Assembly (NCBI GenBank): GCA_043757265.1
Contig: JAYUQP010000040.1
Span: 142,094-206,093 of the forward strand
DNA length: 64,000 nucleotides
Reading direction: 5' to 3'
From: Bdellovibrionales bacterium
GTDB lineage: Bacteria; Bdellovibrionota; Bdellovibrionia; Bdellovibrionales; JAGQZY01
Shown here: positions 1-64,000 of the stretch, one piece after another
Layout of the letters: each line of letters opens with the position of its first letter
Position numbering within the stretch: position 1 is the first letter of the stretch
Notes under the pieces: model-generated
What the model saw: only the letters and a program-made list of their open reading frames with translations
Databases searched by the model: none
What the model was told of the DNA's origin: nothing
Translations under genes and position numbers: made by a program

Positions 1-738
1 AAGCGGGAAGTGATCGAACCAGCGGAATTTATCCACCGGAACAAACTGACGATTTTTGTTTTCGAATGTGACATCGCCATAGAAGTTATCATAGTTTTCT
101 TCGCAGGTAAGAACGGTGCCCCACGGTGTTTGCCCACCAGCGCAGTTCGTAAGTGTTCCGATAGCTACATCGGAGCCAAAAATTTTATAACCCTTTTGAA
201 ACGGAATCGGCGTGCGCGAGGTGATGCGCCGATTGTATTTTGAATTTGCAACCCACGTCCAACCCTGCTCGGTTTTTTTAATATGCAGAAGCGAGCAGCC
301 CATGGCTGTTTGCTCACGCACCACTTCTTCACGCGTGCGCTTGCCACCTTCGATTTTTCGCCCGTGAATTAAAACTGGGTGTATGTACTCATGATTAACA
401 AGCATCACTCCTTCGTCTTTTTTTCCAGGCAGCATGGTGAGCGCTAAGTAGTCGTTGTGTGCGCCAAAAAAATCGCGGTCATTGATGGCTTCATTGTATT
501 TGATAAATAATTTCGAGGTAAGCCCTTCTGCCAAACTCACATCGTCTTTTTGACTGGGCTTAATCACCTGAAACGGTGCGGCCTTTGGGCGAAGAGTGGA
601 GCAGGCTGGTGTGCCCGCAAGCGGAAGGAGTGTACCTGCAAGTGGAAGAAGTTTGCCCGAAAGTGGAAGAAGTGGGCCTGCAGCAGAAAGACGGCCCATG
701 AAATGGAGGAAGTCGCGGCGATCGGTTTTATGTGTCAT
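1..738 (-). CDS. phoX: PhoX-like (DUF839) Tat-secreted phosphatase, N-terminal part; gene runs off the window start
   Basis: Hand translation of the reverse strand from ATG 738..736 stays open to base 1; it is absent from the ORF track because there is no stop in the window. Sequence MTHKTDRRDFLHFMG... carries a twin-arginine motif, and ...GTLTNCAGGQTPWGTVLTCEENYDNFYG is the signature block of PhoX/DUF839 enzymes. Confidence 0.75.
   Translation of the reverse strand, partial: MTHKTDRRDFLHFMGRLSAAGPLLPLSGKLLPLAGTLLPLAGTPACSTLRPKAAPFQVIKPSQKDDVSLAEGLTSKLFIKYNEAINDRDFFGAHNDYLALTMLPGKKDEGVMLVNHEYIHPVLIHGRKIEGGKRTREEVVREQTAMGCSLLHIKKTEQGWTWVANSKYNRRITSRTPIPFQKGYKIFGSDVAIGTLTNCAGGQTPWGTVLTCEENYDNFYGDVTFENKNRQFVPVDKFRWFDHFPL
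611..679. repeat. 3 x 21-bp in-frame tandem repeat inside the PhoX signal peptide
   Basis: Plus strand gtgcccgcaagcggaaggagt / gtacctgcaagtggaagaagt / ttgcccgaaagtggaagaagt. On the minus strand it encodes LLPLSGK-LLPLAGT-LLPLAGT directly after the RRDFL motif. Confidence 0.8.
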
Positions 739-893
739 GCTCTTGAGTATTTTCGATCGCGCAGTGTTATGGCAAGTTTGGAAATGGTTGGTGTAAGAGG
801 TACATAGTAAAAAAACCTCAAAAGAAGAGCGAATGGAAAATAATCTTGTCCAGCAGGTGAATCGGCGCTACATCATGATTACCGGGGGCGGGG

Positions 894-2693
894 ATGAAAA
901 AATTTGCATTTTTGGGGTTGTTTTTTGTTTATCAATTAGGCTGGGCACAGACCGATGGAATTCTAAAAACCATCGCAGACCGCTATGACGAAACAATTAT
1001 GTATTTTGAGTACACACCACACTCTTACGAAGACCGCCTGCAGTGGACGGCGAACGCCAATGCAGATCTGCTCGCTTTGCAAACACTCGATTTATCAATT
1101 CAGCAAACGTCTACGTGGAAAAATTTAAACTTTTTTTTGAAAGCGCAAACAACGCAAGAAATAGCCTGCAAGTCTTACTATTGGGCGAACGACAATTTGT
1201 ATTACTTTTCGGGTGCTTTTGCCATGGAACGCTGGATGCAAGGTGCTGACGCGCCAAAAAACATCGATGAATTCAACAAAGTTTTTGATGAGGGCTTGGT
1301 GAAAGCACGTGAACAGATGGCCAGCATTCATGAAAAGTTGCTCAGAATTCAAGCCGATGGTGTTTTACCTCCGGTTGCCGCATTACGTGTCTATGAGAAT
1401 GTATTAGATCGGCCAGATTCCGACTACAAAAGCCGATTAGGACTGACGCGTTTTATTGAAGATGTGCTGCCAACTTTAACCGAGTGTTCTTTTTGTAAAG
1501 ACATCAATGGTCCGGAACTGATTCAAAAATACGATTCGGCGTTCACAGCTGTGGTCGCAGATATTTTGATAGAACTGGACAACGTATTCGCCCTTGCCAA
1601 AGACGACACTTCACTTGTTGTTCCTCCAGCGCTAAGAGTTGAATGTTACGAAAGCGTACTCAACGGAATTTATTCAGAACTGACCGGAACCATGGTTTTA
1701 AAAAAAGGCGAAAACGAATTATTGCGCGCCGAAAAATCCATGCTTGAGATTCTATTCAAGCTTGGTAAACCTCTCACGCCCCCGCTGAGTATTCCCGCAT
1801 TTATCGAGCAAGTGTACAATGGTATGGCTGCGGATCCAAAATATCATTTAAAATCCGAAGCTGACTATCAACAGATCTACGACGCTTTAAACCAAAGATT
1901 TGAAGCAAAGAAAAATCTCATAACATCGCAGACAAAGTTTTACCCCCTAAAATATGAGTACGAGTTGTATGAGTGGAATCCGAAATCTGGCGGTTACAGT
2001 TTTGACGATGAAGCGGCGGAGGGTTATTTCAGCACCGTTTCTAGTTTAAATCCTGGGTATCTTTCTTTCGAGATTGCATGGCTCTTTATCCACGAAGGCT
2101 TGCCTGGGCATCATCTCGAGCAGTCTATTGATTACGATTTTAGAAAGACTGCAGACAACGCCTTCGATAGCCGAAAGAGTTTTTCTCCCTACATTGAAGG
2201 CTGGGGGCTGTACACGGAAGAATTGGCATTCGAACTCGATCTTTATCAAAACCTCGAAGAACAATTTGCCTTTTATGATGCGCTTCGCTTGCGTGCGCTG
2301 CGTATGATTAATGCCTATCGTTTTTACTTTGATGGTTGGGACGAAACGAAAGTTGTTGCCTTCACCGATGAACACTTGTTCGGTAGCGAGGATGATGCCC
2401 GCATGGCCGTCTCTCGGGCGAAGCGATGGAACGCGCAGGGTGTAGGCTACATGACGGGTAAAACAATACTTATGAGCATGAATCGCTCGGCGCTTAAAAT
2501 TTTAGGCTCTGGTTGTTTTTCATTGGCGGAGTATCATGATTCGTTTTTACAAAAAGGTTCCACACATCTGGACACTTTGGTTTGGCAAACGGCTGAGTGG
2601 ATAAAAAGCAATAACTGCTACCGCGGGGAGTTGAACCGCGACGAAATCGAAGACCTGCTCCGAAAGGACATCATCGACGCGTTTGACATCTGA
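894..2693 (+). CDS. DUF885-family protein (secreted, metallopeptidase-like)
   Basis: 599-aa ORF with N-terminal signal peptide MKKFAFLGLFFVYQLGWAQ and the motif HEGLPGHHLEQ typical of DUF885. G-rich RBS ahead of the ATG. Confidence 0.8.
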   Translation: MKKFAFLGLFFVYQLGWAQTDGILKTIADRYDETIMYFEYTPHSYEDRLQWTANANADLLALQTLDLSIQQTSTWKNLNFFLKAQTTQEIACKSYYWANDNLYYFSGAFAMERWMQGADAPKNIDEFNKVFDEGLVKAREQMASIHEKLLRIQADGVLPPVAALRVYENVLDRPDSDYKSRLGLTRFIEDVLPTLTECSFCKDINGPELIQKYDSAFTAVVADILIELDNVFALAKDDTSLVVPPALRVECYESVLNGIYSELTGTMVLKKGENELLRAEKSMLEILFKLGKPLTPPLSIPAFIEQVYNGMAADPKYHLKSEADYQQIYDALNQRFEAKKNLITSQTKFYPLKYEYELYEWNPKSGGYSFDDEAAEGYFSTVSSLNPGYLSFEIAWLFIHEGLPGHHLEQSIDYDFRKTADNAFDSRKSFSPYIEGWGLYTEELAFELDLYQNLEEQFAFYDALRLRALRMINAYRFYFDGWDETKVVAFTDEHLFGSEDDARMAVSRAKRWNAQGVGYMTGKTILMSMNRSALKILGSGCFSLAEYHDSFLQKGSTHLDTLVWQTAEWIKSNNCYRGELNRDEIEDLLRKDIIDAFDI

Positions 2694-2764
2694 ATCGTCT
2701 GATAAATCGACTGATAATTCTACTGGCAATTCTACTGGCAAATCGGCTGAGAATTGGCGTCATT
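2693..2764. repeat. 6 x 12-bp tandem repeat starting at the DUF885 stop codon
   Basis: aatcgtctgata | aatcgactgata | attctactggca | attctactggca | aatcggctgaga | attggcgtcatt; consensus AWTCKNCTGRYA. The last unit is degenerate. Confidence 0.75.
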
Positions 2765-2904
2765 AATAGAAACAATACATCATTATAAATCCTTGTCTTA
2801 CCAGGTTGTTTTCTCTGATGAGCTGGTGTATCAAAACTTTCCTAATTACTTTCCAATTTAATGACATCGAGGAGGCCCCTTTGGGACTGTTTACCAAGAA
2901 GACC

Positions 2905-4416
2905 ATGGCGGATTTCGCAGCTGAAGCGAACGATCAAAATGTGGAAGGTGGCCACTCCCTCAAAAGACATTTAGGTGCCTTTAATTTAACCATGCTTGGG
3001 ATTGGAGCCATTGTCGGTGCTGGGATTTTTTCCCTCACCGGAACGGCAGCGGCTTACTACGCAGGTCCCGCCATTGTTTACAGTTTTATCATCGGTGGTA
3101 TTCTCTGCGCCTTAGCTGGCCTGTGTTATTCGGAAATGGCCTCAATGGTACCAGTGGCGGGCTCAGCCTACGCGTACTCTTATGCAACTATGGGCGAACT
3201 CGTAGCGTGGATTATTGGTTGGGATTTAGTTTTAGAGTACGCATTTGGTTCCATTACAGTTGCCGCATCGTGGTCCGGCTACTTTGTATCGTTAGTTACA
3301 AAAACGCTGGGTGTACATTGCTCGGACACCGTGCTGCTTTTTACCAAAGGTCCTTGGGAACAGGTGAAGCTTTCTGATGGCGCTATGCACTACGGGTATT
3401 GGAATCTTCCAGCATCGGTGATTGCTCTTCTGGTTTCCTACATTCTCTACCGCGGCATCAAAGAAAGCGCGTTTGTAAACAACATCATTGTGGCTCTAAA
3501 AGTCTTAATCATTCTTCTCTTTATCATTATTGGTTGGGGTGTGATTGATACACAAAATTGGATCGCAAACCCTGAGGCCGAAGGATTAATGCGATTAATC
3601 CCACCTGCAGGCCCAAGCATGCGCCATGGGGTGGAGTTTGAGAGTTTCGGTCTCGCTGGAGTATTAACCGCGGCGGGAGTGGTGTTTTTTTCGTATATCG
3701 GTTTTGATTCCATTTCGACCATGGGACAAGAAAGTAAAAATCCACAGCGCGATTTGCCCATCGGAATGCTGGGCTCGCTCGTGATATGCACAGCGATTTA
3801 TATATTGATGTCTCTAACCATGACCGGCGTGGTGAATTACAAGGACCTCGGCGTGGCAGACCCCGTTGCCGTCGGCGTCGATCGAATTGTTGAACTGCGA
3901 CAGTGGAGCCCAGCGTGGCAAACCATCCTTTCATTTTTTGTAAAATTTGGCGCGCTCTGTGGATTGTCGTCGGTCATTTTAGTAATGATGATTGGCCAGA
4001 CACGCGTTTTCTACGCCATCGGTCGTGATGGGCTTTTACCGTGGTTTGATAAAGTGCATCCGCGCTATTCCACGCCGTACGTCGCGACCGCCGTAAATGG
4101 TATCTTCGTGGCCCTTTGTGGGGGTGTGATGCCGATGAGTCTGGTGGGAGAGTTAACTTCTATTGGAACGTTGTTGGCGTTTGTTTTGGTTTGCGTCGGT
4201 GTATTTATTCTTCGTCATACTAATCCCGAAATACCTCGTCCGTTCAAAACCCCTGTTTACTGGCTCGTGTGCCCGTTGGGCGCGCTTTCGTGTTTATGGG
4301 TGATGTCAGGGCTGCCGCTCGACACTTGGATCAGACTCTTTGTGTGGTTGATGATCGGTTTTGTCATTTACTTCGGATACGGTAGAAAACATAGCAAGCT
4401 GCGCGCCCGAGCATAA
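2905..4416 (+). CDS. APC-superfamily amino acid permease (cationic amino acid transporter/YfnA-like)
   Basis: The track ORF 2806..4416 starts at TTG; I trimmed it to ATG 2905 (MADFAAEANDQ...). Typical N-terminus LKRHLGAFNLTMLGIGAIVGAGIFSLTG and about 12 hydrophobic segments. Confidence 0.85.
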   Translation: MADFAAEANDQNVEGGHSLKRHLGAFNLTMLGIGAIVGAGIFSLTGTAAAYYAGPAIVYSFIIGGILCALAGLCYSEMASMVPVAGSAYAYSYATMGELVAWIIGWDLVLEYAFGSITVAASWSGYFVSLVTKTLGVHCSDTVLLFTKGPWEQVKLSDGAMHYGYWNLPASVIALLVSYILYRGIKESAFVNNIIVALKVLIILLFIIIGWGVIDTQNWIANPEAEGLMRLIPPAGPSMRHGVEFESFGLAGVLTAAGVVFFSYIGFDSISTMGQESKNPQRDLPIGMLGSLVICTAIYILMSLTMTGVVNYKDLGVADPVAVGVDRIVELRQWSPAWQTILSFFVKFGALCGLSSVILVMMIGQTRVFYAIGRDGLLPWFDKVHPRYSTPYVATAVNGIFVALCGGVMPMSLVGELTSIGTLLAFVLVCVGVFILRHTNPEIPRPFKTPVYWLVCPLGALSCLWVMSGLPLDTWIRLFVWLMIGFVIYFGYGRKHSKLRARA

Positions 4417-4435
4417 AGCACTAGCTGACACAGAC

Positions 4436-4464
4436 AGAGGTCGAGTCTGACTCGACTTCTGTTT
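4436..4464 (+). terminator. Hairpin plus T-rich tail after the permease gene
   Basis: agaggtcgag-tctga-ctcgacttct (10-bp stem, one mismatch) followed by gttt. Confidence 0.5.
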
Positions 4465-4655
4465 GAACGAACTCCCGGTTTGAAAGTTCGATATTTGTAA
4501 AAAAAATAACACCTCATCTCAAATTGAGAGCTCAGATACAAAAGAACCCCCTGGTTAGTAAAGTTATTTTTTGTCTCACAGGCTAACTATTTAAATTTTC
4601 AGTGGGACCTCCGAAGAGTCAGTTAGGAATACATGATGATGAAGGAGAGGTTCCT

Positions 4656-5621
4656 ATGACAACAGCGAGAAAACTTTCAATGATGGTGGCAATGGCTGCA
4701 TTTTGTGTGCAGACGGCCCATGCAGAAGACCCTACAGAACTCCAAAGCGAGATGGTAGAAGTTGAGGAGGCAATTGCCGACTCAGAAGCCGCGAAAGCCG
4801 AACAGGTGGAAACAGCTAAACGCCTTGATCGTGAGAAAAAAGATGCAGCTTCAATGAAAGAAAAAGCGGGTGGAGAGCTTAAAAGAGCTCGCCGTGATGA
4901 AGACCGTTCCCGTGAGCGCATCGCCATGAACGAAAAGAAATCTCTCGAAGCACAAGACGAAATCGAAAAAGCAAAAAAGATTATCGAAGATGCTAAAGAG
5001 AAAATGGATAAAAATCGTTTGGAAGTTGAAAAATCCGTGGCCGAACTTGAGAAAGTTAAAAAAGAAGCTCAACACCTCGCTGATCTCAAAAAAGAAGCTC
5101 TCGCTGAAAAAGAGGCCGTTGAGAAGAGCATGTTAAAAGCGCAAGCAAAAGTGGATGATATGAAGCGTACAGAAAAAGCGGCACTTAAGGAGCTTGCACG
5201 TTCTGAGCAAGAGCTAAAGTACGTGCGTGAAAAAGCTAAAAAATCCATGGAAAAGAACAGCAGCGAAAGCAAAGAATATCTACGCATCGTTCAAGATCAT
5301 AGAGATTCTTTAAAAAAGATTGCTAAAAAACTTGATGAAATCGAAGTGGAACTAGAAGTTGATAAAGCTTACGAAGAGAAGCAGGAGCGCAAACAAGCAA
5401 ACATGGAGCGTTCACGCGGTGTTTCTAGCATGGGCTCTGGAAAGTTTGCTAAAATAACTTCTCCCACATGTAGCATGCGCACCTTCCCATCAGCGGATTC
5501 TAAAATTGTTGGCAGCTACAAAAATGGCCGCAAGGTGCACGTAAAACTGCACGACAAAGCGTGGTACTCATCTATCTACAACGGCGAAAAAGTATTTTTA
5601 GGAGCTGGTTGCTTCGAATAG
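4656..5621 (+). CDS. Secreted coiled-coil protein with C-terminal SH3b-like domain
   Basis: Trimmed to ATG 4656, preceded by gaaggagagg. Signal peptide MTTARKLSMMVAMAAFCVQTAHA, about 230 aa of K/E-rich heptad-like sequence, and a C-terminus AKITSPTCSMRTFPSADSKIVGSYKNGRKVHVKLHDKAWYSSIYNGEKVF that resembles bacterial SH3. Confidence 0.6.
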   Translation: MTTARKLSMMVAMAAFCVQTAHAEDPTELQSEMVEVEEAIADSEAAKAEQVETAKRLDREKKDAASMKEKAGGELKRARRDEDRSRERIAMNEKKSLEAQDEIEKAKKIIEDAKEKMDKNRLEVEKSVAELEKVKKEAQHLADLKKEALAEKEAVEKSMLKAQAKVDDMKRTEKAALKELARSEQELKYVREKAKKSMEKNSSESKEYLRIVQDHRDSLKKIAKKLDEIEVELEVDKAYEEKQERKQANMERSRGVSSMGSGKFAKITSPTCSMRTFPSADSKIVGSYKNGRKVHVKLHDKAWYSSIYNGEKVFLGAGCFE

Positions 5622-5653
5622 TTTCGAATCAGCACCGTTCTCATCATCAAAAA

Positions 5654-5681
5654 GCCAGCTCGCGAGCTGGCTTTTTTTTTT
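5654..5681 (+). terminator. Rho-independent terminator
   Basis: gccagctcgcgagctggc perfect palindromic stem followed by 10 T. Confidence 0.85.
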
Positions 5682-5754
5682 AAAAAACAGTTTTGCTAAA
5701 AATTAATCTTGAGCGAAAACAAAGGGTCTCGCATCAATAACCAGTCAAACATTA

Positions 5755-5782
5755 GATCCATCACTTCGCTCAGGATGACGGG
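5755..5782. repeat. Solo copy of the CCGTCATCCTGAGCG..GAAGGATC short interspersed repeat
   Basis: Reverse complement ccccgtcatcctgagcgaagtgatggatc matches the arms of the element at 11071..11236. It lies in a convergent intergenic region. Confidence 0.6.
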
Positions 5783-5790
5783 GAGATTGA

Positions 5791-6591
5791 TTAAAAATCA
5801 GCGATCTGATCAACGTATTCTGGATTATCAATAAATGGATTGCGATTTTGTTGAATGTCTTCAATTTTATTATTCAATTCAACTTCGCGCTCATCAGGCG
5901 GGTCCATCTCGTGCCATTCACGAAGAGACATCTCTTGATTTTTATCAACTTTCGATTTGTAACGGACGGAGAAGTAAAAAATGGCGCGAGCTGCATCACC
6001 CTTGATGGAATCGTCGGGCTCAAACACTCTTTCGCCGGCAGAGTTAACCCCCAAGGCAGCTTCCTGGCAGGGAGCTTGTAAAACCGTAACAACGTCACCA
6101 AACGGGTAGTTGCCGCGGATCGAGTTATTTTTGCTCGTTGTAGGGAACAAACTATGTAAGTCGGACTTTTGCGTCCCGTTTGAAAACTGACTCGTAAAGT
6201 GACTTTGTGGCCAAACATGCTCTACGTTAACGATATTATTATCGGGAATTTGCATAGGACCCAATTGATTGGGTTTTTCGAAATCTGCATTGGTAAAAAC
6301 GTCATTGCAGTAATAGATATCAAGTTCGTAAGTTTGCGGCGAAGTACCTTTGAGATATAAAAAGCCGAAGATCAATTGCCGCACTCGCTTGTATGAGACG
6401 GGCGCATGAAAAGAACTCGTCACTTCGAATAACGATTCTTTAGAAACCGCTCCGTGCACACTTGAGAGAATTTGACTAGACCGCCCGTAAGACGTCTCAC
6501 TGTAGAAAAAAGCACTCAAAACAGACGCACTTATTAGAACAGTCGTACCGAAACCCCAAAATCCAAATACGTTCAAAAACCTTCTGAACAT
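5791..6591 (-). CDS. Endonuclease I family extracellular nuclease
   Basis: 266 aa with an N-terminal hydrophobic signal. Motifs VEHVWPQSHF, GDAARAIFYF and NRNPFIDNPE are characteristic of EndA/Vvn-type endonuclease I. RBS gaggggga. Confidence 0.85.
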   Translation of the reverse strand: MFRRFLNVFGFWGFGTTVLISASVLSAFFYSETSYGRSSQILSSVHGAVSKESLFEVTSSFHAPVSYKRVRQLIFGFLYLKGTSPQTYELDIYYCNDVFTNADFEKPNQLGPMQIPDNNIVNVEHVWPQSHFTSQFSNGTQKSDLHSLFPTTSKNNSIRGNYPFGDVVTVLQAPCQEAALGVNSAGERVFEPDDSIKGDAARAIFYFSVRYKSKVDKNQEMSLREWHEMDPPDEREVELNNKIEDIQQNRNPFIDNPEYVDQIADF

Positions 6592-6724
6592 TGTTTCCCC
6601 CTCACATCATGTGACAGTTAGTTTTATCGAAACGTGAATTGCGCTGACAATAAAGATTTGGAAAACAGACAGAAAAATAACAAATAGGGCACTGCATAAT
6701 TCGTTCTAAAGATGGATCTGCATT

Positions 6725-8104
6725 TTACGCTTTTACTGCAACCGTAAAATCCCATTTTTGCTCGATCAATGCTCCTAAAATATAGGCTACAAACGCCGCG
6801 ATGATTGCCATTAAATAAGGCGCATCCCATGAGAGCACTGAATCGCCTAAAATATAAAATAACATTCCTGAAATAAGAGCCAAGGAGCCCGCGAGGGCTT
6901 TACCCCAGCGGCTATAAATACCGAAAAAAGTAATAATGAGTAATCCCGAAGTTCCAAAGGATGAAGCTGCCTGAAGAAGGGAATAAATGCCGCTTGCAAA
7001 GTGAGCTATGCCGTACGCAACAAAGGCGGCGCCAACAACGATGATACGAACCACGGTGAGCCTATAGCCTTCCGATTTGTGTTTGATCCATGGATCAAGA
7101 ACATTCTGCGCGGTGAGTGCCGCCACCGAAAGCAAAATTGTATCGATAGTTGAGAGAATTGCAGAAATGAGTGCTCCCACAAAAACCACATAGATAAAAG
7201 GCGGCAAATAGCGCTCGGCAACACCTGTGAGAAACTGCTCGTTGTGCATAACATCTGGAAAAATTTGCGGGCCTATAAGGCCCAAGAAAAGCGGAATCGC
7301 GCCCAGGAACAGATAAATAAAACAGGCCCAGTAACTTCCGCGACGGGCGACCTCTGGAGACTTCGCAGCAAGCGTTCTCGAGATTAATTCTTGCGCGACC
7401 AGCGAGCCAAAAACTGGAACGGCCCAGCGATCCATGCGCTGCCAGATGGATTCGTGGCTGGATAAAAAACTCAATCGCTCTGCAGGCATAGTGGAAAAGA
7501 AGGACCACTGAAAATCGCTGCTGTTGATGACAAAATAAAACAAACTTACCAGGCCAAAAAAGATCAAAGCCCCTTTGAGCATATCGGTGATGATATCACC
7601 CAACAAACCACCTAACAGAGTGTAAATCATCACGGCAAAGGTACAGAAAAAAATTGTTGTCTCAACTGGCAGTTTTGTGGTGCTGCTGACAACTTGGCCA
7701 AACGCACGAATTTGCGCCGCAGCCCAAATGAGCGAGCCCGCAATGAGAATAAACGCTGTTAGCTTTTCCACCCACAGACCGTAGCGTTCCGCGTAGAAGT
7801 CAGAAAGCGTAATATATCCCCCGCGCCACAACGGGGCTGCGATCAAAAGGCCCATCAGCAACAAACAAAGGCTGTAGCCAAAGGGATCGGCGCGACTCGC
7901 AGAGAGACCGCCAACATAAACGGCACCCGAAGACCCGATGCAAGTTTCAGCACCAAACCAGCTTGCAACCAGGGACATGGCGACGATGGGCGTGGGCAGA
8001 CTGCGACCCGCCAAAAAAAAGTCGGTGGATGTGGTTACTTTGCGGGCCACCCAATAGCAGATCGCCAATTGAATGATGAGATAAAGGCAAATGAAATAAA
8101 GCAT
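6725..8104 (-). CDS. Sodium:solute symporter (SSS) family transporter
   Basis: Trimmed from 8221 to ATG 8104 (MLYFICLYLIIQLAICYWVARKV..DFFLAGRSLP). Multi-pass membrane protein with SSS-like N-terminus. Confidence 0.85.
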   Translation of the reverse strand: MLYFICLYLIIQLAICYWVARKVTTSTDFFLAGRSLPTPIVAMSLVASWFGAETCIGSSGAVYVGGLSASRADPFGYSLCLLLMGLLIAAPLWRGGYITLSDFYAERYGLWVEKLTAFILIAGSLIWAAAQIRAFGQVVSSTTKLPVETTIFFCTFAVMIYTLLGGLLGDIITDMLKGALIFFGLVSLFYFVINSSDFQWSFFSTMPAERLSFLSSHESIWQRMDRWAVPVFGSLVAQELISRTLAAKSPEVARRGSYWACFIYLFLGAIPLFLGLIGPQIFPDVMHNEQFLTGVAERYLPPFIYVVFVGALISAILSTIDTILLSVAALTAQNVLDPWIKHKSEGYRLTVVRIIVVGAAFVAYGIAHFASGIYSLLQAASSFGTSGLLIITFFGIYSRWGKALAGSLALISGMLFYILGDSVLSWDAPYLMAIIAAFVAYILGALIEQKWDFTVAVKA

Positions 8105-8139
8105 TCTCGCTCTCCGCTTTTTGGCTACCGACCAGAGTT

Positions 8140-8154
8140 TCCGTAAGGTACGGA
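8140..8154. promoter_or_regulatory. 15-bp palindrome in the divergent SSS/uvrC promoter region
   Basis: TCCGTA-agg-TACGGA. It shares the CCGTA/TACGG half-site seen upstream of lexA. Confidence 0.3.
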
Positions 8155-8181
8155 TTAAGCCAAATTCCTTAAGATGACAAA

Positions 8182-9918
8182 TTGTTTTTAGTTTCGGTAG
8201 AATGGGCCGTGGCTGAGACAAAATACGAACAAAAAATTGAATCGCTTAAAAAGGTTGTGGCAGATTTTCCGCTCAACCCCGGCGTGTATTTGATGAAAAA
8301 TGCGGACACCAAAATCATCTATGTGGGCAAGGCCAAGGAGCTTCGCAATCGTGTTCGCAGTTACTTTCAAAAAAATCATGAAAGTCCAAAAACAACGTTT
8401 TTGGTCCGCAATATTTTTCATATCGAATACATCGTTACAAAAACCGAGGTCGAAGCGCTTCTCTTAGAGGCCACGCTGATTAAAAAACATCGCCCGCGCT
8501 ACAACATCCGCCTCAAAGACGATAAATCCTATCCGTATCTAAGGCTTTCCATTAAGGATAAATTCCCGCGATTTTATTTAGCACGCAAAGTGAAGCGCGA
8601 TGGATCGATTTATTTTGGGCCTTATCAAAGCGGGCAGGTGGTTTACGACACCATTGAGTTTTTAAATAATATTTACAAACTTCGCGATTGCACAGATCCG
8701 TTTTTTAAGTCGCGCAAACGACCATGTATCTCATATGATATTGGAAAGTGTTCAGCGCCGTGCGTGGAAGTCATAAGCCAAGAAGATTACCGTCAATCCA
8801 TTAAGACGGCCCAGGGTTTTTTTAAAAATAAAAATTCTAAACTTTTGAAAACTCTCGAAGGACAGATGCAGGGTTTGGCAGATCAGGAAAAATTCGAACT
8901 CGCTGCCCGTGTACGCGACAGCCTCAAAGCCATCCAGCGCGTTCTCGAAAAGCAATCGGTGATCAATACCGATATGGAAAAAGATCAAGACGTGTTTAGT
9001 TTTTACGGCGATCAGCGAGGAACCTTGATTTGCTCTTTACATCTTCGTCAGGGGGCTGTGATTGGCCAAAAAGGGCAGTTTTTTCCGCTGCTTGATTCCT
9101 CATCGCCGGATGAGGACGTGCGCGACTGGCTGATGACATTTCTCAATCAGTACTACGCAGAGAATGTTGTGCCTGATGAAATCCTCCTCCCACTCGATAT
9201 TGGTTTTGATTTGCGTAAACTTTTGGGAGAAGTCCTTAAACTTTATTCGGATAAGCCAGCCGATATTATCTTTCCGACAAGTCATATCGGTCGAAAGCTT
9301 TTGGAGATGGCGCATACCAATGCCGAAAAGAAGTTTCAAAATCACGTGACGAAAAACGAAGAAAAAAAACAAGCGCTCGATTTAATTCAGGAGAAATTAC
9401 AGCTTCCACAATATCCCCGACGCATCGAATGCTATGATATTTCCACATTTCAGGGACAGGAAACTGTGGCGTCGCAGGTGGTGTTCGAAGATGGCGTGCC
9501 GAATAAAGATCAATACCGCCGCTACAAAATCAAATCCTTTGCCGGCATGAACGATTTTGAAGCCATGAAGGAAGTTCTGTCACGCAGACTTAAACATGAC
9601 GAGTGGGAAGAGCCGCATCTTATTGTTGTAGATGGTGGCAAGGGGCAGCTAAAATTTGCTATGGAGGCTTTAAAGGATCTTGATAAGCAGCACATTCCCA
9701 TCGTCGGGCTTGCGAAGGAGAGAACAAGGGGAAAATTTGAAGACGAGGGTATCGAAAAAACTCAGGAACGCTTTTATTTACCAAATAGAGCGAACCCAGT
9801 GATTTTTGCTTCGAACTCCGAGGCGTTTCGCATCTTAGTCAGTTTGCGCGACGAGGCCCATCGCTTCGCCATCACGTTCCATCGCGAGCTCCGCGACAAA
9901 GCATTCCTTCCGGAATAA
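8182..9918 (+). CDS. uvrC: Excinuclease ABC subunit C
   Basis: GIY-YIG N-terminus (PGVYLMKNADTKIIYVGKAKELRNRVRSYF), UvrBC-interaction region and C-terminal RNaseH-like/HhH region. The start is uncertain: TTG 8182 or GTG 8209. Confidence 0.95.
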   Translation: MFLVSVEWAVAETKYEQKIESLKKVVADFPLNPGVYLMKNADTKIIYVGKAKELRNRVRSYFQKNHESPKTTFLVRNIFHIEYIVTKTEVEALLLEATLIKKHRPRYNIRLKDDKSYPYLRLSIKDKFPRFYLARKVKRDGSIYFGPYQSGQVVYDTIEFLNNIYKLRDCTDPFFKSRKRPCISYDIGKCSAPCVEVISQEDYRQSIKTAQGFFKNKNSKLLKTLEGQMQGLADQEKFELAARVRDSLKAIQRVLEKQSVINTDMEKDQDVFSFYGDQRGTLICSLHLRQGAVIGQKGQFFPLLDSSSPDEDVRDWLMTFLNQYYAENVVPDEILLPLDIGFDLRKLLGEVLKLYSDKPADIIFPTSHIGRKLLEMAHTNAEKKFQNHVTKNEEKKQALDLIQEKLQLPQYPRRIECYDISTFQGQETVASQVVFEDGVPNKDQYRRYKIKSFAGMNDFEAMKEVLSRRLKHDEWEEPHLIVVDGGKGQLKFAMEALKDLDKQHIPIVGLAKERTRGKFEDEGIEKTQERFYLPNRANPVIFASNSEAFRILVSLRDEAHRFAITFHRELRDKAFLPE

Positions 9919-9934
9919 AAGGTGCCCGTACCTT
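9919..9934. repeat. Degenerate copy of the AAGGTACGSCGTACCTT palindrome
   Basis: aaggtgcccgtacctt lies immediately after the uvrC stop. It is one base shorter than the 17-mers at 27495..27511 and 27660..27676. Confidence 0.5.
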
Positions 9935-9978
9935 ATTCAATGCATTCGGTCGCAAAAGGATCGGCTTACCCTTTTGTG

Positions 9979-10012
9979 AAAAAAAAGCGTACTCGGAGGT
10001 ACGCCTTTTTTT
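9979..10012. terminator. Bidirectional rho-independent terminator between convergent genes
   Basis: aaaaaaaa-gcgtac-tcggag-gtacgc-c-ttttttt. Confidence 0.7.
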
Positions 10013-10050
10013 GTTTTGAACTAATCCCTAAGCAGGACTTGAAAATTCTT

Positions 10051-10968
10051 TTACTTCTTAGGAACGCTTGTAGTGCCGCGTTTTGCTTTTGCGTCTTTGG
10101 TGTCCGCACTTGTCGGCCGTGCGCCGCCGAGGGAATCTCCAAGCTCGTCATTGCCGTATCCGCTGCCACTCCCGCTGCCGCTGTAACCGAGAGGTGATTG
10201 CGGATCTTCAATGTGCCTTGCAAGTTCGTCACACTGGTTGGAATCAGTGGGGCCGTAGATCTGTTCACGTCCGCTTCGGCCGTTTGCATTGCCGCCGGTA
10301 CCACTTCCGTAACCGCAACCGCCGTCATCGTTGTTAACGTCGCAGTTGTTTCCGCTACCAAACCAACTGTTGTTGTTGCAGTTGTTGTTGTGCTGACGGT
10401 TCATAAAAAAGCCACCAAGTATGAGGCCTGCTAGTGCACCTTTGCCAGCCGCTCCGGGAGGGCCAAACAAGTAAGCCAAGCCGCCAAGGGCCGCCGCACC
10501 TGCAAACGCGCTTTGCATGTTGAACCGAGCATGGGCTTTAAAGAACAGCGAAAAATCGGCCGATGTTTTTTTGCAGCCGATTTGAGCGCAAATCCCTAAA
10601 AATATTTCTTGCGCCGATTGGCGGTTGAGCGAAACTTTTTTACCATTTACGGTGAGCGTGTCTTTTCCGTAGATGATAAAGTTTTCTTTATCAAAATAAA
10701 CTTTGTCGCCTTTGTGCATAGCCTTAGGAAATTTTGATTTTAAATCCACACCAAGCTTAACGAGTTCAGCGCGAACTTTTTCGATGTCATCCTTACTGCC
10801 AACATACCCAAGCCACGTGATATAATCACCGACAGACTTAAATGAATTGAGCGCATTGGCAGTTGCCATGGCGGCAAACTGAGGTTGTGGTAACTGCTTT
10901 GGTGCTGCAATCACCGGCGAAGCAAAGAGGGAGAGTAGTAGTATCCTTAAAAAGAAACGTGACAACAT
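10051..10968 (-). CDS. Secreted/membrane protein with glycine-zipper segment and Asn/Gly/Cys-rich tail (unknown function)
   Basis: Trimmed to ATG 10968 (RBS aaggaaagga). Signal peptide MLSRFFLRILLLSLFASPVIAA, a hydrophobic G/A-rich stretch AFAGAAALGGLAYLFGPPGAAGKGALAGLILGGFF, then NNNCNNNSWFGSGNNCDVNNDDGGCGYGSGTGG...GYSGSGSGSGYG. Confidence 0.6.
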   Translation of the reverse strand: MLSRFFLRILLLSLFASPVIAAPKQLPQPQFAAMATANALNSFKSVGDYITWLGYVGSKDDIEKVRAELVKLGVDLKSKFPKAMHKGDKVYFDKENFIIYGKDTLTVNGKKVSLNRQSAQEIFLGICAQIGCKKTSADFSLFFKAHARFNMQSAFAGAAALGGLAYLFGPPGAAGKGALAGLILGGFFMNRQHNNNCNNNSWFGSGNNCDVNNDDGGCGYGSGTGGNANGRSGREQIYGPTDSNQCDELARHIEDPQSPLGYSGSGSGSGYGNDELGDSLGGARPTSADTKDAKAKRGTTSVPKK

Positions 10969-11070
10969 AAGAGTCCTTTCCTTGAAGTCCAACCACATCA
11001 TAGCAATAGAATTCAAAAAGCGAATCTCAACTTTGGTCTAGATTCCGTCTAGGACAGGAGTGTGTTCCCA

Positions 11071-11236
11071 CCGTCATCCTGAGCGCAGCGAAGGATCTCG
11101 TCTCCACACCACAATTGGCGTCTGAAATCATCCTTAGAACGACTCTATTGCCGAAAACATCACTGCATTGAGGCAGATGCAGCTTTTAGAGGTCCGTTAT
11201 GCGGAGGAAGATTCTTCGCTTCGCTCAGAATGACGG
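11071..11236. repeat. MITE-like element: 27-bp terminal inverted repeats around a 112-bp core
   Basis: Left arm ccgtcatcctgagcgcagcgaaggatc (11071..11097). The reverse complement of the right arm (11210..11236) is ccgtcattctgagcgaagcgaagaatc, matching 24/27. A related solo copy sits at 5755..5782. Confidence 0.55.
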
Positions 11237-11287
11237 ATTGGACTGCAAGCTCTATTCCGTTCGTCCAGAGCGGAACGTACCTTTTTG

Positions 11288-11941
11288 TTATAATGTGGCG
11301 TAAGTGAACCGCGAGGTCTTGATCGACGGAGGCAGTGACCAACGGTTGGCGAAATCCTCGGGAAAATCAATTTGGATGGCTCGCAAAGCAATGCCTGGCT
11401 CGCTCCAAGTTTGCTTGGATCCATAGAGTGAATCTCCAAGGATGGGGGCGTCGTGACGGGCCAGCTCAAAGCGCAACTGATGCGAACGCCCGGTGATAGG
11501 TTGCAAGCGCCACTCTAAAAAGTTTTTGCCTGATGCGATTGGTGTAGCTTGAGTAATGGATTCCTTGCCATGGGCAGCTTCAAAAGAACGTTTTTTTCCT
11601 CGCCAGATTTTGCAAGTCCACTTCATTGGTTTGTTCAAATCGAAATTGCGCAACTCAGTAAACGCCTGATACGTTTTTTGGATCGTTTTCTCTTCAAAAA
11701 GGAAACTCGCATCTTTATGAAATTCAGGTGTGAGACCAAACAGAATAAGACCGCTCACTTCCGCGTCCAATCGATGAACTGGGAAAATTTTTTGTGCTAG
11801 TTTTTGCTCAAGTATTTTTCCAAGAACAGGGCGTTGATCGTCAGGACTGCGCCCAGGGATAGAAAGCCACTGCGCTGGTTTATCGACAATCACCGCATGT
11901 TGGTTTTGAAATACAAGATTGAGTGAAAGGTCTGCTGCCAT
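11288..11941 (-). CDS. RluA-family pseudouridine synthase
   Basis: 217 aa. Catalytic motif HRLDAEVSGLILFG, and the C-terminal GRSHQLR block is typical of the RluA family. Confidence 0.85.
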   Translation of the reverse strand: MAADLSLNLVFQNQHAVIVDKPAQWLSIPGRSPDDQRPVLGKILEQKLAQKIFPVHRLDAEVSGLILFGLTPEFHKDASFLFEEKTIQKTYQAFTELRNFDLNKPMKWTCKIWRGKKRSFEAAHGKESITQATPIASGKNFLEWRLQPITGRSHQLRFELARHDAPILGDSLYGSKQTWSEPGIALRAIQIDFPEDFANRWSLPPSIKTSRFTYATL

Positions 11942-11978
11942 GATTTTCTTTTCTAAAATTTGTGTCTAAGATTCTTTT

Positions 11979-12545
11979 TTAGTATTCATAACTCAGAATA
12001 CCCGCTGGCTCGGAACTCAAGAATTTGTCGAGAACATCCAGTTTTATATCGATGATATTTTGGGGAAGACCTGATTTTTTTAAAAAGTCTTTGGCCTTCG
12101 AAGTATCAAAGAGAGGAGCAGAAGTCTGCAGATCTAGCCCTACCGAAAAGGTTTCGAAAACTCGTTGTGCGGATGCTAGTGGAGGAGCTCTTTTCAGATA
12201 AACGTTGCATTGAACCTGACTTGCATTGTCCGTGCAGGTTGCCGTCATCTCGTTTGCTTCCCACAGAGAAACGCCCGTGTCTTCGTTGCCACTGATGCGT
12301 TTGAAATCTACACGCAGGCCGGGATCGCCAGTCAGCGCTTTGGGGAAGATATATGAAATTTCGGCGGTGGAAACGCCGGTATACGGCTTAACAATTTCAA
12401 CTTCGAAGCGTGAGTGTTCCACAAGATTCTCTTCCGTGGGGACAATATAGCTCGCTGTCGTTTTGCTGCCGTCTGCGTAGGAGAAGGAGGTTCCAAAGAC
12501 AAAAAGAAAAATAAAGAGGGAGTTCTTGGAAAAAATATTTTTCAT
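11979..12545 (-). CDS. Hypothetical secreted protein
   Basis: 188 aa, RBS aaggag, signal peptide MKNIFSKNSLFIFLFVFGTSFSYA. I recognised no family. Confidence 0.6.
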   Translation of the reverse strand: MKNIFSKNSLFIFLFVFGTSFSYADGSKTTASYIVPTEENLVEHSRFEVEIVKPYTGVSTAEISYIFPKALTGDPGLRVDFKRISGNEDTGVSLWEANEMTATCTDNASQVQCNVYLKRAPPLASAQRVFETFSVGLDLQTSAPLFDTSKAKDFLKKSGLPQNIIDIKLDVLDKFLSSEPAGILSYEY

Positions 12546-12580
12546 GAAGGCTCCTTGAAGAGGCGTATGCTGATGCCGGG

Positions 12581-14419
12581 TTATAAAAGATAACGAGTGG
12601 CGCGACCTTGCCCAATGCGAGAGACAATACCTAACTCATGCAATTTTGACAAGTCACGTGTCGCAGTTGGTTTGGAAACAAGCAACTTTGTAGAAAGTTC
12701 CTGCACAGATATGGACGAATCGTTTTTTAAATAATCCAAGATTTGGAGCTGTCTAAAGTTTAAGTCCTTTAGATATTTAGCCCATTTGGGCGGAATGCGA
12801 ACGCGCGTGGGTTTTGCGTGGGATGAAGTCCGAGATGCATCTTTTGCTACAACGGAAAGCTTTAGATTGTTTTTGATGATCACCTTCACCGATCGACTAA
12901 GGCTATAGCCCTCCTCGGTCAGTTGCACCCAATCGGCATGGGGGTTTAAGAGATGGCGAATCTTATTGATAGACGAATACACAAGGGAGTCATGACGAAG
13001 GGGATCGTAATCATAACCCCAAACTTCCCGAACTAGAACTTCCTTCGATTTCGGCGCATCTTTGAGAAGTGTTAAAATTTTTCGCAAAACCGAATTTAAG
13101 CTTTTCGACTTCAGAAATACGTTTCCTTTATCCAATAAAATCAAAGTGCCGGGAAGAAGATCGAAGATTAAAGACTGAGTTCCAAAGGGCAAGTTGTAGC
13201 ACTTGTGTAAAAGTCCATGATATCCACTCTTTAAAACCATCTCGGGGGCCTTGGCGTTCCCTGTCGCGACCTCGTCGAGGAGATCGCCAATAGGGTCTTC
13301 GCCCTTAGAGAAGGTGTGCGATTTTTTCGACATTCGCGCCAACATTTTTTTGTGCACAGTGCTTTGTGATTGATTGGATTTCGCATTCAGTTCCATAAAA
13401 AGGTGATCAGATTCCTGAGTCTTCTTGAGTTCCTTTAGCACCTTGATTTTCAAGCCGCTTATTTGCATCCATAAATTAAGATCTATCGTCTGATTCACAT
13501 TCTGTTCAGCAAATCGCAATATATGTAAAGCTTGGGTGTAATTTGCCTGCAGATAAAGAACATAACTCATGCGCACATTGAATAATGCCATCTGCCGACG
13601 ATTTTGACTTTTGTAAATGATATCTGACGCTTTTTCGACAGTCTGCTCAGCTTTGGTAAACTGCCCTCGTAAGATGTACTGACGAATCATTTCAAGCAGA
13701 AGCTCGCCCTTTGAGTACACGTCGCGGGTTTCGATTTTATCTAAAGCCTCTTCCAAGGGAATCAAACTTTTATCGAGTTGGAGGCCAAATTGATATTTAA
13801 ACTTTAGCACTGCAATCTCGATGGTCGGTGCCAACCAACACCTGTGCTTTTTCGCCAGACGAAGAGTTTCGGCAAAATATCGTAGACCTAGATGCACGTG
13901 CCCCGTTTGCACCAGGGAGTGGGCGAGGAGTTCTTTACTCAGCATTTCACCGAACAAAAAATCATCGGCAACGGCATTCGAAAAAGCCAGTTCAGCGTAC
14001 TTTTTCCCTTGTGAAAACCGCCCGCAAAAAAACCGGTAAAACGCAATGCCTTGGTAGATAAAAAACTTTTGGCGAGGTTCGGCACGACCACCACGAGTTT
14101 TTAGGTAAAGCAAATTCTCCACCAAAAGGCTGCGACCTTCGTTGTATTGAGAGTTGCGAATCAATCCAAGAGCGAGATAAAAACGGCAAGCACACATGGG
14201 GGATGCTGAAAGAGATTTTTTTCTAAAAAGTATCAGTGCCTTCTCAAGTTGCCCGCTAAAAACAAGACTTCCTATCCAGTACGGAAAAAGCTCGGCGTTA
14301 TTTTGCAATGTTTTATGCCCGTCGAACGTATCGCTGACTTCGGTAAAACGACCGGAAATAAAAAGGTCTTGAATCTTGTGAGTGTATAATTCCTTCAAAG
14401 TGGCCCCCCTTAAACACAC
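12581..14419 (-). CDS. Transcriptional regulator: TPR-like N-terminal region + OmpR/PhoB-type winged helix + second wHTH
   Basis: 612 aa. About 400 aa of helical repeats; then EVLVREVWGYDYDPLRHDSLVYSSINKIRHLL (Trans_reg_C-like); then ISVQELSTKLLVSKPTATRDLSKLHELGIVSRIGQGRATRYLL (DeoR/MarR-like wHTH). The GTG start sits very close to an AGGAGG, so the start is uncertain. Confidence 0.7.
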   Translation of the reverse strand: MCLRGATLKELYTHKIQDLFISGRFTEVSDTFDGHKTLQNNAELFPYWIGSLVFSGQLEKALILFRKKSLSASPMCACRFYLALGLIRNSQYNEGRSLLVENLLYLKTRGGRAEPRQKFFIYQGIAFYRFFCGRFSQGKKYAELAFSNAVADDFLFGEMLSKELLAHSLVQTGHVHLGLRYFAETLRLAKKHRCWLAPTIEIAVLKFKYQFGLQLDKSLIPLEEALDKIETRDVYSKGELLLEMIRQYILRGQFTKAEQTVEKASDIIYKSQNRRQMALFNVRMSYVLYLQANYTQALHILRFAEQNVNQTIDLNLWMQISGLKIKVLKELKKTQESDHLFMELNAKSNQSQSTVHKKMLARMSKKSHTFSKGEDPIGDLLDEVATGNAKAPEMVLKSGYHGLLHKCYNLPFGTQSLIFDLLPGTLILLDKGNVFLKSKSLNSVLRKILTLLKDAPKSKEVLVREVWGYDYDPLRHDSLVYSSINKIRHLLNPHADWVQLTEEGYSLSRSVKVIIKNNLKLSVVAKDASRTSSHAKPTRVRIPPKWAKYLKDLNFRQLQILDYLKNDSSISVQELSTKLLVSKPTATRDLSKLHELGIVSRIGQGRATRYLL

Positions 14420-14577
14420 CTCCTATTTACGAATTTGAGGAGCTATGTTATCGTCTTTCGAGTTTGTTGCATGATTCGATTGTAAAGATCAAATCAAATC
14501 GCATCAAAAGCGTGAGAGAGTGTAGGTCGATATTTAGGGGTAAATGGTCGATTTTAGGTTCAAGGGGGGCAAATTCC

Positions 14578-15342
14578 ATGAAGCTTATCAAGTGTTTGTT
14601 AGTCGTACTGATTCCATTTATGGTGGCCTGTTCAGCGGAACACAACAACGTGAGTGGTACTGGAGAAGATGGCCTCGGCAAAGCTCCGGTATGTGAACCC
14701 GGCACTGTGGTTGCTAACTGTACAGCTCCCGATCCTGGCGTCGATCCAACCGATCCCGTGCCACGACCAGTGGTTCTGGAACCAAATTACGAGTCATTGC
14801 GCAAAGAAATTTTTGTTAGCCAATGTTTGGGCTGTCACAATAGTAGTGGAATTTTTAGTTCGTACGATTTTTCTACCTACGAATCTATCACGAGTTACCA
14901 AAAACTTTTCGCGCTTCCAGCGGACGGGTCCGACAGCCGTTTTGTGCACTCGCTAGTCACGGGAAAAATGCCGCGGGAAAAACCACCCCTTCCGCCCGAA
15001 CAAATCGAAGTGATTCGACAATGGGTGGCACTTGGCCTGCCAAAGACGGCCGCGACAGTGCCTGCCAATTGCGATTTGATTGATTTTGCAACGGTGAATA
15101 CTCAGGTGTTTGAAAGCAGTTGTACGCGCTGTCACGACTTTTCATCAAAACTCGATCTTCAGTCTTACGCCAATATCAAACAGCATTTATCAAAAGTGCA
15201 ATGGGCGATAGCAAATGACAAAATGCCTCCCAAAAAGCCATTATCACCAGAGTTAAAAGACCTTGTTATTAAGTGGATCGATCAAGGCGCGCCGGAAACT
15301 GTCGTCATGCCTGCGACGTGCGAAACAAAGGACAATCCATAG
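14578..15342 (+). CDS. Dihaem c-type cytochrome lipoprotein (PSCyt1-like repeats)
   Basis: Trimmed to ATG 14578 (RBS aagggggg). Lipobox MKLIKCLLVVLIPFMVAC. Two repeats each carry CxxCH and a downstream MP: CLGCHN...GKMPREKPPL and CTRCHD...DKMPPKKPL. Confidence 0.7.
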   Translation: MKLIKCLLVVLIPFMVACSAEHNNVSGTGEDGLGKAPVCEPGTVVANCTAPDPGVDPTDPVPRPVVLEPNYESLRKEIFVSQCLGCHNSSGIFSSYDFSTYESITSYQKLFALPADGSDSRFVHSLVTGKMPREKPPLPPEQIEVIRQWVALGLPKTAATVPANCDLIDFATVNTQVFESSCTRCHDFSSKLDLQSYANIKQHLSKVQWAIANDKMPPKKPLSPELKDLVIKWIDQGAPETVVMPATCETKDNP

Positions 15343-15362
15343 CACTCGATAAAGAGCGCAAG

Positions 15363-16208
15363 CTAAAGGTAATGAATAACTTTATGCTTAATTAAATCGA
15401 AAACGTCACCCGATGCTAGCACATGGAGTTTTGCATTGTGCAGGGACATCGTTCGTTGGGCTTGAGCCTCGGAAATATTTGAATAAGTGATCGAAGAACC
15501 ATCGACCACGTAAACGGCGTTTGTGCCAATAATTTCCATTTCATTGCCCACGACGACGAGGGCGGTGTCTTCGTCAATGCCGATGCCCAGTATACCAGGA
15601 TTGAGGGCAACAGCTCCTAGGAGTCGACCGATTCTTCCGCGTTGTGCAAAGTGCTGATCAATCAAAACCTTTGAGATGAATCCCAAGCCTGGTTGCATGG
15701 CGCAGCTTCCAACTTTGTGAGACTCCCGGCCTTCGCTTGAAACAAGCATCGTTTGTCCCATCACTGATGCTCCAGCAGACGTCCCGGCAATTAAACCGCC
15801 ACCGCGAAAAATTTCTTCGATCCGAAACGCTGTGGGCGAACCCCCAATTTTGGTTGTTATCTTTAATTGATCACCACCGGTGAAAAAGATACTTCGAGCT
15901 CCTTTGAAAAGCTCAAGGTTTTCGGGTTTTCGGGCATCGGCCGGTTCCTCGCAGCGAAAGTGCACAATATCTTTGAGCCCAAGTTCACGAAAGGCTCGAT
16001 TGTAGGTCTCCCACATTTTTTCAGCAACCGTACTCGCAGCCGTCACCACGACTAGACGGCTGCCGTGACTCCTGCTTGCCACCTCTTTCAATATTGTCAT
16101 ATCGTGAGTTTTATCTTCGCCTCCACCAATGATGATAAGAGTTCCAGTGGTTTTAGTTTCAGCTTTTTTTTGTTTTTTAGTTTTCCGTTTGCGCGGTTTT
16201 AATTCCAT
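15363..16208 (-). CDS. cphB: Cyanophycinase (peptidase S51), no signal peptide
   Basis: 281 aa with LIIIGGGEDK, FFTGGDQ, GTSAGASVM and IDQHF blocks. The Lys-rich N-terminus overlaps the iadA 3' end by 32 nt. Confidence 0.9.
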   Translation of the reverse strand: MELKPRKRKTKKQKKAETKTTGTLIIIGGGEDKTHDMTILKEVASRSHGSRLVVVTAASTVAEKMWETYNRAFRELGLKDIVHFRCEEPADARKPENLELFKGARSIFFTGGDQLKITTKIGGSPTAFRIEEIFRGGGLIAGTSAGASVMGQTMLVSSEGRESHKVGSCAMQPGLGFISKVLIDQHFAQRGRIGRLLGAVALNPGILGIGIDEDTALVVVGNEMEIIGTNAVYVVDGSSITYSNISEAQAQRTMSLHNAKLHVLASGDVFDLIKHKVIHYL

Positions 16209-17346
16209 AAATATCCCATCCTCTCCGTGTGAGGTTTACTTCGCGGTCAAAGGTGTTCTTTCCATCTCGCTTAAAAAACTTTCCTCGAGCCATCACATGC
16301 TTTATCTGCAGATCCGTTTTATCAAACATGAGGAGATCAGCATCCATATGTGTCGCAATCTTACCTTTCGCTTCAAGACCGAGAACTTGGGCAGCGTTTT
16401 GCGAAAAATGCTGGTAGATCTCGGAGATTTCGAGTCCGCCTTTTAAGCAAGTTTCGGTCAGCACTGACCAAAGCTCGCTCGGGGAGGGGACACCCCCATC
16501 CGATGATATAGTTAAGCGATCAGCCGGGCCGCCGAGCCTTTTAAATAACAGATAATTTCTCAAAATATTCGGATCGTAGATATCAAAGTCTATATAAACT
16601 CCGCGCTTCGCGAGCTCAGCGGCTTCCTCGATCAATTTTTCAGATCGCTCGAGATGTGTTAGATAGATTTTTTCTGGCAGAATGCTATGTGTTTCGAGAA
16701 GGTCGCGGATCGTCTGTAGCCGTCGGTCACCGGGTCCCACATGAAAATGGCTGACTCCAGCTTTACCGCTCAAAATCCCGCCGACGTAGGCATCCACACA
16801 GGCGCGCGCTAGCGAATCGAGAGATGGTTCTGGAGCTCGTCGGTCGGCAATAGCAATTTCACCAACGCCAATGATTTCGGAAATAAAAAGAAGATCATCT
16901 CGCACATTGCCAGTTATTGTTTTTGGCGGAATATCATAGCCGCCAACGTAGCAATAGGCCGAAATCCCAATGTGATTAAAAGCCTTCACTTTGGCCAGTA
17001 AGTCAGACATCGTTTTTGTCGAAGTGTCCACACCCAGCGTTCCCACAGTTGTCGTAACACCGCCATCGATGAACTCACAAAGCGAGATCGGTGGGCTTTG
17101 CGAATGAAAACCTTTTTCTCCGCTTCCACCAGATAAATGATTATGGGGGTCGATGATTCCAGGAGCGATATGCAGGTTTTCGCAATCAATGATTTCCAAA
17201 ACGTCTTTTAATTTGTGTTCTAACTGTCGGTAAACGGAAAGGTCTGCCTGTCCCACCCAGGTTATCTTTTCGCCCGCGATCAAAATGTCTAGCTTTTGAA
17301 AAATTCCCTCAAATAAAATATTTGCACCACTGAGAAGATAAATCAT
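16177..17346 (-). CDS. iadA: Isoaspartyl (beta-aspartyl) dipeptidase
   Basis: Amidohydrolase with PGIIDPHNHLSGGSGE, GVGEIAIADRRAPEP, VSHFHVGPG and ISSDGG, colinear with E. coli IadA. ATG 17346 overlaps the cphA stop (TAATG); the alternative ATG 17388 would overlap cphA by 43 nt. Confidence 0.85.
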   Translation of the reverse strand: MIYLLSGANILFEGIFQKLDILIAGEKITWVGQADLSVYRQLEHKLKDVLEIIDCENLHIAPGIIDPHNHLSGGSGEKGFHSQSPPISLCEFIDGGVTTTVGTLGVDTSTKTMSDLLAKVKAFNHIGISAYCYVGGYDIPPKTITGNVRDDLLFISEIIGVGEIAIADRRAPEPSLDSLARACVDAYVGGILSGKAGVSHFHVGPGDRRLQTIRDLLETHSILPEKIYLTHLERSEKLIEEAAELAKRGVYIDFDIYDPNILRNYLLFKRLGGPADRLTISSDGGVPSPSELWSVLTETCLKGGLEISEIYQHFSQNAAQVLGLEAKGKIATHMDADLLMFDKTDLQIKHVMARGKFFKRDGKNTFDREVNLTRRGWDIYGIKTAQTEN

Positions 17347-20060
17347 TAGGTTGCTCGTAGCACTGATTCGCATAAAGCCAGTGCCCATTTTAACTTTTCT
17401 TTTGGTAATGTGCTTCGTGATTGTGCCCCTGCCTGGCTTAGCATTTTTTCGATCTCGATAATTCGATCGTAGAATGCGACCAAAAGCTCTCCGGGCTGCA
17501 ATTTTTTAATGCAGGCATCCATGGCCTGAAGCTCGTCCATAATCACCACGACTCTTTTATCTGGAAATTCAGAGCGAACAACGTCGGCCAAAAATTTCGA
17601 CATTTCGCCATACGGCCGCCCGCGCAGGGCTATATCTTCGCGAATTATGATTTCGTCAAACGAAGGAACGATGGCCCTAAGTGCATCTTTTGAAATCTCG
17701 GGGTCGCGGTCTCCGGGCAAGGCTATGATTAATCGTCTGAGTGTAAATTCGTACTGCTCGAGAGCCGTTGCGATGGCACTCATTGCATGCGCATTGTGCC
17801 CGTAATCAAGAACAATGCATGCGTTCTTCAAGTCAAAAATATTCATCCTGCCCGAATTTTGCGAACTTGGATTAAACCACCTAAGCGCATCAAAAGCACT
17901 TGTAATGTCCATGCCCACGCCGTGTGCGGCACATAGAGCTGCTAAACAATTTGATATCTGAAAGCTAATGGTACCATAAGAAGTAACTGATAGCTCACTC
18001 ACGCGACCAAGCCTTATCTCACTACTGGATGCCGCAGATGTGGTGGATGTGGCATTTGTGGCGGCTGACGCAAAAAATATTTCGCCTTTTTCAACCCAGC
18101 ATTTTGCATCGGGAGCTCGCGACGTCACTGCACGTTCAACGGCCTCCGGCGTCGTGCCGTAGATGTAAACTCTGCGTTCCATTCGTGAGTCTGCGGCACG
18201 ATCAAAAAGATTCAGAGACTCCTTACTGTCTGCGTTCAGGACAATCGTGCCATTTTTTTTGGTGTGATCTACAACAAGTGCTTTAATTTGCACTAGGTCC
18301 TTGATGCCTCGTATTCCATCTTGGCCGATGTGATCTTCGTGAACATTCGTAACAACGCCCACATCAGAGTAAGAGTATCCAAGGCCGCGTCGAAGTATTC
18401 CGCCCCGAGCTGATTCTAAAATTGCTATTTCAACTTTAGAATCAGAAAGCACTCGGCTTGCCGACACGGGTCCCGAACAGTCACCAGTTCCTGTTTTTTC
18501 TCCGCCTATCCAAATACCATCGGTCGAAGTCATTCCTGTCACGTAACCAGCTGTCGAAAACATTTTTTCGAGCATTCGCACCGTAGATGTTTTACCGTTC
18601 GTACCAGTTACGCTAATAATGGGAATGGTTGACTGTTGCCCAGCCGGATAAAGCATTTTAATGATGTCTTCGGCCACTGGCCGCGGCTGGCCTTCGCTCG
18701 GTGCAAGATGCATTCGCAAACCCGGCCCGGCATTAACTTCTATTATTTTAAAACCTTCTGAAACGGGAGCGGATATATCCGAATGAATTATGTCTACTCC
18801 GCAGATATCAAGACCAATTGTTCGCGCCGTTAATTCACAGGTCAAACGAACTGTTGGATGTAAAAGATCCGTTACGTCTTTCGCATTTCCACCGCCTGAG
18901 ATATTTGCATTTTCTCGAAGAAAAATTTTTGCGTTTTTTTCCACGACAGATTCAAGAGCGAGGTTTTGTCTTTTAAGAGACGCAAGAACACTTTCGTCAA
19001 CAATAATTCGAGTGAGCACACTGCTATGACCAACGCCCCGAAGTGGATCAGAGTTGAGCTGTTTAATAAGCTCGTTGACTGTACTTCTTCCATCACCGAG
19101 AACCGACGGAGCTAAGCGTTCGGCTGCCGCACAAACTTTGCCGCCCACAACAAGCACGCGGTAATCTTTACCAACACACATTTCTTCGATCAGAACTACC
19201 CGGCAAAATTTTTGCGCATGTTCAAATGCTCGATGCAAGCCTTGTTGTGAATCGATGTTGAGAGTGACGCCATTTCCGTGATTGCCGTCGAGAGGTTTTA
19301 TCGCGAGGGGAAAAGACAGTTCGGTTGTTGCCTCAAGAGCCTCCTCAACGGATCGGACCATTAAACCCCGCGGGACCGGAACACCTACAGACTTCAATAC
19401 AATTTTCGTTCTGTATTTATCCTGTGCCAGTTGCACGGCAAGGTGGCTGGTTTTATCTGTCACGGCAGTTTGCACATAGCGAGTGTGAATACCGTGCCCC
19501 AAACGAAGCTGGCTGCCGGTGTATGTACGTTCAACTGGAATTTTCATTTTTTTCGCAGCATCGAACAGTGCCTGACCGCTGGGCCCAAGCTTATGCTCCT
19601 CCACTAATTTCTTGATGGCTTCAATCTCTCCCTTCTTATCCGCTCTCCCAACAGTAACAACTCTCTGGATGTAGGAAAATGCGACGCGATGGCATTCGAT
19701 CATTGCCTGTTCGTCTAAATATCTGGTGATGACATTGTAGATGCCTTTTTCGCCCCCATAAATTGATTTGCCGTACGTTACACCAATTCCAACCATGGCC
19801 GAAATTTCTAGCGCGACGTGCTCGATAATGTGAGCAAAATAAGTTCCTCGTTCGAGACGCTCTAAAAAACCTCCTCTACGACCTAGAGAGCAGGTGTGCT
19901 CGATCAATCGGGGAAAATCCGCCATCAGAGTTTTGACAAAATGTGGCAAGTCCTGGCTGGATGTATCTGCAAATACTCCGAGGTCTAACCTCGTAATCAG
20001 TACGGGAAATTTGTGATAAATATTGGGCCCTCTAAGGGCGCGAACGCTAATTATTTTCAT
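17346..20060 (-). CDS. cphA: Cyanophycin synthetase
   Basis: 904 aa. Typical N-terminus MKIISVRALRGPNIYHKFPVLI, an ATP-grasp domain and a Mur-ligase-like domain (VTGTNGKTST). Confidence 0.95.
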   Translation of the reverse strand: MKIISVRALRGPNIYHKFPVLITRLDLGVFADTSSQDLPHFVKTLMADFPRLIEHTCSLGRRGGFLERLERGTYFAHIIEHVALEISAMVGIGVTYGKSIYGGEKGIYNVITRYLDEQAMIECHRVAFSYIQRVVTVGRADKKGEIEAIKKLVEEHKLGPSGQALFDAAKKMKIPVERTYTGSQLRLGHGIHTRYVQTAVTDKTSHLAVQLAQDKYRTKIVLKSVGVPVPRGLMVRSVEEALEATTELSFPLAIKPLDGNHGNGVTLNIDSQQGLHRAFEHAQKFCRVVLIEEMCVGKDYRVLVVGGKVCAAAERLAPSVLGDGRSTVNELIKQLNSDPLRGVGHSSVLTRIIVDESVLASLKRQNLALESVVEKNAKIFLRENANISGGGNAKDVTDLLHPTVRLTCELTARTIGLDICGVDIIHSDISAPVSEGFKIIEVNAGPGLRMHLAPSEGQPRPVAEDIIKMLYPAGQQSTIPIISVTGTNGKTSTVRMLEKMFSTAGYVTGMTSTDGIWIGGEKTGTGDCSGPVSASRVLSDSKVEIAILESARGGILRRGLGYSYSDVGVVTNVHEDHIGQDGIRGIKDLVQIKALVVDHTKKNGTIVLNADSKESLNLFDRAADSRMERRVYIYGTTPEAVERAVTSRAPDAKCWVEKGEIFFASAATNATSTTSAASSSEIRLGRVSELSVTSYGTISFQISNCLAALCAAHGVGMDITSAFDALRWFNPSSQNSGRMNIFDLKNACIVLDYGHNAHAMSAIATALEQYEFTLRRLIIALPGDRDPEISKDALRAIVPSFDEIIIREDIALRGRPYGEMSKFLADVVRSEFPDKRVVVIMDELQAMDACIKKLQPGELLVAFYDRIIEIEKMLSQAGAQSRSTLPKEKLKWALALCESVLRAT

Positions 20061-20083
20061 CGTATTCCTTTTAAATTGTACGT

Positions 20084-20944
20084 TTAATGCAACTCATAGA
20101 TGGGCGCCATCAGGCAAGATACGCTACCACCACCCAAAATAAATTCCGACATGTCAGCGACGGTATGGAATTTTCCCATTTTTTTGAGTTCGTGGGACAT
20201 CACTTGGCTCTGTCCACCTGAAACAACGGTGTTTCCGATTTCGATACAGTTGAGAGCAAAGTTTAGAGCGTCTGCTCTCGGCACGTTCACGATCCGCGAA
20301 AAATGTTTGGACTTTCGAAGAACGTTCCAACTCATTTTCGAAAACGCACCTTCATACGCGAAAGCAACGCCATCTGAGGTCACAAAGAGCGCAGTGTCTA
20401 AATGGTAAAATAGCGGATCGATCAATTGGAGCGGGACCACTTCTATTTCCATGGCCTTAGCAAATTCGGCAGCTGCTTGCAGCTGTGTTCTGAAGCCGTA
20501 TCCAATAAATGCCTTTTTTTGCGAGGGTAACACGGCCACATCTCCCCCTTCGAGAAAAGCTTTTCCCTGGATTAATTTTTTAACGCCGAGATGAGAAAGG
20601 TGTTGAATCCTTGCCTTTATCTCGCGCTTCCGCTCGAGATGACGATAGGTGGCTAAAAACGCAGTCAATTTATTTTGTCTTTTCAAAATCACCGCGATGT
20701 CTTTTACAAAAACACTGTCAAAGCAATTGTGGACAAACGGAATCTCCGATACGTGAGCACCACGGGCTCGCGCAAAATTCAATAGGTTTAAATGCTGCAA
20801 TTGTGCGCTTCCCTTATTTACTCTACCCACTTTCATATGTGGGTTGATGGACCATTTGACATCGTAGACACAACTTTCAATGTGAGATCCTGTGTGATGA
20901 CAGCGAGCCCGGCCAACAATAAAATGGGGATGCTTGGAACTCAT
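20084..20944 (-). CDS. Guanidino-group-modifying enzyme (amidinotransferase/DDAH/arginine-dihydrolase fold)
   Basis: 286 aa, colinear with DDAH-type enzymes: FDSVFVKD, LEGGDVAV, FYHLDTAL and the C-terminal catalytic Cys block GGGSVSCLMAPI. Its ATG overlaps the upstream stop (ATGA). Confidence 0.75.
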   Translation of the reverse strand: MSSKHPHFIVGRARCHHTGSHIESCVYDVKWSINPHMKVGRVNKGSAQLQHLNLLNFARARGAHVSEIPFVHNCFDSVFVKDIAVILKRQNKLTAFLATYRHLERKREIKARIQHLSHLGVKKLIQGKAFLEGGDVAVLPSQKKAFIGYGFRTQLQAAAEFAKAMEIEVVPLQLIDPLFYHLDTALFVTSDGVAFAYEGAFSKMSWNVLRKSKHFSRIVNVPRADALNFALNCIEIGNTVVSGGQSQVMSHELKKMGKFHTVADMSEFILGGGSVSCLMAPIYELH

Positions 20945-21978
20945 AGATTTAGCTTCAACTGTTGTTTGTATCGAAGGAAACAGCGTTCTCCTGCTTTAAG
21001 TCTCATCAAAGCACCTTCTGCCAGGGCTTGAGCCACTTCGGAATTTTCTCTGACTAGCGAAAAAATCACTTCCGTATTCCAGTCGGCTGAGTGTTTAATA
21101 TCTACTGTAGAATGAAGAAGAAAATAGCGTTGCCCGGTTGCAGACAAGCCAAGTCGTTTAAGTCCTGCATGGACTTTTTTTGCACGACCTGGGGCCGTAA
21201 GTTCGATCACTCCTAGCGCCCCAACAGAATGGTAAGCATAATCACGATTCACCGCCATGCCGAGTAATATATTGGCAAGCGCTATGGACTCTGGGACAAC
21301 TCGATCTTGATTACCGGAAGCGACATTCATCTCGCTAGCCAATGATTCGAGCATGGGACCGTGCATAGAAATTTCTTTGCCTCGTCCCATTTCATCCCAA
21401 TAGTTTCGCGCCATCTCAAGCTTTGCCTGAGTTGGAAATTTAATTTGTGTAAGTGCCACGAGATCGTCAAAACCGGCCTCTCCCGCCACTTCCTGTTCCA
21501 CAAACCATTTCATCTGCTCTGTGTCAGCCTCACTTTCGAGCCAATCAAAAAGGGGATCGTGCTGTCCAGGTCCCGACTTTTCGAGCGAGACAAACCATTC
21601 AACAAATTCGTGCGCATCATTCGGTACATCGCCTGCGAGCGCAGCCGCAGCGGTGCGTTCGGTAGAAAGCATTGTTCGCTCTCGAACCAACATACCAACT
21701 TCGTCAAATCCAGAACTTCCGTTTTGTGATGGTAAGCGAGGCGATAATCGCCCATGATTAAATTTGGCGAGTGTTCGATGTAAGCGTTCAAAATCAAGAG
21801 CCGGAAATTGTGGAGTCTCCAGCGAAATATTTTGCACGGGTTTATGTATTGACTGTATTTGAGTCGATAAGTCGGCCGACAACTTATCTGAATCTTCATT
21901 CTGTAAATAATTTAAAGATTTAGACGACAGTGTCGCTGGCCGACGATTTGATAGATTAACAAATGTTTTAGCAAGCAT
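20941..21978 (-). CDS. Haem-oxygenase-like di-iron (iron-containing redox enzyme, PF14518-type) protein
   Basis: The track ORF starts at TTG 21999; ATG 21978 has the better RBS (ggagaaaatATG). Candidate metal-ligand helices: EQEVAGE, DEMGRGKEISMHGPML, GVIELTAP, LLHSTVDIKHSADW. It has an N-terminal extension of about 130 aa with no recognisable family. Confidence 0.7.
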   Translation of the reverse strand: MLAKTFVNLSNRRPATLSSKSLNYLQNEDSDKLSADLSTQIQSIHKPVQNISLETPQFPALDFERLHRTLAKFNHGRLSPRLPSQNGSSGFDEVGMLVRERTMLSTERTAAAALAGDVPNDAHEFVEWFVSLEKSGPGQHDPLFDWLESEADTEQMKWFVEQEVAGEAGFDDLVALTQIKFPTQAKLEMARNYWDEMGRGKEISMHGPMLESLASEMNVASGNQDRVVPESIALANILLGMAVNRDYAYHSVGALGVIELTAPGRAKKVHAGLKRLGLSATGQRYFLLHSTVDIKHSADWNTEVIFSLVRENSEVAQALAEGALMRLKAGERCFLRYKQQLKLNL

Positions 21979-22020
21979 ATTTTCTCCAGTTGTAGACAAA
22001 GCGATGGTAGAAAATAAAAG

Positions 22021-22036
22021 TGCAACTCGCAGGCCA
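22021..22036 (-). promoter_or_regulatory. Sigma-54 (-24/-12) promoter candidate for the HDO-GME-cphA-iadA-cphB operon
   Basis: The minus strand reads TGGCCTGCGAGTTGCA (TGGC-N7-TTGC with correct GG/GC spacing). The -12 GC is 44 nt upstream of ATG 21978. Confidence 0.6.
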
Positions 22037-22278
22037 AATAGGGAGTGAGTTGATCGTTAGGCTTCGAAAATGTGAAATCGTTTTAAACGATAAAAAAAAT
22101 AATTTTGTGAAAAGTTTTCTGAATTGAATTTTGCTTGATTAGTTTTGTTGAAAGGTGAGGAGGAGATGCTGAACGTGATATATTCATCATGAGGAGGAAT
22201 TATCCCTTTAAGAAAACACCATAAGGCGCCTGCTAAATAGCAAGAAATAGATGAGTTCGACGTATGCAGAGCACTAGA

Positions 22279-22599
22279 TTACTTTTTGCATGTAATAAAT
22301 TGTGGAAGACAGCGTGATTTATCCGGCACTTTTTGCAAACATTTGTCGGTCACAGATTGTCTAGCCGCAGTTTCTGAAAGCTCTGTTGCCGTGAAATCGC
22401 CGTCAAAAGGCGTGTGGATGTCACATGTGACATTTGCAACAATCATAAATCCATTGGACCGCGTGAGAGTATTTTCCATTTTTTCTACTTTTTGCTTGAG
22501 CTCTTTTATTTGTTTTTCTAGTTCCTCAACACGCTTTTGAGATTCGTCTGCAAAAACGAGTGTGAATGAAAATAAAAGAGTGCAAAAAACCGAAATCAT
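22279..22599 (-). CDS. Small secreted coiled-coil protein (hypothetical)
   Basis: 106 aa, signal-like N-terminus MISVFCTLLFSFTLVFA, RBS aaggaa. It starts 10 nt after the S9 peptidase stop. Confidence 0.5.
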   Translation of the reverse strand: MISVFCTLLFSFTLVFADESQKRVEELEKQIKELKQKVEKMENTLTRSNGFMIVANVTCDIHTPFDGDFTATELSETAARQSVTDKCLQKVPDKSRCLPQFITCKK

Positions 22600-22609
22600 A
22601 CGTTCCTTA

Positions 22610-24532
22610 TTATTTCAGATGTTTCTCAAAAAAATCAAGCGCGTACGTATTAAGTAGAACGATATTGGACCGTTTTGCGACGCCGTGACCTTCGTCAGGA
22701 AAAATCACAAGTTTTGAGTTCTTATTCATCTTTTCAATTGTTTCGTAGAACTGCACCGCCTCGCCCACTGGGACCCGGGGGTCCGTGGCACCGTGGGCGA
22801 TCATCAAAGGTTTCTTAACCTGATCAATATACGTAACTGGTGACAGCTTCAACATCGCATCACGCTCTTTGGATGGGTCTCCATACTCGTTCATACGCAG
22901 AGCGCGCCGGTAGGGTGCAGTATTCTCGATAAACGTGATCAGGCTGCTCATACCCACGATTGCAAGACCAGCATCGTAAAAATCGGCAAACATCGACACA
23001 CCAACAAGGGTGGAATAGCCGCCGTAGCTTCCACCGGTGATTCCAATTTTAGGCGCTACGCCGTTTATTACCCAGTTTTTCTTGATAAACTCGGCACAAT
23101 CCCGAATATCAGTAATCACTTTAAGTCGCTGTACGCCATTGTCGGCCTGCAACCACTTTTTTCCATAACCATCGCTACCGCGCACATTCGGCGCAACATA
23201 AACAAAACCCTTTTCGGTATACAAATTATACAACGGTGTAAATCGCGGAGTAAATTGCGACTCAGGACCGCCATGAAATTGAACGATCACCGGACAAGCT
23301 TCGGTTTTGCACTTTGCGGAGCGCCAGACAAACATAGGAACATCGGTGCCGTCATGGGCCTTGTAGGATTCGAGTGTTGGCTTCACATAACCGAGTGTGT
23401 TGATTTCGGGAGTGGATGGAAGCACCCACTCCTGCACTTTTTTGGTTTGCAAATCGTAAACAAAGTTTTTGCGAGGAGCATTGTGATACTCTGCTGAATA
23501 GCTGAGGTAGCGATTGTTTGTAGAAAATGCACCAACATAGGCCTGCTGTGCATCCTTTAAGCCGGGGAGAGTTGTTTTTTTCGAAGTTGCTAAATTTACT
23601 AATTGTAATCGTGCGTAGCCCTTTTCGTTAATAACATAAACCATGTGTTTGCGATTCTCTGACACCTTAAACTCGCTAATGTCCGCATCAATATTTGTTC
23701 CCCAAGGTGTAAGCTTGCCGTTTTTCAGCGTGTAGAGTTTGCGAAAGTCGGCAATTTTGTTGGTGAGCACGAGGAACTCGTCCTGGGTTTTAAACGCCAA
23801 TTTAAAATCTTCCAATTCATTTTGACCAAGCAGCGGCGACTTTGTCTTCGTTTTCAAATCGAAAACAAAATGTTCATTTTGCATGCTGCCTTTAAGCAGA
23901 GTCAGAATAGCTTTTCCTTTCAAAATATCAGAAAGTGTCCAAATTCCAGATTCGTCCCACACCACTTCGTGAGAGTCGGCAGCTAAGTTGTATTTGTAAA
24001 TAGAGTACGAATCCGGAGCTTTATCATTTGTGCGATAATAAAGAGATTTTGAGTCCTCAGTGAAACCTAAGAATCCCGTTTGGTGTTTGGAGTTGTAATA
24101 AACTTTGCGCAGTTCCCCACCACCGATTTTCATTAAGAAAATGCCTGGGTTTTCGTCACCCTTTGAATCCCGCGACACAATTATAAACTCGCTGTTTGGG
24201 CTCATTCCTACGAGGCGTGAGGCATCTTCCCCGGCCGTGAGCTGAATGGGAAAACTTTTTGGTCCGTTCAGTTTCCAAATTTGCAAGGACCCAGTGACAT
24301 TCCAATTCATAAAAAGGGAGCGGCCGTCACCAGTCACCAGGCCGTCAGATGGCGCACGAATGTCTACCAACTTTTCTATTATATTTTTCAAATCGGCGTT
24401 GGGTGTAGGCGGTGCATATTTAGCAAGAGTCTCAGGTGAGATACTATTCAAGCCGTAACCTGAGTATTTTGTCTTAGATGCAGTACTGCAGCCGATGACT
24501 AAAATTGCTGAAAATAAAGATAGGTATTTCAT
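22610..24532 (-). CDS. S9 family serine peptidase (prolyl oligopeptidase/acylaminoacyl peptidase-like) lipoprotein
   Basis: 640 aa. Lipobox LVIGCS, a beta-propeller-like N-terminal half, and the catalytic triad context GGSYGGY, HGATDPRVP and FPDEGHG. Confidence 0.85.
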   Translation of the reverse strand: MKYLSLFSAILVIGCSTASKTKYSGYGLNSISPETLAKYAPPTPNADLKNIIEKLVDIRAPSDGLVTGDGRSLFMNWNVTGSLQIWKLNGPKSFPIQLTAGEDASRLVGMSPNSEFIIVSRDSKGDENPGIFLMKIGGGELRKVYYNSKHQTGFLGFTEDSKSLYYRTNDKAPDSYSIYKYNLAADSHEVVWDESGIWTLSDILKGKAILTLLKGSMQNEHFVFDLKTKTKSPLLGQNELEDFKLAFKTQDEFLVLTNKIADFRKLYTLKNGKLTPWGTNIDADISEFKVSENRKHMVYVINEKGYARLQLVNLATSKKTTLPGLKDAQQAYVGAFSTNNRYLSYSAEYHNAPRKNFVYDLQTKKVQEWVLPSTPEINTLGYVKPTLESYKAHDGTDVPMFVWRSAKCKTEACPVIVQFHGGPESQFTPRFTPLYNLYTEKGFVYVAPNVRGSDGYGKKWLQADNGVQRLKVITDIRDCAEFIKKNWVINGVAPKIGITGGSYGGYSTLVGVSMFADFYDAGLAIVGMSSLITFIENTAPYRRALRMNEYGDPSKERDAMLKLSPVTYIDQVKKPLMIAHGATDPRVPVGEAVQFYETIEKMNKNSKLVIFPDEGHGVAKRSNIVLLNTYALDFFEKHLK

Positions 24533-24590
24533 TTTTTCCCTTTTGGTGACAAAGGCTGAATCCAGCGTTTGTCGTGCGCTTGCCGTACCA

Positions 24591-25550
24591 TTATGTCATT
24601 GCATTAAAAACCTGTTCGAGTGTTGAGTCCATCCAGCGGTTGTAGCCAAAAGGACCTCGGCCTTGAGAAAGATATCCCATATGGCCCCCAGTGTCTTCAA
24701 GATGCAGATGGACATAGGAGCTTTCGCGCGCCGAAAGGTATGGCTGCCACGGAATAAATGGATCATCCTTAGACATCAAAATAAATGTGGGAGTTTTGAT
24801 TTTTCCCAGGTGCGGCGCTGTTGAGCACTGCAAATAATAATCATTGGCGTTTTTAAAACCGCCAAGCGGTGCCGTATAGAGCTCGTCCACATCAGATAAA
24901 TAAGCCCAACGTGGAATAATTATTGGCGGGACGAAGTTTTTTTCCTCGCGGGATTTAATTTCTTTTCGACAGCCATTTACAAACCATAAATCGTAAAAAC
25001 GATTGAACCCTTGTTTAAGACTTACAGACGACGCTTTCAAGTCTGTGGGACCATTAACAGCGATAGCTTGATCGGGAAGATGTTCCCCGCGGATCCCAGT
25101 AACCAACGAAAGCACAGCATTAGCCCCTAAGGAAAACCCTACAGCAATTAATTGTTTTTTCGGAAATTGCTTTCTACAAAACGCGACCACCTCGGAAACA
25201 TCTTCGCCCCGGCCCGAATGATAGGGTCCGCGTGCCAGACCGGCACCTTCGCCACAACCTCTGTGGTTGACCAAAAAAACCGAATGACCAAGGTTTAAAC
25301 TCAGCTTCGCCATTCGACCCATGTACTTGGAATCGACGCTTCCGATAAGACCGTGAAAAAAAATGAGCAATGTGGAACTTGTACCCTCGAAGTAACGGGC
25401 GGCAAGCTGGTCGCCATCGGGCAATCTTATTTTTAAATTTTTGTAAGGGATATCGGTTCCCCTAGACGGGAGCCCATAGGCAACAAGAGTTTGCTGGTGC
25501 CCGCCGCGCGCCCAAAAAGGCGGCGTGCAAGGCTCAATATTAAGATTCAC
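24591..25550 (-). CDS. Alpha/beta hydrolase (YheT/ABHD1-3-like)
   Basis: 319 aa with FWARGGHQQTL, FHGLIGS and the nucleophile elbow GFSLGAN. It overlaps the upstream methyltransferase gene by 11 nt. Confidence 0.8.
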   Translation of the reverse strand: MNLNIEPCTPPFWARGGHQQTLVAYGLPSRGTDIPYKNLKIRLPDGDQLAARYFEGTSSTLLIFFHGLIGSVDSKYMGRMAKLSLNLGHSVFLVNHRGCGEGAGLARGPYHSGRGEDVSEVVAFCRKQFPKKQLIAVGFSLGANAVLSLVTGIRGEHLPDQAIAVNGPTDLKASSVSLKQGFNRFYDLWFVNGCRKEIKSREEKNFVPPIIIPRWAYLSDVDELYTAPLGGFKNANDYYLQCSTAPHLGKIKTPTFILMSKDDPFIPWQPYLSARESSYVHLHLEDTGGHMGYLSQGRGPFGYNRWMDSTLEQVFNAMT

Positions 25551-26559
25551 GCACGGCGCTTACAGATTTTGAGAAAAAACCCCGCGATGCGCGCACAGGT
25601 GATTCGATAAACTTACGGAGCTCATCCTCGAGCGGATGCTGCACATAATTTTTATAAAAAGGTTCATGGTAACTAATCGGAAATTTTTCAAGGGCCCAAC
25701 CAAGGTGAGGCGCGTCTCCCTCTTGGATAGAATCCACAAGAGATAAAACACCACCCACTTTTAAAACACGCCAAGCTTCTTTTAGAACTGTCGCTCGATT
25801 TTTATGCGGAAGCTCGTGAAATAAAAACGAGCACGTAACGACATCGAAGTGTAAATCCTTAAACGGCATCTCCTCGGCATTAGCCTGCAAAAAGCTGACG
25901 CGTGGAAATTTTTTCAAGCTGCTCTGCGCTTGCTTCAAATAGGGAAAACTTAAATCCACTGCTGTTATATTTGCCTTTGGAAATGTCAGGGCAAGATCAC
26001 GGGTTAAACTACCCGGGCCGCAAGCTACGTCGAGAATATTTATTTCCGCATCTCGCGCAAAAACGTCCCGTGCTGGAGGAATTGCCAATCGCCGCATGGT
26101 TTGTGCAGTGCCGTTAAATAGTATTTCCACTTGGTGATCGTAGATGCGCGCCGACTCTTCACTTAGATAACCATCAGTTTGAAAGTGAAAGTTGCGAGAA
26201 TAGTAATCGGGCAGATCTTTCAAATACTGTTCTGCAGATCCCGAAAAATCCTGATGTTTTTTGGTCTTCATCCGACGTGCCACTTGAACCGCGTCAGCCC
26301 ATACCTTTACCAGTTGTAAAGTGTGAGTGAGAGGTGAACCTAAAGAAACTACACTTGCTGGATAAACGTTATTTTTAATGTTCTGTTCGTCCCATTTGTG
26401 CAGAGCATAGATGTCCTTGAATAAAACTTTTAATTCTTCAATTTTCGGACCTTCAGCATTACGCCCATGCAGATAAAGCTGCGATAAAATAAGAAGCGGA
26501 AGGTTTTCGGAAAAGTAGAGAGCCGATTTTCCAAGCGATTTGTACAGAGGTGAAATCAT
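25540..26559 (-). CDS. Class I SAM-dependent methyltransferase
   Basis: 339 aa. Motif I ILDVACGPGSLT, post-I VDLS, and FDVVTCSFLFHELP. Confidence 0.8.
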   Translation of the reverse strand: MISPLYKSLGKSALYFSENLPLLILSQLYLHGRNAEGPKIEELKVLFKDIYALHKWDEQNIKNNVYPASVVSLGSPLTHTLQLVKVWADAVQVARRMKTKKHQDFSGSAEQYLKDLPDYYSRNFHFQTDGYLSEESARIYDHQVEILFNGTAQTMRRLAIPPARDVFARDAEINILDVACGPGSLTRDLALTFPKANITAVDLSFPYLKQAQSSLKKFPRVSFLQANAEEMPFKDLHFDVVTCSFLFHELPHKNRATVLKEAWRVLKVGGVLSLVDSIQEGDAPHLGWALEKFPISYHEPFYKNYVQHPLEDELRKFIESPVRASRGFFSKSVSAVRES

Positions 26560-26607
26560 GAATAGTTTGTAACTTCATAAACAAAAAAAGGCAAAGAGAA
26601 AGCAGCC

Positions 26608-26647
26608 AAAAAAAATCCAGAACGTTCTGCAAATAAAACGTTCTGGA
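26608..26647 (-). terminator. Rho-independent terminator of lexA
   Basis: 11-bp stem tccagaacgtt/aacgttctgga. The plus-strand A8 tract (26608..26615) gives a U tract after the hairpin on the minus strand. Confidence 0.7.
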
Positions 26648-26736
26648 TAACAACAAACAACGATTTTTTAAGGTAACTGTTTTTCGATTTACTAGATGTT
26701 GGCGCTATTAAAACGCCGTTTCTACTCAAAGCTGCA

Positions 26737-27360
26737 TCAGTCCAAGCGTCGTATAACACTCGCGAGCACACCTAAAATTTTGAATTCTGAAACGGGGGAC
26801 ACATGGATCACATTGTATTTGGGGTTCGCTGGGTGCAACTCCACTCCAGCCGGACGCTGATAATATCGCTTGATGGTAGCTTCGTTATCAACGATGGCGA
26901 CGACTGTTTCACCGTTTTCGGCGTTGGCTTGCCGCTTAATTACAACGTAGTCACCATCCATAATGCAGTCTTCGATCATCGAGTCGCCTTTTACGGTGAG
27001 AGCAAAATACTCAACACCCGTGCGTAGTAACGAGCGGGGTACGTCGACATACTCACGGTTTTCCACGGCTTCGATGGGATAGCCTGCAGCCACCTTACCC
27101 AGCATGGGGAGCCGCTGGACATCGGAGTCTTCGAAATCGCGCACAAGTTCGATGGCGCGTTTGCGATTGGCACCAATTGGCGCTTTGATGTAACCCTTAC
27201 CGCGCAACTGGGAAATAAAGTCCTGTACGGTGGATATAGCACTGTAATTGAACCGATCTTGGATTTCATGATAGGTGGGCGGGCGTTGGTTTTCGTTTAA
27301 ATAAAACTTTATGAAATCGTAAATCCGTTGTTCTTTCTCAGTAAGACTAGGCAGCGACAT
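26737..27360 (-). CDS. lexA: LexA repressor
   Basis: N-terminal wHTH (LTEKEQRIYDFIKFYLNENQRPPTYHEIQDRF), cleavage-site region and S24 peptidase motifs GDSMIE and the Lys block ATIKRY. ATG 27360 sits behind AGGAGG. Confidence 0.95.
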   Translation of the reverse strand: MSLPSLTEKEQRIYDFIKFYLNENQRPPTYHEIQDRFNYSAISTVQDFISQLRGKGYIKAPIGANRKRAIELVRDFEDSDVQRLPMLGKVAAGYPIEAVENREYVDVPRSLLRTGVEYFALTVKGDSMIEDCIMDGDYVVIKRQANAENGETVVAIVDNEATIKRYYQRPAGVELHPANPKYNVIHVSPVSEFKILGVLASVIRRLD

Positions 27361-27387
27361 CAAACCTCCTTGTTTTTCGAACCATGG

Positions 27388-27431
27388 CCGTACATTGTCC
27401 GTATAAAAGAAGATATACGGTAAACATACGG
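27388..27431. promoter_or_regulatory. Imperfect inverted repeat of CCGTA-N6-CCGTA units, 28-70 nt upstream of the lexA start
   Basis: ccgtacattgtccgtata - aaagaaga - tatacggtaaacatacgg. The CCGTA half-sites recur at 11-bp spacing within each arm. Confidence 0.35.
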
Positions 27432-27458
27432 TCAGTAAAGTCCAGATTTAAGTTTTGA

Positions 27459-27509
27459 GGTACGCCGTTCCTTTTTAGGTACGCCGTACGATTTAAGGTA
27501 CGCCGTACC
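27459..27509. repeat. Three 13-bp palindromic boxes at exact 19-bp spacing
   Basis: GGTACGCCGTTCC (27459), GGTACGCCGTACG (27478) and GGTACGCCGTACC (27497), separated by 6-bp A/T linkers. Confidence 0.85.
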
Positions 27510-27661
27510 TTTTAGTTGAGACCTGCGTCAATAATTGCAAGACAATGGTCATGGATGTCGGAGCGAGCTCAGCTTAAACGAGCGCGGGAGACGTTTTGAT
27601 TCTTAGCAATCTCCTTTTTGTTCATAAATGAAAATATCTATGACGCGCACCTTAACCAAAA

Positions 27662-27693
27662 GGTACGGCGTACCTTAAAGGGAACGGCGTACC
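27662..27693. repeat. Two boxes of the same family in opposite orientation, 19-bp spacing
   Basis: GGTACGGCGTACC (27662) and GGAACGGCGTACC (27681). They are the reverse complements of the boxes at 27497 and 27459. Confidence 0.85.
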
Positions 27694-27741
27694 TAAAAAC
27701 TTGAATTCACGTATACCGGTTGGACGGGGATACGTGAATTC
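27694..27741 (-). terminator. Terminator of the srkA-like gene
   Basis: 12-bp stem gaattcacgtat/atacgtgaattc (27703..27741), followed on the minus strand by aagttttt. Confidence 0.6.
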
Positions 27742-27761
27742 AGGTGTGAGTTTGCGGGCGG

Positions 27762-28721
27762 TTAGAGGGACCAGGAGATTTTTTCTAGGGCCTCGAGCTC
27801 CTCGGCCCAGTAGTTGTAGCTTTCGAACTGCGGAAACAACCGCGGGAACGAGGGATCATGCCATCTGTTGCCTATCCATGCCGCATAAGAAAAAATGCGT
27901 AACCCGCGCAAAGCGGGAATGAGATCCAGTTCACTTTTATCAAAGTGGCGAAACTCGGCGTACCCACCCAAAAAAAGATCCAGTTCTTTTTGCGTATCTG
28001 CAACGGTGCCTGGAAGCAGCATCCACAAATCTTGCACGGCGGGTCCGTTTATACAGTCGTCAAAATCGACGAAGAAAAAAGAGTCCCCGTTGTGCAAAAT
28101 ATTCCCACGATGACAATCGCCGTGAATCCTTAAAAATCGCGTGTTCGAAAGTTCTTCGTCCAGATAATCAAGAATATCTAAACAAGCCACCTCGTAACGG
28201 GACAAGAATTCAGGGGCGACCCATTTTTTTAAAACTGCCAAGCTCTGCCACCCCAAATGGTTATCAGAACCCATAGTGGGCCGGTGCCTAAAAGTTTTTC
28301 TAGCGCCGCAGTTGTGCAACTGGGCGAGCATGCTTCCAATTCGTTTCCAGTCAGAATCAAAAAACTCCTCGGGCATTCGCCCAGGGGTTTTTGGAAATAA
28401 CGAAAAGTAAATGGGTCCTGCAAGCTCGTCCACGGTGCGATTATTTTTAAGCTGCATGGGGGCTACAACATCAAGATCTTGTTCGCGAAGTTCGTTTAAA
28501 AAGCCATGCTCCTCACCCAGGGCCTCAAGGCTCCAGCGTCCCGGTCGGTAAAACTTTGCAATAACTTGCGACAAGGGCTGTTGGGCTGATGTTTCCAGGC
28601 GCAGGTTAAAGACTCTGTTTTCATACGAGTTCAGCTGGTAAAACTCGCCAGTGGTGAGAAAACGATTTTGCTCAACCGCATTTAAAACCGCATCGGGAGA
28701 CAACGAAAAAAAGCTATTCAT
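27762..28721 (-). CDS. srkA: Stress response kinase A (YihE/RdoA-type Ser/Thr kinase, APH fold)
   Basis: Trimmed to ATG 28721. MNSFFSLSPDAVLNAVEQ...LNSYENRVFNL aligns with the YihE N-terminus. Catalytic RIHGDCHRGNIL and FFFVDFDD. Confidence 0.85.
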   Translation of the reverse strand: MNSFFSLSPDAVLNAVEQNRFLTTGEFYQLNSYENRVFNLRLETSAQQPLSQVIAKFYRPGRWSLEALGEEHGFLNELREQDLDVVAPMQLKNNRTVDELAGPIYFSLFPKTPGRMPEEFFDSDWKRIGSMLAQLHNCGARKTFRHRPTMGSDNHLGWQSLAVLKKWVAPEFLSRYEVACLDILDYLDEELSNTRFLRIHGDCHRGNILHNGDSFFFVDFDDCINGPAVQDLWMLLPGTVADTQKELDLFLGGYAEFRHFDKSELDLIPALRGLRIFSYAAWIGNRWHDPSFPRLFPQFESYNYWAEELEALEKISWSL

Positions 28722-28777
28722 GGAGCAAGAACTAACAGAGTTCTCCTGCAGAGTCCTCAATTTGTTTGAACGGGGAG

Positions 28778-31120
28778 TTAGAAAAAATATCTTAGATTAA
28801 ACTGACCCAGCGAATAGCCTTCGCGGTATTCAGGATACATTGGAAACTGCGATGCAGTACCGAACATGATACTGGTTTTTAAACCTAGGCCCATGGTCCA
28901 TTGTTTTTTGAAAAAGTAAGAAATATCAAAAAGAGCTTCGTATTTCGTGAGTGAGCTTCCTGTGCCGTAAGCTCCAGTGAGCCCCAGTGTCCAACTTTGC
29001 ATAAGGGGAAGCTCGAAGAAAGCGCCGAGTTTTAGCATATTGTAGTCCGAAACAAAATAAACAGCGTTACTATTGGAATACATTTCGTAGCCAACAAAAG
29101 GCGATAGGTGAAATCCAACGAGATCAGGCCGTGCTTTGCTGTCATAAAAGCGATAGTGGTAGCGCGCTTCGGCAGAATAAAAGTCAGCAGCACCGGGCTC
29201 GTTACTTGAAAGATTTTTCTGCAAACTTAATTCGCCACCATGGTGACCGCTCCAGCCCAGCGCCGAAACTTGCAGTCCCGGAGTTGCAACGGGAAGGTCG
29301 TTTGAGGCAGAAAGAACAGGAGAATAAACGGTGTCGTAGTAATTGGTCGAGAAGGTGAGGCGAGAAAGAACAAAGTCGGCATTAAAACCAAGTTGGATGA
29401 TGGGAAACTGAGTTTTAACTTCTACTTCCGAGGTGGTTTCGGTGTTCGAAGCGGTGTTGCGAGAGTCATCTTCGCCTAAAATTGCGCTCCCTTTACTTTC
29501 TGCAAAGGAATCCGTCAGCTTTGACAAGCGAATGATAGCAGCTTTCACTATGACGGCGGCAAGCCCTGATGGTGAAACACTGTTTTGCGCGTCCACACTA
29601 CGCACTTCGGCGCGATAGGTGCCAGGAGTTCGAGGAGTCCATTTGAAATTCACACCGGAAACTGTTTTCTCGAGAATTGTTTTCTCTTCGATGTCAGTAA
29701 TTGCGATTTTGAACTTCTCAAGTTGATCTGGATTGCTCCACGTCATCAAAAGGTTTTCATCCGAATTTGTTGTGTATTCGCTGCGCACAAATTGTGGGGC
29801 CTTAAGGGGGACAAAATCCATCACTTCAAACGAAGTGATTTGCGACCATTCGCCGAGGTGTAGATTTTCGTCAACAGCGCGAAATCGATAAAAATAAGTA
29901 CCTGGTTTATGAAATTCGAGGTGGAGCTTATTTTCGTACGCCCAATGCGTAGAGGACTGGCGGTCAAAATTTGATTTGTGCGACGATTCTACTAAAAAGC
30001 CGTTAGCTTCGATGTTCGTTAAAAGTTCCACATCCACATCGGCCTTGCCATTTTTTAAGTAGATAGAATTTTTATTCACGCGAACTTTGACTTCGGAGCG
30101 GGGGAGGGTGACCGCGCGCACGACAAAATGACCAGTTGTGGACCAATCCTGTTTGTTTTGTGTCGCACGCCAGTAGTTGTCACCGAGATACACTTGCGCC
30201 AGGGTGCGATCTAAAGCGTCTGCGGCATACTCTCGGCTGTTAGACAAATCAGCGTTAGTTGAATAATCAATAAAAATCTCTTTGGTACTATCGAACGTTA
30301 ATATTTCAAGGGGAACAGCAAAGCGAACCAGAGTCTTGCCTGCTGGCTTTAGTTTGAGCTTTTTTCCATCTCGCTCGTACACATCGTACATTTTTACGCT
30401 GTAGTCGAAGGTCTTAGACTCAGCGTTGATTTGCACACTCACCGGTTGCGAAGTTTCTTCTTCAGTGTTTGATGGTTCACGCGGACTATCAACATCAACG
30501 ACTTTGAAGTTCGTTGGTTTTTCGTTGTTCATTGGAGCCATGATTTCAATTGTTGAAGGAGCCTCTTTTGTGGGAGAGTAAACCTTAGACTGGTATTGAA
30601 TTCTTGGCGCACCTTGAAGCGTTTCAACACTGATTGTTTTGTTTTTCGCAACTTTCAGGATGATTTCAGATTGGCCTTCGATATTGGCGATTTGTCCCTT
30701 AATGGCAATCTTTAAATCTTTCACAATGGAAACGCGATACTCCCCCTCCTCAAGATCCGCAATGTTCATGTTTTTCATTTTTTTAAATTCAACAAGACTG
30801 TTTTCTTTCAGTTCGATTTTGGATTCATTTTTTAAATTAATCATCGCAAACGACTTGTCGCCAGTATAAATCTTATCGCCCTCGCGCACGCGTTGATCAC
30901 GTTTTGCCGATTGCCACAGTGTTTGCGCGTAATTTTTAATACGAATGTCCGATTGAGTTTTCGAAAGATAACCGATTTCGCGTTCTAATTTTACAGATTT
31001 TGAATTTGAAAAATTATAAAATTGGAGAAGGTAAAGGCAGAAAGCAATGCCCACGAGACTGAGGTAAATCAGTTTCTTTTCTGTAGATTGTAATCCGCGA
31101 AATACGTAGAGTTCTCCCAC
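28778..31120 (-). CDS. Large envelope protein: N-terminal anchor/signal, FecR-like domain, Ig/Fn3-like middle, C-terminal beta-barrel-like region
   Basis: 780 aa (GTG start). REGDKIYTGDKSFAMINLKNESKIELKENSLVEF resembles a FecR domain. The C-terminal ~230 aa shows alternating-hydrophobic strands and ends ...GQFNLRYFF, an OMP-type terminal aromatic residue. Confidence 0.55.
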   Translation of the reverse strand: MGELYVFRGLQSTEKKLIYLSLVGIAFCLYLLQFYNFSNSKSVKLEREIGYLSKTQSDIRIKNYAQTLWQSAKRDQRVREGDKIYTGDKSFAMINLKNESKIELKENSLVEFKKMKNMNIADLEEGEYRVSIVKDLKIAIKGQIANIEGQSEIILKVAKNKTISVETLQGAPRIQYQSKVYSPTKEAPSTIEIMAPMNNEKPTNFKVVDVDSPREPSNTEEETSQPVSVQINAESKTFDYSVKMYDVYERDGKKLKLKPAGKTLVRFAVPLEILTFDSTKEIFIDYSTNADLSNSREYAADALDRTLAQVYLGDNYWRATQNKQDWSTTGHFVVRAVTLPRSEVKVRVNKNSIYLKNGKADVDVELLTNIEANGFLVESSHKSNFDRQSSTHWAYENKLHLEFHKPGTYFYRFRAVDENLHLGEWSQITSFEVMDFVPLKAPQFVRSEYTTNSDENLLMTWSNPDQLEKFKIAITDIEEKTILEKTVSGVNFKWTPRTPGTYRAEVRSVDAQNSVSPSGLAAVIVKAAIIRLSKLTDSFAESKGSAILGEDDSRNTASNTETTSEVEVKTQFPIIQLGFNADFVLSRLTFSTNYYDTVYSPVLSASNDLPVATPGLQVSALGWSGHHGGELSLQKNLSSNEPGAADFYSAEARYHYRFYDSKARPDLVGFHLSPFVGYEMYSNSNAVYFVSDYNMLKLGAFFELPLMQSWTLGLTGAYGTGSSLTKYEALFDISYFFKKQWTMGLGLKTSIMFGTASQFPMYPEYREGYSLGQFNLRYFF

Positions 31121-31228
31121 ATTTAAATGTTAACATTACTGCTGCGGAGCGTAAGTCTGGGGCGAGAGAAATAGACTTAGTTCAGTAGACGAGAGGCGTA
31201 TCAAAATTTTGTCGCTTTTCAAACTGAC

Positions 31229-32974
31229 TTAGCTGTCGCGGCTTACCGAGACAAACGTAATATCGTCTTCCAATTGTGTGATGGAGTCCGACTTAGCCCG
31301 TAGGTATTTGTAGAGCGAGTCACAGAACAAAACCTTACTTTCGTCCGACTGAAAAAAGGCATTGTAGACTCGGAGAATCTGTTTTTCGCTCATTTCCTGT
31401 TTTTCACGGAACATGGAAGCCTGAACACCATCGGTGTACATCAAAAAGTGATCGCCCGGTTGCAGTTCAAACGTCTGGATTTTCTTCTGCGCATTCTTAC
31501 GTTCCCCAAGACTGTGATTTGGAGGAAGCGACATGTACGATCCCACTTTTTTCTCAGCCGCGTAATGCACGGGAGGTTCGTGACCCAAGTTTACGATTTC
31601 GGCCTTTCCGGTTGGCAAGTGGATGCGACAAATTTGCGCGGTCATGAGCACTTCGCCCTTGGAGGTCGAGTAGACCACGTCGTCCCAAACATCAACAAGC
31701 TCCTCAAGAGTGCATTCTTTTTTACGCATGTACGAAAACACAGCGTTTGATGCAGAGGTCACAAGAGCTGCCGGTGTTCCGTGCCCAGTAGCATCGGCGA
31801 TGATCAAAAACAAGAAGTCGTTGTGCTGGTAATAATGCCACCAATCACCGCCGCATTCTGTGGAGGTCAAGTAGTGTCCTGAAACCAGGTAATTCCCAAT
31901 TTGCTTGTTCTTCTCTATGGGAAAAAGTTTGTCCTGAATAATACCGGCGTTTTTTAATTCCCGCTCCATGCGATCTTTTTCAAGTTTTTCAGCAAACAGT
32001 TTTTTGATCTCAGTTCCCATTTTGCTAAAGGCGCGAGATAAAATGCCCACCTCATCAGTGCTTTTGGAATCCATAGAAATATCAAAGTTACCCTTACCAA
32101 TTTCCTCTGCAACATCAGTAAGCTGATTGATCCGGTAGGTAAGACTGTTCGAAAGTAACAACGAAACGACAAAAGTTACAAGGGCGCTGATGATCAAGAA
32201 AACGATGGACTTGTTGTAAAGCTCGTTGAGTGCAAGCAAGGCATCTTTTTCATCCGTCATTGAGACGAAAGTAAGGCCTTCGTGGTTGGTCTTCACGAAA
32301 GAAGAAAGGTATGTGGAGCTTTCGATTTTTACTTTTGTTGTTGTGCTGGAGATACCCTCCGTTGTCGCAATGAAATTTTTAACGACTTGCGAGGCTTGGT
32401 CCGGTTTCACGTAATCCATGCCTGTAGTTTCGATAGCTGTGAGATTTTCAAAAAAGAAGGTCTGAGTGTTTGCCGACTCATTAACTTCTTGTTTCCACTT
32501 TATAAATAACAACAGCACCTTATTCACTTCATGCCTAAGGGGAATGGAAGCTATAAAATAATCGCTTTTATAATGAATCACATAAGTTTTTTTGAAATTG
32601 ATTTTGTTGTAGATTGCCTCAGAATCTAACGTGAGTTCGGGTGCTTTTGAAAAAATTGTAGCGACATTTTTTGTTGTATAATCAAAAGTAAAAATAGCCT
32701 CGATAAAATTTTGATTCTTAAGTAGGACCTCTTGATCGTTTTTTGCTTGGTTAATAACTTGATCTTTAAAAAGTAAACGGGCAAACCAAATGGAGCTATC
32801 AATGGCTTGGTTAAATTTTTGCACCTGGAGTTGCAATTTGTTTTGCTGTTCGTCAAAGATGTAACTTATTTTGTCGGACTCAAAAACCCGGGTTGCGGTG
32901 AAGATGTAAATCGAAACTAAGCATAGAGAAACAATGATCAAGCTTAACGTGATCTTCCATTTAATTGACATCAT
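31229..32974 (-). CDS. Membrane sensor with HAMP domain and PP2C/SpoIIE-type Ser/Thr phosphatase domain (RsbU-like)
   Basis: 581 aa. TM1, a ~230-aa periplasmic region, TM2, HAMP (LTDVAEEIGKGNFD), then the PP2C motifs GGDWWHYY and IADATGHGTPAALVTS. Confidence 0.85.
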   Translation of the reverse strand: MMSIKWKITLSLIIVSLCLVSIYIFTATRVFESDKISYIFDEQQNKLQLQVQKFNQAIDSSIWFARLLFKDQVINQAKNDQEVLLKNQNFIEAIFTFDYTTKNVATIFSKAPELTLDSEAIYNKINFKKTYVIHYKSDYFIASIPLRHEVNKVLLLFIKWKQEVNESANTQTFFFENLTAIETTGMDYVKPDQASQVVKNFIATTEGISSTTTKVKIESSTYLSSFVKTNHEGLTFVSMTDEKDALLALNELYNKSIVFLIISALVTFVVSLLLSNSLTYRINQLTDVAEEIGKGNFDISMDSKSTDEVGILSRAFSKMGTEIKKLFAEKLEKDRMERELKNAGIIQDKLFPIEKNKQIGNYLVSGHYLTSTECGGDWWHYYQHNDFLFLIIADATGHGTPAALVTSASNAVFSYMRKKECTLEELVDVWDDVVYSTSKGEVLMTAQICRIHLPTGKAEIVNLGHEPPVHYAAEKKVGSYMSLPPNHSLGERKNAQKKIQTFELQPGDHFLMYTDGVQASMFREKQEMSEKQILRVYNAFFQSDESKVLFCDSLYKYLRAKSDSITQLEDDITFVSVSRDS

Positions 32975-33062
32975 TCTATTGAACTACAGATCGCTTTTAA
33001 AGCAAGAGAATGGTCAAACCTTCCAGGCGTCAGGACAATGGTCGAGTTTAAATTTTTAAGAG

Positions 33063-33323
33063 TTAGCGGCTTTTATGCATGCTCATAACAGCGCTCACAT
33101 TCGAGCCAGTCATGAGTCGATTGGTGGGAGTGATGGTGGCCTTCATCGAAATGTTTGTGCCGACACTACGAACACTTCCAGGCGAAAGTTTAAATGCGCC
33201 ATCATCTTCGCCGCCTCCGATACCAGGAGTCATAGGGGGTGGGGCATTATCAACGAAGTCCTTAACGACCTTCGCACAGCCCGTTAGAAAGATAAATGCT
33301 ATCAAAGCTAGTAGAACACGCAT
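33063..33323 (-). CDS. Small lipoprotein (hypothetical)
   Basis: 86 aa, lipobox MRVLLALIAFIFLTGC. Confidence 0.55.
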   Translation of the reverse strand: MRVLLALIAFIFLTGCAKVVKDFVDNAPPPMTPGIGGGEDDGAFKLSPGSVRSVGTNISMKATITPTNRLMTGSNVSAVMSMHKSR

Positions 33324-33452
33324 GAATACTTATCGACAGGACTGGATATTTCTTAAGTCCGGGTACTGATTTTCTCATTATGAGACAAGGCCCGACGGAA
33401 TCCTGCAAAATAGGGTGTCTAGCCGTGGAAACAAAATGCCGATGAATCTTAA

Positions 33453-35462
33453 ATGAAAAGCTTACTTTGTTTTTATCTTTTATTTTTTGTGGCAGCTGCG
33501 GAGGCGAAAGTTGATTGGCAGTACAAGTCCTTTCCCTATCTGCCAAAAGATATACCGCAAAAACGAAACGAACCTGAAGTTTTAAAGGTTGGAAAAACAC
33601 CATTGCGTGCTTTGATGAGCCGGCAGAGCGGCACCCATGTTCGCTGGGGAGTAGAACAAGTCTATCTTTCAAAAGATCTTAAAAAGAAAGTCTTTGTTAA
33701 ATATCAAGTTGCGCTAAGCTCGGCTTCTCCCGTCGGCGGCTGGATGCGGCTAAAAAAAGGACAGGTTCTCCATCTGCGAAAAGGTAAAACAATTGTCGCC
33801 TACATGGCCCAGGGGTTTAACAATCGGGAACTTTACGAGCTGCAGATGCAGTTGCAGGACAAACAAAAAGTCTCGGCATGGAATCCGTTTATCAATTGTG
33901 CCAATGCAGAAGTTGTCACATCGCCTGCTGGCGATGTCTACTACGACGACACTCAAAACACCGCGAGTGCGGCTCCGCCCGCCGCGAGTTCATCCTGGCT
34001 CAGCCGCGCCGGAAGTATATCTCTTTGTGTGGGATCAGAAACTCTCGAAGGTGCTAAAGAGTCTGCAAGGCAACTCTGGGAAAACGCCTCTTTGGAAGGG
34101 GTGGTTTCAGGCGCTCAGGCCGCAGCTTCTGCTGCCTGGCAGGCTGTTCCTTCGCGCGATGAGATTCGCAGTGGATGGCGGTCCACGAAAGAATTTTTCA
34201 GCAGCACTTGGAACGATCCAGAGCAAGCGTGGAGTGATGTTGTGGACGGATTTGATAGATCAGTCGATGCCATTGCTAGAATTGCCGAACAAATAGCAAA
34301 AAGTGTCGAAGGTTTCTACGATCTCAGTCAGGAGATTCAAAATCGAATTATTTGCGATGGAGTTTCTTACTTTGCGGCGACAGGTGCACTCAGCGTAGCT
34401 ATGTCGATGACCGGAGCAGGTGCAGCCGTTGCAGTTGCACGGCTCGCCTCAACGGCTCTGCTATATGCCAACCGAATTAAACCTTTGATGCATATTATCC
34501 GCGTTTTAAATGTATCCGACTTAGAGTCCAGCGAAAAGATGGAGCAGGTCGAGGCGCTGCTCAAGGGGAATATGTCGCAACAAGAGCAACAGGCCATCAT
34601 CGATAGCAATGCCGAATATTTGCCAGCGGGAGCAGCAGCAGCATCGTCTTCGGTAGCCAGCCGACTCACGGGTATCAGAGCAATGGGCGAGGGAGAAAAA
34701 GCGGCCATGTTACGTGCTTCGAGTAGTCTGGATAATGCAGGTCGCGCAAGAGCTGCTCAGACAGCTCTTGGCCGTCCTCTGACCGCAGGTCAGACAGACG
34801 CATTATCTCGTGCTCACGGCGTTGCGCCGGAAAGAGGTTTTGGAAGCTACACACAGGCAGATCTTTTAGAAAAAACGCGCATACTCAGAGAGGCGGGATT
34901 TTCAAATGAAGAGGCCGAGCTTTTACTGCGACAAGGACTGGCTGGCCAATATGTTTCGGGTTCTGTGACTTTTCAGGGGCAAATGGGGCAAAGTTCTTTG
35001 AGTTCCACATCACAAAGCGCATTTGCAACGGCAAATCCAAACTACACTCTGATGAAACTCACTTCACCTACAGAGTTCACTCAAGCACGAACCTTTTTCA
35101 ACAACCGAGCGCAGGACGCTTTAAGAAATCACCGAACCTCCTATGCGCGCTCAGATTTTTTATCAGCAGGAAATCATGAAGGATATATCGAAACATTTAT
35201 AACTCCGCGTTCGGATGGCGGTTATCGCATGGTGGACACTGCAGAGGCACGCGCTGCTATTGCACAGTTGCAAAGAGAGATAAATTCTGTGTCGATCAGC
35301 GATGCCGGAAGAGTGAACATTCCGACAGACAATTTAAGCAACTCGCAGTTTATCCAAGGCGAAGCCTTGTACTCTCAAGAGTATGTTCGTCACCATCATG
35401 GTGTTCGCGAGCGTGCTATCAGGGAACTGCAAGAGTGGCTTAGCACCGCAGAATCTCAATAA
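33453..35462 (+). CDS. Large secreted protein of unknown function (Ala-rich)
   Basis: 669 aa. Signal peptide MKSLLCFYLLFFVAAAEA and a central hydrophobic G/A-rich segment YFAATGALSVAMSMTGAGAAVAVARLAS. I recognised no family. Confidence 0.6.
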   Translation: MKSLLCFYLLFFVAAAEAKVDWQYKSFPYLPKDIPQKRNEPEVLKVGKTPLRALMSRQSGTHVRWGVEQVYLSKDLKKKVFVKYQVALSSASPVGGWMRLKKGQVLHLRKGKTIVAYMAQGFNNRELYELQMQLQDKQKVSAWNPFINCANAEVVTSPAGDVYYDDTQNTASAAPPAASSSWLSRAGSISLCVGSETLEGAKESARQLWENASLEGVVSGAQAAASAAWQAVPSRDEIRSGWRSTKEFFSSTWNDPEQAWSDVVDGFDRSVDAIARIAEQIAKSVEGFYDLSQEIQNRIICDGVSYFAATGALSVAMSMTGAGAAVAVARLASTALLYANRIKPLMHIIRVLNVSDLESSEKMEQVEALLKGNMSQQEQQAIIDSNAEYLPAGAAAASSSVASRLTGIRAMGEGEKAAMLRASSSLDNAGRARAAQTALGRPLTAGQTDALSRAHGVAPERGFGSYTQADLLEKTRILREAGFSNEEAELLLRQGLAGQYVSGSVTFQGQMGQSSLSSTSQSAFATANPNYTLMKLTSPTEFTQARTFFNNRAQDALRNHRTSYARSDFLSAGNHEGYIETFITPRSDGGYRMVDTAEARAAIAQLQREINSVSISDAGRVNIPTDNLSNSQFIQGEALYSQEYVRHHHGVRERAIRELQEWLSTAESQ

Positions 35463-35489
35463 CGTAATTTTTTTTTATTTGTTTAAACG

Positions 35490-36221
35490 TTATTTGTTCA
35501 AACCCGACGGAATAAAAATCTCAATGCGGCGATTGTCGGAACGGCCCTGAGCAGTGTCGTTCTTAGCGATGGGCTTTGTGTCTGCATAACTTGCGGCCGA
35601 AAGGCGTTCAGGCGGTATGCTAAAGTCGCTGATAAAAAGCCGAACCACCGTGGTCGCACGCATGGCTCCCAATTCCCAATTGGTTTTGATATCTCCAGCG
35701 CCGTTCAGGGGTTGATTGTCTGTATGACCTTCCACAATCACGGGGCGGTTCGAGTTTTTTAAAATGATTGCAAGCTTTCCAAGCGAAACAAACGACGACG
35801 GATTTAGCACAGCCGCGCCTGGGGGAAACAGGTTGGACGATTGCAGGCGAATGCGCACCCCTTTTGAGTCGTAGGTGATGTCTTGAATGATGCTGCCTTT
35901 TTCTTCCTTATTAAGCCGAGAGTTGATTTTCTTTTGATAGTAACTTTGCATATCAATCGGCATAGCGTCTTTCATCTGCTTGCCGATGGGATCCATTTCG
36001 GAACCCACTTGCATGTTTACCGGGTTGAACCCGCCGCCGTAGATTCCTAAATTCATGCTGTTTCGAATAGAGCCTTCAAATTGTTTTTGCTTGTCAGGAT
36101 TGGACTGCGAGGTGGCGTATAAAACCACGAAAAAAGCGAAAAGCAGCGTAATAAAATCAGCATAAGACACTAGCCAACGTTCGTGGTTCTCGTGCTCTTC
36201 ATGCTTCTTCTTTTTAGCCAT
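35490..36221 (-). CDS. motB: Flagellar motor stator protein MotB (OmpA-like C-terminus)
   Basis: WLVSYADFITLLFAFFVVLYA plug/TM with the conserved Asp, and a C-terminal OmpA-like block VIVEGHTDNQP...NRRIEI. It overlaps motA by 8 nt. Confidence 0.85.
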   Translation of the reverse strand: MAKKKKHEEHENHERWLVSYADFITLLFAFFVVLYATSQSNPDKQKQFEGSIRNSMNLGIYGGGFNPVNMQVGSEMDPIGKQMKDAMPIDMQSYYQKKINSRLNKEEKGSIIQDITYDSKGVRIRLQSSNLFPPGAAVLNPSSFVSLGKLAIILKNSNRPVIVEGHTDNQPLNGAGDIKTNWELGAMRATTVVRLFISDFSIPPERLSAASYADTKPIAKNDTAQGRSDNRRIEIFIPSGLNK

Positions 36222-36972
36222 TCGATTCTTCTATTCCAGTATAGGCGCGAAGCTTTCGCTCAACAATCTTTGGATTGAGACCCGCGCCAATCATCAAGGC
36301 GCCTTCGAGAAGGGCCTGGCGTTCGGATACGTGGTGGTGAGCTTTCTTTTTGATTTTATTTCCAGCGGGAAGAAAAAAGAGGTTGGCTGCGCCCACGCCG
36401 TAAACTGTAGCAACAAACGCCACCGCAATTCCGGGTCCAAGTTTTGTTGGATCAGAAAGGTTGTTCATCACGTGAATCAAGCCGAGAACGGCTCCAATGA
36501 TTCCGATGGTGGGGCAAAAGCCACCAGCGTCGGTCCATATCTTTGAGCCGGCCGCGATAACTTCTTCCTCTTTTTGCATTCGCGTTTCGAAAATATCTCG
36601 CACGGTGACTGGATCTATACCATCGATAACTGCAGATATAGCATCGCGAAAAAAATCGTTCTCAATCGTGTTGAGGCGTTTTTCCAACGAAAGAATCGAT
36701 TCCTTTTTAGCTATTTGCGCACACTGGATTATTTCATCCAGGTTTTTCTTCATATCAGTATGTTTATCAAAGAATGTTTTTCCAAAGTATTTAAGCCCGG
36801 TTTTGATATCGCTCATACTGTTGGAAAACATCACAGCACCAATGGTGCCCCCAAGGACAATGATTGCGGCCGTCAATTGCATCAGGGAATCAAGGTGACC
36901 TCCCTCCATTGCATTGCCGCCTAAGATTGCTGCCAAACCAATAATGAAACCGAGAATTGTTGCTAAATCCAT
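36214..36972 (-). CDS. motA: Flagellar motor stator protein MotA/PomA family
   Basis: Trimmed to ATG 36972 (MDLATILGFIIGLAAILGG...). MotA/TolQ/ExbB channel motifs PTIGIIGAVLGLI and AVAFVATVYGVGAANLFFLP. Confidence 0.85.
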   Translation of the reverse strand: MDLATILGFIIGLAAILGGNAMEGGHLDSLMQLTAAIIVLGGTIGAVMFSNSMSDIKTGLKYFGKTFFDKHTDMKKNLDEIIQCAQIAKKESILSLEKRLNTIENDFFRDAISAVIDGIDPVTVRDIFETRMQKEEEVIAAGSKIWTDAGGFCPTIGIIGAVLGLIHVMNNLSDPTKLGPGIAVAFVATVYGVGAANLFFLPAGNKIKKKAHHHVSERQALLEGALMIGAGLNPKIVERKLRAYTGIEESNG

Positions 36973-37082
36973 GAAATAAGTATGCCGGCTCTCGTTGAGC
37001 GAAGGTAGTCGGGTGGAGAGAACCTGGACCTTAATTGGGCTATTCAGTTTACAGAATAGGCAGGTTTTGTTAGAACTCCGGC

Positions 37083-38171
37083 ATGAATGAAAATTGGGCC
37101 GATTGGGTGTGGCAACAGACACATGCTATAAAGGATTTTTCGCAGCTGCAAAAACAGATTCCTTGGCTCAAAGAGGGGACTCAAGCCACCGCGGCGTCTT
37201 TTCGTTTGCAGGTAACACCGTACTATCTTTCGCTGCTTCATCCAGCGGATCCTCATGATCCACTTGCAAAAATTTGCATCCCCGATTTACAAGAAATGAT
37301 CACGGCAGAGCACGAACTTATTGATCCTATTGGGGATCGAGTAAACAATGAGCAACTCCAGCACAGTCCCACAGCCGCCATTGTTCATCGATACCCAGAC
37401 CGTTGCTTGTTGATGTTAACGCCCTTGTGCGCCTCCTACTGCCGATACTGTTTTCGACGCGAAATTGTAGGCAAAGCTGAAAACTCGCACTCGCAAGAGG
37501 TTATAAACGAGTCCTTCAAGTATATCCAAAATAATAAGCAGCTTCGAGAGGTGATACTCTCGGGCGGCGATCCACTTTTACTTTCCGACGCCAAACTTGC
37601 CGATGTTTTGCAAAACCTCCAAGGTGTGTCACACCTGCGAGGCCTTCGCATACACACTCGATTTCCTATTTTCAATCCGTTTCGGGTCACTGACGACTTT
37701 GTAAAAATGCTCACGGAGTTTTCTCTTCCGGTTGTCGTCATGCTGCATGTGATGCACCCGCGAGAAGTGACTCAAGATTTTAAAGCCGCAATCACAAAAC
37801 TGCGAAAAGCGGGTGTCGTACTTCTCAATCAAAGTGTTTTAATCAAGGGATGTAACGATGATGCGGAAACGCTAAAGGAATTAAGTTATCAACTTGGAGA
37901 TTGCGGAATCATTCCTCTGTATTTACATATGCTGGATCGAGCAAAAGGCACTTCTCACTTTCGAGTCTCCATCGAACGCGCCCAAGACATTATGCAAAAC
38001 CTTCGCGGAAAAATCTCGGGCCACTTAATTCCACAGCTCATGTTGGAAATCCCCGGTGGCTATGGAAAAATTCCAGTGGATAAGCAGTTTTACCAAAAGC
38101 GTAGCGAAAACTCGTATCAACTTAGCTCCCCCCATTTAACGCAAACAACCATTAACTATCGAGATTTATAG
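37083..38171 (+). CDS. KamA-family radical SAM lysine 2,3-aminomutase-like enzyme (EpmB/YjeK-like size)
   Basis: 362 aa. Radical SAM cluster CASYCRYCFRR and SGGDPLLL; it lacks the longer C-terminal region of clostridial KamA. Confidence 0.85.
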   Translation: MNENWADWVWQQTHAIKDFSQLQKQIPWLKEGTQATAASFRLQVTPYYLSLLHPADPHDPLAKICIPDLQEMITAEHELIDPIGDRVNNEQLQHSPTAAIVHRYPDRCLLMLTPLCASYCRYCFRREIVGKAENSHSQEVINESFKYIQNNKQLREVILSGGDPLLLSDAKLADVLQNLQGVSHLRGLRIHTRFPIFNPFRVTDDFVKMLTEFSLPVVVMLHVMHPREVTQDFKAAITKLRKAGVVLLNQSVLIKGCNDDAETLKELSYQLGDCGIIPLYLHMLDRAKGTSHFRVSIERAQDIMQNLRGKISGHLIPQLMLEIPGGYGKIPVDKQFYQKRSENSYQLSSPHLTQTTINYRDL

Positions 38172-39424
38172 TGAAGGACCGACTAGTGCAGAACCGACTC
38201 ATGAGGGACCGCCAATTTGTTCCCTTATTTTGGACGCAGTTTTTAGGCGCATTTAATGACAATCTCCTAAAAAATGCTCTGGTTATGGGAGTGACGATAC
38301 GTGCTTTGTGGGTTTTTGGTCTTCCGTCCGATCAAGCGGTCGCCTTGGCAGGTGGACTTTTTATTTTACCCTTCTTTTTGTTTTCGGGAATCGCTGGAGA
38401 GCTTTCGGACAAGTACGATAAAAGTCGCGTGCTTCAAACCATTAAGTTTTTAGAAATAATCATTATGCTTCTCTCTGCGACGGCATTGTGGATGCAGAAT
38501 TTTAATTTTCTGATGGTCACTTTGTTTTTAATGGGTGTTCATTCAGCCTTCTTCGGACCCGCAAAGTTCAGTATTCTACCGCAGCATTTACCCGCAACAA
38601 AATTGATGAAAGCCAATGCGTGGGTGGAGGCCGGAACTTTTTTAGCCATACTTTTCGGTACGGTTCTCGGCGGAGTTTTGGTTTCCATTGCAAATGGACT
38701 AATAATGATAGCTCTGCTTCTAGTTGTTATTAGCATCATTGGCTTTGTTTTAAGCCTGTGGATCCCTCTGGCTCCGCCCGCGCATCTGAAAAACACAAAA
38801 GTCGATTGGAATCCTGTCACCACAACAAAAAAGCAATTTAAAATGGCAGCAAAAGATCCTGTTGTGTTTGCAGCAATGATGGCAGGATCGTGGTTCTGGT
38901 TTGTTGGAGCCATCATCTTATCCGTGCTTCCCGCATTTTGCTTAAAGCATCTGCAGCAGTCAGAAAGTGTAATCACCGTCTATCTGGTGCTTTTCTCAGT
39001 CGGCGTTGGAGTTGGATCATTTTTATGCTCACGAATTTCGAAAGGTAGGGTCGACCTGCGCCTTGTATTTAAAGGGCTGCTTCTTATGGCCGGAAGCTTA
39101 CTTTACCTGACCGTGTTTAATAACTCGGTGGTTATTGCAGGTATTGGGCTTTTTTGTTTATCCGTGGCAAGTGGCTTGTACATTGTCCCGCTAAATACAC
39201 TGATTCAGGAAAGGTCGGACGTCAAAGTCCGTTCGCAGGTCATCGCCGCTTACAACATTAGCAATTCTTTTTTTATGGTGATTGCCTCGATATTGCTAAT
39301 GGTTCTATTTTCATTAAAAATATCCATGAGCGGGATCTTCTCTATTTTGTTTGCATTGAGTGTTGTGTCGATTCTGTGTTTAAGAGGTACCCTGCTAGGC
39401 TTAGCAAAAAAGGTCCGAGAATAA
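38171..39424 (+). CDS. lplT: MFS transporter, lysophospholipid transporter LplT-like
   Basis: FVPLFWTQFLGAFNDNLLKNAL, GPAKFSILPQHL and LMKANAWVEAGTFLAILFGTVLGGVL are colinear with E. coli LplT. GTG 38171 overlaps the upstream stop (TAGTG); ATG 38201 is an alternative start. Confidence 0.75.
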   Translation: MKDRLVQNRLMRDRQFVPLFWTQFLGAFNDNLLKNALVMGVTIRALWVFGLPSDQAVALAGGLFILPFFLFSGIAGELSDKYDKSRVLQTIKFLEIIIMLLSATALWMQNFNFLMVTLFLMGVHSAFFGPAKFSILPQHLPATKLMKANAWVEAGTFLAILFGTVLGGVLVSIANGLIMIALLLVVISIIGFVLSLWIPLAPPAHLKNTKVDWNPVTTTKKQFKMAAKDPVVFAAMMAGSWFWFVGAIILSVLPAFCLKHLQQSESVITVYLVLFSVGVGVGSFLCSRISKGRVDLRLVFKGLLLMAGSLLYLTVFNNSVVIAGIGLFCLSVASGLYIVPLNTLIQERSDVKVRSQVIAAYNISNSFFMVIASILLMVLFSLKISMSGIFSILFALSVVSILCLRGTLLGLAKKVRE

Positions 39425-40424
39425 GCCCTTTTAAACCAAACAGACTAATACTTCCAATGAGACTGAAAAATGCAATAAAGGGGTTAATGACATTGTTACC
39501 TTGAGAAAGCAAAAGCACTCTAAGAACATTGTCCACGGTGGAGGCGAACACACCAAATCCTGCAAAGATAGCGAGCGAAGAGGCTCCGTGCAAGTAGTAG
39601 CCGTGAAATCCGCCAATCACAATAACCGGTAACAGACCAACCACTGGAACAAACGAAAACGCAAACGCGACAACAAAATACACTGGCCACATTTCGATTC
39701 CGCTGATCAAAGCGCCAACGCTGATGATAACGCCTTGGCTAAGAGCAACAACAAAAGTTGAAATAATAGTATCGTATGCGCTCATCTCGCAAAGATGAAA
39801 AAAAGTCTTTAACCGTTCGCGCGCATGCAGTGATTTAGTATAGATGAGAATTTTAAATTTCGCATCCTTGTACGATCGAGCCACAATTATAAACGAAATG
39901 GCAAATACAAAAAGACCTAAAAGGATTTCTGGAAAACTCGCAATAATAAATAACAAACTAGAAACAAGAAATTCTGCTCCTTTAGCAATAGTTTCACTGA
40001 CCTTTGTATCGACCAAACTGACTGCCTTTTGGCTGTCCAAAAAAAACGAGGCGACTCTGGTCAATGTTTGTTTCAATGGCGTCAGCCAGTCGACGACTTG
40101 GTTCATCAAATTGTTTTTATCAGCGTTAGCAGGCACATTTACCAAAGTCGAAAAAAAATGTGAGATGCCGAAAAACACAGCTGTCGCAAAGGTCAAAAAA
40201 GACAGAACAATTCCAGAGGTGATATAACGGCGTTTTTTGAGGCTGAACGTCGACATTCTTTTGCGAAATTCAAGAAGTGCCATAAATCCCAATGTCGCAA
40301 GTACAACAAGTGAGATAAAATCGGTAAGCATGAGACATATAAGAGCAACTGCTATAAAGGAGAAGATAAAATGGCCGTCATGTACCATCGTTTGCCAGTA
40401 TTCATTGCGCTGTAACGTTTTCAT
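39342..40424 (-). CDS. AI-2E family transporter (UPF0118/PerM-like)
   Basis: 360 aa, multi-pass, with the conserved C-terminal region VDNVLRVLLLSQGNNVINPFIAFFSLIGSISLFGLKGLILGPFLL. Confidence 0.8.
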   Translation of the reverse strand: MKTLQRNEYWQTMVHDGHFIFSFIAVALICLMLTDFISLVVLATLGFMALLEFRKRMSTFSLKKRRYITSGIVLSFLTFATAVFFGISHFFSTLVNVPANADKNNLMNQVVDWLTPLKQTLTRVASFFLDSQKAVSLVDTKVSETIAKGAEFLVSSLLFIIASFPEILLGLFVFAISFIIVARSYKDAKFKILIYTKSLHARERLKTFFHLCEMSAYDTIISTFVVALSQGVIISVGALISGIEMWPVYFVVAFAFSFVPVVGLLPVIVIGGFHGYYLHGASSLAIFAGFGVFASTVDNVLRVLLLSQGNNVINPFIAFFSLIGSISLFGLKGLILGPFLLSLAGYLLNTESTQHSMQTK

Positions 40425-40851
40425 TTAACCTTCCTTGGGAATATGCAAGCCTGTCATGAATAAAGCTCTTGAGATCTTTTTTTAATACGCGCTGTTGGAT
40501 ATGGAAGTGGTTTAAAAGGATTTCAATTTTTAGAAGCGCTGGAGAGGACGACATCAAAACGACAGGCACTTTCTCTTGATACAGATTTGATTTTTTTATA
40601 GTTTCGTCCATGCTGATAAAATCATCCATGGTTTTTAGAATTTCGGGTCCTGATATCTCAGGAATATTGATATCAACTAGGAGCAGGTCGTATTCCTTGT
40701 TAGCCATTTCCAAAAGCGCATCGTAGGGATCTTTATAAATTTTGTAAGTCATCCACGCTTTGTCAAATTGGCGAAACATATGATCTAAGGCCTCACACAT
40801 ATCAAGGTCATCATCGATGATTAAAACATAAAGCTTTTTATGAGCCGTCAT
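40402..40851 (-). CDS. Stand-alone response-regulator receiver protein (atypical, with insert)
   Basis: Trimmed to ATG 40851 (149 aa). LIIDDDLDM and the phospho-acceptor context DLLLVDINIPEISG. It is a paralogue of 50579..51028. Confidence 0.75.
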   Translation of the reverse strand: MTAHKKLYVLIIDDDLDMCEALDHMFRQFDKAWMTYKIYKDPYDALLEMANKEYDLLLVDINIPEISGPEILKTMDDFISMDETIKKSNLYQEKVPVVLMSSSPALLKIEILLNHFHIQQRVLKKDLKSFIHDRLAYSQGRLNENVTAQ

Positions 40852-40890
40852 TACTACCCCCACCCTCAATTGTTGTCTAACTTACACTAT

Positions 40891-40917
40891 GAAAATACGG
40901 GAGCCGAGGCTCCCGTA
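40891..40917 (-). terminator. Terminator after the porin-like gene
   Basis: tacgggagc-cgag-gctcccgta hairpin, followed on the minus strand by tttt. Confidence 0.5.
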
Positions 40918-40976
40918 AAAAACAGCTTGTGGCACTACTGGGCGTTGTAGTAGCTGTTTTGAGAAAAACTTTCGTA

Positions 40977-41576
40977 TTAGAGCTGAATCGGGAAAGATAC
41001 GCTTGCTAACCAAGTTTTATTCTCAAGCTCTACACTGCCAAAATCTGCTGGACCAAACGGACCTGCAGTTTGTACCTGCGACGTGTCATAAGTCAGTTCC
41101 TGATATTCAACATTCACGCTAACTGCTTGAAAGCGCATACCAGCACCAACTCGGAAACCTTTTCCATCTTTAAATTTAAGATCAACATCAGAACCATCTG
41201 GATCGAGCTCCGCACCGGCGATATACGAGCCCCAAATTCTTAGTCCGTAATCTGGCATTTGCATACCAATTACCGGACCCCAGTTGTAGGCTTTTCCGTT
41301 TTCTTCATAGCTTCCTAGCTCAGATTTAGGCATAGAATAGCGAGCATCGGCGCCCAGAAAAAACACTTCATTGATATGGAAACCGAGTCTGGCGCCTAGT
41401 CCAAATCCAAACACGTCAGTGTCAGTTGATCCAAGGGGAAAGTTGATATCGCCTGTTCCTTGTTCATACGTGATAGCAGGTTCTACAAACAGACCACCTT
41501 CATCTTCGTAATCTGCATGTGCAAGATTTGCGGCGAAGAACGCTGCTGCAATGGATGTAATTTTGAATATTTTCAC
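40977..41576 (-). CDS. Outer-membrane beta-barrel protein (OmpA-like/OMP_b-brl)
   Basis: 199 aa, GTG start behind aaggag, signal peptide MKIFKITSIAAAFFAANLAHA, and an alternating-strand pattern ending SVSFPIQL. Confidence 0.7.
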   Translation of the reverse strand: MKIFKITSIAAAFFAANLAHADYEDEGGLFVEPAITYEQGTGDINFPLGSTDTDVFGFGLGARLGFHINEVFFLGADARYSMPKSELGSYEENGKAYNWGPVIGMQMPDYGLRIWGSYIAGAELDPDGSDVDLKFKDGKGFRVGAGMRFQAVSVNVEYQELTYDTSQVQTAGPFGPADFGSVELENKTWLASVSFPIQL

Positions 41577-41590
41577 TTTTAACTCCTTAA

Positions 41591-41866
41591 TTATTTTTGA
41601 TCTATTTTGTTTTGAAGCTCTTTGGCTTTTGTTTTCGTTGCATCCATACCATCTTGAGCTGAGTGCTTAACCTGCTTGGCAGCACACTCGAGTTTACCGT
41701 TAATCGTTTCGCATGTTTTATCACCCACGCTCCGCACGGTCTTTTTAACGGAATCTGCAGCTTTATTTTTCACAGTTTCTGCTTTTTCGAGTGTCGTTTC
41801 CTCGGCATGAGCAAACGTCCCAGAGAATCCTATGCAAAGCATCGTCGCTACTGCTAACTTTTTCAT
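41591..41866 (-). CDS. Small secreted protein (hypothetical)
   Basis: 91 aa. Signal peptide MKKLAVATMLCIGFSGTFAHA and a K/E-rich mature part with two Cys. Confidence 0.5.
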   Translation of the reverse strand: MKKLAVATMLCIGFSGTFAHAEETTLEKAETVKNKAADSVKKTVRSVGDKTCETINGKLECAAKQVKHSAQDGMDATKTKAKELQNKIDQK

Positions 41867-41894
41867 TTCGGTTGTCCTTTCTCCCTAATGTTAA

Positions 41895-41929
41895 GAAATC
41901 TTCTACCCGTGTATAAGGTAGAAGATTTC
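41895..41929 (-). terminator. 13-bp-stem hairpin after the DUF1328 gene
   Basis: gaaatcttctacc-cgtgtataa-ggtagaagatttc. There is no clear U tract. Confidence 0.55.
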
Positions 41930-41946
41930 AACTCGATTTCTATTTG

Positions 41947-42129
41947 TTATGGAAGTCTTGTAGAGCTTCTACCGGTAACCAGCGAACCCACGAAACTCAC
42001 TGCTGCGAGGATCAAGAAAACAATCAACAACATTCTACCAATCTCCATTGATAAGCCGCCAACGCCACTTGCACCCAAGAAATAAGCCACTAACGCGATC
42101 ACAAAAAAACCTATTGCTGCACGAACCAT
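41947..42129 (-). CDS. DUF1328 (YtjA-like) small membrane protein
   Basis: The 121-aa track ORF is trimmed to ATG 42129 (RBS aaggaggac). MVRAAIGFFVIALVAYFLGASGVGGLSMEIGRMLLIVFLILAAVSFVGSLVTGR is typical of DUF1328. Confidence 0.75.
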   Translation of the reverse strand: MVRAAIGFFVIALVAYFLGASGVGGLSMEIGRMLLIVFLILAAVSFVGSLVTGRSSTRLP

Positions 42130-42194
42130 ACTGTCCTCCTTATAATTTATACTTCGGGAAACGAAGATATTCGTCTCCATCCCTACGATAGATG

Positions 42195-42210
42195 AGCAAG
42201 CGATGTGCCA
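42195..42210 (-). promoter_or_regulatory. Sigma-54 (-24/-12) promoter of the DUF1328 gene
   Basis: The minus strand reads TGGCACATCGCTTGCT, a perfect TGGCAC-N5-TTGCW. The -12 GC is about 66 nt upstream of ATG 42129, and the promoter is divergent from the NtrC-type activator gene. Confidence 0.7.
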
Positions 42211-42354
42211 GCCAAATGGTGTCTTTAAATGAGATATTAATGATTTAGTTGTAATTTCGTCCAAAAGAAGTACGTTTGCTTGAGTATTATTTGTACCTAT
42301 GATAGCTACCAAAGAACAAGTTAGAACCGAAGCAAAGGTTTATCTGGAGGAATT

Positions 42355-43803
42355 ATGAAATCGTACGCGGGAAAAACAATTGCAGTTGTAGATGATGACG
42401 TTGATGTGCAAGAGCTCGTCGAAGCTTTTTTTCGTCAAAAAGATTTTAAAGTTGTGATCTATGGGGACGCAGAGAGTGCCATCGAAGCGTTGGAATCCAA
42501 TCCCGCCTCCTGGGATGTAGCATTGGTCGATTTACATTTACCGCAAATGAGTGGTTTGGATTTTACTTTAGCTGCAAAAAAAATAGCACAAAATCTTCCG
42601 ATCATTTTGATCACAACTAGTAAGTCTGCTGAGATGGCAGTAGATGCCATCGAAAAAGGTGCCTACGATTTCATCGTAAAACCAATACACTTTCCGCAAT
42701 TGTACATCTCGGTACAACGTGGACTTCACTTTAAAAATCTTCAGGGAGATATTTCCGATCTTCGAACGCATGTGAAAAATCTAAAAAATCCCCATGGATC
42801 CATCATTGGCAAAAGTCCTCGATTTTTGGATGCTCTTAATATATCAAAACGAGTGGCGCCAAGTACCACAAATATTTTTATCTCTGGCGAAAGTGGAACC
42901 GGCAAAGAAGTATTTGCCAAATATATCCACAATGAAAGCACCAGAAAAAAGGGGCCGTTCGTTGCCATCAACTGTTCGGCGATACCAGAGAACCTATTGG
43001 AGTCTGAGCTTTTTGGACATGCAAAGGGAGCGTTCACTGGCGCTCAGGAAAAGAAAATTGGCTTGTTTGAGGAAGCTGAAAATGGAACTCTTTTTCTCGA
43101 CGAGATTGGGGATCTTACTTTGCCATTACAGGCAAAAATTCTGCGCGTACTCCAAGAGAAAAAAATCAAGCGAGTGGGAGAAAACCAGCAAAGGGCAGTC
43201 AACTGCCGCATCATCTCGGCCACTCATAAGGACTTAATCACCGAAATCAAAAATGGTCGGTTTCGCGAGGATCTTTACTTTCGTCTTAAAGTAATTCCCA
43301 TTAGCTTGCCTCCGTTAAGAGAGCGCCGCGAAGACATCTTGCCACTTGCGGAATCCTTTTTGCGAAAGTTTTCCTTGGAGAATGGCTCTGCTGCAAAAAA
43401 ATTCTCAGCTGAGGCGATTGAGTTTCTTTTATCTAACTCGTGGCGCGGAAATGTTCGAGAGCTCGAAAACGCTGTCGAGCGTGCGGTAGTCATCGCAATT
43501 AGTGAGGAGATCTCACAAAAAGATTTTATGTTGGATCAGTTCGAATCCATAGATTTTTCAGAAGACACCCAGGTGGATTTTTCCAACTTATCAAACAGTG
43601 GTTTTTATATACCCTACAGTGCTGATAACATTATTACTCTCGAAGAGGTTATGAATCGTTATATCGAATACACTGTCAAAAAGAACCATGGAGCCCGCGA
43701 TAAAACTGCTCGGGAAATAGGAATCGATCGCAAGACTCTTTACAAACGATTGTCCAAAGCTAACGAGTCAGCCAATGATTCAATGATTGAAACTCAGACT
43801 TGA
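42355..43803 (+). CDS. Sigma-54-dependent response regulator (NtrC family enhancer-binding protein)
   Basis: Receiver domain (VALVDLHLPQMSG), AAA+ domain with GESGTGKE and the sigma-54 contact loop GAFTGA, and a C-terminal Fis-type HTH (AREIGIDRKTLYKRL). Confidence 0.9.
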   Translation: MKSYAGKTIAVVDDDVDVQELVEAFFRQKDFKVVIYGDAESAIEALESNPASWDVALVDLHLPQMSGLDFTLAAKKIAQNLPIILITTSKSAEMAVDAIEKGAYDFIVKPIHFPQLYISVQRGLHFKNLQGDISDLRTHVKNLKNPHGSIIGKSPRFLDALNISKRVAPSTTNIFISGESGTGKEVFAKYIHNESTRKKGPFVAINCSAIPENLLESELFGHAKGAFTGAQEKKIGLFEEAENGTLFLDEIGDLTLPLQAKILRVLQEKKIKRVGENQQRAVNCRIISATHKDLITEIKNGRFREDLYFRLKVIPISLPPLRERREDILPLAESFLRKFSLENGSAAKKFSAEAIEFLLSNSWRGNVRELENAVERAVVIAISEEISQKDFMLDQFESIDFSEDTQVDFSNLSNSGFYIPYSADNIITLEEVMNRYIEYTVKKNHGARDKTAREIGIDRKTLYKRLSKANESANDSMIETQT

Positions 43804-43845
43804 AAACAAAATTCGAGAAATCAATTTTGAAGTTCTAAAGCACGC

Positions 43846-43884
43846 TACAAAAAGAAAGAGGTGACTTGGGGGAAAGTCACCTCT
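43846..43884 (-). terminator. Terminator of the lipoprotein gene
   Basis: 11-bp stem agaggtgactt/aagtcacctct. The plus-strand A-rich tract acaaaaagaa gives a U-rich tail on the minus strand. Confidence 0.55.
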
Positions 43885-43908
43885 CGGGATGGGGCGATGC
43901 GGTGGGAG

Positions 43909-44529
43909 CTAGTTTTTCAGCGCAAAAATCAATGCGTGTGAAGCTTTGCTAGGATAATTCATCTTGTCTGCAGATGTTGGTAACCCCGCGGCGACAAGAG
44001 AGTTTTTAATTTTGCTATCTTGAGTATTTAACCATTCGGAAACCGCCGAGGGCTGCTGCGCCATACTGTGCATTTCCACAGTCACGTTCCGAATAGACTT
44101 CACGAATTTCGAAATAGACTCTGTACGTCTTTTGGCTAAGTCGACCTGTTTAGGCGAGAGTGTGTCTTTCTTTTCCGATGGATAATCTTGATCCGCCCAG
44201 GCCAAAACAATAACTTGATCTAGGTCGTTTTTATCCATCTTGTTAAGCTTCATTAGGTTGCGGATGGAATTTTTAGAATCCTGGGTGAGCTTCGTAGAGT
44301 TTTTATTAAACTTTATCTCAACAAAACTGTGTGCATCGATCTTATCAGCCGTCGTCTCGGGTATAGCGGCTGCTTCTTGTTCCGTAGTGTACGGAACTCT
44401 AGGTTTGCCGGTGACATCTTCATTGGCGGGGCCGCCAGATGATGCACAAGAAACTATCAAACCAGCGCTGACTGCAAAACAAAGTAGGGTTGATATCTTT
44501 TTGATTGGAAAACGTTGTTGTATATTCAT
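43909..44529 (-). CDS. Lipoprotein, possibly with a degenerate OmpA-like C-terminal domain
   Basis: 206 aa, lipobox LIVSCAS. IKFNKNSTKLTQDSKNSIRNL...VIVLAWADQD...LAKRRTESISKFV loosely follows the OmpA_C pattern. Confidence 0.55.
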   Translation of the reverse strand: MNIQQRFPIKKISTLLCFAVSAGLIVSCASSGGPANEDVTGKPRVPYTTEQEAAAIPETTADKIDAHSFVEIKFNKNSTKLTQDSKNSIRNLMKLNKMDKNDLDQVIVLAWADQDYPSEKKDTLSPKQVDLAKRRTESISKFVKSIRNVTVEMHSMAQQPSAVSEWLNTQDSKIKNSLVAAGLPTSADKMNYPSKASHALIFALKN

Positions 44530-44580
44530 TTAGTAAGCTCCTTAGCTGCAAATCTTTGTGGTTATGTGACTTACTATAAA

Positions 44581-44596
44581 GGCAAATAAGATGCCA
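44581..44596 (-). promoter_or_regulatory. Sigma-54 (-24/-12) promoter of the lipoprotein gene
   Basis: The minus strand reads TGGCATCTTATTTGCC (TGGCAY-N5-TTGC). The -12 GC is about 53 nt upstream of ATG 44529. Confidence 0.65.
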
Positions 44597-44837
44597 AAAT
44601 GGCAACCCTTAAATTTGGTCCCAGCTCAGAAATATTAAACTTTTCGTCCTTTCCGAGGACTTTGCGTGGAAAATTCGTACGCAATTTTGGCAGCCCCGCA
44701 ATTAATTACATGTGGAAGTTTGGTTTAACAATTTATCTCCACTGTTTATCAAATCCACTTAATTAGCTCCACAATTTTTTTATCTCCCCGATCAAAATTG
44801 GTTTCAGAATTGCAAACAGTAAACAGAGAGGATTTAC

Positions 44838-47800
44838 ATGGCCGTTATCAAAACAGAACTTCGAAAGGTATTATTTGAAAACATAATAGTACCATTTCTA
44901 TCCACCATTGCGTTTGCTGTGCTTGTTTTTGCTACAGTTTATATGATCGGTAACCGCAACGAGTGGGTTACCCACAGTGATCAAGTTTTAATCACCATCG
45001 AAGATGTGGAAAAGAACTTTCTGCTCGCGCAAGCCAACCGCCGTGAAGTTTTTCTGGGCGTGCCTAATGCAAAAAAAGCTTATTTTGACCAGTACGAACG
45101 ACTGCAGGAAAAAATAAAAAACCTAAGTCAGCTTATCTCGCATAACAAACAACAGCAGATGGCCATCGAAAACGTCTTAACCGAGCTTAAAATATGGCAC
45201 AACGCAATCCTCCCAATATTCAGTCAGGCCGAAAATAACCCGCGCCAGGCAATTCAGTATTTCAAAGAAGCGATGGGTAAATTCAATTCAGATTCATTTC
45301 GTGAGGCTGTAAGTCAATTGCGCAAGGAGGAGCAAAATCTTCGGGCCGCTCGAAGCGAGTCTGCGCAAAACACCACAGGAATAATAGTAGTTATATTGTT
45401 ACCCCTGCTGATAGCCATTACAGGAATTACCGTATTCCGTGGTAGAAAATCCATCTTAAAAATATCGGTTCTTTACGAAGAGCAAAGTCAGCGCCTTATT
45501 CAAAAAATGGAGGAAGTGTCTCGACAAAACTGGTTGCAAAACCATGAGGCAGGAATGGCAAAAAGTGCATCTTCGCTGTCAAGTTTAAATGAATTGGGAG
45601 AAAATGTATTGAAATATTGTGTAGAGCATTTTTTCGCCATCGCTGGATCTTTTTATGTGCGACAGGCCGACGACAGTGATGTGTTCGTCTTACTTGGTTC
45701 TGTGGGAATTTCTCAAAGACAAAGCAAAGATGGAATGTTGAATGTTTTTTCTGCAAACGAAACATTCAATGGCTTGTCTATCAAAACCAAAACCATGCAG
45801 AAGCTGGATGTTTCGCAAGCTACTTCAAAGTGGATGATTCGATCTTCTGTACTGGACGTCACTCCACACTCCATAGTTTCTGTACCCCTTTTGTTTTCGG
45901 ACGAGGTATACGCGGTTATCGAGCTGGCCTTTCCACGGGACATCGACGATGAGGTACTTTATTTTTTGCGCCATAATCTCGAGGGGATTGCAAGCCAAAC
46001 GCGAAACCAGTTGTTACTGCAGCAAACCCAAGAGTTGCTCGCCCAGTTGAGTGAAAAGTCCGTGGAGCTCGAACAGCAGCAGGCAGAACTGAAAACCTCC
46101 AATGAGGAACTGGAAGAGCGCGCTCAATTGTTACGCGAAAGCCAACAGGAAGTAGAAACACGAAATCATGAACTAGAAGAAAGCAATGTTCTCCTGGAGG
46201 AGCAGGCCGAAAACTTGGAACGAAAAAACTGGCAACTTGAAGAGTCTAAAAAAGTCCTCAACGAAAATGCCAAGGAGCTTGAAAGAGCTAATAAGTACAA
46301 GTCGCAATTTTTAGCTAATATGTCCCATGAACTTCGTACACCATTAAACAGCACACTTATTTTGGCTCAGCTGCTCGCCGAAAACCGCGACGCTAACCTC
46401 ACTTCTAAACAAGTAGAGTATGCAAAGCAAATTCACCGCTCAGGGAATGACCTTTTAGCTCTCATCAATGATATCTTGGATCTTTCGAAAGTGGAGTCTG
46501 GACACCTGGATTTTGAAGTCAGCACCTTCAACACGACCGAACTGTTAGAGTCGCTACAGGCTAACTTTTCAATTATTGCTGAAAATAAAGGTTTACGTTT
46601 TAACATTTTAGATCGAGCTCACACAACGATCAGTCATGATCGTCTTCGCCTAATGCAGGTGCTTAACAATTTAACGTCCAATGCTATTAAATTTACCGAA
46701 AAAGGCAGCATCACGGTAGAGCTAACAAATCAAGATTCAAGGCACATCACTATTTTGGTGCATGATACAGGGATTGGGATTGAAAAAGAAAATTTGAATC
46801 TTATTTTCGATCCTTTCCGTCAAGCGGATGCAAGTATCACTCGCAAATATGGGGGTACAGGGCTCGGACTTTCGATCACCAAGAAAATTGTCGAATCCAT
46901 GGGCGGGTCCATCAAGGTAAGTTCCACTGTTGACCAGGGAACCCAGTTCGAAGTGTGCCTACCGAAGGATTTAGGCGAGATGCGGTTGCCTGTGAAAGCG
47001 CCGCTCACTTCCACCGTCAGTGCCGCCGACGTCGATCGCGTCGGCGATCGTGACGCCAATTTCTATGACGATCAAGATAACGATCAAACACTTCCCAAAG
47101 TTCTGATCGTCGAGGACGACAAAAATTTTGCGAAGGTTTTGTTTGAGAGCGTGAGTACTGAGGGCTTTAGCTGTTTGGTTGCGCATTCAGCTGAAGAGGC
47201 TTTAAAATTTCTGGCGGGTCAGCCACTTCTTGCCATTTTACTTGATATTCAACTTCCTGATCATAGTGGTTTATTTGTTTTAGAAAATGTACGTCGAAAC
47301 GACGCAACCAAAAAAGTTCCTGTTTTTATCATCTCTGCCTTTGATAGCAGTCTGCTAGGACAAAATGCCGACGATCTCGTGAAGGTTTCAAAGAAGCCTC
47401 TAACCAAAGGCGATTTGGATAAGATCATTAGTGAAATTCAAGATTTTTCTCATCACCTTAAAGGCAAAATTCTTATTGTCGAAGATGACCCTCATCAGGC
47501 GGGCTATCTCAAAGATCATCTATCAGCGTTTCGCACAGAGGTGGACGTTGTTGATTCGGGCAAGAAAGCCTATGAAATTCTAGTTAGCGCCCACAATGTC
47601 GATTGTGTAATTCTGGATTACAAATTGCCCGATTGTATTGGGCTCGATCTTTTACAACGGGTTCATGCAACATTGGGCGCGCCACCCATTCCTCTGGTGA
47701 TTGTGCATACGGCGATGAATCTTTCTCGTGAAGACGAAATGGAACTCAAAAAATATTGTAAATCAATTGTGATTAAAGGACAAAAATCCCTGGCTCGCAT

Positions 47801-48293
47801 AACAAGTGACATTAGCACATTCTTGAAATCTGCCACAGTCAAGCGCGAGGGCACAGCGGGCGATAAAATAGCCGACACGTCGACGGACAATGAATATAAA
47901 AAATCTCTACAAGACATTCAGGTACTCGTGGTCGACGATGATGTCCGCAATGTGTACTCGATGACTGCATTCTTAGAAGAGGCTGGTGGGGTAGTTACGA
48001 TGGCTTCGAACGGTCAGGACGCCATAGAGGTGCTAAAAACAAAAACCGAATTTGATGTGGTTTTGATGGATATTATGATGCCGATGATGGATGGCTACCA
48101 GGCCATTCGAATTATACGCGACAATTTAAACTTTAAAATGTTACCTATCATCGCACTTACCGCGAAAGCAATGCAGGAGGATCGAAAAAAATGTATTGAG
48201 GCAGGTGCAAACGATTACTTAACAAAACCTGTAGATCTCGAAAAACTTATAATGATGATCAAAATGTGGTCGAATCGGGGCGTATGGAACTAG
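44838..48293 (+). CDS. Hybrid sensor histidine kinase: CHASE3 - TM - GAF-like - coiled coil - HisKA/HATPase - three receiver domains
   Basis: 1151 aa. CHASE3-like periplasmic region (WVTHSDQVLITIEDVEKNF), H-box FLANMSHELRTPLNS, G-box GGTGLGLSI, and three REC domains (LLDIQLPDHSG, ILDYKLPDCIG, LMDIMMPMMDG). Confidence 0.9.
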   Translation: MAVIKTELRKVLFENIIVPFLSTIAFAVLVFATVYMIGNRNEWVTHSDQVLITIEDVEKNFLLAQANRREVFLGVPNAKKAYFDQYERLQEKIKNLSQLISHNKQQQMAIENVLTELKIWHNAILPIFSQAENNPRQAIQYFKEAMGKFNSDSFREAVSQLRKEEQNLRAARSESAQNTTGIIVVILLPLLIAITGITVFRGRKSILKISVLYEEQSQRLIQKMEEVSRQNWLQNHEAGMAKSASSLSSLNELGENVLKYCVEHFFAIAGSFYVRQADDSDVFVLLGSVGISQRQSKDGMLNVFSANETFNGLSIKTKTMQKLDVSQATSKWMIRSSVLDVTPHSIVSVPLLFSDEVYAVIELAFPRDIDDEVLYFLRHNLEGIASQTRNQLLLQQTQELLAQLSEKSVELEQQQAELKTSNEELEERAQLLRESQQEVETRNHELEESNVLLEEQAENLERKNWQLEESKKVLNENAKELERANKYKSQFLANMSHELRTPLNSTLILAQLLAENRDANLTSKQVEYAKQIHRSGNDLLALINDILDLSKVESGHLDFEVSTFNTTELLESLQANFSIIAENKGLRFNILDRAHTTISHDRLRLMQVLNNLTSNAIKFTEKGSITVELTNQDSRHITILVHDTGIGIEKENLNLIFDPFRQADASITRKYGGTGLGLSITKKIVESMGGSIKVSSTVDQGTQFEVCLPKDLGEMRLPVKAPLTSTVSAADVDRVGDRDANFYDDQDNDQTLPKVLIVEDDKNFAKVLFESVSTEGFSCLVAHSAEEALKFLAGQPLLAILLDIQLPDHSGLFVLENVRRNDATKKVPVFIISAFDSSLLGQNADDLVKVSKKPLTKGDLDKIISEIQDFSHHLKGKILIVEDDPHQAGYLKDHLSAFRTEVDVVDSGKKAYEILVSAHNVDCVILDYKLPDCIGLDLLQRVHATLGAPPIPLVIVHTAMNLSREDEMELKKYCKSIVIKGQKSLARITSDISTFLKSATVKREGTAGDKIADTSTDNEYKKSLQDIQVLVVDDDVRNVYSMTAFLEEAGGVVTMASNGQDAIEVLKTKTEFDVVLMDIMMPMMDGYQAIRIIRDNLNFKMLPIIALTAKAMQEDRKKCIEAGANDYLTKPVDLEKLIMMIKMWSNRGVWN

Positions 48294-48457
48294 TCAGCAC
48301 CGCATTTAAACCATTTATAAATCGTCTTTTTGAAGTGCACGGGTACGATTTCAGAAATTACAACATGGCCTCACTTTATTTAGAATCTGAGCAAAAGCTA
48401 AATCTATTTCAGCAAGTTATAAAACCAAATTTTTTTGCTAAAGTGAGCTCACGATGA
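48266..48457 (+). pseudogene. Probable remnant of a CheR-type methyltransferase N-terminus
   Basis: FKPFINRLFEVHGYDFRNYNMASL follows the CheR_N pattern (F..l...G.DF..Y....L), but similarity ends where the conserved RR.R.R helix is expected. Only ~60 codons remain, squeezed between two kinase genes. Confidence 0.4.
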
Positions 48458-50067
48458 GTCCTTTTAAAATACTCATCGTGGATGACAAAGAAAGTAATAT
48501 TCTCTCCCTACATGCTTCATTAGAGAGTCCCTTGCTATCCTTTGCAACAGCGACCAGCGGGCAAGAGGCTTTGCAGATACTAGCTAAAACGAACGACGTT
48601 GAACTCGCACTCTTGGACGTGCAAATGCCAGAGATGAATGGATTTGAGCTCGCGAGCTTCATGCGCGGGGTGGAAAAGACTAAACACATTCCAATTATGT
48701 TTTTAACCGCAACCATGCACTCAACGGAATATGAGTTTAAAGGATACGATGTCGGTGCAACTGATATTCTTTTTAAACCAGTCAATGTCCAAATTCTAAA
48801 ATCAAAAATTGATGTTTTCATGCGCTTGAGAGACAAGAGGCTTGCAATACACGAAAAGGTGCTCTTGCTCGAAAAGGTCACACAAGATTTGGCCGAGGCT
48901 CGAGAGATCGCCGAGGAGGCAGATCAAGCCAAATCCGCGTTCCTTGCAAACATGAGTCACGAAATCCGGACGCCGATGTCCTCTATACTGGGCTTCGCAG
49001 ACCTCATCAAACAAAACTTGCAAGACCCTGAACAAACTAAAAGTTACATCAATATTATTATTCGAAACGGAACGCACTTACTCGACATTATCAACGACGT
49101 TTTAGATCTTTCAAAAGTTGAAGCCGGTCAGTTGAATGTAGACATTGCCAATGTGAACTTAAAGAAAATTGTGGAAGAAGTGATTCTTTTCCTTAGCGGC
49201 TTTGCAAGGTCGAACAATGTCACCATGACCATTGGGCCATACTTCGACGACAGCTTGTTTGTAAAGGCAGATGCCACTCGATTGAGACAAGTTCTTATCA
49301 ACCTCATAGGCAATTCAATCAAATTTTCAAAAGATGGAAAAGTTTTTCTTGATTGCGAAGTTTTTCAAGATGAGCTTGAGATCACCATCAAAGATACGGG
49401 CATTGGTATACCTCTATGTAAACAAAAAAATCTATTTGTGCCATTTAACCAACTCACTGAATACAATTCCGAGATCACCATGCGGGGCACTGGACTTGGT
49501 CTATGTCTTTCCAAAAAGCTAATGCAGAATATGAAAGGCGATATTTATTTGGATCGTTCGGCACCAGATGACGGGACCACGTTTAAATTGAAAATCGCAT
49601 TGGGTGATGCGAACGAAGCCGAATTCTCTCCGATTTTTCTAAAAAATAAATTTATCGGAAAAAATTGCTTAAAAGACATCAAGATATTTGTCGTCGACGA
49701 TTCTAAAGACAATCAGATGCTACTACAGATCATGCTGGAAAAATATGGAGCAAGCGTAGATTTTGCTGATAACGGCCAGCAAGCTATTGAACGTTTGCAA
49801 GCGGCAGACTTCGACATCATTCTTATGGATTACAAAATGCCTGTGATGGATGGTTTCGAAGCGACCAAAAAAATTAGAAAAATGGGAAACAAACTCCCCA
49901 TCATTTTACTTACGGCCAACGCAATGAAAGGGGAACGAGAAAAATCTCTTCGAGCCGGAGCTAATGCGTATATTTCAAAGCCGATCGACTGGTCCGCTCT
50001 AATCAGCTCCATCTTGCAACTCATTGAATGCTCAAATGATCATGTAAAAGATGAAAGGACGATTTAA
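48454..50067 (+). CDS. Hybrid kinase: receiver - HisKA/HATPase - receiver
   Basis: 537 aa. REC (ALLDVQMPEMNG), H-box FLANMSHEIRTPMSS, GTGLGLCLS, and a C-terminal REC (ILMDYKMPVMDG...KP). Confidence 0.9.
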   Translation: MSPFKILIVDDKESNILSLHASLESPLLSFATATSGQEALQILAKTNDVELALLDVQMPEMNGFELASFMRGVEKTKHIPIMFLTATMHSTEYEFKGYDVGATDILFKPVNVQILKSKIDVFMRLRDKRLAIHEKVLLLEKVTQDLAEAREIAEEADQAKSAFLANMSHEIRTPMSSILGFADLIKQNLQDPEQTKSYINIIIRNGTHLLDIINDVLDLSKVEAGQLNVDIANVNLKKIVEEVILFLSGFARSNNVTMTIGPYFDDSLFVKADATRLRQVLINLIGNSIKFSKDGKVFLDCEVFQDELEITIKDTGIGIPLCKQKNLFVPFNQLTEYNSEITMRGTGLGLCLSKKLMQNMKGDIYLDRSAPDDGTTFKLKIALGDANEAEFSPIFLKNKFIGKNCLKDIKIFVVDDSKDNQMLLQIMLEKYGASVDFADNGQQAIERLQAADFDIILMDYKMPVMDGFEATKKIRKMGNKLPIILLTANAMKGEREKSLRAGANAYISKPIDWSALISSILQLIECSNDHVKDERTI

Positions 50068-50354
50068 TTTTTGAGAGAGATTTTTTTCTCGGCCGATTTT
50101 AGCCAAGTTTCAAATTGACCTACCAAATCACTTCCCTGCGACGCAAGATCTTCACACTTCAGGTCTTCCATTTGGGAAGCAAGAGGTACAAGCTCATCGA
50201 AACCAAAGCTCGTCGCATTTCCAACCAGCTGATGTCCAATCCGGTTGAACTCTTTTACGCTGTTTTCAGCTAAGCTCGCCTGGAGAGTTTCAACATCTTT
50301 GGATCTGCGCTGCAAATACGTCAGTATCACTTCTATTGGTAATTCCGTGTCCAT
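50064..50354 (-). CDS. Histidine phosphotransfer (Hpt) domain protein
   Basis: The 143-aa track ORF is trimmed to ATG 50354 (96 aa). Hpt motif EFNRIGHQLVGNATSFGFDEL. Its 3' end overlaps the convergent kinase stop by 4 nt. Confidence 0.7.
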   Translation of the reverse strand: MDTELPIEVILTYLQRRSKDVETLQASLAENSVKEFNRIGHQLVGNATSFGFDELVPLASQMEDLKCEDLASQGSDLVGQFETWLKSAEKKISLKN

Positions 50355-50503
50355 AAAAAGACGGTAGCATAACGCCTTTTTGAAATCCACATTTTTTGCC
50401 ACCAGCATATTTTTTGGGCAATAAAATATTCCCATAATTTTGGCGACTCGTACATTAATTGAACGTGTTGTGGGCTCAAAATAAATATACGTCATCTGAT
50501 ACT

Positions 50504-50519
50504 TGGCCCACGTCTTGCG
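50504..50519 (+). promoter_or_regulatory. Sigma-54 (-24/-12) promoter candidate of the receiver gene
   Basis: TGGCCCACGTCTTGCG (TGGC-N7-TTGC). The -12 GC is about 60 nt upstream of ATG 50579. Confidence 0.6.
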
Positions 50520-50578
50520 ATAATGGTTGGTAGCAACGCCATTCAGATTTTAAAGGCCGCCTAAATAGGGAGAACAAG

Positions 50579-51028
50579 ATGAGCACTTACAAAAAAAAGG
50601 TATTAATCATTGAAGACGACAAAGATATGGCCGCGGTTATCAAATATCGTATTGAATCCTACGGAGGATCGCACTGCGACCTTGTGAGCGACCCCTACGA
50701 GGCTCTCAATCTGCTAAGTGATTCCGCTTACGACATGGTTCTAGTTGATCAAAAATTGCCGGGTATGCTCGGTTCGAGCGTGCTTAGCCAAGTAGATAAA
50801 TTTATCGACTTAGATCCGACGCTTGCAGAACTCAATCGCTTTAGTCACAAGATACCTGTTGTTTTAATGTCTGGAGCACCGATCAAGCTAAGCAGTCATT
50901 ACAGTTTGAAACATTTTAATATTGAAAAAATCCTCGATAAAAAAACGGAACTGGCTTCTTTTTTAAGAACCGCCTTTGGTTCTAAATCTATCGAGTCCAA
51001 ACCGATGGATATTGGCGCTATAGCTTAA
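50579..51028 (+). CDS. Stand-alone response-regulator receiver protein (atypical, with insert)
   Basis: 149 aa. VLIIEDDKDM and MVLVDQKLPGMLG. It shares the D.FI..D insert and PVVLMS block with 40402..40851. Confidence 0.75.
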   Translation: MSTYKKKVLIIEDDKDMAAVIKYRIESYGGSHCDLVSDPYEALNLLSDSAYDMVLVDQKLPGMLGSSVLSQVDKFIDLDPTLAELNRFSHKIPVVLMSGAPIKLSSHYSLKHFNIEKILDKKTELASFLRTAFGSKSIESKPMDIGAIA

Positions 51029-51060
51029 AGCACTATTAAAATTTAACAAGGAGGAGAAAC

Positions 51061-51201
51061 ATGTACCAGAACCTAACAAAGCTATCGATTGTCAAAAAGC
51101 TAATAAATAACCAAGAAGGAAAAGTTGGGTATTTAGTAGCGTGGATGCTTGGTGTACCGGCATCACTCTTATTCATAATATTTTTAGTACGCGGTGGGTA
51201 A
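51061..51201 (+). CDS. 46-aa small membrane protein (below the ORF-track size cutoff)
   Basis: ATG sits 6 nt after aaggaggag. MYQNLTKLSIVKKLINNQEGKVGYLVAWMLGVPASLLFIIFLVRGG has one TM helix. Confidence 0.4.
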   Translation: MYQNLTKLSIVKKLINNQEGKVGYLVAWMLGVPASLLFIIFLVRGG

Positions 51202-51268
51202 GAAAGTTTTAAGAGTAAAAAAAGATTTTATTAATTTTAATAAGCAGTGAAACATAAAGGAGAAAAAG

Positions 51269-51553
51269 ATGAATAAAGATATGGTAAAAGGCAAATGGCT
51301 TGAAATTAAAGGTGAAGTCCAAAAAGCTTGGGGAAAGCTAACCAATGATGAGCTCGATAAAACCGAAGGCGACATGAAAGCTGTAGCTGGACTCATTCAG
51401 CAAAAGTACGGCGAAACAAAAGACAGTTTTCAAGGACAACTTGACGGAATTTACGAGCGTTTTATTTCTAAAAAAGATGGCGTCGTTGATAGCGTAAAAG
51501 ACAACTTGCGAACCGACAGTTCAAACACGTCGAATGTATCTGGGGTTTATTAG
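51269..51553 (+). CDS. CsbD/YjbJ-family general stress protein
   Basis: MNKDMVKGKWLEIKGEVQKAWGKLTNDELDKTEGDMKAVAGLIQQKYGETKD is colinear with E. coli YjbJ. RBS aaaggag. Confidence 0.85.
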   Translation: MNKDMVKGKWLEIKGEVQKAWGKLTNDELDKTEGDMKAVAGLIQQKYGETKDSFQGQLDGIYERFISKKDGVVDSVKDNLRTDSSNTSNVSGVY

Positions 51554-51639
51554 AACTTGAACTCATTTTCGTCACGATATTTGAACTTAATTTAATGTAA
51601 TTTGGATAGGCAAAAAACAACGCATAAAATGGAGCAATT

Positions 51640-51981
51640 ATGAATACAACAAACACGAATACAACAAATAGTGCACTCAACGGAGCAAGTAAAACAGCTA
51701 AGGATTTTTCAAATGCGGCAAGTGGAATCGAAAGTAAAGTCGAAAGCAAAATGGGTTACGGCTCTGAATTTAATAAGCTGAGCGAACAAGCTGGAAAGCA
51801 TGTTGGAACTGTTGCTTCGCAAGTAAAAGCAACTGCTGACAAATACATGGCTAACGGTCGCGAGTATGTTGAGCGTGGACAAGAGTATGTGAAAACGAAT
51901 CCCGAAACAAGCATTGTTGCTGCTTTAGGCATTGGCGCTGTGATCGGCGCACTCATTACCTACGCCCTTCGCAGGAAATAA
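51640..51981 (+). CDS. DUF883 (ElaB/YqjD-like) membrane-anchored stress protein
   Basis: 113 aa. Helical N-terminal part and the C-terminal anchor NPETSIVAALGIGAVIGALITYALRRK, as in ElaB/YqjD. Confidence 0.7.
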   Translation: MNTTNTNTTNSALNGASKTAKDFSNAASGIESKVESKMGYGSEFNKLSEQAGKHVGTVASQVKATADKYMANGREYVERGQEYVKTNPETSIVAALGIGAVIGALITYALRRK

Positions 51982-52003
51982 TTTTTATACCTCTTTTAAC
52001 TAT

Positions 52004-52040
52004 GGCCTTCTTTCATTATAGAAAGAGGGCTTTGTATTTT
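52004..52040 (+). terminator. Rho-independent terminator
   Basis: ggccttctttc-attata-gaaagagggc followed by tttgtatttt. Confidence 0.6.
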
Positions 52041-52057
52041 AGAGAAAAGGAGTCTTT

Positions 52058-52267
52058 ATGAAACGGATTTTTTATAAACTGAAAGAATTCTGGCTGAAGA
52101 GTCTATTTTACATTCGTTGTCGAATTCATAATTTGTTGTTTAATAGATCGTTGAAGAGTAAAGATTGCTTAAATTTAGCTCGAAGAAGCGATGTCTCGGG
52201 AAATTATGATCTTGATGGAGCTTCTTTCGACGGAAATCAAATATATATAAACGGAAAATTAATTTAA
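52058..52267 (+). CDS. Hypothetical 69-aa protein
   Basis: Good RBS (aaaaggag, 7 nt spacing) but no recognisable family. Confidence 0.35.
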   Translation: MKRIFYKLKEFWLKSLFYIRCRIHNLLFNRSLKSKDCLNLARRSDVSGNYDLDGASFDGNQIYINGKLI

Positions 52268-52295
52268 TTTTTATAAATACATAGAAAGGATTAAA

Positions 52296-52886
52296 ATGAA
52301 AACTCATTTTAAACAACTAATTGGCCTGTTTTTGTCATGCTCATTGCTCTCTTTTGTAGCAGTGGCCGACGATACGGACTATTCTGCGGGATCAGTGATA
52401 TCCGAACCACGAGCTGTGGGTGCCGACAGCGAATTGAAACCACACTTCGGACTTCTGCTCGGGCTTTCTAACCCTGAAGGTTCTTATTCATCAGGCGCAG
52501 AGTATGGCCTCAGCGTAGGGTATCAGTTCTACATTCCGTACTCGCTGGTTTTCGAACTTTCGACGACTGGTAACGATGCGGCTAGTGATTCCGCTGATCT
52601 ACGACGGACTAAGGCAATAGCACAATTATCCTACAACTTCGCGGGTAACATCCCAGTTATCTCTCACTCGTATGTAGGGTTAGGTATTGGTCCAATGCTT
52701 GAGTCGTTCCGCGATGACGATGAAGTGGTATTGGGCGTAATGCCGGTAATTGGTTTTGATATTCCGATTGGAAGTGAGAAGTCTGGTAAACATTTTTCAC
52801 TAGGCGGGAACGCCCGTTATTTGGTCAGTTCAAGTGGACTTCCCAATGTGTTTTCAACCAATGTAGCTGCAAAATACTGGTTTTAA
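52296..52886 (+). CDS. Outer-membrane beta-barrel protein (porin-family/OMP_b-brl)
   Basis: 196 aa. Signal peptide LIGLFLSCSLLSFVAVA, alternating strands and a terminal AAKYWF. Confidence 0.7.
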   Translation: MKTHFKQLIGLFLSCSLLSFVAVADDTDYSAGSVISEPRAVGADSELKPHFGLLLGLSNPEGSYSSGAEYGLSVGYQFYIPYSLVFELSTTGNDAASDSADLRRTKAIAQLSYNFAGNIPVISHSYVGLGIGPMLESFRDDDEVVLGVMPVIGFDIPIGSEKSGKHFSLGGNARYLVSSSGLPNVFSTNVAAKYWF

Positions 52887-52899
52887 CGGTTTTAGGTTA

Positions 52900-53880
52900 A
52901 TGGCGTATCCGTTGACGACGATCTATGCAAAACGAACACGGGAAGAACTGCCATGGCAGTTCTTCTTTTTTTTAATGTTCATCTTCCTCCTCCTCCTGCC
53001 ATTGCAAAGTTTTGCAATTGGTACTATCGGTACAATTGGATCGGAGCAAACCCCGCCACAGACCGTGCTAAAAGACGAGCTCATGCCTGGAAGTGAATCC
53101 TTAAATAAACCGCTCAAAAATCGCTATTCATTTTTTCTGCACAAACGAAATTATTTATTACCCGTGAGCTATAACTGGCATCCCAACAACGATCTTTACA
53201 GTGCAGTGGCACCGTACAGAGATACCGACTCGCCATTTTACGGAAAAACCGAGGCTGAATTCCAAATCAGTTTTTTCGCGCCGCTCGTTGAGGACGTTTT
53301 TTTTGAAAATTTCGATTTACTGTTAGGCTACACCCATCATGCCTGGTGGCAATTGTACAACGCATCGTGGTCTAAGCCATTCCGCGAGACGAACTACGCA
53401 CCCGAACTCTTTTTTAGAAAATCGATCGAGATCCCAAATGGGAGTGAAAGAAAGTTTATGTTCGTTGATTTAGGCTACAACCATGAATCTAACGGGCAGT
53501 TCGAATCTTTGTCGCGAAGTTGGAACCGCATATTTTTGCGCAGCCATTACAGTGCGGAAAAATTCTTAGTTGTGTTGTCCGCATGGCACCGTCTTCCCGA
53601 ACCCAATGAAGAGGATGAAAACCCTGGAATTCAGGAATATTACGGCTACGGCGACCTCGCAGTATTTTACGCCTTAGGTAAGCACACCTTTGATTTTAAA
53701 ATGCCTTTTTCAAAAAGTCCTGGAGTGGAATTTGGCTATTCTTTTCCTATTAAAGATTTCTACCGATTTTATGTTAACTATAAGTCGGGCTACGGGCATT
53801 CGTTGATCGAGTACAACAGATCCATCGAACGCGTTGGAATTGGCATTACGCTCGAAGGAAGCATGGATCGTCGTCATTAA
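52900..53880 (+). CDS. pldA: Outer-membrane phospholipase A1
   Basis: LGYNHESNGQFESLSRSWNRIF matches the OMPLA catalytic His-Ser block (E. coli NHDSNG...SRSWNR). Confidence 0.85.
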   Translation: MAYPLTTIYAKRTREELPWQFFFFLMFIFLLLLPLQSFAIGTIGTIGSEQTPPQTVLKDELMPGSESLNKPLKNRYSFFLHKRNYLLPVSYNWHPNNDLYSAVAPYRDTDSPFYGKTEAEFQISFFAPLVEDVFFENFDLLLGYTHHAWWQLYNASWSKPFRETNYAPELFFRKSIEIPNGSERKFMFVDLGYNHESNGQFESLSRSWNRIFLRSHYSAEKFLVVLSAWHRLPEPNEEDENPGIQEYYGYGDLAVFYALGKHTFDFKMPFSKSPGVEFGYSFPIKDFYRFYVNYKSGYGHSLIEYNRSIERVGIGITLEGSMDRRH

Positions 53881-53981
53881 AAAAAATATTAATGTGTGGA
53901 AAAAGCGGACGACGCCTCGAGTGCTCGAGTAAAATATATCCTTCTCGTCAAATTGTATTCCATCAAAAGTGAGTTCCAGAA

Positions 53982-53997
53982 CGGCACACGAATTGCT
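53982..53997 (+). promoter_or_regulatory. Near-consensus sigma-54 promoter candidate
   Basis: CGGCACACGAATTGCT has GG and GC at correct spacing; only the first T is replaced. It lies 114 nt upstream of ATG 54111. Confidence 0.4.
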
Positions 53998-54110
53998 CTT
54001 ATTAATGTTGATTCTGGAATGAAGTATTGCGATAGAAGCCAAGGCTTCATGGCCTTAGCCTAAAGAGATGAATTTCCAGAATGAAAAAATTTTTAACCTA
54101 AGGAGTCATT

Positions 54111-54338
54111 ATGAAAAAGCAGAATCCGTACAATCAACAAGATGATACCAGACTAGCTGGCCCGGGATCAAAACAAGATCCGAAAACTAAAGAGTTTGAA
54201 AAGTCCAATAACCGAAACGAAGACATCGGCTATGACGAAGAAGAAGATGGCATTGAAAGCGATCCTGCTCGTTCCAATGAAGATGCGCCTCGGAGCGATG
54301 ATTCTAAGGTGCAAAAAGATAGACATTCAAAAATGTAG
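54111..54338 (+). CDS. Small highly charged (hydrophilin-like) protein
   Basis: 75 aa, D/E/K/N-rich with no hydrophobic core. RBS taaggag. Confidence 0.5.
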   Translation: MKKQNPYNQQDDTRLAGPGSKQDPKTKEFEKSNNRNEDIGYDEEEDGIESDPARSNEDAPRSDDSKVQKDRHSKM

Positions 54339-54343
54339 TAGCC

Positions 54344-54392
54344 GGAAAAGGATGGCCAGCGCTGCCTTTTATGCTTGGCCATTCCTTTTTTC
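54344..54392 (+). terminator. Rho-independent terminator
   Basis: aaaaggatggcca ... tggccattcctttttt, a long stem with A/U-tract pairing. Confidence 0.6.
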
Positions 54393-54439
54393 ATAGAATA
54401 TTTAACAGAATTAACAGGATAACAAAGGAAGGAGATCAG

Positions 54440-54829
54440 ATGAGACTTTTTAGAAATATTGGCGTTGTAGTAGCTTTGGTTTACGGAATGTTTTTTGCGA
54501 ATAGCTCGTTTGCAAATACCGCTCTCGTGGTGAAAGATTCCACAGCATTAAATGTTAAAGATGCAGACGGTGGAACAAAAACTCCGTTAGATCAGATGAA
54601 CGGAAGTGAAAAAGATATCGAAACAACCCGACAAATTCGACGAGCTCTAATGGACGATGAATCCTTATCAACAAACGCAAGGAATGTGAAAATCATCACT
54701 CTTAAAAATAAAGTAACAATTCGCGGGGCTGTCAACTCACGTGAAGAATTACAAAGAGTGGTTAAAGTTGCTAAGTCAACAGCCGCCCAAGATTCGCAGA
54801 TCGTTCATGATTTAAACATTGTAAAATAA
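54440..54829 (+). CDS. BON-domain periplasmic protein
   Basis: Trimmed to ATG 54440 (RBS ggaaggag). Signal peptide, then TRQIRRALMDDESLSTNARNVKIITLKNKVTIRGAVNSREELQRV, the BON pattern. Confidence 0.8.
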   Translation: MRLFRNIGVVVALVYGMFFANSSFANTALVVKDSTALNVKDADGGTKTPLDQMNGSEKDIETTRQIRRALMDDESLSTNARNVKIITLKNKVTIRGAVNSREELQRVVKVAKSTAAQDSQIVHDLNIVK

Positions 54830-54889
54830 GCGGTAAATTAATTGGTAGATTTGCCGGAAAATAAGTGAATTTTAACAAAAGGAGTTGAT

Positions 54890-55531
54890 ATGAACACAGA
54901 TAAAAAAGAATTGAAAAATTCGGTGTTTGGAATCTTTCAAACCCAAATCGCTCTTGAATATTGCATTACGAAGCTGAAAGAACGAGGTTTTTTTGGTACA
55001 GACATTTCGGTGTTAATGCCGTCGAAGTCTGAGACGCGAACTTTTGCTCACGAAAATTCTACGAAATCGCCTGAGTTTGCAACTGGTGGTGCAGCCGGCG
55101 GAGCAGTGCTCGGCGGAGTATTAGGCTGGCTGGCTGGAATTGGCACGTTGGCGATCCCAGGCGTTGGGCCATTTATTGCTGCAGGGCCAATCGTGGCTGC
55201 TCTTTCTGGAGCAGGTATTGGTGGTGCCATCGGCGGAATTTCTGGGGCCTTAGTTGGACTTGGTGTACCTGAATACGAAGCAAAGCGATACGAAACACTC
55301 GTCAATGCTGGTGGCATGTTACTGTCTGTCCACGTGAGCACATCACCGTTGCAAGAAGGCGCACTTGAAATACTTAAAGAGTGCGGTGCCTCCGACATTT
55401 GCGTTAAAAAAGAAGCCAAAGGTTCGGATGTTTACAAAGACGATACTCCCAAACGCGGCGATGATATCGGCGTGACCAGGGCTCAATCCACATCACCAGA
55501 ACTGCACTACAATACTTCAAGACCTATTTAG
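54890..55531 (+). CDS. General stress protein (YflT-like N-domain, glycine-zipper membrane segment)
   Basis: VFGIFQTQIALEYCITKLKERGFFGTDISVL (YflT-like), GGAAGGAVLGGVLGWLAGIGTLAIPGVGPFIAAGPIVAALSGAGIGGAIGGISGALVGLG, then GVPEYEAKRYETLVNAGGMLLSVHV. Confidence 0.65.
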   Translation: MNTDKKELKNSVFGIFQTQIALEYCITKLKERGFFGTDISVLMPSKSETRTFAHENSTKSPEFATGGAAGGAVLGGVLGWLAGIGTLAIPGVGPFIAAGPIVAALSGAGIGGAIGGISGALVGLGVPEYEAKRYETLVNAGGMLLSVHVSTSPLQEGALEILKECGASDICVKKEAKGSDVYKDDTPKRGDDIGVTRAQSTSPELHYNTSRPI

Positions 55532-55566
55532 TGAATGCGATAGTTTTTGTTGGAAAGTATGTGCAA

Positions 55567-55596
55567 GTCGAAGGCTTTACGCCTTCGACTTTTTTT
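55567..55596 (+). terminator. Rho-independent terminator
   Basis: gtcgaaggc-tttac-gccttcgac followed by T7. Confidence 0.85.
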
Positions 55597-55703
55597 GCGT
55601 TCAAAAAATGGACTTGTAGCATGGGGGAGTGATTTAATTGGACGAGTTTGACTCCTGTGCTGGCTTAATTTAGACCTGAAAATAATTGAACAATTGGAAG
55701 GTG

Positions 55704-55719
55704 TGGCATTCCACTTGCT
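55704..55719 (+). promoter_or_regulatory. Sigma-54 (-24/-12) promoter of the Pqi/MCE-like operon
   Basis: TGGCATTCCACTTGCT (TGGCAY-N5-TTGCW). The -12 GC is about 62 nt upstream of ATG 55780. Confidence 0.7.
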
Positions 55720-55779
55720 ATATGTAGTTGTGTTTATTCAATGATGACGACATATTGGTCCGTCAACGAAGGGGTCTAA

Positions 55780-56256
55780 ATGATTTTAAAGCAAGTTTTG
55801 ACGTTTCTCGCAACGTACTTACTGCGTGAACGATTTTCTCCAGCCCGTACAAACTGGATTGGTGATTCGACAAAGGCCATCGGGTACACCGCTCTAACTA
55901 CGATGGTCCTAGTAAAGTTAAATGCTCTTTTAAAGAAGAGTGTCATCGTGATTCCGCTGACAGTCCTTGGAACAGTGTTAGTTATAGTTAGCTACATGGA
56001 CCTTATGAATATTGTTGATAACGGTGTTGAAAAGTTAGAGCCTTCCTTTTTCATAAATTTGGTCATCGCAGTAGTTTGTTTTGCAGTATCTGTCTATGTT
56101 TTGCACTACGTAAAAGATAAACATCAGGAAACATCTGAGACAGAACTGACGGACAGTGACACCGATCCTATACAGAGCGCGAAATTCCATGTTCAGGAAA
56201 ACTTGGAAGCTTTTAAGCGCGGCTTTTCACAAGGTTACGAAAAGTCCAATGATTAA
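55780..56256 (+). CDS. Membrane protein of unknown function (first gene of the Pqi-like operon)
   Basis: 158 aa with 3-4 hydrophobic helices and an acidic C-terminal tail. Its stop overlaps the next start (ATGATTAA). Confidence 0.5.
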   Translation: MILKQVLTFLATYLLRERFSPARTNWIGDSTKAIGYTALTTMVLVKLNALLKKSVIVIPLTVLGTVLVIVSYMDLMNIVDNGVEKLEPSFFINLVIAVVCFAVSVYVLHYVKDKHQETSETELTDSDTDPIQSAKFHVQENLEAFKRGFSQGYEKSND

Positions 56257-57550
56257 CCAGCTCAAAAATTTTAAAGTTTGGAAATTGGTCGACTACCTTA
56301 TTTGGTCATTACCGTTGGCCGCGATGACTTTGTCGTTGTATCTTATCATCGACTATTATGCGTCTCGCGATATCGATATTCACATCGTATTTAATGATGC
56401 GTCGTCCATCGAACCGCTAAAAACTCAGCTAATTTACAAAGGCATTGTGGTTGGTGTTGTAGACGGGGTTCGCCTTGATGCGAAAAGTAATAACGTTGTC
56501 GTGCGTGCCAATTTAGATCACGAAGCCAAGGAACTTGCCGCCGAAGGAACAAGGTTTAAAATCATCCAGCCAAAGGTTGGATTTTCTGGCATCAGCGGCT
56601 TAGAGACCTTGCTCAAAGGCTCATACATTAGAATCGAAAAAGGAACAGTCGAAGCTAAAAATATTAAAAAAATTAAAAAAACTTTTGTTGGAACGACCAC
56701 TGACGATGAGGATACGCGAGATGCAAAAAGCTTCACTTTGCGCGCGCAAGACGGCAGGGCTTTGAGCGTAGGTATGCCGATAGAATTTAAAGGCGTAAAA
56801 ATCGGATCAGTTGTGGCTGTAGATTTTGAAGGTTTAGGCCGAGAAGGTTTAAACAGCGATCGCGATATCCTCGTTCGAATTGGAATCGAAAACAAATACG
56901 CTGAAATAATTAACGATAAAAGTCGCTTTTGGAGACGTCCCGCCGTGCAGGTACAGGCGGGCATCAACGGACTCAACTTTGAGGTGTCATCGCTTGAAGC
57001 GCTCATGAAGGGCAGCATTTTAGTAGACGGAAGTGAGGAACGTGTTGAGCCAGCCAAAAGCGGCCAGGAGTTTACACTTTATGATAAGCGACCTGCTAAA
57101 AAAGTTTCCGCAGCAGAGTCGAAACAATTCCAACTCACCACTAACGACGCTGAATCCTTGCAAAAAAATGATCCCATATTTTATCGCGGAGTGAAGACTG
57201 GAAAAATAAACGGAGTTGAACTTAAAGCCGACGGCAGCGCGGTCGTTCGCGTGGAAATGGATGCAAAATACCAACAACTCGTGAAGGCAAATTCAGTATT
57301 TTGGCGAAAGTCTGCAGTGGACAGCAAATTGGGATGGTCGGGGCTATCATTGCGAGTATCTTCTTTAGAGAGCCTGGTTAAGGGTGGAATCAATTTCGCA
57401 ACACCCACTAAATTTGGCGCCGATGTTAAATCTGGTGTTTCGTTCGCGCTGCGTGACGACGAGCCTGACGGTGATTGGAAAAATTGGAAGCCAAACTTCC
57501 CACCCCAGCAAAAGTCAATTCAAACCAAAATAAGCACCCGCTATGACTGA
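56249..57550 (+). CDS. pqiB: PqiB/MlaD-family multi-MCE-domain protein
   Basis: Trimmed to ATG 56249. N-terminal TM, then repeated MCE-type modules (IHIVFNDASSIEPLKTQLIYKGIVVGVVDGVRL; FTLRAQDGRALSVGMPIEFKGVKIGSVVAV; FQLTTNDAESLQKNDPIFYRGVKTGKINGVEL). Confidence 0.8.
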   Translation: MINQLKNFKVWKLVDYLIWSLPLAAMTLSLYLIIDYYASRDIDIHIVFNDASSIEPLKTQLIYKGIVVGVVDGVRLDAKSNNVVVRANLDHEAKELAAEGTRFKIIQPKVGFSGISGLETLLKGSYIRIEKGTVEAKNIKKIKKTFVGTTTDDEDTRDAKSFTLRAQDGRALSVGMPIEFKGVKIGSVVAVDFEGLGREGLNSDRDILVRIGIENKYAEIINDKSRFWRRPAVQVQAGINGLNFEVSSLEALMKGSILVDGSEERVEPAKSGQEFTLYDKRPAKKVSAAESKQFQLTTNDAESLQKNDPIFYRGVKTGKINGVELKADGSAVVRVEMDAKYQQLVKANSVFWRKSAVDSKLGWSGLSLRVSSLESLVKGGINFATPTKFGADVKSGVSFALRDDEPDGDWKNWKPNFPPQQKSIQTKISTRYD

Positions 57551-58097
57551 TCACTCTCTTTGCAAAAATTGTGGGGTGGCAATGGATGCGGAGCGGACGG
57601 GTAGCAAGACAGGCAATAAGTCGGGCAATAATAAACTACTTGGGCCGCTTGTGCTTACAGCTCTTTTCTTATACATGCCGGCGATGTTACTGCCGTTTAT
57701 GACTATCGAGATCAACGGCATTAAAAACACAACGACCATCTATCAAAGCGTGGTTTCGCTTTCTAAACAAGGCTCGTGGTTTATCGCAGTGGTTGTTCTT
57801 GTAGCGAGCATCATTATTCCTGTGGGCAAATTGAGCATCTTGTTTTTTCTTGAGTTCACTAAAGAAATGAAGCTTCAGCCAGGCCTTCGTTTAAAACTTT
57901 TAAAATTTGTCGAAGTTATCGGAAAATGGTCAATGTTAGATGTCTTTTTGCTAGCGCTCATGGTAACCGTTTTGAAACTTAAGCCGTGGATGAATGTGAC
58001 TGTGGAGCCTGGAGCTTTATTCTTTGCGTTGGTCGTTATATTTACAATGCTGGCTTCACAAAACTTCGAAAAAAACCATCACGCTTACAAACTTTAA
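57543..58097 (+). CDS. pqiA: PqiA-family integral membrane protein (single PqiA module)
   Basis: 184 aa. N-terminal CKNCG, LLPFMTIEINGIKNTTTIYQSVVSL and IGKWSMLDVFLLALMV are typical PqiA blocks. It overlaps pqiB by 8 nt. Confidence 0.75.
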   Translation: MTDHSLCKNCGVAMDAERTGSKTGNKSGNNKLLGPLVLTALFLYMPAMLLPFMTIEINGIKNTTTIYQSVVSLSKQGSWFIAVVVLVASIIIPVGKLSILFFLEFTKEMKLQPGLRLKLLKFVEVIGKWSMLDVFLLALMVTVLKLKPWMNVTVEPGALFFALVVIFTMLASQNFEKNHHAYKL

Positions 58098-58864
58098 TGG
58101 AAAGCCCGAAAATGGTCTCCGTTTTAATAAGTATTTATTTAAGTCTCCCTTGCGCGTGGGCTCAGCAGCAGCCAAGCGCGCCGCCGATTTCTGCCTCGGC
58201 TCCGTCACCAGCGACGACGACGTCGCCTGCCAAAGCAAAAGCTGGGGCAAAGGATTCTAAAGCGTCGGCACCAGCAGCAGGCTCCGCAGCGACTCCAACC
58301 ACTGGAAAAACCTGGCAGCCCGTGGTCGAGCAAGCGCATCGCGAAAACCGACTCATCGTATCTGTTGTGGGATCAAAAACACTTTCGGAAAGCGTGGATG
58401 GGGGTGGTTGGACTTTTGATTCGCCTTCGGTCGCTATCGAAATCCAGGCAAGCGAATACGTGGCTGCGCAAGTTTCCCTAACTGTTCTTCAGCAGCAGTA
58501 TTTACTGGATAAAGAAGGCGCAAGCGTTTTGTTCGAAAGACGTCGCCTTTTGCTACCGGTCATGGTTTCCTATCGTGCGTTTACTTGGTTTTACATTTCT
58601 GCTGGCCCTTACATCGGTTTCGCATTGAACGAAGCAAAAACGTTTCGAAGAGGTTTGAACCCGGCTTTCAGTCCACCCAAAAGTTCGATGGACGACTTTG
58701 TAGAGTTTGGATTTACTTCAGCACTGCAATTTTTTGTCCCCATCAGTAAACAGATCGAGGGCTCGTTTGGGCTTCATTACTATATTCCTTACGATGAAGC
58801 ACAACTTAAAAAATCAAATTCCATATTCTTTACGGCGGGAATCAAATTCGGATTAGGGAAATGA
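58097..58864 (+). CDS. Outer-membrane beta-barrel-like protein with Ala/Pro-rich linker
   Basis: Trimmed to ATG 58097 (TAATG overlap with pqiA). Signal peptide VSVLISIYLSLPCAWA, an A/P/S-rich ~60 aa, then alternating strands. Confidence 0.6.
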   Translation: MESPKMVSVLISIYLSLPCAWAQQQPSAPPISASAPSPATTTSPAKAKAGAKDSKASAPAAGSAATPTTGKTWQPVVEQAHRENRLIVSVVGSKTLSESVDGGGWTFDSPSVAIEIQASEYVAAQVSLTVLQQQYLLDKEGASVLFERRRLLLPVMVSYRAFTWFYISAGPYIGFALNEAKTFRRGLNPAFSPPKSSMDDFVEFGFTSALQFFVPISKQIEGSFGLHYYIPYDEAQLKKSNSIFFTAGIKFGLGK

Positions 58865-60057
58865 AAAAAATAATGAAGAAAAACAGCTTACACTTTTTTG
58901 TAATCTTGGCTTTTTTCGTAAATGTTGGAAACGCTTCAGCCATTGAGGCACCCAGTCAGGTAGTCAATCCGGCCCTTAATCCGGCCGTAAATCCGGCCGG
59001 AAATTCGGCAGTCGTACCTAATCTAAACCTAATTCCAGCGACCATTCAGCCCTCTGAAAAAACAGCCGTTAATACTACCAATCAGACTGCCGAAAAAGCC
59101 GCCCAAAACACAACCATCATGCAGCCAGTTCTTATGAAAAAACCTGAGGAGAGAAAGCCATTTTTTTCAAGGCTATTGTCGAATCTCGAAGATTCTCGAG
59201 AAGGAATGTCCACGTTTCTCGTGGATAAATCAAATGAGATCGATTTGCTTTTTGCCAACCCGAACTACTTGGCTACGCGAAATACCACAAACCTTCGGGT
59301 CTCCAACCTTGCCCGCGTTGCCGAGGAGGAGGGGTTTGCAAACGAATTTGATATCTCCTTCAAGTTGAACCTTCCACGGAGTCAGGACAAGCTGCAATTT
59401 CAGTTTGATCAGGCAGTGGACGATTTTAAAGCAGGCGATGGATCGCAAAACTTGAACTCGAATCTGAATCAAGCTTCGGAACAAAGACAAAACGGGCGCG
59501 GGCGGGCTGGGATCAACTTTTATCAGAACGCCTTTGATACGGATTTTCGTTTAACTGCAGGGCTTCGAATGAAAAGTCAGCTCGTGCCTTGGACGAATGT
59601 GAAAACGCGAAATTATCTTTTACGTAGTAAAAACGACAAACATCTTATGGAGTTAATTCAGGATTTTTACGGAGAATCATTAGAGGGTTTAGAGCACAAA
59701 GGGTACTTGGCCTACACCTATAAAATCAACGAGCAGTATCTGTTTCGTGTTTCAAACGAAAGTCTTTACCGCGACTTTGACAACAGCTTTAGGATGAATC
59801 AGGGGCTTACGATATTTCATCACGTAGATTATGGGCATTCCTTGGGCTATGGCTTTTCTGTTACTTCGGTAAATCCAGCCGCCCAATCGGTGTATTTTGT
59901 AGACTCGTATGGTGTCAGTGTGTCGTACCGACGTCGTCTTTATAAGCGGCACTATTATCTCACCGTACGTCCCGGCTTAACGAGTCCCAAAGTCAAAGAC
60001 TGGGAAGTATCACCGAGCATTCAGGTCGGAATCGATATCTTCTTCGGCACACCTTAG
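58861..60057 (+). CDS. Secreted/outer-membrane protein of unknown family
   Basis: 398 aa, ATGA overlap with the upstream gene. Signal peptide FFVILAFFVNVGNASA, an NPA-repeat linker and a strand-rich C-terminal half. Confidence 0.5.
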   Translation: MKKIMKKNSLHFFVILAFFVNVGNASAIEAPSQVVNPALNPAVNPAGNSAVVPNLNLIPATIQPSEKTAVNTTNQTAEKAAQNTTIMQPVLMKKPEERKPFFSRLLSNLEDSREGMSTFLVDKSNEIDLLFANPNYLATRNTTNLRVSNLARVAEEEGFANEFDISFKLNLPRSQDKLQFQFDQAVDDFKAGDGSQNLNSNLNQASEQRQNGRGRAGINFYQNAFDTDFRLTAGLRMKSQLVPWTNVKTRNYLLRSKNDKHLMELIQDFYGESLEGLEHKGYLAYTYKINEQYLFRVSNESLYRDFDNSFRMNQGLTIFHHVDYGHSLGYGFSVTSVNPAAQSVYFVDSYGVSVSYRRRLYKRHYYLTVRPGLTSPKVKDWEVSPSIQVGIDIFFGTP

Positions 60058-60309
60058 AACTTAAGCCAAAACAAATCAGTCGATAATGTGACCAATTATA
60101 AGTCCAATTCGACTTGTCAGGTAGCCAATCAATATTTGAATCGATTATGTTGTCGAAAATCTTACGAAACCATCCACTGCAAACGTGCAAAATACCAAGA
60201 GATAAGAAATTGAACAATGATGGAGCAAAGGAATGAACACTCTTTTTGATTGGACTTCAGACAGTGTTCGCATTCTAATCTAAAAAACACTCAAACAAAG
60301 GCTTTGCAA

Positions 60310-61587
60310 ATGCGTACTAATAACAACGAAGTTTTTGTCCTCGGCAGTTCACGAATTCCGTTCTTAAAAAGCCAAACGGGCTACAGCGACACAAAACGAA
60401 AAGAACTGATGGTCGCAGCCTTAAACGGACTTGTGCAGCGCTACAAACTCGACGGAGTATTAATCGACGACACAGCGCTGGGCGCGGTGATGAACGGATC
60501 TGCCGATTTCAATTTGGCCCGTGAAGCGATCCTATCCACAGCTGTTCACCCGAACTCCCCCGGAGTGAACGTGCAGCGAGCGTGCGGAACGGGGCTCGAA
60601 GCCAGCTGGCTCATCGCGATGAAGGCCCACACCGGAGCCATCGATTTAGGTATTGCGGGCGGTGTCGATACAAATAGCGATCTTCCCATCGAAGTTTCGG
60701 AGCCCATGCAAAAAATACTTCTCGGCGCCAATAAAGCAAAGACATTGGGCGAAAAATTAACAGTTTTCAAAGACCTTCGATTTTCGCATTTAAAACCAAA
60801 GGCTCCAAGCGTAGACGAACCTCGCACACATCTTTCTATGGGTGCGCACTGCGAATTGATGGTAAAGGAATGGAAAATACCACGCCAGGCACAGGACGAA
60901 CTTGCACTGCGCAGTCACCAGCGCACGGCAAGCGCCTATGGTAAAGGCTTTTTTGACGATCTCGTGGTGCCCTTTATGGGACTTAAGCGTGACGGAATTT
61001 TGCGAGCCGATACCACGATCGAAAAACTTGCAAAACTAAAACCAGCTTACGACAAAGTTGCTGGAACCTTAACCGCTGGAAATAGCACAGCCCTCAGCGA
61101 TGGCGCGGCAAGCGTTCTTATTGCCAATGCCGCCGGCGCAAGTCGAATCGGTGCAAAACCGCTGGCAAAGTTTATCGATTTTCAAACCGCCGCAGTGGAT
61201 TTTCCAAAAGGTGCGGGGCTTTTAATGGCGCCGACTATTGCAGTGGCGCAGCTTTTGACGCGCAATAAACTAAACTTCCAAGATTTTGATTTTTTTGAAA
61301 TTCACGAAGCTTTTGCGGGCCAAGTGCTATGCAATCTTAAAGCGTGGGAGTCTGTAGATTACTGCAAAAATGTTTTGGGTCTAAGCACCCCGCTTGGCTC
61401 TATTGATATTACTAAATTAAATGTGGTGGGCAGTAGCCTGGCACAGGGTCATCCGTTTGCAGCAACGGGGGCCCGCATTGTAGGCGTGCTTGCAAAGTTA
61501 TTAAGCCAAGGTGGTAAAAAGCGCGGCTTGATTTCTATTTGCACTGCGGGCGGAATGGGCGTTGCCGCTATTATGGAATCCGTTTAG
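60310..61587 (+). CDS. Acetyl-CoA C-acyltransferase (thiolase, FadI/FadA-like)
   Basis: Trimmed to ATG 60310. Active-site Cys block NVQRACGTGLEA, GNSTALSDGAA, NVVGSSLAQGHPFAATGARIV and ICTAGGMGVAAIME. Confidence 0.9.
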   Translation: MRTNNNEVFVLGSSRIPFLKSQTGYSDTKRKELMVAALNGLVQRYKLDGVLIDDTALGAVMNGSADFNLAREAILSTAVHPNSPGVNVQRACGTGLEASWLIAMKAHTGAIDLGIAGGVDTNSDLPIEVSEPMQKILLGANKAKTLGEKLTVFKDLRFSHLKPKAPSVDEPRTHLSMGAHCELMVKEWKIPRQAQDELALRSHQRTASAYGKGFFDDLVVPFMGLKRDGILRADTTIEKLAKLKPAYDKVAGTLTAGNSTALSDGAASVLIANAAGASRIGAKPLAKFIDFQTAAVDFPKGAGLLMAPTIAVAQLLTRNKLNFQDFDFFEIHEAFAGQVLCNLKAWESVDYCKNVLGLSTPLGSIDITKLNVVGSSLAQGHPFAATGARIVGVLAKLLSQGGKKRGLISICTAGGMGVAAIMESV

Positions 61588-61725
61588 GGTGGAATCTAAT
61601 CAATGGAATCCGTTTATGAGCAATAAATTTGATAAAGTCCGTTAGGGACGGAACCTATCTAACGAATTCCCGTTAAGGACGGAATCAATCTAATGAAGTC
61701 CCGATAAGGACGGAATCAATCTAAT
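61573..61725. repeat. About five contiguous ~31-bp tandem repeats spanning the thiolase stop to the next gene's stop
   Basis: Best units gaattcccgttaaggacggaatcaatctaat (61664..61694) and gaagtcccgataaggacggaatcaatctaat (61695..61725) match 29/31. There are three more degenerate units upstream; the first two both begin atggaatccgttta, which is the last codons of the thiolase. Confidence 0.75.
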
Positions 61726-63187
61726 AGTTGCTCTGATCTTCGATTGCAAATTTAGGATCGCGCATGGCCATCATCACTCCCGCAAAGAGCCAAAAAAAAC
61801 AGCTTTCAGGATTATAAACTATTCCCTCTGCACCATATGATCCCAATGCAATAGCTGCCAGGGAGCTCAAGATGGCCATCTGTGGGCCAAGAATTTGTGG
61901 TCGTACTTCGGTGCGCCAGACGCGAAACCCGAGGTACAGAATGCAAAGAATCATCGCTGTCACAATCAGCATTCCGGGAATTCCAATTTCTATTACGAGA
62001 AGAATAAAAAGATTGTCCGAAAAAAAATGCCCAGGTGTAAAATGCGGATCGGTTTTTTGTAAATCAGAAAAAGCCCCCGCGGCCGCTCCCACTCTTGAAA
62101 ACCCTGCCCCTAAAGGAACTTCGCCCGCGTACCGAATAAACCGATCCAAGTTGCCCCTCCGAGCGGTGCTCATGGAATCAAGATTGAATGTTGTAAGACT
62201 CCGCTCAATAGACCTAGCGTTGTCCTCGTACGAATCGGTTGAATATCCTAGAATCGAAATCATTGCGTAGGCGATGAGGCACCCAAGTGTTGCGGTACCG
62301 GCTAGATTCATCAGTCGGCGTGATAATGAGATGGGAAGACGACTCGTGCTGAGTGAAAAAATAAAAAGAACCATCGCGATAACAGCCTTCGCAATAGCCG
62401 AGCGAATCTGGCACATAAAAAGTGCAACTCCAACCAACGGAATAAGGGCCACTGCTAAAAAGCGCATCCAGTGCGATCGCGTGTAATAAATAAAATAAGC
62501 CAGAATAGGTAAGAGCATATAGATGTAAACCGAAGGGCCGCCGGGCAAGTTTGTAAGACCAAAAGGTCTAAACGAATACTGCCCCATCTTTGCCAGTGGA
62601 ATTCTGTAAGCCGGGTGAAGGGACAAAACGCTAGAGGGTCCGCGAAGCCCTTGATAGATGGTAAAAAATGTTTGAATGGCTCCGAGAACTGCAAACAGCA
62701 CAAATAATTTTTTGACGTCCTTCAATGAGTTGGTCAAATAATATCCAAAAAAATAAAGTAAGAACATCGAAATATAAATCTTTGATCCAGCAAGGCTGGG
62801 AATAAGCCCTAATGAATACGGATTAAAAAGTACGATAAATATCCAGAAAAAATGCAGTACAAAGAGCCACGTAAGTGGTGGCGCTTTTTTCTTTTGACCA
62901 AAGTTTTGAAAAAGAACTTTAACTAAGAGTGCGATGACCGTGATGTCGGCGCCCACGTGAATAAACGGGTGAAAATTCGAAATGATTTTTAAAAATCCTT
63001 GAAACCAAATAAAAACAATAACCAAAAAAAGTGAGGCCTCTAAGGGGGCGGCGATAATCCCGGCAAGGGTGATCCCCATGGCGATAAGCGAAAATGCCTT
63101 GAAACCTATCTGGTCAAAAGTTAGGCCTAAAGCAAAAAAACAGATCATTAATGGTATGATGATAAATGTTTTTGATAAATGCAGCAC
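61721..63187 (-). CDS. O-antigen ligase/polymerase-like (Wzy_C-type) polytopic membrane protein
   Basis: 488 aa with more than 10 TM helices and one larger loop. Assigned from overall architecture only. Confidence 0.55.
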   Translation of the reverse strand: MLHLSKTFIIIPLMICFFALGLTFDQIGFKAFSLIAMGITLAGIIAAPLEASLFLVIVFIWFQGFLKIISNFHPFIHVGADITVIALLVKVLFQNFGQKKKAPPLTWLFVLHFFWIFIVLFNPYSLGLIPSLAGSKIYISMFLLYFFGYYLTNSLKDVKKLFVLFAVLGAIQTFFTIYQGLRGPSSVLSLHPAYRIPLAKMGQYSFRPFGLTNLPGGPSVYIYMLLPILAYFIYYTRSHWMRFLAVALIPLVGVALFMCQIRSAIAKAVIAMVLFIFSLSTSRLPISLSRRLMNLAGTATLGCLIAYAMISILGYSTDSYEDNARSIERSLTTFNLDSMSTARRGNLDRFIRYAGEVPLGAGFSRVGAAAGAFSDLQKTDPHFTPGHFFSDNLFILLVIEIGIPGMLIVTAMILCILYLGFRVWRTEVRPQILGPQMAILSSLAAIALGSYGAEGIVYNPESCFFWLFAGVMMAMRDPKFAIEDQSNY

Positions 63188-63363
63188 ACCGTAATGGTAG
63201 CACAGCCCCTAAAACCGCAGAAACAGAAATTATTCACACAGCTTGAGAACTCGACTGTTTGTTTTGGACGTTAATTTGGGCGTCCTGAGTTAATCAGGGG
63301 ACGACACCCCGCTGCCGCAGGATGTGGTTTCCCTAGCACTTGATCTATGTTATCCCCATAACA

Positions 63364-64000
63364 ATGAAAATTCCAATCAGCCGCACGACGTCGCCCAAAT
63401 CTCGTCCACCTGTCGATCAACTTGGTTTCGGTAGGTATTTTACAGATCACATGTTTATTGCTCGCTATGCCGAAGCCAAGGGCGGCTGGTACAGTTCCGA
63501 GGTTGTGCCCTACGCACCTCTCGCAGTTGATCCTTGCGCCAGCGTCCTTCACTACGGGCAAGCGCTGTTCGAAGGTATGAAAGCCTTTCGCCATAAAGAC
63601 AAACGCATTGCTGTGGTTCGCCCGCACTTTAACTGGAAGCGAATGACAAATGGTGCAGATCGTTTATGTATGATAGCTCCGCCCGAGGAGCTTTTTATGA
63701 AGGGACTCGAAACTCTTCTGCAAGTGGACCAGGACTGGATTCCGTCCGAGCCCGAAACGTCCATGTACATTCGGCCTACGCTGATTGCGACTGAGGCCTT
63801 TTTAGGTGTTCGTCCGTCGAAGGAGTACATTTTTTTTATCGTGCTCTCGCCGGTGGGAAATTATTATGGAACCTCGCCGCAAGCCGTGCGCATTTGGGTT
63901 GAAACCGAATACACTCGAGCAGCCCCCGGTGGTTTGGGCGCTACCAAAGCGGGCGCAAATTATGCAGGCAGTTTAAAAGCAGCACTCAACGCGCGAAAAA
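63364..64000 (+). CDS. ilvE: Branched-chain amino acid aminotransferase, N-terminal part; runs off the window end
   Basis: Hand translation from ATG 63364 is open to the window end: ...GRYFTDHMF...VLHYGQALFEGMKAFRH...SMYIRPTLIATE...GGLGATKAGANYAGSL, typical class IV BCAT blocks. It is not in the ORF track because there is no stop. Confidence 0.9.
   Translation, partial: MKIPISRTTSPKSRPPVDQLGFGRYFTDHMFIARYAEAKGGWYSSEVVPYAPLAVDPCASVLHYGQALFEGMKAFRHKDKRIAVVRPHFNWKRMTNGADRLCMIAPPEELFMKGLETLLQVDQDWIPSEPETSMYIRPTLIATEAFLGVRPSKEYIFFIVLSPVGNYYGTSPQAVRIWVETEYTRAAPGGLGATKAGANYAGSLKAALNARK

Follow-up and report, generated by a model that had tools for sequence, protein, structure and literature searches.

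Along the minus strand of the window, by which we mean the whole 64-kb stretch of DNA that was analysed, five genes follow one another in the order gene 1-gene 2-cphA-iadA-cphB. Gene 1 (20941..21978) encodes a predicted haem-oxygenase-like di-iron enzyme (HDO) of 345 aa when read from the ATG at 21978, which has GGAG 5 nt upstream and is the same start as in a protein database entry (P0001). An alternative TTG start (21999..20941, minus strand) gives 352 aa, and the residue numbers used here for gene 1 are those of this longer form. Gene 2 (20084..20944) encodes a putative Cys hydrolase of 286 aa, single-domain and guanidino-modifying. The first-pass annotation had described two open reading frames of these sizes together with a set of motifs, and all of them are present on the minus strand. 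The ATGA in which the stop of gene 1 overlaps the start of gene 2 (20941..20944), also claimed there, is real on direct reading of the sequence, and translation of the two genes is coupled in the window. Gene 2 is separated from cphA by a spacer of 23 nt (20061..20083), which on direct reading carries the Shine-Dalgarno-like, ribosome-binding-like sequence AAGGAA, and a sequence scan of this spacer found no terminator-like site.

The three downstream genes are those of cyanophycin metabolism. The product of cphA (17346..20060; cyanophycin synthetase 1, 904 aa) scores 989 bits with TIGR02068 against a cut-off of 850, and a profile search recovers its Cyanophycin_syn, ATP-grasp and Mur ligase domains. 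The iadA-like gene (16177..17388; isoaspartyl, or beta-aspartyl, dipeptidase, 403 aa as listed) has Amidohydrolase domains and reaches 273 bits with TIGR01975, under the cut-off of 331 and matched as two stretches; as called, its open reading frame runs 43 nt into the end of cphA. Similarly, the called frame of cphB (15363..16208; cyanophycinase, 281 aa, Peptidase_S51) runs 32 nt into the end of iadA, and its product scores 264 bits with TIGR02069 against a cut-off of 126.6. The cphA1 and cyanophycinase genes of the window thus both pass equivalog cut-offs and lie contiguously within 5 kb with the IadA-like gene between them, which matches the cphA1, cyanophycinase and iadA cluster type counted in a published survey (PMC10206079). 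On the 5' side of gene 1, a 300-nt region (21979..22278, minus strand) is AT-rich on direct reading, and the promoter of the five-gene operon would presumably lie here; a sigma-70 consensus scan of this region gave no convincing match, and the number of matches over the whole region was no higher than in shuffled sequence. The HDO and the hydrolase are almost certainly co-transcribed with cphA, iadA and cphB.

The translation of gene 1 contains the motifs EQEVAGE, DEMGRG..MH, IELT and HSTVDIKH. Its sole Pfam match is PF14518, at 129.1 bits against a cut-off of 28.9 (E 2e-37), with residues 164-337 spanning the whole model and the protein ending 15 residues past the domain; the same Pfam search found no cupin domain. 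A set of three histidines and three carboxylates (E203, H213, E266, H296, D300 and H303) is invariant together with Y292 in 81 of 81 relatives, and so are E170 and E174, the former aligning to a Glu of HrmI, which is classed as 3H/3C. The AlphaFold2 model has an overall pLDDT of 81, with values of 77-97 in most 10-residue blocks from residue 70 onward and one block at 68, and when it was used as a Foldseek query the top 35 matches were all HDOs or haem-oxygenase-like proteins. The family assignment made in the first-pass annotation is therefore borne out by profile score, by invariant ligands and by predicted fold. The same annotation had called the first ~130 residues an unassignable extension, which holds for residues 1 to ~65, lineage-specific and predicted with low confidence, but not for residues ~70-163, which are conserved in the family, form confidently predicted helices and align with the N-terminal helices of HrmI.

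Among solved structures, the nearest relative of gene 1 is HrmI (E 1.5e-27 by sequence; 163 bits by profile search), which together with BelK represents the L-lysine N-epsilon-oxygenases of hormaomycin and belactosin biosynthesis. The two folds superpose with a TM-score of 0.72-0.76 over ~288 columns at 28% identity, with similar N-terminal auxiliary helices, and the NYWDEMG motif is common to both. In BelK, the residues E205, H215, E269, H299, D303, H306 and Y295 have been validated by mutation, the Tyr being essential (PMC11611017). Gene 1 matches this set, its ligands also aligning with the equivalent residues of HrmI, and the spacing differs by a single residue, from first His to second Glu (53 versus 54 in BelK). 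Its Y292 occupies the position of BelK Y295, four residues before the first His of core helix 3. In the ranking by fold the six best matches are N-oxygenases, HrmI first and then RohS, which makes 2-nitroimidazole and shares 15% identity with gene 1; SznF (E 0.012, TM-score 0.54-0.60) stands behind CADD, and BesC is also listed. Judged by sequence and model, gene 1 would be a di-iron, O2-activating enzyme of the HDO superfamily, belonging to the clade of amino-acid side-chain N-oxygenases (HrmI/BelK, then RohS and SznF), and its chemistry is probably N-oxygenation. The surroundings differ from those of HrmI and BelK, which reside in actinomycete NRPS clusters, whereas the gene 1 family lies beside methyltransferase, hydrolase or cyanophycin genes. 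Their cluster partners, the Fe/2OG oxygenase BelL/HrmJ and the DAP-epimerase homologue BelM/HrmT, are absent from the operon of the window and its flanking genes, nor are these types among the recurrent neighbours of the family.

Gene 2 carries the motifs FVKD, EGGD, HLDT and GGGSVSC. It passes the broad Pfam model PF19420 (DDAH_eukar) with 63 bits against a cut-off of 23, and it passes no NCBIfam equivalog cut-off. Its best NCBIfam match is DDAH-Mtb (NF045659, 139.1 bits, cut-off 300), followed by the arginine dihydrolase equivalogs (NF052232, 118.5 bits, cut-off 450; NF052231, 109.1 bits, cut-off 1025) and by other DDAH equivalogs (NF045660, 57.8 bits, cut-off 340; NF045658, 35.4 bits, cut-off 450). 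The AlphaFold2 model (pLDDT 94.4) finds the cyanobacterial enzymes ArgZ/AgrE first in Foldseek (6jv0, 6jv1 and 6lrf; TM-score 0.87-0.93, rmsd 1.6-1.9 A, ~25% identity), with DDAH behind them at 0.73-0.84. D76, R105, E108, EGGD132-135, R152, H181-L-D183, N232 and C277 are invariant, and C277 and H181 align to the catalytic residues of ArgZ. The guanidino-modifying fold with catalytic Cys and His, as first proposed, is thus sustained, and we consider gene 2 a putative Cys hydrolase of the guanidino-modifying superfamily whose nearest relatives, by modelled structure, are the ArgZ/AgrE arginine dihydrolases. ArgZ (Sll1336) and AgrE (Alr4995) share with it the catalytic Cys as well as the motifs GGD and FYHLDT, the His and Asp of the latter included; their bifunctional form has in addition a C-terminal ornithine-cyclodeaminase-like domain, which gene 2 lacks. 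By position, D76, R105 and R152 are probably the counterparts of those ADI and DDAH residues to which the free alpha-amino and alpha-carboxylate groups bind.

DDAH has the same fold and Cys/His chemistry as gene 2, but two residues past the catalytic His it has a Lys where gene 2 has an Asp. The H-x-D arrangement is of the ADI/ArgZ type and H-x-K of the DDAH type, the Lys making room for the dimethylamino group (PMC11659421). Gene 2, with H181-x-D183 and an invariant Asp, thus bears the ADI/ArgZ signature. It differs from ArgZ at another place, where Lys81-Asp82, a Lys-Asp pair found throughout the HDO-linked clade, stands in place of Ala-Asn71; the actinobacterial homologues carry Ala-Asn, as ArgZ does. 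In ArgZ, changing this Asn to Ser (N71S) leaves a covalent intermediate trapped (PDB entry). Because gene 2 scores below the equivalog cut-offs and has Asp82 in place of Asn71, whether its reaction would stop at citrulline or proceed to ornithine cannot be read from homology.

The HDO family is found in at least 588 species and more than six phyla, including Proteobacteria, Bdellovibrionota and Myxococcota, with ~50-60% identity between phyla. We surveyed the neighbourhoods of 80 sampled HDO loci with flanks of up to 10 kb on each side. The usual neighbour is an N-methyltransferase of the MTS/HemK type, adjacent in 53 of the 80 and often less than 100 nt away on the same strand, while a gene 2 homologue adjoins the HDO in 15. 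When sampled gene 2 homologues were taken as the starting point, all three had a divergent HDO adjoining and a methyltransferase within 3 kb. In Legionella, the methyltransferase and the hydrolase are fused into one protein, which contains an NPPF motif. Eight loci with HDO and hydrolase have no methyltransferase within 10 kb (seven from Corallococcus/Myxococcaceae and one from a Kofleriaceae MAG), and in 18 of the 80 the HDO stands without methyltransferase, gene 2 homologue or cphA. Catalase or KatG adjoins the HDO in some genomes, and nitroreductase genes recur among its neighbours. The module consists of the HDO, usually with the methyltransferase, to which the gene 2 hydrolase is added in Bdellovibrionota, Myxococcota and Legionella. 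The family has no curated name, and no publication on it was found in the searchable literature.

Only part of this distribution concerns cyanophycin. The first-pass annotation had presented the pair as a tailoring module specific to cyanophycin, and this does not stand: in 13 of the 15 loci that combine HDO and gene 2 homologue, cphA is missing from the flanks retrieved, which reached up to 10 kb on each side, and it is likewise missing around the three sampled gene 2 homologues and in the other single neighbourhoods that were inspected. The pair is part of an autonomous, widespread module rather than an invention of the operon in the window. That annotation had also named, as evidence that would count against it, a wide occurrence of the pair without cphA in a known pathway; wide occurrence without cphA is what the survey revealed, membership of a known pathway is not. 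Cyanophycin cannot be the obligatory context of the module, since cphA is lacking from the flanks (up to 10 kb on each side) of most copies. The linkage is nevertheless non-random. Within 10 kb of the HDO, cphA occurs in five of the 80 loci, in at least three architectures and lineages, and the probability of this by chance lies between 2e-11 and 2e-4 when cphA1 is taken to occur in 6% of genomes (PMC10206079). Locus L045 has the order HDO-cphA-iadA-cphB, with the HDO reading frame overlapping cphA and the hydrolase transcribed divergently. At L063 a methyltransferase is followed by cphB-iaaA-cphA and then the HDO, and at L084 a methyltransferase-HDO pair is followed by cphB and cphA, neither locus having a gene 2 homologue; L007 is a cphA-linked locus carrying the methyltransferase-hydrolase fusion. 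The recurring element beside cphA is the HDO together with the methyltransferase, and not gene 2 (L063, L084). The cphA-linked HDOs do not form a single clade, and the module has joined cyanophycin genes several times. The first-pass annotation knew of no described cyanophycin cluster with an HDO partner, and in the searchable literature we found none either.

We propose that the pair forms a module for arginine-directed hydrolysis and N-oxygenation that is fed by arginine from cyanophycin, an explanation that we favour while placing it a little short of an even chance. In this scheme cyanophycinase and IadA would free L-arginine from the polymer, the hydrolase would attack the guanidino carbon through Cys277 and His181 to give ammonia and citrulline or ornithine, and the HDO, with O2, would N-oxygenate a nitrogen in the side chain of either arginine or the hydrolysis product. 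An arginine-directed function of the pair is plausible; that the substrate derives from arginine, that the HDO N-oxygenates it, which step comes first and what is formed are parts of the scheme that we infer. In cyanobacteria, the classic cyanophycin producers, arginine dihydrolase is the physiological sink for cyanophycin-derived arginine, and the physiological logic of ArgZ/AgrE, in which the released arginine is broken down for its nitrogen, fits gene 2. Against the scheme, the nearest characterised HDO acts on lysine rather than arginine, at 28-30% identity. Moreover, no homologue of the family methyltransferase was found anywhere in the 64-kb window, so that the pathway would be incomplete or different here if the methyltransferase is essential for making the HDO substrate.

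The same neighbours could also be arranged into a route resembling that of streptozotocin, in which the methyltransferase would make N-omega-methyl-L-arginine as SznE does, the HDO would N-hydroxylate the methylguanidine as the HDO domain of SznF does, and the DDAH/ArgZ-like hydrolase would release citrulline and a methylated or hydroxylated amine; the gene for the methyltransferase would in this genome have to lie beyond the window. A precedent is documented in SznE and SznF, where an arginine-guanidino methyltransferase and an HDO-cupin N-oxygenase together act on the guanidino group of free arginine, and the logic of a methyltransferase paired with an HDO is alike. The route agrees with the methyltransferase being the commonest HDO neighbour, with its fusion to the hydrolase in Legionella and with the dimethylargininase model as top NCBIfam match of gene 2. 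The family methyltransferase is HemK/PrmC/RsmC-like, with NPPF in the Legionella fusion, and enzymes of this class place methyl groups on planar nitrogens of amino, amide or guanidine-like type; the substrate of the family methyltransferase could, however, be protein or RNA, as for the nearest named relatives. The family methyltransferase is absent from the window and from within 10 kb of the HDO in the eight loci mentioned above, gene 2 has H-x-D instead of the H-x-K that accommodates dimethylamino groups, and the similarity of the HDO to SznF is marginal. SznF has a 3H/4C site with a seventh ligand, Glu189, from auxiliary helix 2. It also has a C-terminal cupin, which gene 1 lacks, and N-N bond formation is therefore not expected. 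As far as the available part of its description goes, the streptozotocin pathway has no counterpart of the hydrolase partner. We regard this route as unlikely. Less probable again is that gene 2 alone serves cyanophycin, as an ArgZ-like deiminase or dihydrolase mobilising arginine nitrogen, with the HDO unrelated or peripheral, for instance a stress-linked oxidase that was carried along. The very high structural similarity of gene 2 to ArgZ/AgrE and the role of arginine dihydrolase in cyanobacteria would suit such a division, as would the HDOs that lie beside catalase or KatG or have none of the three partners. It is at odds with L063 and L084, which have cphA and HDO with no hydrolase, and with L045, where it is the HDO that overlaps cphA and the hydrolase that is divergent; the ATGA coupling in the window and the reciprocal adjacency in three of three hydrolase homologues also argue for joint function.

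A different substrate level is suggested by mangotoxin biosynthesis, where MboA, MboE, MboC and MboD bring an HDO, a peptidyl-arginine deiminase of the guanidino-modifying fold and ATP-grasp ligases together in one operon, and where MboE and MboA act on the ligase-made tripeptide Leu-Ala-Arg (PMC13185094). These are the same three enzyme classes as in the window, CphA being an ATP-grasp/Mur-type ligase, and in the mangotoxin case they act on a ligase-installed arginine residue. By analogy, the hydrolase might deiminate the Arg of beta-Asp-Arg or of cyanophycin and the HDO might oxidise the modified side chain, giving a modified polymer or dipeptide; the position of genes 1 and 2 upstream of the synthetase inside the operon, and not beside degradative genes only, would agree with this. 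We consider it quite improbable, however, as sequence similarity is not detectable either to MboA (BLASTP E 1.4) or to MboE (E 0.13), both comparisons giving short segments only with Mbo sequences machine-read from a PDF, as gene 2 keeps D76, R105 and R152, the likely binders of free alpha-amino and alpha-carboxylate groups, and as most module loci have neither cphA nor another ligase nearby. MboA itself is an acetylenase acting on the tripeptide and not an N-oxygenase, and no MboB-like reductase was noticed in the operon of the window. Lastly, the HDO could carry an amino-acid-like substrate through a different HDO-type reaction, for example C-C cleavage, desaturation or a CADD-like self-sacrifice. 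HDOs with identical ligand sets do very different chemistry, and even HrmI and BesC, with near-identical sets, diverge on lysine (PMC13108848); CADD and BesC are both among the fold matches of gene 1. The best matches by sequence and fold are nonetheless N-oxygenases, HrmI by a wide margin and then RohS, with SznF after CADD, and the Tyr essential in BelK is conserved, which leaves this the least probable of the four alternatives, with a slim chance at most. RohS offers a further comparison with NnhA, a nitrohydrolase of the guanidino-modifying fold that removes a nitro group, illustrating that the product of an HDO can be the substrate of such an enzyme; RohS serves biosynthesis in one organism and NnhA resistance in another, with no common operon, and NnhA lacks the amino-acid-binding residues that gene 2 retains. 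SznE/SznF, MboA/MboE and RohS/NnhA are all analogies to the pair and not homologues of it.

The arginine-directed module may be placed in a wider setting, in which cyanophycin is not just a nitrogen store and serves as the feedstock reservoir for a dedicated, widespread pathway of arginine N-oxygenation, a more tentative idea that we think doubtful though somewhat better than the alternatives above. The HDO, mostly with the methyltransferase and sometimes with the ArgZ-like hydrolase, would then yield an N-hydroxy, nitroso or nitro derivative, often N-methylated, of a guanidine or amine, or alternatively hydroxylamine, N-methylhydroxylamine, nitrite or NO. A reactive product would be in keeping with the catalase/KatG and nitroreductase genes that recur nearby. 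If true, hundreds of bacterial species would possess a new non-haem, O2-dependent route leading from arginine to oxidised nitrogen.

The HDO class is expanding rapidly, and nearly all of its recently characterised members have brought novel chemistry to light. For the family described here, gene neighbours point to the guanidino group of arginine from three sides, namely the N-methyltransferase, the ArgZ-like hydrolase and the recurrent cyanophycin genes, which makes for an unusually well-constrained substrate hypothesis. The two extra enzymes heading the cyanophycin operon suggest a previously undescribed way of processing arginine. Such a module would add the first oxidative branch to a cyanophycin pathway so far described as polymerisation and hydrolysis only, and it would show that some non-cyanobacterial cyanophycin operons have an arginine-disposal enzyme of their own. 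Should the product turn out to be a reactive nitrogen species, or an amino acid with a nitro or hydroxylamino group, the finding would bear on bacterial signalling, on biocatalytic N-oxygenation and on the physiology of predators among the Bdellovibrionota and Myxococcota.

The cyanophycin operon of the window consists of five closely packed genes on the minus strand: gene 1 for the haem-oxygenase-like di-iron enzyme (HDO; 21999/21978..20941) and gene 2 for the guanidino-modifying hydrolase (20944..20084), both read as ORFs in the window, followed by cphA (20060..17346), an iadA-like dipeptidase gene (17388..16177) and the cyanophycinase gene cphB (16208..15363). Curated models confirm cphA (TIGR02068, 989 bits against a cut-off of 850) and the cyanophycinase (TIGR02069, 264 bits against 126.6); the iadA-like product stays below the TIGR01975 cut-off with 273 bits against 331, in two matching stretches. 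As called, the iadA-like ORF shares 43 nt with the end of cphA and, at its own end, 32 nt with the cphB ORF; the true starts of both genes may therefore lie further downstream. Every motif quoted by the first-pass annotation is present in the translations of genes 1 and 2, and the ATGA overlap that it described, in which the TGA of gene 1 overlaps the ATG of gene 2, is seen in the sequence. The start of cphA follows gene 2 at 23 nt, with an AAGGAA inside the spacer, where a scan for terminator-like sites found none. Since a GGAG is located 5 nt before the gene 1 ATG at 21978, the 345-aa product is favoured; the protein database entry P0001 starts at this same ATG. A consensus terminator scan gave a few weak stem-loop matches within gene 1, in counts that did not exceed those of shuffled sequence, and a promoter scan 5' of gene 1 yielded nothing convincing, again with counts not above shuffled sequence, so that we infer co-transcription of the five genes from their spacing.

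Just upstream of the operon a 640-aa peptidase of the S9 prolyl-oligopeptidase family with a signal-peptide-like N-terminus is encoded on the minus strand (22610-24532); 'S9 family peptidase' genes adjoin some cphA-cyanophycinase clusters and are candidate cryptic isoaspartyl dipeptidases (Sharon et al., PMC10206079). Between it and gene 1 is a 106-aa ORF (22279-22599, minus strand) whose N-terminus is hydrophobic and whose middle part resembles a coiled coil. A Pfam search gave this ORF no family above cut-off, and gene calling also places it on a separate metagenome contig with an identical HDO (L088:205-525). Downstream of cphB, at a distance of about 1 kb, the minus strand encodes a protein of 612 aa (12581-14419) that combines TPR-like repeats with a DeoR/MarR-type helix-turn-helix at its C-terminus and could be a regulator; a plus-strand cytochrome-c-like gene (14464-15342) is placed between its gene and cphB.

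The family assignments of the HDO and the hydrolase are close to certain. Gene 1 covers the full PF14518 model with 129 bits, and a search of the NCBIfam profiles gives it no named family. Its sole strong solved relative is HrmI (E 1.5e-27; 163 bits by family-profile search), a di-iron L-lysine N-oxygenase, and similarity to SznF is marginal (E 0.012). In the AlphaFold2 model (pLDDT 81, with residues 1-35 and 52-60 below 50, in the 352-aa numbering) the fold is entirely helical from residue 70 on, and Foldseek places HrmI at the top (TM 0.72-0.76, 28% identity over ~288 columns), followed by RohS, CADD, SznF, FlcD and BesC. The 130-aa N-terminal extension, which the first-pass annotation considered unassignable, consists mostly of conserved auxiliary helices that are also present in HrmI; what remains of that description is the first ~65 residues, which are lineage-specific and predicted with low confidence. 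In the HrmI orthologue BelK, mutation has proven the ligands E205, H215, E269, H299, D303 and H306, and Y295 is essential (PMC11611017). The gene 1 counterparts are E203, H213, E266, H296, D300 and H303, plus Y292. Their spacing is equal but for the stretch from the first His to the second Glu (53 against 54). All seven of these residues, and E170, E174 and D202 as well, show no variation in 81/81 family members.

Gene 2 passes the broad Pfam model DDAH_eukar with 63 bits and stays under all NCBIfam equivalog cut-offs (139 against 300 for DDAH-Mtb, 118 against 450 for arginine dihydrolase). Its AlphaFold2 model (pLDDT 94.4) fits the ArgZ and AgrE arginine-dihydrolase domains best (TM 0.87-0.93, rmsd 1.6-1.9 A), whereas the fit to bacterial and human DDAH is clearly poorer (TM 0.73-0.84, rmsd 3.6-4.6 A). 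Invariant in the family are D76, R105, E108, E132-G-G-D135, R152, H181-L-D183, N232 and C277. As a rule of the superfamily, Cys acts as nucleophile and His as base, the amino-acid backbone is gripped by an Asp and two Arg, and Asp at His+2 forms the ADI-type guanidinium clamp, where DDAHs have Lys (PMC11659421). Judged by their order along the chain, D76, R105 and R152 would be the backbone binders, and because Asp (D183) stands at His+2 in place of the Lys of DDAHs, gene 2 is ADI/ArgZ-like at this position. Every HDO-linked hydrolase carries a clade-specific Lys81-Asp82, the pair being Ala-Asn in ArgZ and in actinobacterial 'dimethylargininases'; the Asn aligned to Asp82 is N71 of ArgZ, whose N71S mutant traps the covalent intermediate (title of PDB 6juz). 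Metagenomes were scanned for gene 2 relatives in order to find further operons laid out like that of the window; the one relative obtained, at 40% identity on a 2.3-kb contig, was uninformative.

HDO homologues at 50-65% identity number in the thousands, and in a scan of one genome per species they are carried by at least 588 species, including Bdellovibrionota, Myxococcota, many Alphaproteobacteria, Burkholderiales, Legionella, Fibrobacterota, Thermoanaerobaculia and Gemmataceae; among the matches listed, the closest relatives of the window's HDO are from Bdellovibrionales MAGs, and the window's HDO itself occurs there on metagenome contigs only. Neighbours were counted by targeted tblastn on the best 80 of the at least 588 loci, with flanks of up to 10 kb per side, instead of by single-linkage clustering of neighbour ORFs, which was polluted by spurious antisense ORFs in high-GC loci. 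Among these best 80, a third protein of ~320 aa adjoins the HDO in 53, mostly directly upstream on the same strand; a gene 2 homologue adjoins it in 15, nearly always divergent and limited to Bdellovibrionota, Myxococcota and Legionella; cphA lies within 10 kb in five; and 18 loci have none of the three. Reciprocally, all three sampled gene 2 homologues (B. bacteriovorus, Aggregicoccus and one MAG) adjoin a divergent HDO, with the methyltransferase within 3 kb. Complete modules are present, for example, in Bdellovibrio bacteriovorus GCA_001592735.1 (L091: HDO, AZI86_11515 and methyltransferase) and in L045. The co-directional order HDO-hydrolase-cphA of the window was seen nowhere else in the best 80 loci, and the metagenome scan gave no close relative; in one locus (L055) the hydrolase precedes the HDO.

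The ~320-aa neighbour belongs to the class-I SAM methyltransferases, of the MTS/HemK/PrmC/RsmC type that methylates planar nitrogens. Legionella lytica encodes it as a fusion with the hydrolase, a protein of 611-619 aa with an NPPF motif. When six members of this family were searched against the window by tblastn, no match was obtained at E < 0.01. A UbiE-type methyltransferase at 25540-26559 was considered as the missing partner and rejected, because it has only the SAM-binding motif in common with the HDO-associated family. The gene for this UbiE/Methyltransf_11-type protein (339 aa) shares 11 nt with that for an alpha/beta hydrolase (319 aa); the pair (24591-26559, minus strand) is oriented like gene 1 and located 2.6 kb upstream of it. 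HDOs with different partners differ only by conservative, lineage-correlated changes (G/A, M/L, I/V, F/Y, A/S, I/L), and comparison of their ligand and second-sphere positions found no difference. Since these positions are the same whatever the partner, the family probably performs one reaction everywhere, and since the lineage-correlated changes are all conservative, nothing indicates another substrate for the window's HDO.

Several further neighbours were observed in relatives' loci. In three unrelated loci the gene next to the HDO or to its methyltransferase encodes a large catalase (L041:6841-9069, L093:7823-9934) or the catalase-peroxidase KatG (L073:7594-9822), a possible sign of peroxide release or of a reactive product. 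In one divergent HDO-hydrolase pair the DDAH-like gene has a nitroreductase-family gene (L086:6577-7404) as its immediate neighbour; this single case would fit a nitro or N-oxygenated product. In Corallococcus exiguus a gene of the fatty-acid-hydroxylase superfamily (PF04116, membrane di-iron; L002/L003:6178-6927) adjoins the DDAH-like gene, and the methyltransferase is not nearby.

The five cphA-linked HDO loci differ in architecture. In a Bdellovibrionales MAG (L045) methyltransferase and hydrolase are divergent from HDO-cphA-iadA-cphB, with overlapping HDO and cphA ORFs; in Caulobacter hibisci (L063) a complete cphA-iaaA-cphB cluster is found between methyltransferase and HDO, genes that are normally adjacent; in L084 methyltransferase-HDO is followed by cphB and cphA; and in L020, a short fragment, cphA is divergent from the HDO. 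In L. lytica (L007) the order is fusion, HDO, asparagine-synthase-like gene, GCS2 ligase, cphA and cphB. Here (L004/L007; about 8035-9894 in L007) the hydrolase-methyltransferase fusion is divergent from the HDO, the asparagine-synthase-like amidotransferase and the GCS2 carboxylate-amine ligase are placed between the module and cphA/cphB, and transposase and resolvase genes on the side away from cphA/cphB suggest a mobile context. Save for those of the window, L045 and L007, the cphA-linked HDOs are not mutual nearest relatives. Of complete genomes, 6% carry cphA1, and clustering of cphA1 with folA, a housekeeping gene taken as control, was never observed (PMC10206079). The probability of at least five co-locations by chance in 80 loci is ~1e-10, or 2e-5 to 2e-4 supposing cphA in every genome, and the association of HDO and cphA is thus real; it is also facultative. 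The first-pass annotation had proposed HDO and hydrolase as an arginine-tailoring module of the cyanophycin operon, of which the arginine-directed function is favoured, but the association with cyanophycin is one of the HDO with its methyltransferase and not of gene 2 specifically.

The superfamilies of both enzymes are already known. In the full-text literature searched, with most subscription journals outside its scope, no paper joins cyanophycin with HDOs, which agrees with the first-pass statement that no described cyanophycin cluster is known to have an HDO partner, and none joins 'iron-containing redox enzyme' with amidinotransferase. Two bioinformatics papers on cyanophycin do not mention neighbours of HDO or hydrolase type, a 2026 HDO review has no HDO with a guanidino-modifying partner among its members, and a 2026 mangotoxin paper mined HDOs adjoining ATP-grasp ligases with no mention of cyanophycin (PMC13185094). 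No description appears to exist of the orthologous HDO family, of its three-gene module or of its repeated coupling to cyanophycin.

The presence of two guanidino-/amine-directed enzyme classes, the planar-nitrogen specificity of the methyltransferase class, the repeated recruitment of the module to genes of Asp-Arg polymer synthesis and breakdown, and the ArgZ precedent all suggest that the module targets the arginine side chain. One rival is a methylarginine route like that of SznE/SznF, which requires a methyltransferase that is not seen in the window. The hydrolase alone might matter for cyanophycin with the HDO peripheral, yet this is contradicted by the HDO being the cphA-linked partner. 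As in mangotoxin, the substrate might also be the dipeptide or the polymer itself; gene 1 and gene 2, however, have no homology to MboA/MboE, so that this system serves as an analogy only, and gene 2 keeps the residues predicted to bind a free amino acid. HDO chemistry other than N-oxygenation is a further alternative. The reading we prefer, tentatively and at a little under an even chance, is a module for arginine-directed hydrolysis and N-oxygenation: in this operon, arginine derived from cyanophycin would feed the hydrolase and the HDO, and its side chain would be hydrolysed and N-oxygenated.

Follow-up and report, generated by a model that had tools for sequence, protein, structure and literature searches.

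Four exact copies of the pattern TGGC-N7-TTGC and one near copy lie around a gene for an NtrC-type activator in a 64,000 nt stretch of DNA (hereafter, the window) from an uncultured, Bdellovibrio-like member of the Bdellovibrionota. The locus raises the question of whether these elements are sigma-54 promoters and whether they form one regulon under that activator.

Candidate sigma-54 promoters

A search of both strands of the window yielded seven exact TGGC-N7-TTGC matches, as compared with a mean of 3.2 in dinucleotide shuffles, 3 out of 100 of which reached seven. The original prediction had set the chance expectation at about two, which proved a little low. Five of the seven matches fall in the non-coding 9.9% of the window according to our own gene map (binomial P ∼2e-4). 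The predicted positions, intergenic location and orientation were all confirmed for the four exact matches (P1, P2, P3 and P5), the near match at 53982 (P4) and the match preceding the cph operon, all six elements being intergenic and in the same orientation as the next gene (Table 1). From the end of the 16 nt element to the start codon, P1–P5 leave gaps of 65, 51, 59, 113 and 60 nt, respectively; for the cph promoter, the better ATG, at 21978, is 44 nt downstream of the C in the −12 GC. Scanning both strands (128 kb) with an approximate sigma-54 weight matrix modelled on the published consensus gave nine hits of at least 12.5 bits versus 4.5 in Markov simulations, and P1–P5 together with the cph site made up six of the nine top hits.

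Table 1. Positions of genes and predicted regulatory features in the window.
Feature	Position	Strand	Basis or detail
Exact matches in coding DNA	15787, 25402		TGGC-N7-TTGC
Match preceding cph operon	22022-22036	-	exact TGGC-N7-TTGC
Stand-alone receiver	40402..40869	-	Pfam Response_reg; paralogue of 50579 receiver
Terminator-like hairpin, P1 operon end	40896..40917	-	
P1 operon, three genes	40977..42129	-	Pfam
Outer-membrane beta-barrel protein, P1 operon	40977-41576	-	
91-aa secreted protein, P1 operon	41591-41866	-	
DUF1328/YtjA-like membrane protein	41947-42129	-	Pfam
P1 sigma-54 element TGGCACATCGCTTGCT	42195..42210	-	exact at 42196-42210; top matrix hit of window, 17.3 bits
P1 proximal dyad GTCCAAAAGAAGTAC	42259..42273		centre 56 bp upstream of TGGC
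Site A	42282..42296		GTNC half-site good, partner degenerate
NtrC-family response regulator (activator)	42355..43803	+	Pfam; REC, AAA+ sigma-54 interaction, Fis-type HTH
Terminator-like hairpin after OmpA-like gene	43856-43885		
OmpA-like lipoprotein, downstream of P2	43909..44529	-	weak Pfam OmpA hit
P2 sigma-54 element TGGCATCTTATTTGCC	44581..44596	-	exact at 44582-44596; matrix scan
P2 tandem dyads	44646..44680		GTCCTTTCCGAGGAC 44646-44660, 57 bp from TGGC; GTGGAAAATTCGTAC 44666-44680
CHASE3-GAF-HisKA-HATPase-3xREC hybrid sensor kinase	44838..48293	+	Pfam
CheR-type methyltransferase gene remnant	48284..48457	+	N- and C-terminal coding pieces only
REC-HisKA-HATPase-REC hybrid kinase	48454..50067	+	Pfam
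Hpt phosphotransfer protein	50064..50390	-	Pfam Hpt; motif GHQLVGNATSFG
P3 dyad GTACATTAATTGAAC	50450..50464		centre 47 bp upstream of TGGC
P3 sigma-54 element TGGCCCACGTCTTGCG	50504..50519	+	exact at 50504-50518; weakest of P1–P5
P3 operon: stand-alone receiver, 46-aa membrane peptide, CsbD, DUF883/ElaB-like	50579..51981	+	Pfam, NCBIfam
Terminator-like hairpin, P3 operon end	52004-52031		
69-aa protein, outer-membrane beta-barrel protein, outer-membrane phospholipase A1 (PldA)	52058..53880	+	
P4 tentative upstream site GTGGAAAAAGCGGAC	53896..53910		one dyad mismatch; 79 bp upstream of element
P4 sigma-54 element CGGCACACGAATTGCT	53982..53997	+	near match, 14.1 bits
P4 operon: 75-aa hydrophilin-like, BON/OsmY-like, 213-aa glycine-zipper membrane protein	54111..55531	+	
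Strong terminator-like hairpin, P4 operon end	55565-55591		
P5 dyads	55599..55643		GTTCAAAAAATGGAC 55599-55613, 98 bp from TGGC; weaker GTGATTTAATTGGAC 55629-55643
P5 sigma-54 element TGGCATTCCACTTGCT	55704..55719	+	exact at 55704-55718; 15.3 bits
P5 operon, five genes	55780..60057	+	Pfam MlaD (3 stretches), PqiA 4e-42

Conservation of the elements and a shared upstream dyad

Nine distinct orthologous loci were fetched from other Bdellovibrionota (given below by their L numbers), with activators 57–91% identical to that of the window. The divergent activator/DUF1328 pair, with activator identities of 59–91%, was found in eight of the nine, the DUF1328 position in L083 being occupied by a 100-aa gene of unknown function. 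In the window, the activator's divergent neighbour is preceded by a −24/−12 hit, and eight of the nine loci have one at the same place; none was detectable upstream of DUF1328 in L167. The first alignment, of the window with six relatives, shows an invariant GG, an almost invariant TTGC and variable spacer bases. The TTGC of L084 is shifted by one column by an alignment gap. Counterparts of the other promoters were present in L079 (P2–P5), L082 (P2), and L081 and L085 (P3), and the elements themselves recur: that of P2 in L079 and L082, that of P3 in L079, L081 and L085, with its −12 degraded to TTGT in L082, and those of P4 and P5 in L079 as CGGCACAAGGTTTGCT and TGGCACTGGGCTTGCT, respectively. 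The CsbD genes of L083, L084, L166 and L168 also carry −24/−12 hits. Overall, CsbD, DUF1328 and DUF883 are the most conserved targets among the relatives, and the Pqi and PldA genes are confined to the closest ones.

Upstream of P1, P2, P3 and P5 we found a common dyad, GTNC-(A/T-rich N7)-GNAC, centred 47–98 bp upstream of the TGGC and often doubled with a spacing of ∼20 bp. In the window, four promoter-plus-dyad pairs were observed versus 0.045 per simulated window (at most one in 400 simulations), a comparison that is partly circular, the upstream regions tested being those in which the dyad was first recognised. The real support for the dyad comes from the orthologous loci, of which the closest relatives are not independent owing to shared ancestry. 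All four dyads in 21 kb of L079 lie upstream of the orthologues of P1, P2, P3 and P5, that of P5 reading GTACAAATTTTGTAC at 87 bp. Both P2 dyads are retained in L079 and L082. The P3 dyad, conserved in L079, L081 and L082, is the top match to a matrix of the dyad sites, whose three best hits score 18–21 bits versus no more than 10.3 elsewhere in the window. At most copies of P1 and P2 the proximal dyad lies 55–58 bp from the TGGC (66 bp at P1 of L079), and this same distance is kept by a near-dyad at the L083 CsbD promoter (12.3 bits); the match at the CsbD promoter of L084 is weak and within background (4.0 bits). Among the higher-GC relatives the dyad is poor in L166 (−0.5 bits) and L167, whereas in L168 it is retained, at a distance of 57 bp and with a score of 10.5 bits. 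At P4, the tentative upstream site is kept at an equal distance in L079, with a matrix score within background.

In alignments A1 and A6, the proximal dyad of P1 stands out as a conserved block. A second conserved block, site A, lies 23 bp away from it and is conserved across nine aligned loci, its counterpart in L085 matching the exact dyad pattern; it may be either a second activator site or a piece of the activator gene's own promoter. Such a shared dyad is typical of an enhancer-binding-protein site, and we predict that it is the site of the activator. The cph promoter has no GTNC-N7-GNAC dyad and carries a different palindrome, and because of this it probably lies outside the activator's regulon, under another activator; it had been counted with the cluster, and of that claim the match and its intergenic position stand but regulon membership probably does not.

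Genes of the cluster

Pfam confirmed the gene identities proposed earlier (DUF1328, activator, lipoprotein, kinases, Hpt, receiver and Pqi/MCE operon). The activator matched Sigma54_activat (1.4e-71), Response_reg, AAA_lid_14 and HTH_8, and carries GAFTGA at aa 225, a Walker A motif at aa 178 and Asp59 in VALVD. Its top PDB matches were NtrC1, NtrC4, LuxO and ZraR; it fell below every NCBIfam equivalog cut-off and matched no named orthologue group. As predicted, it was the sole enhancer-binding protein detected, with no second Sigma54_activat protein among the scanned ORFs or in the gene calls for the matching contig.

The kinase, Hpt and receiver genes are syntenic across relatives, the start of Hpt being the short one, following the gene call on the matching contig. 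The REC-HisKA-HATPase-REC kinase is conserved in L079, L081 and L082. The kinase partner varies between relatives (CHASE3, MASE3 or PAS-GAF kinases). Orthologues of the CHASE3 kinase, a proposed stress sensor, were found in L082 (64% identity) and L081 (44%), and the close relative L079 is without one. Between the two kinase genes, only residues 1–31 and 244–276 of the L082 CheR query matched in tblastn, the CheR gene being intact in L081 and L082.

The gene order of the P1 operon is identical in L079, L082 and L167 and partly kept in L084 and L166. The receiver gene beyond its terminator-like hairpin, conserved in position in L079 and L082, possibly forms part of the signalling circuit. The three genes downstream of the P3 operon, with PldA identified by Pfam PLA1 (4e-76), are syntenic with the cluster; the matrix scan gave no convincing −24/−12 hit upstream of them, and they may be reached by read-through from P3. 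In the P4 operon, the BON/OsmY-like assignment is based on a match to Pfam BON and a weak one to NCBIfam OsmY. The P5 operon encodes a membrane protein, a PqiB-like protein with three MlaD domains, a PqiA-like protein, an outer-membrane-like protein and a 398-aa protein.

A proposed sigma-54 stress regulon

The core of the original prediction, several correctly placed sigma-54 promoters around an NtrC-type activator, is supported by the conservation of the elements and by the shared dyad. Judging from sequence, we consider it likely that the activator of this conserved cluster drives P1, P2, P3 and P5, and probably P4, as a sigma-54 regulon. An envelope or ionic-strength type of signal would reach the CHASE3/GAF hybrid kinase, acting with the second, REC-HK-REC kinase, and phosphate would pass through the kinase receiver domains to the Hpt protein and on to Asp59 of the activator; the signal and the order of this phosphorelay are guesses from domain content. 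The phosphorylated activator would assemble on the GTNC-(A/T-rich N7)-GNAC dyads, a pattern present in the DNA itself, and its AAA+ ring, via the GAFTGA loop, would spend ATP on opening the closed sigma-54 holoenzyme complex at the −24/−12 element. Both the GAFTGA motif and the elements are read directly from the sequence. The products would be of a stress type (DUF1328/YtjA-like, CsbD, ElaB-like, BON/OsmY-like, hydrophilin and glycine-zipper proteins) and of an envelope type (OmpA-like lipoprotein, outer-membrane barrels, PqiA/PqiB-MCE lipid transport and perhaps PldA), and the stand-alone receiver expressed from P3 could act as a phosphate sink exerting negative feedback. The cluster resembles a regulon for general or envelope stress that has been placed under sigma-54, an 'island' in the sense of a conserved chromosomal gene cluster and not of a mobile element.

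Three other explanations were weighed. That the matches are chance or relics, the operons using ordinary sigma-70-type promoters, is scarcely credible: the raw pattern count is just about twice the expectation and a sigma-70-like match overlaps the P3 element, but the matches concentrate in non-coding DNA in the correct orientation, their GG and GC cores are kept despite variable spacers in distant orthologous loci, they are associated with the shared dyad, and a complete sigma-54 activator is encoded within the cluster. It is quite improbable that the promoters are real while the activator controls the DUF1328 operon only, the others using enhancer-binding proteins from elsewhere and the dyad being bound by a different regulator such as a repressor or nucleoid protein. 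Deltaproteobacteria-like genomes usually encode many enhancer-binding proteins, more than one activator would be at work in the window because the palindrome of the cph promoter differs, and the activator–DUF1328 link is the only universally conserved one. Against this, P1, next to the activator gene, and P2 share the dyad at a common distance, which the near-dyad at the distant L083 CsbD promoter also keeps, a 15 bp dyad is naturally read by a dimeric activator with a Fis-type HTH, and the loci share no further conserved DNA-binding regulator.

It also seems unlikely that the mechanism is as proposed but that the regulon, in place of serving general stress, reshapes the envelope in a predatory life cycle of the kind expected for Bdellovibrio-like organisms (attack phase, entry into prey or exit from it). 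The lineage is Bdellovibrionota, membrane remodelling could draw on several of the targets (outer-membrane proteins, phospholipase A1, MCE/Pqi lipid transport), and a general role of sigma-54 in controlling the cell exterior has been argued for (PMC3162934). However, the top conserved targets CsbD, DUF1328 and DUF883 are elsewhere hallmarks of stationary phase and osmotic stress (PMC5437024), and the Pqi and PldA genes do not extend past the closest relatives.

On the favoured reading of a stress regulon, the mode of sigma-54 activation is textbook, and the unusual point is a stress gene set normally placed under other stress sigma factors. Control by RpoS, sigma-B or EcfG is the usual arrangement for such genes. 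In Bacillus cereus, Mycobacterium smegmatis and Sphingomonas, general stress responses receive input from CHASE3 kinases, as does a salt response of Pseudomonas putida (PMC4574943, PMC10950880). An rpoN gene has been described in this phylum (PMC3464611, PMC3526173), and Bdellovibrio bacteriovorus encodes an RpoN-like factor, with RpoS absent from its list of sigma factors (PMC3464611). In Salmonella, CsbD/YjbJ and DUF1328/YtjA are under RpoS control (PMC5437024). The target set proposed here resembles the RpoS/sigma-B general-stress set, whereas its control would lie with sigma-54.

Sigma-54 elements and their placement

The original prediction described a sigma-54 stress and envelope regulon built around one NtrC-type activator, and the four exact TGGC-N7-TTGC matches that it had listed were recovered at 42196-42210 (-), 44582-44596 (-), 50504-50518 (+) and 55704-55718 (+). 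Both strands of the window hold seven such matches, compared with a mean of 3.2 in dinucleotide shuffles, of which 3 in 100 reached seven. By count alone the enrichment is only mild, and the roughly two chance matches allowed for by the prediction were slightly too few; its claim of promoter-like placement did stand, and the weight rests on the position of the matches, not on their number. Non-coding DNA makes up 9.9% of the window by our own gene map, and coding DNA holds only two of the seven exact matches (15787 and 25402); the fifth match outside it (22022-22036, -) lies ahead of the cyanophycin (cph) operon. Likewise, six of the nine best matches in the window to a sigma-54 weight matrix, which is approximate, based on the published consensus and serves to rank matches only, lay in intergenic DNA, a short way upstream of the next gene and in its orientation. 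P1 to P5, the elements of the stress cluster, fit the sigma-54 class, with GG and GC exactly 10 bp apart, a TGGCAC-N5-TTGCW-like sequence and 12.8 to 17.3 bits on this approximate matrix; four are exact TGGC-N7-TTGC, and P4 is the near match of the prediction.

Candidate sigma-54 elements, their target genes and the signalling genes of the cluster (scores from the approximate matrix, for ranking only; distance, end of element to start codon)
Feature	Position	Strand	Score (bits)	Distance (nt)	Target genes or domains (Pfam/NCBIfam)
P1	42195-42210	-	17.3	65	DUF1328/YtjA-like (41947-42129), 91-aa secreted protein, outer-membrane barrel protein; terminator-like hairpin 40896-40917
P2	44581-44596	-	13.3	51	OmpA-like lipoprotein (43909-44529)
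P3	50504-50519	+	12.8	59	stand-alone receiver, 46-aa membrane peptide, CsbD, DUF883/ElaB-like; hairpin at end 52004-52031
P4	53982-53997	+	14.1	113	75-aa hydrophilin-like, BON/OsmY-like, 213-aa glycine-zipper protein; strong hairpin at end 55565-55591
P5	55704-55719	+	15.3	60	membrane protein, PqiB-like with three MlaD domains, PqiA-like, two further genes; to 60057
P6 (cph)	22021-22036	-	15.5		TGGCCTGCGAGTTGCA; cph operon
Activator	42355-43803	+			REC-AAA+-Fis-type HTH
CHASE3 hybrid kinase	44838-48293				CHASE3-GAF-HisKA-HATPase-3xREC
Second hybrid kinase	48454-50067				REC-HK-REC
Hpt protein	50064-50390	-			Hpt

A sigma-70-like match, CTGATA-17-GATAAT with a TG, overlaps P3 (50496-50524, +); as its flanks are kept among closer relatives, P3 may be a dual promoter, and as a sigma-54 promoter it is a weak candidate. 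A further element, TGGTTTCAGAATTGCA (44799-44814, +; 10.2 bits), was considered as a sixth promoter, ahead of the CHASE3 kinase gene, and was not adopted. It lies 24 nt before the start codon, would leave almost no leader, and is kept in the closest relative (L079), not in L082 or L081. Within the divergent intergenic region it has the dyads of P2 in common with that promoter; positive feedback is one possible role, chance occurrence the other reading. No rpoN gene was found in the 64-kb window. The sigma factor list of B. bacteriovorus HD100 contains the RpoN-like bd0843 and no RpoS (PMC3464611), and rpoN is also present in B. marinus (PMC3526173).

Conservation in relatives and a shared upstream dyad

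Ten orthologous loci, with activators 59-91% identical and labelled Bdellovibrionota, Bdellovibrionaceae or Bdellovibrionales by their sources, were compared; nine of them are distinct, L079 and L080 being near-duplicates. Assemblies that carry the orthologous loci include GCA_043771095.1, GCA_964356945.1, GCA_016713885.1, GCA_027459485.1 and GCA_965610775.1. In eight of the nine, genes for DUF1328 and the activator are transcribed divergently, the DUF1328 position being taken in L083 by a 100-aa gene of unknown function, and a -24/-12 match is found upstream of the divergent gene in eight as well (exception L167). Genes for CsbD, DUF883, Hpt and stand-alone receivers recur near the activator. 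When the P1 intergenic regions of the window and six relatives were aligned, mean column identity was 49%, GG was invariant and TTGC nearly so (in L084 a gap shifts it by one column), while the spacer differed in almost every sequence. An element kept while its spacer drifts is the pattern expected of functional promoters. Counterparts of P2, P3, P4 and P5 are present in L079, P2 is kept in L082 and P3 in L081 and L085, and the CsbD genes of L083, L084, L166 and L168 bear -24/-12 matches of their own. Scanning metagenomes for the activator gave mainly short contigs or paralogues of 34-45% identity; among the few matches of 54-62% with upstream DNA, three contigs (L088, L090 and L093) had a divergent -24/-12 element and only L088 an exact dyad, and these three were left out of the evidence. 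L081 also carries an orphan sigma-54 element, CGGCATGTCTCTTGCC (11602-11617, -). The 340-bp gap around it lacks any called gene and takes the place of the lipoprotein gene of relatives; the element could mark a small RNA or a small unannotated gene, or be a relic.

The same intergenic alignment revealed a second conserved block upstream of P1, stronger than the -24/-12 element itself. The dyad has the core GTNC-N7-GNAC with an A/T-rich centre, often in the form CGTWC-N7-GKACG. This pattern occurs at 15 sites in the window (8.5 expected), four of which are centred upstream of the TGGC of P1 (56 bp), P2 (57 bp), P3 (47 bp) and P5 (98 bp). The combination of a strong promoter with a dyad 40-110 bp upstream was thus observed four times, compared with a mean of 0.045 and a maximum of 1 in 400 first-order Markov simulations, a test that is partly circular as the dyad was discovered in these same regions, so that independent support has to come from the relatives. 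In L079 there are only four dyads in 21 kb, all four upstream of the orthologous promoters. At P1 the exact dyad is present in L082, L081, L085 and L083 and a one-mismatch version in L168, and L082 has the dyad at P2 and P3 too. With a matrix built from these sites, the P3, P1 and P5 dyads scored 18-21 bits and everything elsewhere in the window at most 10.3.

Several of the sites are paired. At P2 the two dyads are spaced by 20 bp, and L079 and L082 retain both; the P5 dyad is accompanied by a weaker site at 30 bp; and at P1 another conserved block (42282-42296) with one good half-site lies 23 bp from the proximal dyad. This last block may be read either as a second activator site or, from its TTGCTT-16-TATGAT, as a sigma-70 promoter of the activator gene. 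In most loci the promoter-proximal dyad of P1 is 55-58 bp from TGGC, as is that of P2; at P1 of L079 the distance is 66 bp. At 55-58 bp, a near-dyad of 12.3 bits precedes the CsbD promoter of L083, above the 99th percentile of background, and only a weak match of 4.0 bits, within background, precedes that of L084. Upstream of P4 there is only a one-mismatch dyad, which is kept in L079; as its score is within background, an enhancer at P4 is tentative.

The original prediction had added the cph promoter to the same regulon, and this assignment was rejected. P6 is a good element, with 44 nt separating the C of its -12 GC from the better, likely ATG (21978); the operon behind it encodes an iron-containing redox enzyme, a DDAH-like amidinotransferase, cyanophycin synthetase, an amidohydrolase and a cyanophycinase-type peptidase. 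However, the dyad search found no copy of the cluster's dyad upstream of it, and a different palindrome, ATCGTTT-N-AAACGAT, is present 48 bp upstream (22077-22091). As it has this palindrome in place of the dyad, the cph promoter is excluded from the regulon of the present activator and is probably the target of another one. The regulon would thus comprise P1, P2, P3, P5 and, probably, P4.

Activator, sensor kinases and target genes

The only protein of the window found to carry a Sigma54_activat domain is the activator divergent from P1, in agreement with its description as the sole enhancer-binding protein. Pfam matches to Response_reg (1.4e-22), Sigma54_activat (1.4e-71) and HTH_8 (3.9e-6) give the domain order in the table; GAFTGA is at residue 225, the Walker A motif GESGTGKE at residue 178, and Asp59 is the presumed phosphate acceptor. 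Its closest PDB matches are NtrC1 and NtrC4 of Aquifex, LuxO and ZraR. Scores for the NCBIfam equivalog models were 412 (cut-off 714) for AtoC, 384 (559) for NtrC, 356 (760) for ZraR and 327 (763) for GlrR, and no orthology to NtrC, AtoC, ZraR, GlrR, LuxO, NtrX or the PEP-CTERM regulator was detected, all equivalog scores being far under the cut-offs. By these comparisons the protein is an NtrC-family member without a name.

All domains expected of a CHASE3 hybrid kinase were found in the window protein (CHASE3, GAF, HisKA, HATPase and three C-terminal receivers), the GAF match being weak (E 0.001) here and clear in a Pseudomonas homologue; no HAMP domain was detected. The reference-genome scan with this kinase as query yielded no close relative. 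Its best matches, 35% identical and so over the full kinase length, came from the Pseudomonas oryzihabitans group, where the cassette reads CHASE3-GAF-HK-3xREC / CheR / CheB / REC-HK. Among the relatives the sensor kinase varies, with CHASE3 in L081 and L082, MASE3 in L166 and PAS or PAS-GAF in L085 and L167, and the sensor seems interchangeable. In L079/L080 (12160-14014; activator 91% identical) the CHASE3 kinase and cheR are both missing, and the REC-HK-REC kinase, the Hpt protein, all promoters and the dyads are kept. L081 and L082 have an intact gene for a CheR-type methyltransferase directly after the CHASE3 kinase gene; in the window, the 160-bp gap between the kinase genes (48284-48457) still encodes about the first 31 and the last 33 residues, and this cheR remnant is the scar of an internal deletion. 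RsbM, the Bacillus cereus equivalent of the CheR-type protein, is a negative regulator, and the present strain may therefore run the pathway differently.

Two paralogous stand-alone receivers of about 150 residues lie one at each end of the signalling cluster (40402-40869, - and 50579-51028, +). Both are conserved in L079 and L082, and their C-terminal halves diverge from the Pfam receiver model. No REC-PP2C gene was found in the cluster, and the HAMP-SpoIIE phosphatase 10 kb away has no receiver domain. Other genes of the window include this phosphatase (PP2C; 31229-32974, -), a LexA repressor (26737-27363, -) and a MotA/MotB stator pair (35490-37122, -).

Pfam and NCBIfam bore out the earlier gene calls and extended them. 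The cluster encodes CsbD, DUF1328/YtjA, DUF883/ElaB, BON/OsmY and hydrophilin proteins, a set which, judged by family assignment, corresponds to the small proteins that are hallmarks of a general stress regulon; the very name CsbD stands for 'controlled by sigma-B'. The P3 operon is followed by genes for a 69-aa protein, an outer-membrane barrel protein and phospholipase A1, and a search for a promoter of these three was negative. G+C content is 40-42% over the stress cluster (40000-54000) versus 44-49% over most of the remaining window; synteny of the cluster in relatives suggests a compositional trait of these genes rather than recent transfer. The DUF1328 leader (42130-42183, -) folds into a hairpin near its 5' end in L079, L081, L082 and the window, with differing sequences and z-scores of -0.3 to -2.2, and the P4 leader (54000-54110) folds as a long hairpin (z -2.1). 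Each relative thus shows a leader hairpin downstream of P1, but with only modest z-scores, and these hairpins were set aside as a feature.

A putative stress regulon and its known counterparts

The central observation of the original prediction was thus confirmed, and its interpretation is supported by placement, conservation and dyads; as to membership, the five cluster promoters were retained, P4 as a probable member, and the cph promoter was not. With its -24/-12 elements, dyads, their conservation and a GAFTGA-bearing activator, all read from the DNA, the cluster has the build of a classical sigma-54 regulon. We infer that the activator is the protein that reads and binds the dyads. The hybrid kinases would pass phosphate through the Hpt protein to Asp59 of the activator, and the stand-alone receivers, one of them expressed from P3, may serve as phosphate sinks. 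The physiological role may lie in general or osmotic stress, or in envelope remodelling during a predatory cycle.

A wider proposal, which we consider possible rather than probable, is that sigma-54 became the basis of the general (osmotic and envelope) stress response in a lineage of Bdellovibrionota, with a dedicated, unnamed NtrC-family activator, interchangeable CHASE3, MASE3 or PAS-GAF kinases acting via an Hpt relay, the GTNC-N7-GNAC enhancer and stress proteins of the RpoS/sigma-B type. If true, bacteria would have wired their general stress response independently once more, beside RpoS, sigma-B and EcfG, and one possibility is that the cluster stands in for the missing RpoS-type response in the phylum. 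A limited literature search found no description of a general stress response in Bdellovibrio-like bacteria, and no paper linking sigma-54 to CsbD or DUF1328 or reporting such a Bdellovibrio regulon. The cluster offers a concrete, testable candidate with one activator, a defined enhancer motif, five promoters and a recognisable set of stress and envelope genes, and the dyad and -24/-12 element, taken as a pair, allow prediction of the complete regulon for any genome in the group. As the mechanism is standard sigma-54 biology, the advance concerns regulon content and evolutionary wiring, not a new principle.

NtrB/NtrC-glnAp2, NtrC1 and NtrC4 of Aquifex, ZraR, AtoC, LuxO and GlrR have the same order of REC, AAA+ (GAFTGA) and Fis-type HTH, and NtrC-type systems are also alike in their -24/-12 promoters, paired upstream dyads and presumed activation by phosphorylation. 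The site of NtrC is TGCACC-N5-GGTGCA and that of GlrR TGTC-N10-GACA, both unlike the GTNC-N7-GNAC found here. The targets differ as well, being stress and envelope proteins here and nitrogen, zinc or acetoacetate genes in named members, and the input is a multi-step relay with Hpt, unlike that of the named systems. PspF-psp and GlrR/QseF-rpoE P2 likewise employ sigma-54 and an enhancer-binding protein in envelope stress; PspF, however, has no receiver domain and is controlled by PspA, whereas the present activator has a receiver, and Pfam detected no psp genes, rpoE or glmY-type targets in the cluster.

The RpoS regulon of E. coli and Salmonella (yjbJ/csbD, ytjA, elaB/yqjD/ygaM, osmY, pqiABC) draws on the same families, CsbD, DUF1328, DUF883, BON and PqiA/PqiB. 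ElaB/YqjD/YgaM, OsmY and PqiABC are RpoS-dependent in E. coli. In Salmonella, the CsbD-like YjbJ and the DUF1328 protein YtjA are under RpoS control (PMC5437024). The enterobacterial genes are scattered over the chromosome and read by a sigma-70-family factor, whereas here they are clustered behind sigma-54 promoters with an enhancer.

On the sensory side, the general stress response of B. cereus lies downstream of the CHASE3 kinase RsbK with the methyltransferase RsbM (PMC4574943), and the CHASE3 kinases RsfS of Mycobacterium smegmatis and KipF of Sphingomonas melonis act upstream of general stress responses, as does CfcA of Pseudomonas putida upstream of a salt response (PMC10950880). The RsbK-RsbM-RsbY/sigma-B system likewise places a CHASE3 and GAF hybrid kinase upstream of a CsbD-containing set of general-stress type, and in L081 and L082 the CheR-type gene follows the kinase gene as rsbM follows rsbK. 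In contrast to RsbK/RsbM, the adjoining cheR is only a remnant in the window, the kinase has three receivers and no HAMP domain was detected. Given the RsbK/RsbM-like arrangements and the P. oryzihabitans-group cassette, the sensory cassette is a widespread one, and what sets it apart here is that it seems to be coupled to sigma-54 by way of Hpt and an enhancer-binding protein. The candidate output, the enhancer-binding protein and sigma-54, is neither the PP2C phosphatase with partner switching of RsbK-type systems nor a diguanylate cyclase, and the cluster adds a case of a CHASE3 kinase that apparently stands upstream of a stress regulon but acts through another kind of output device.
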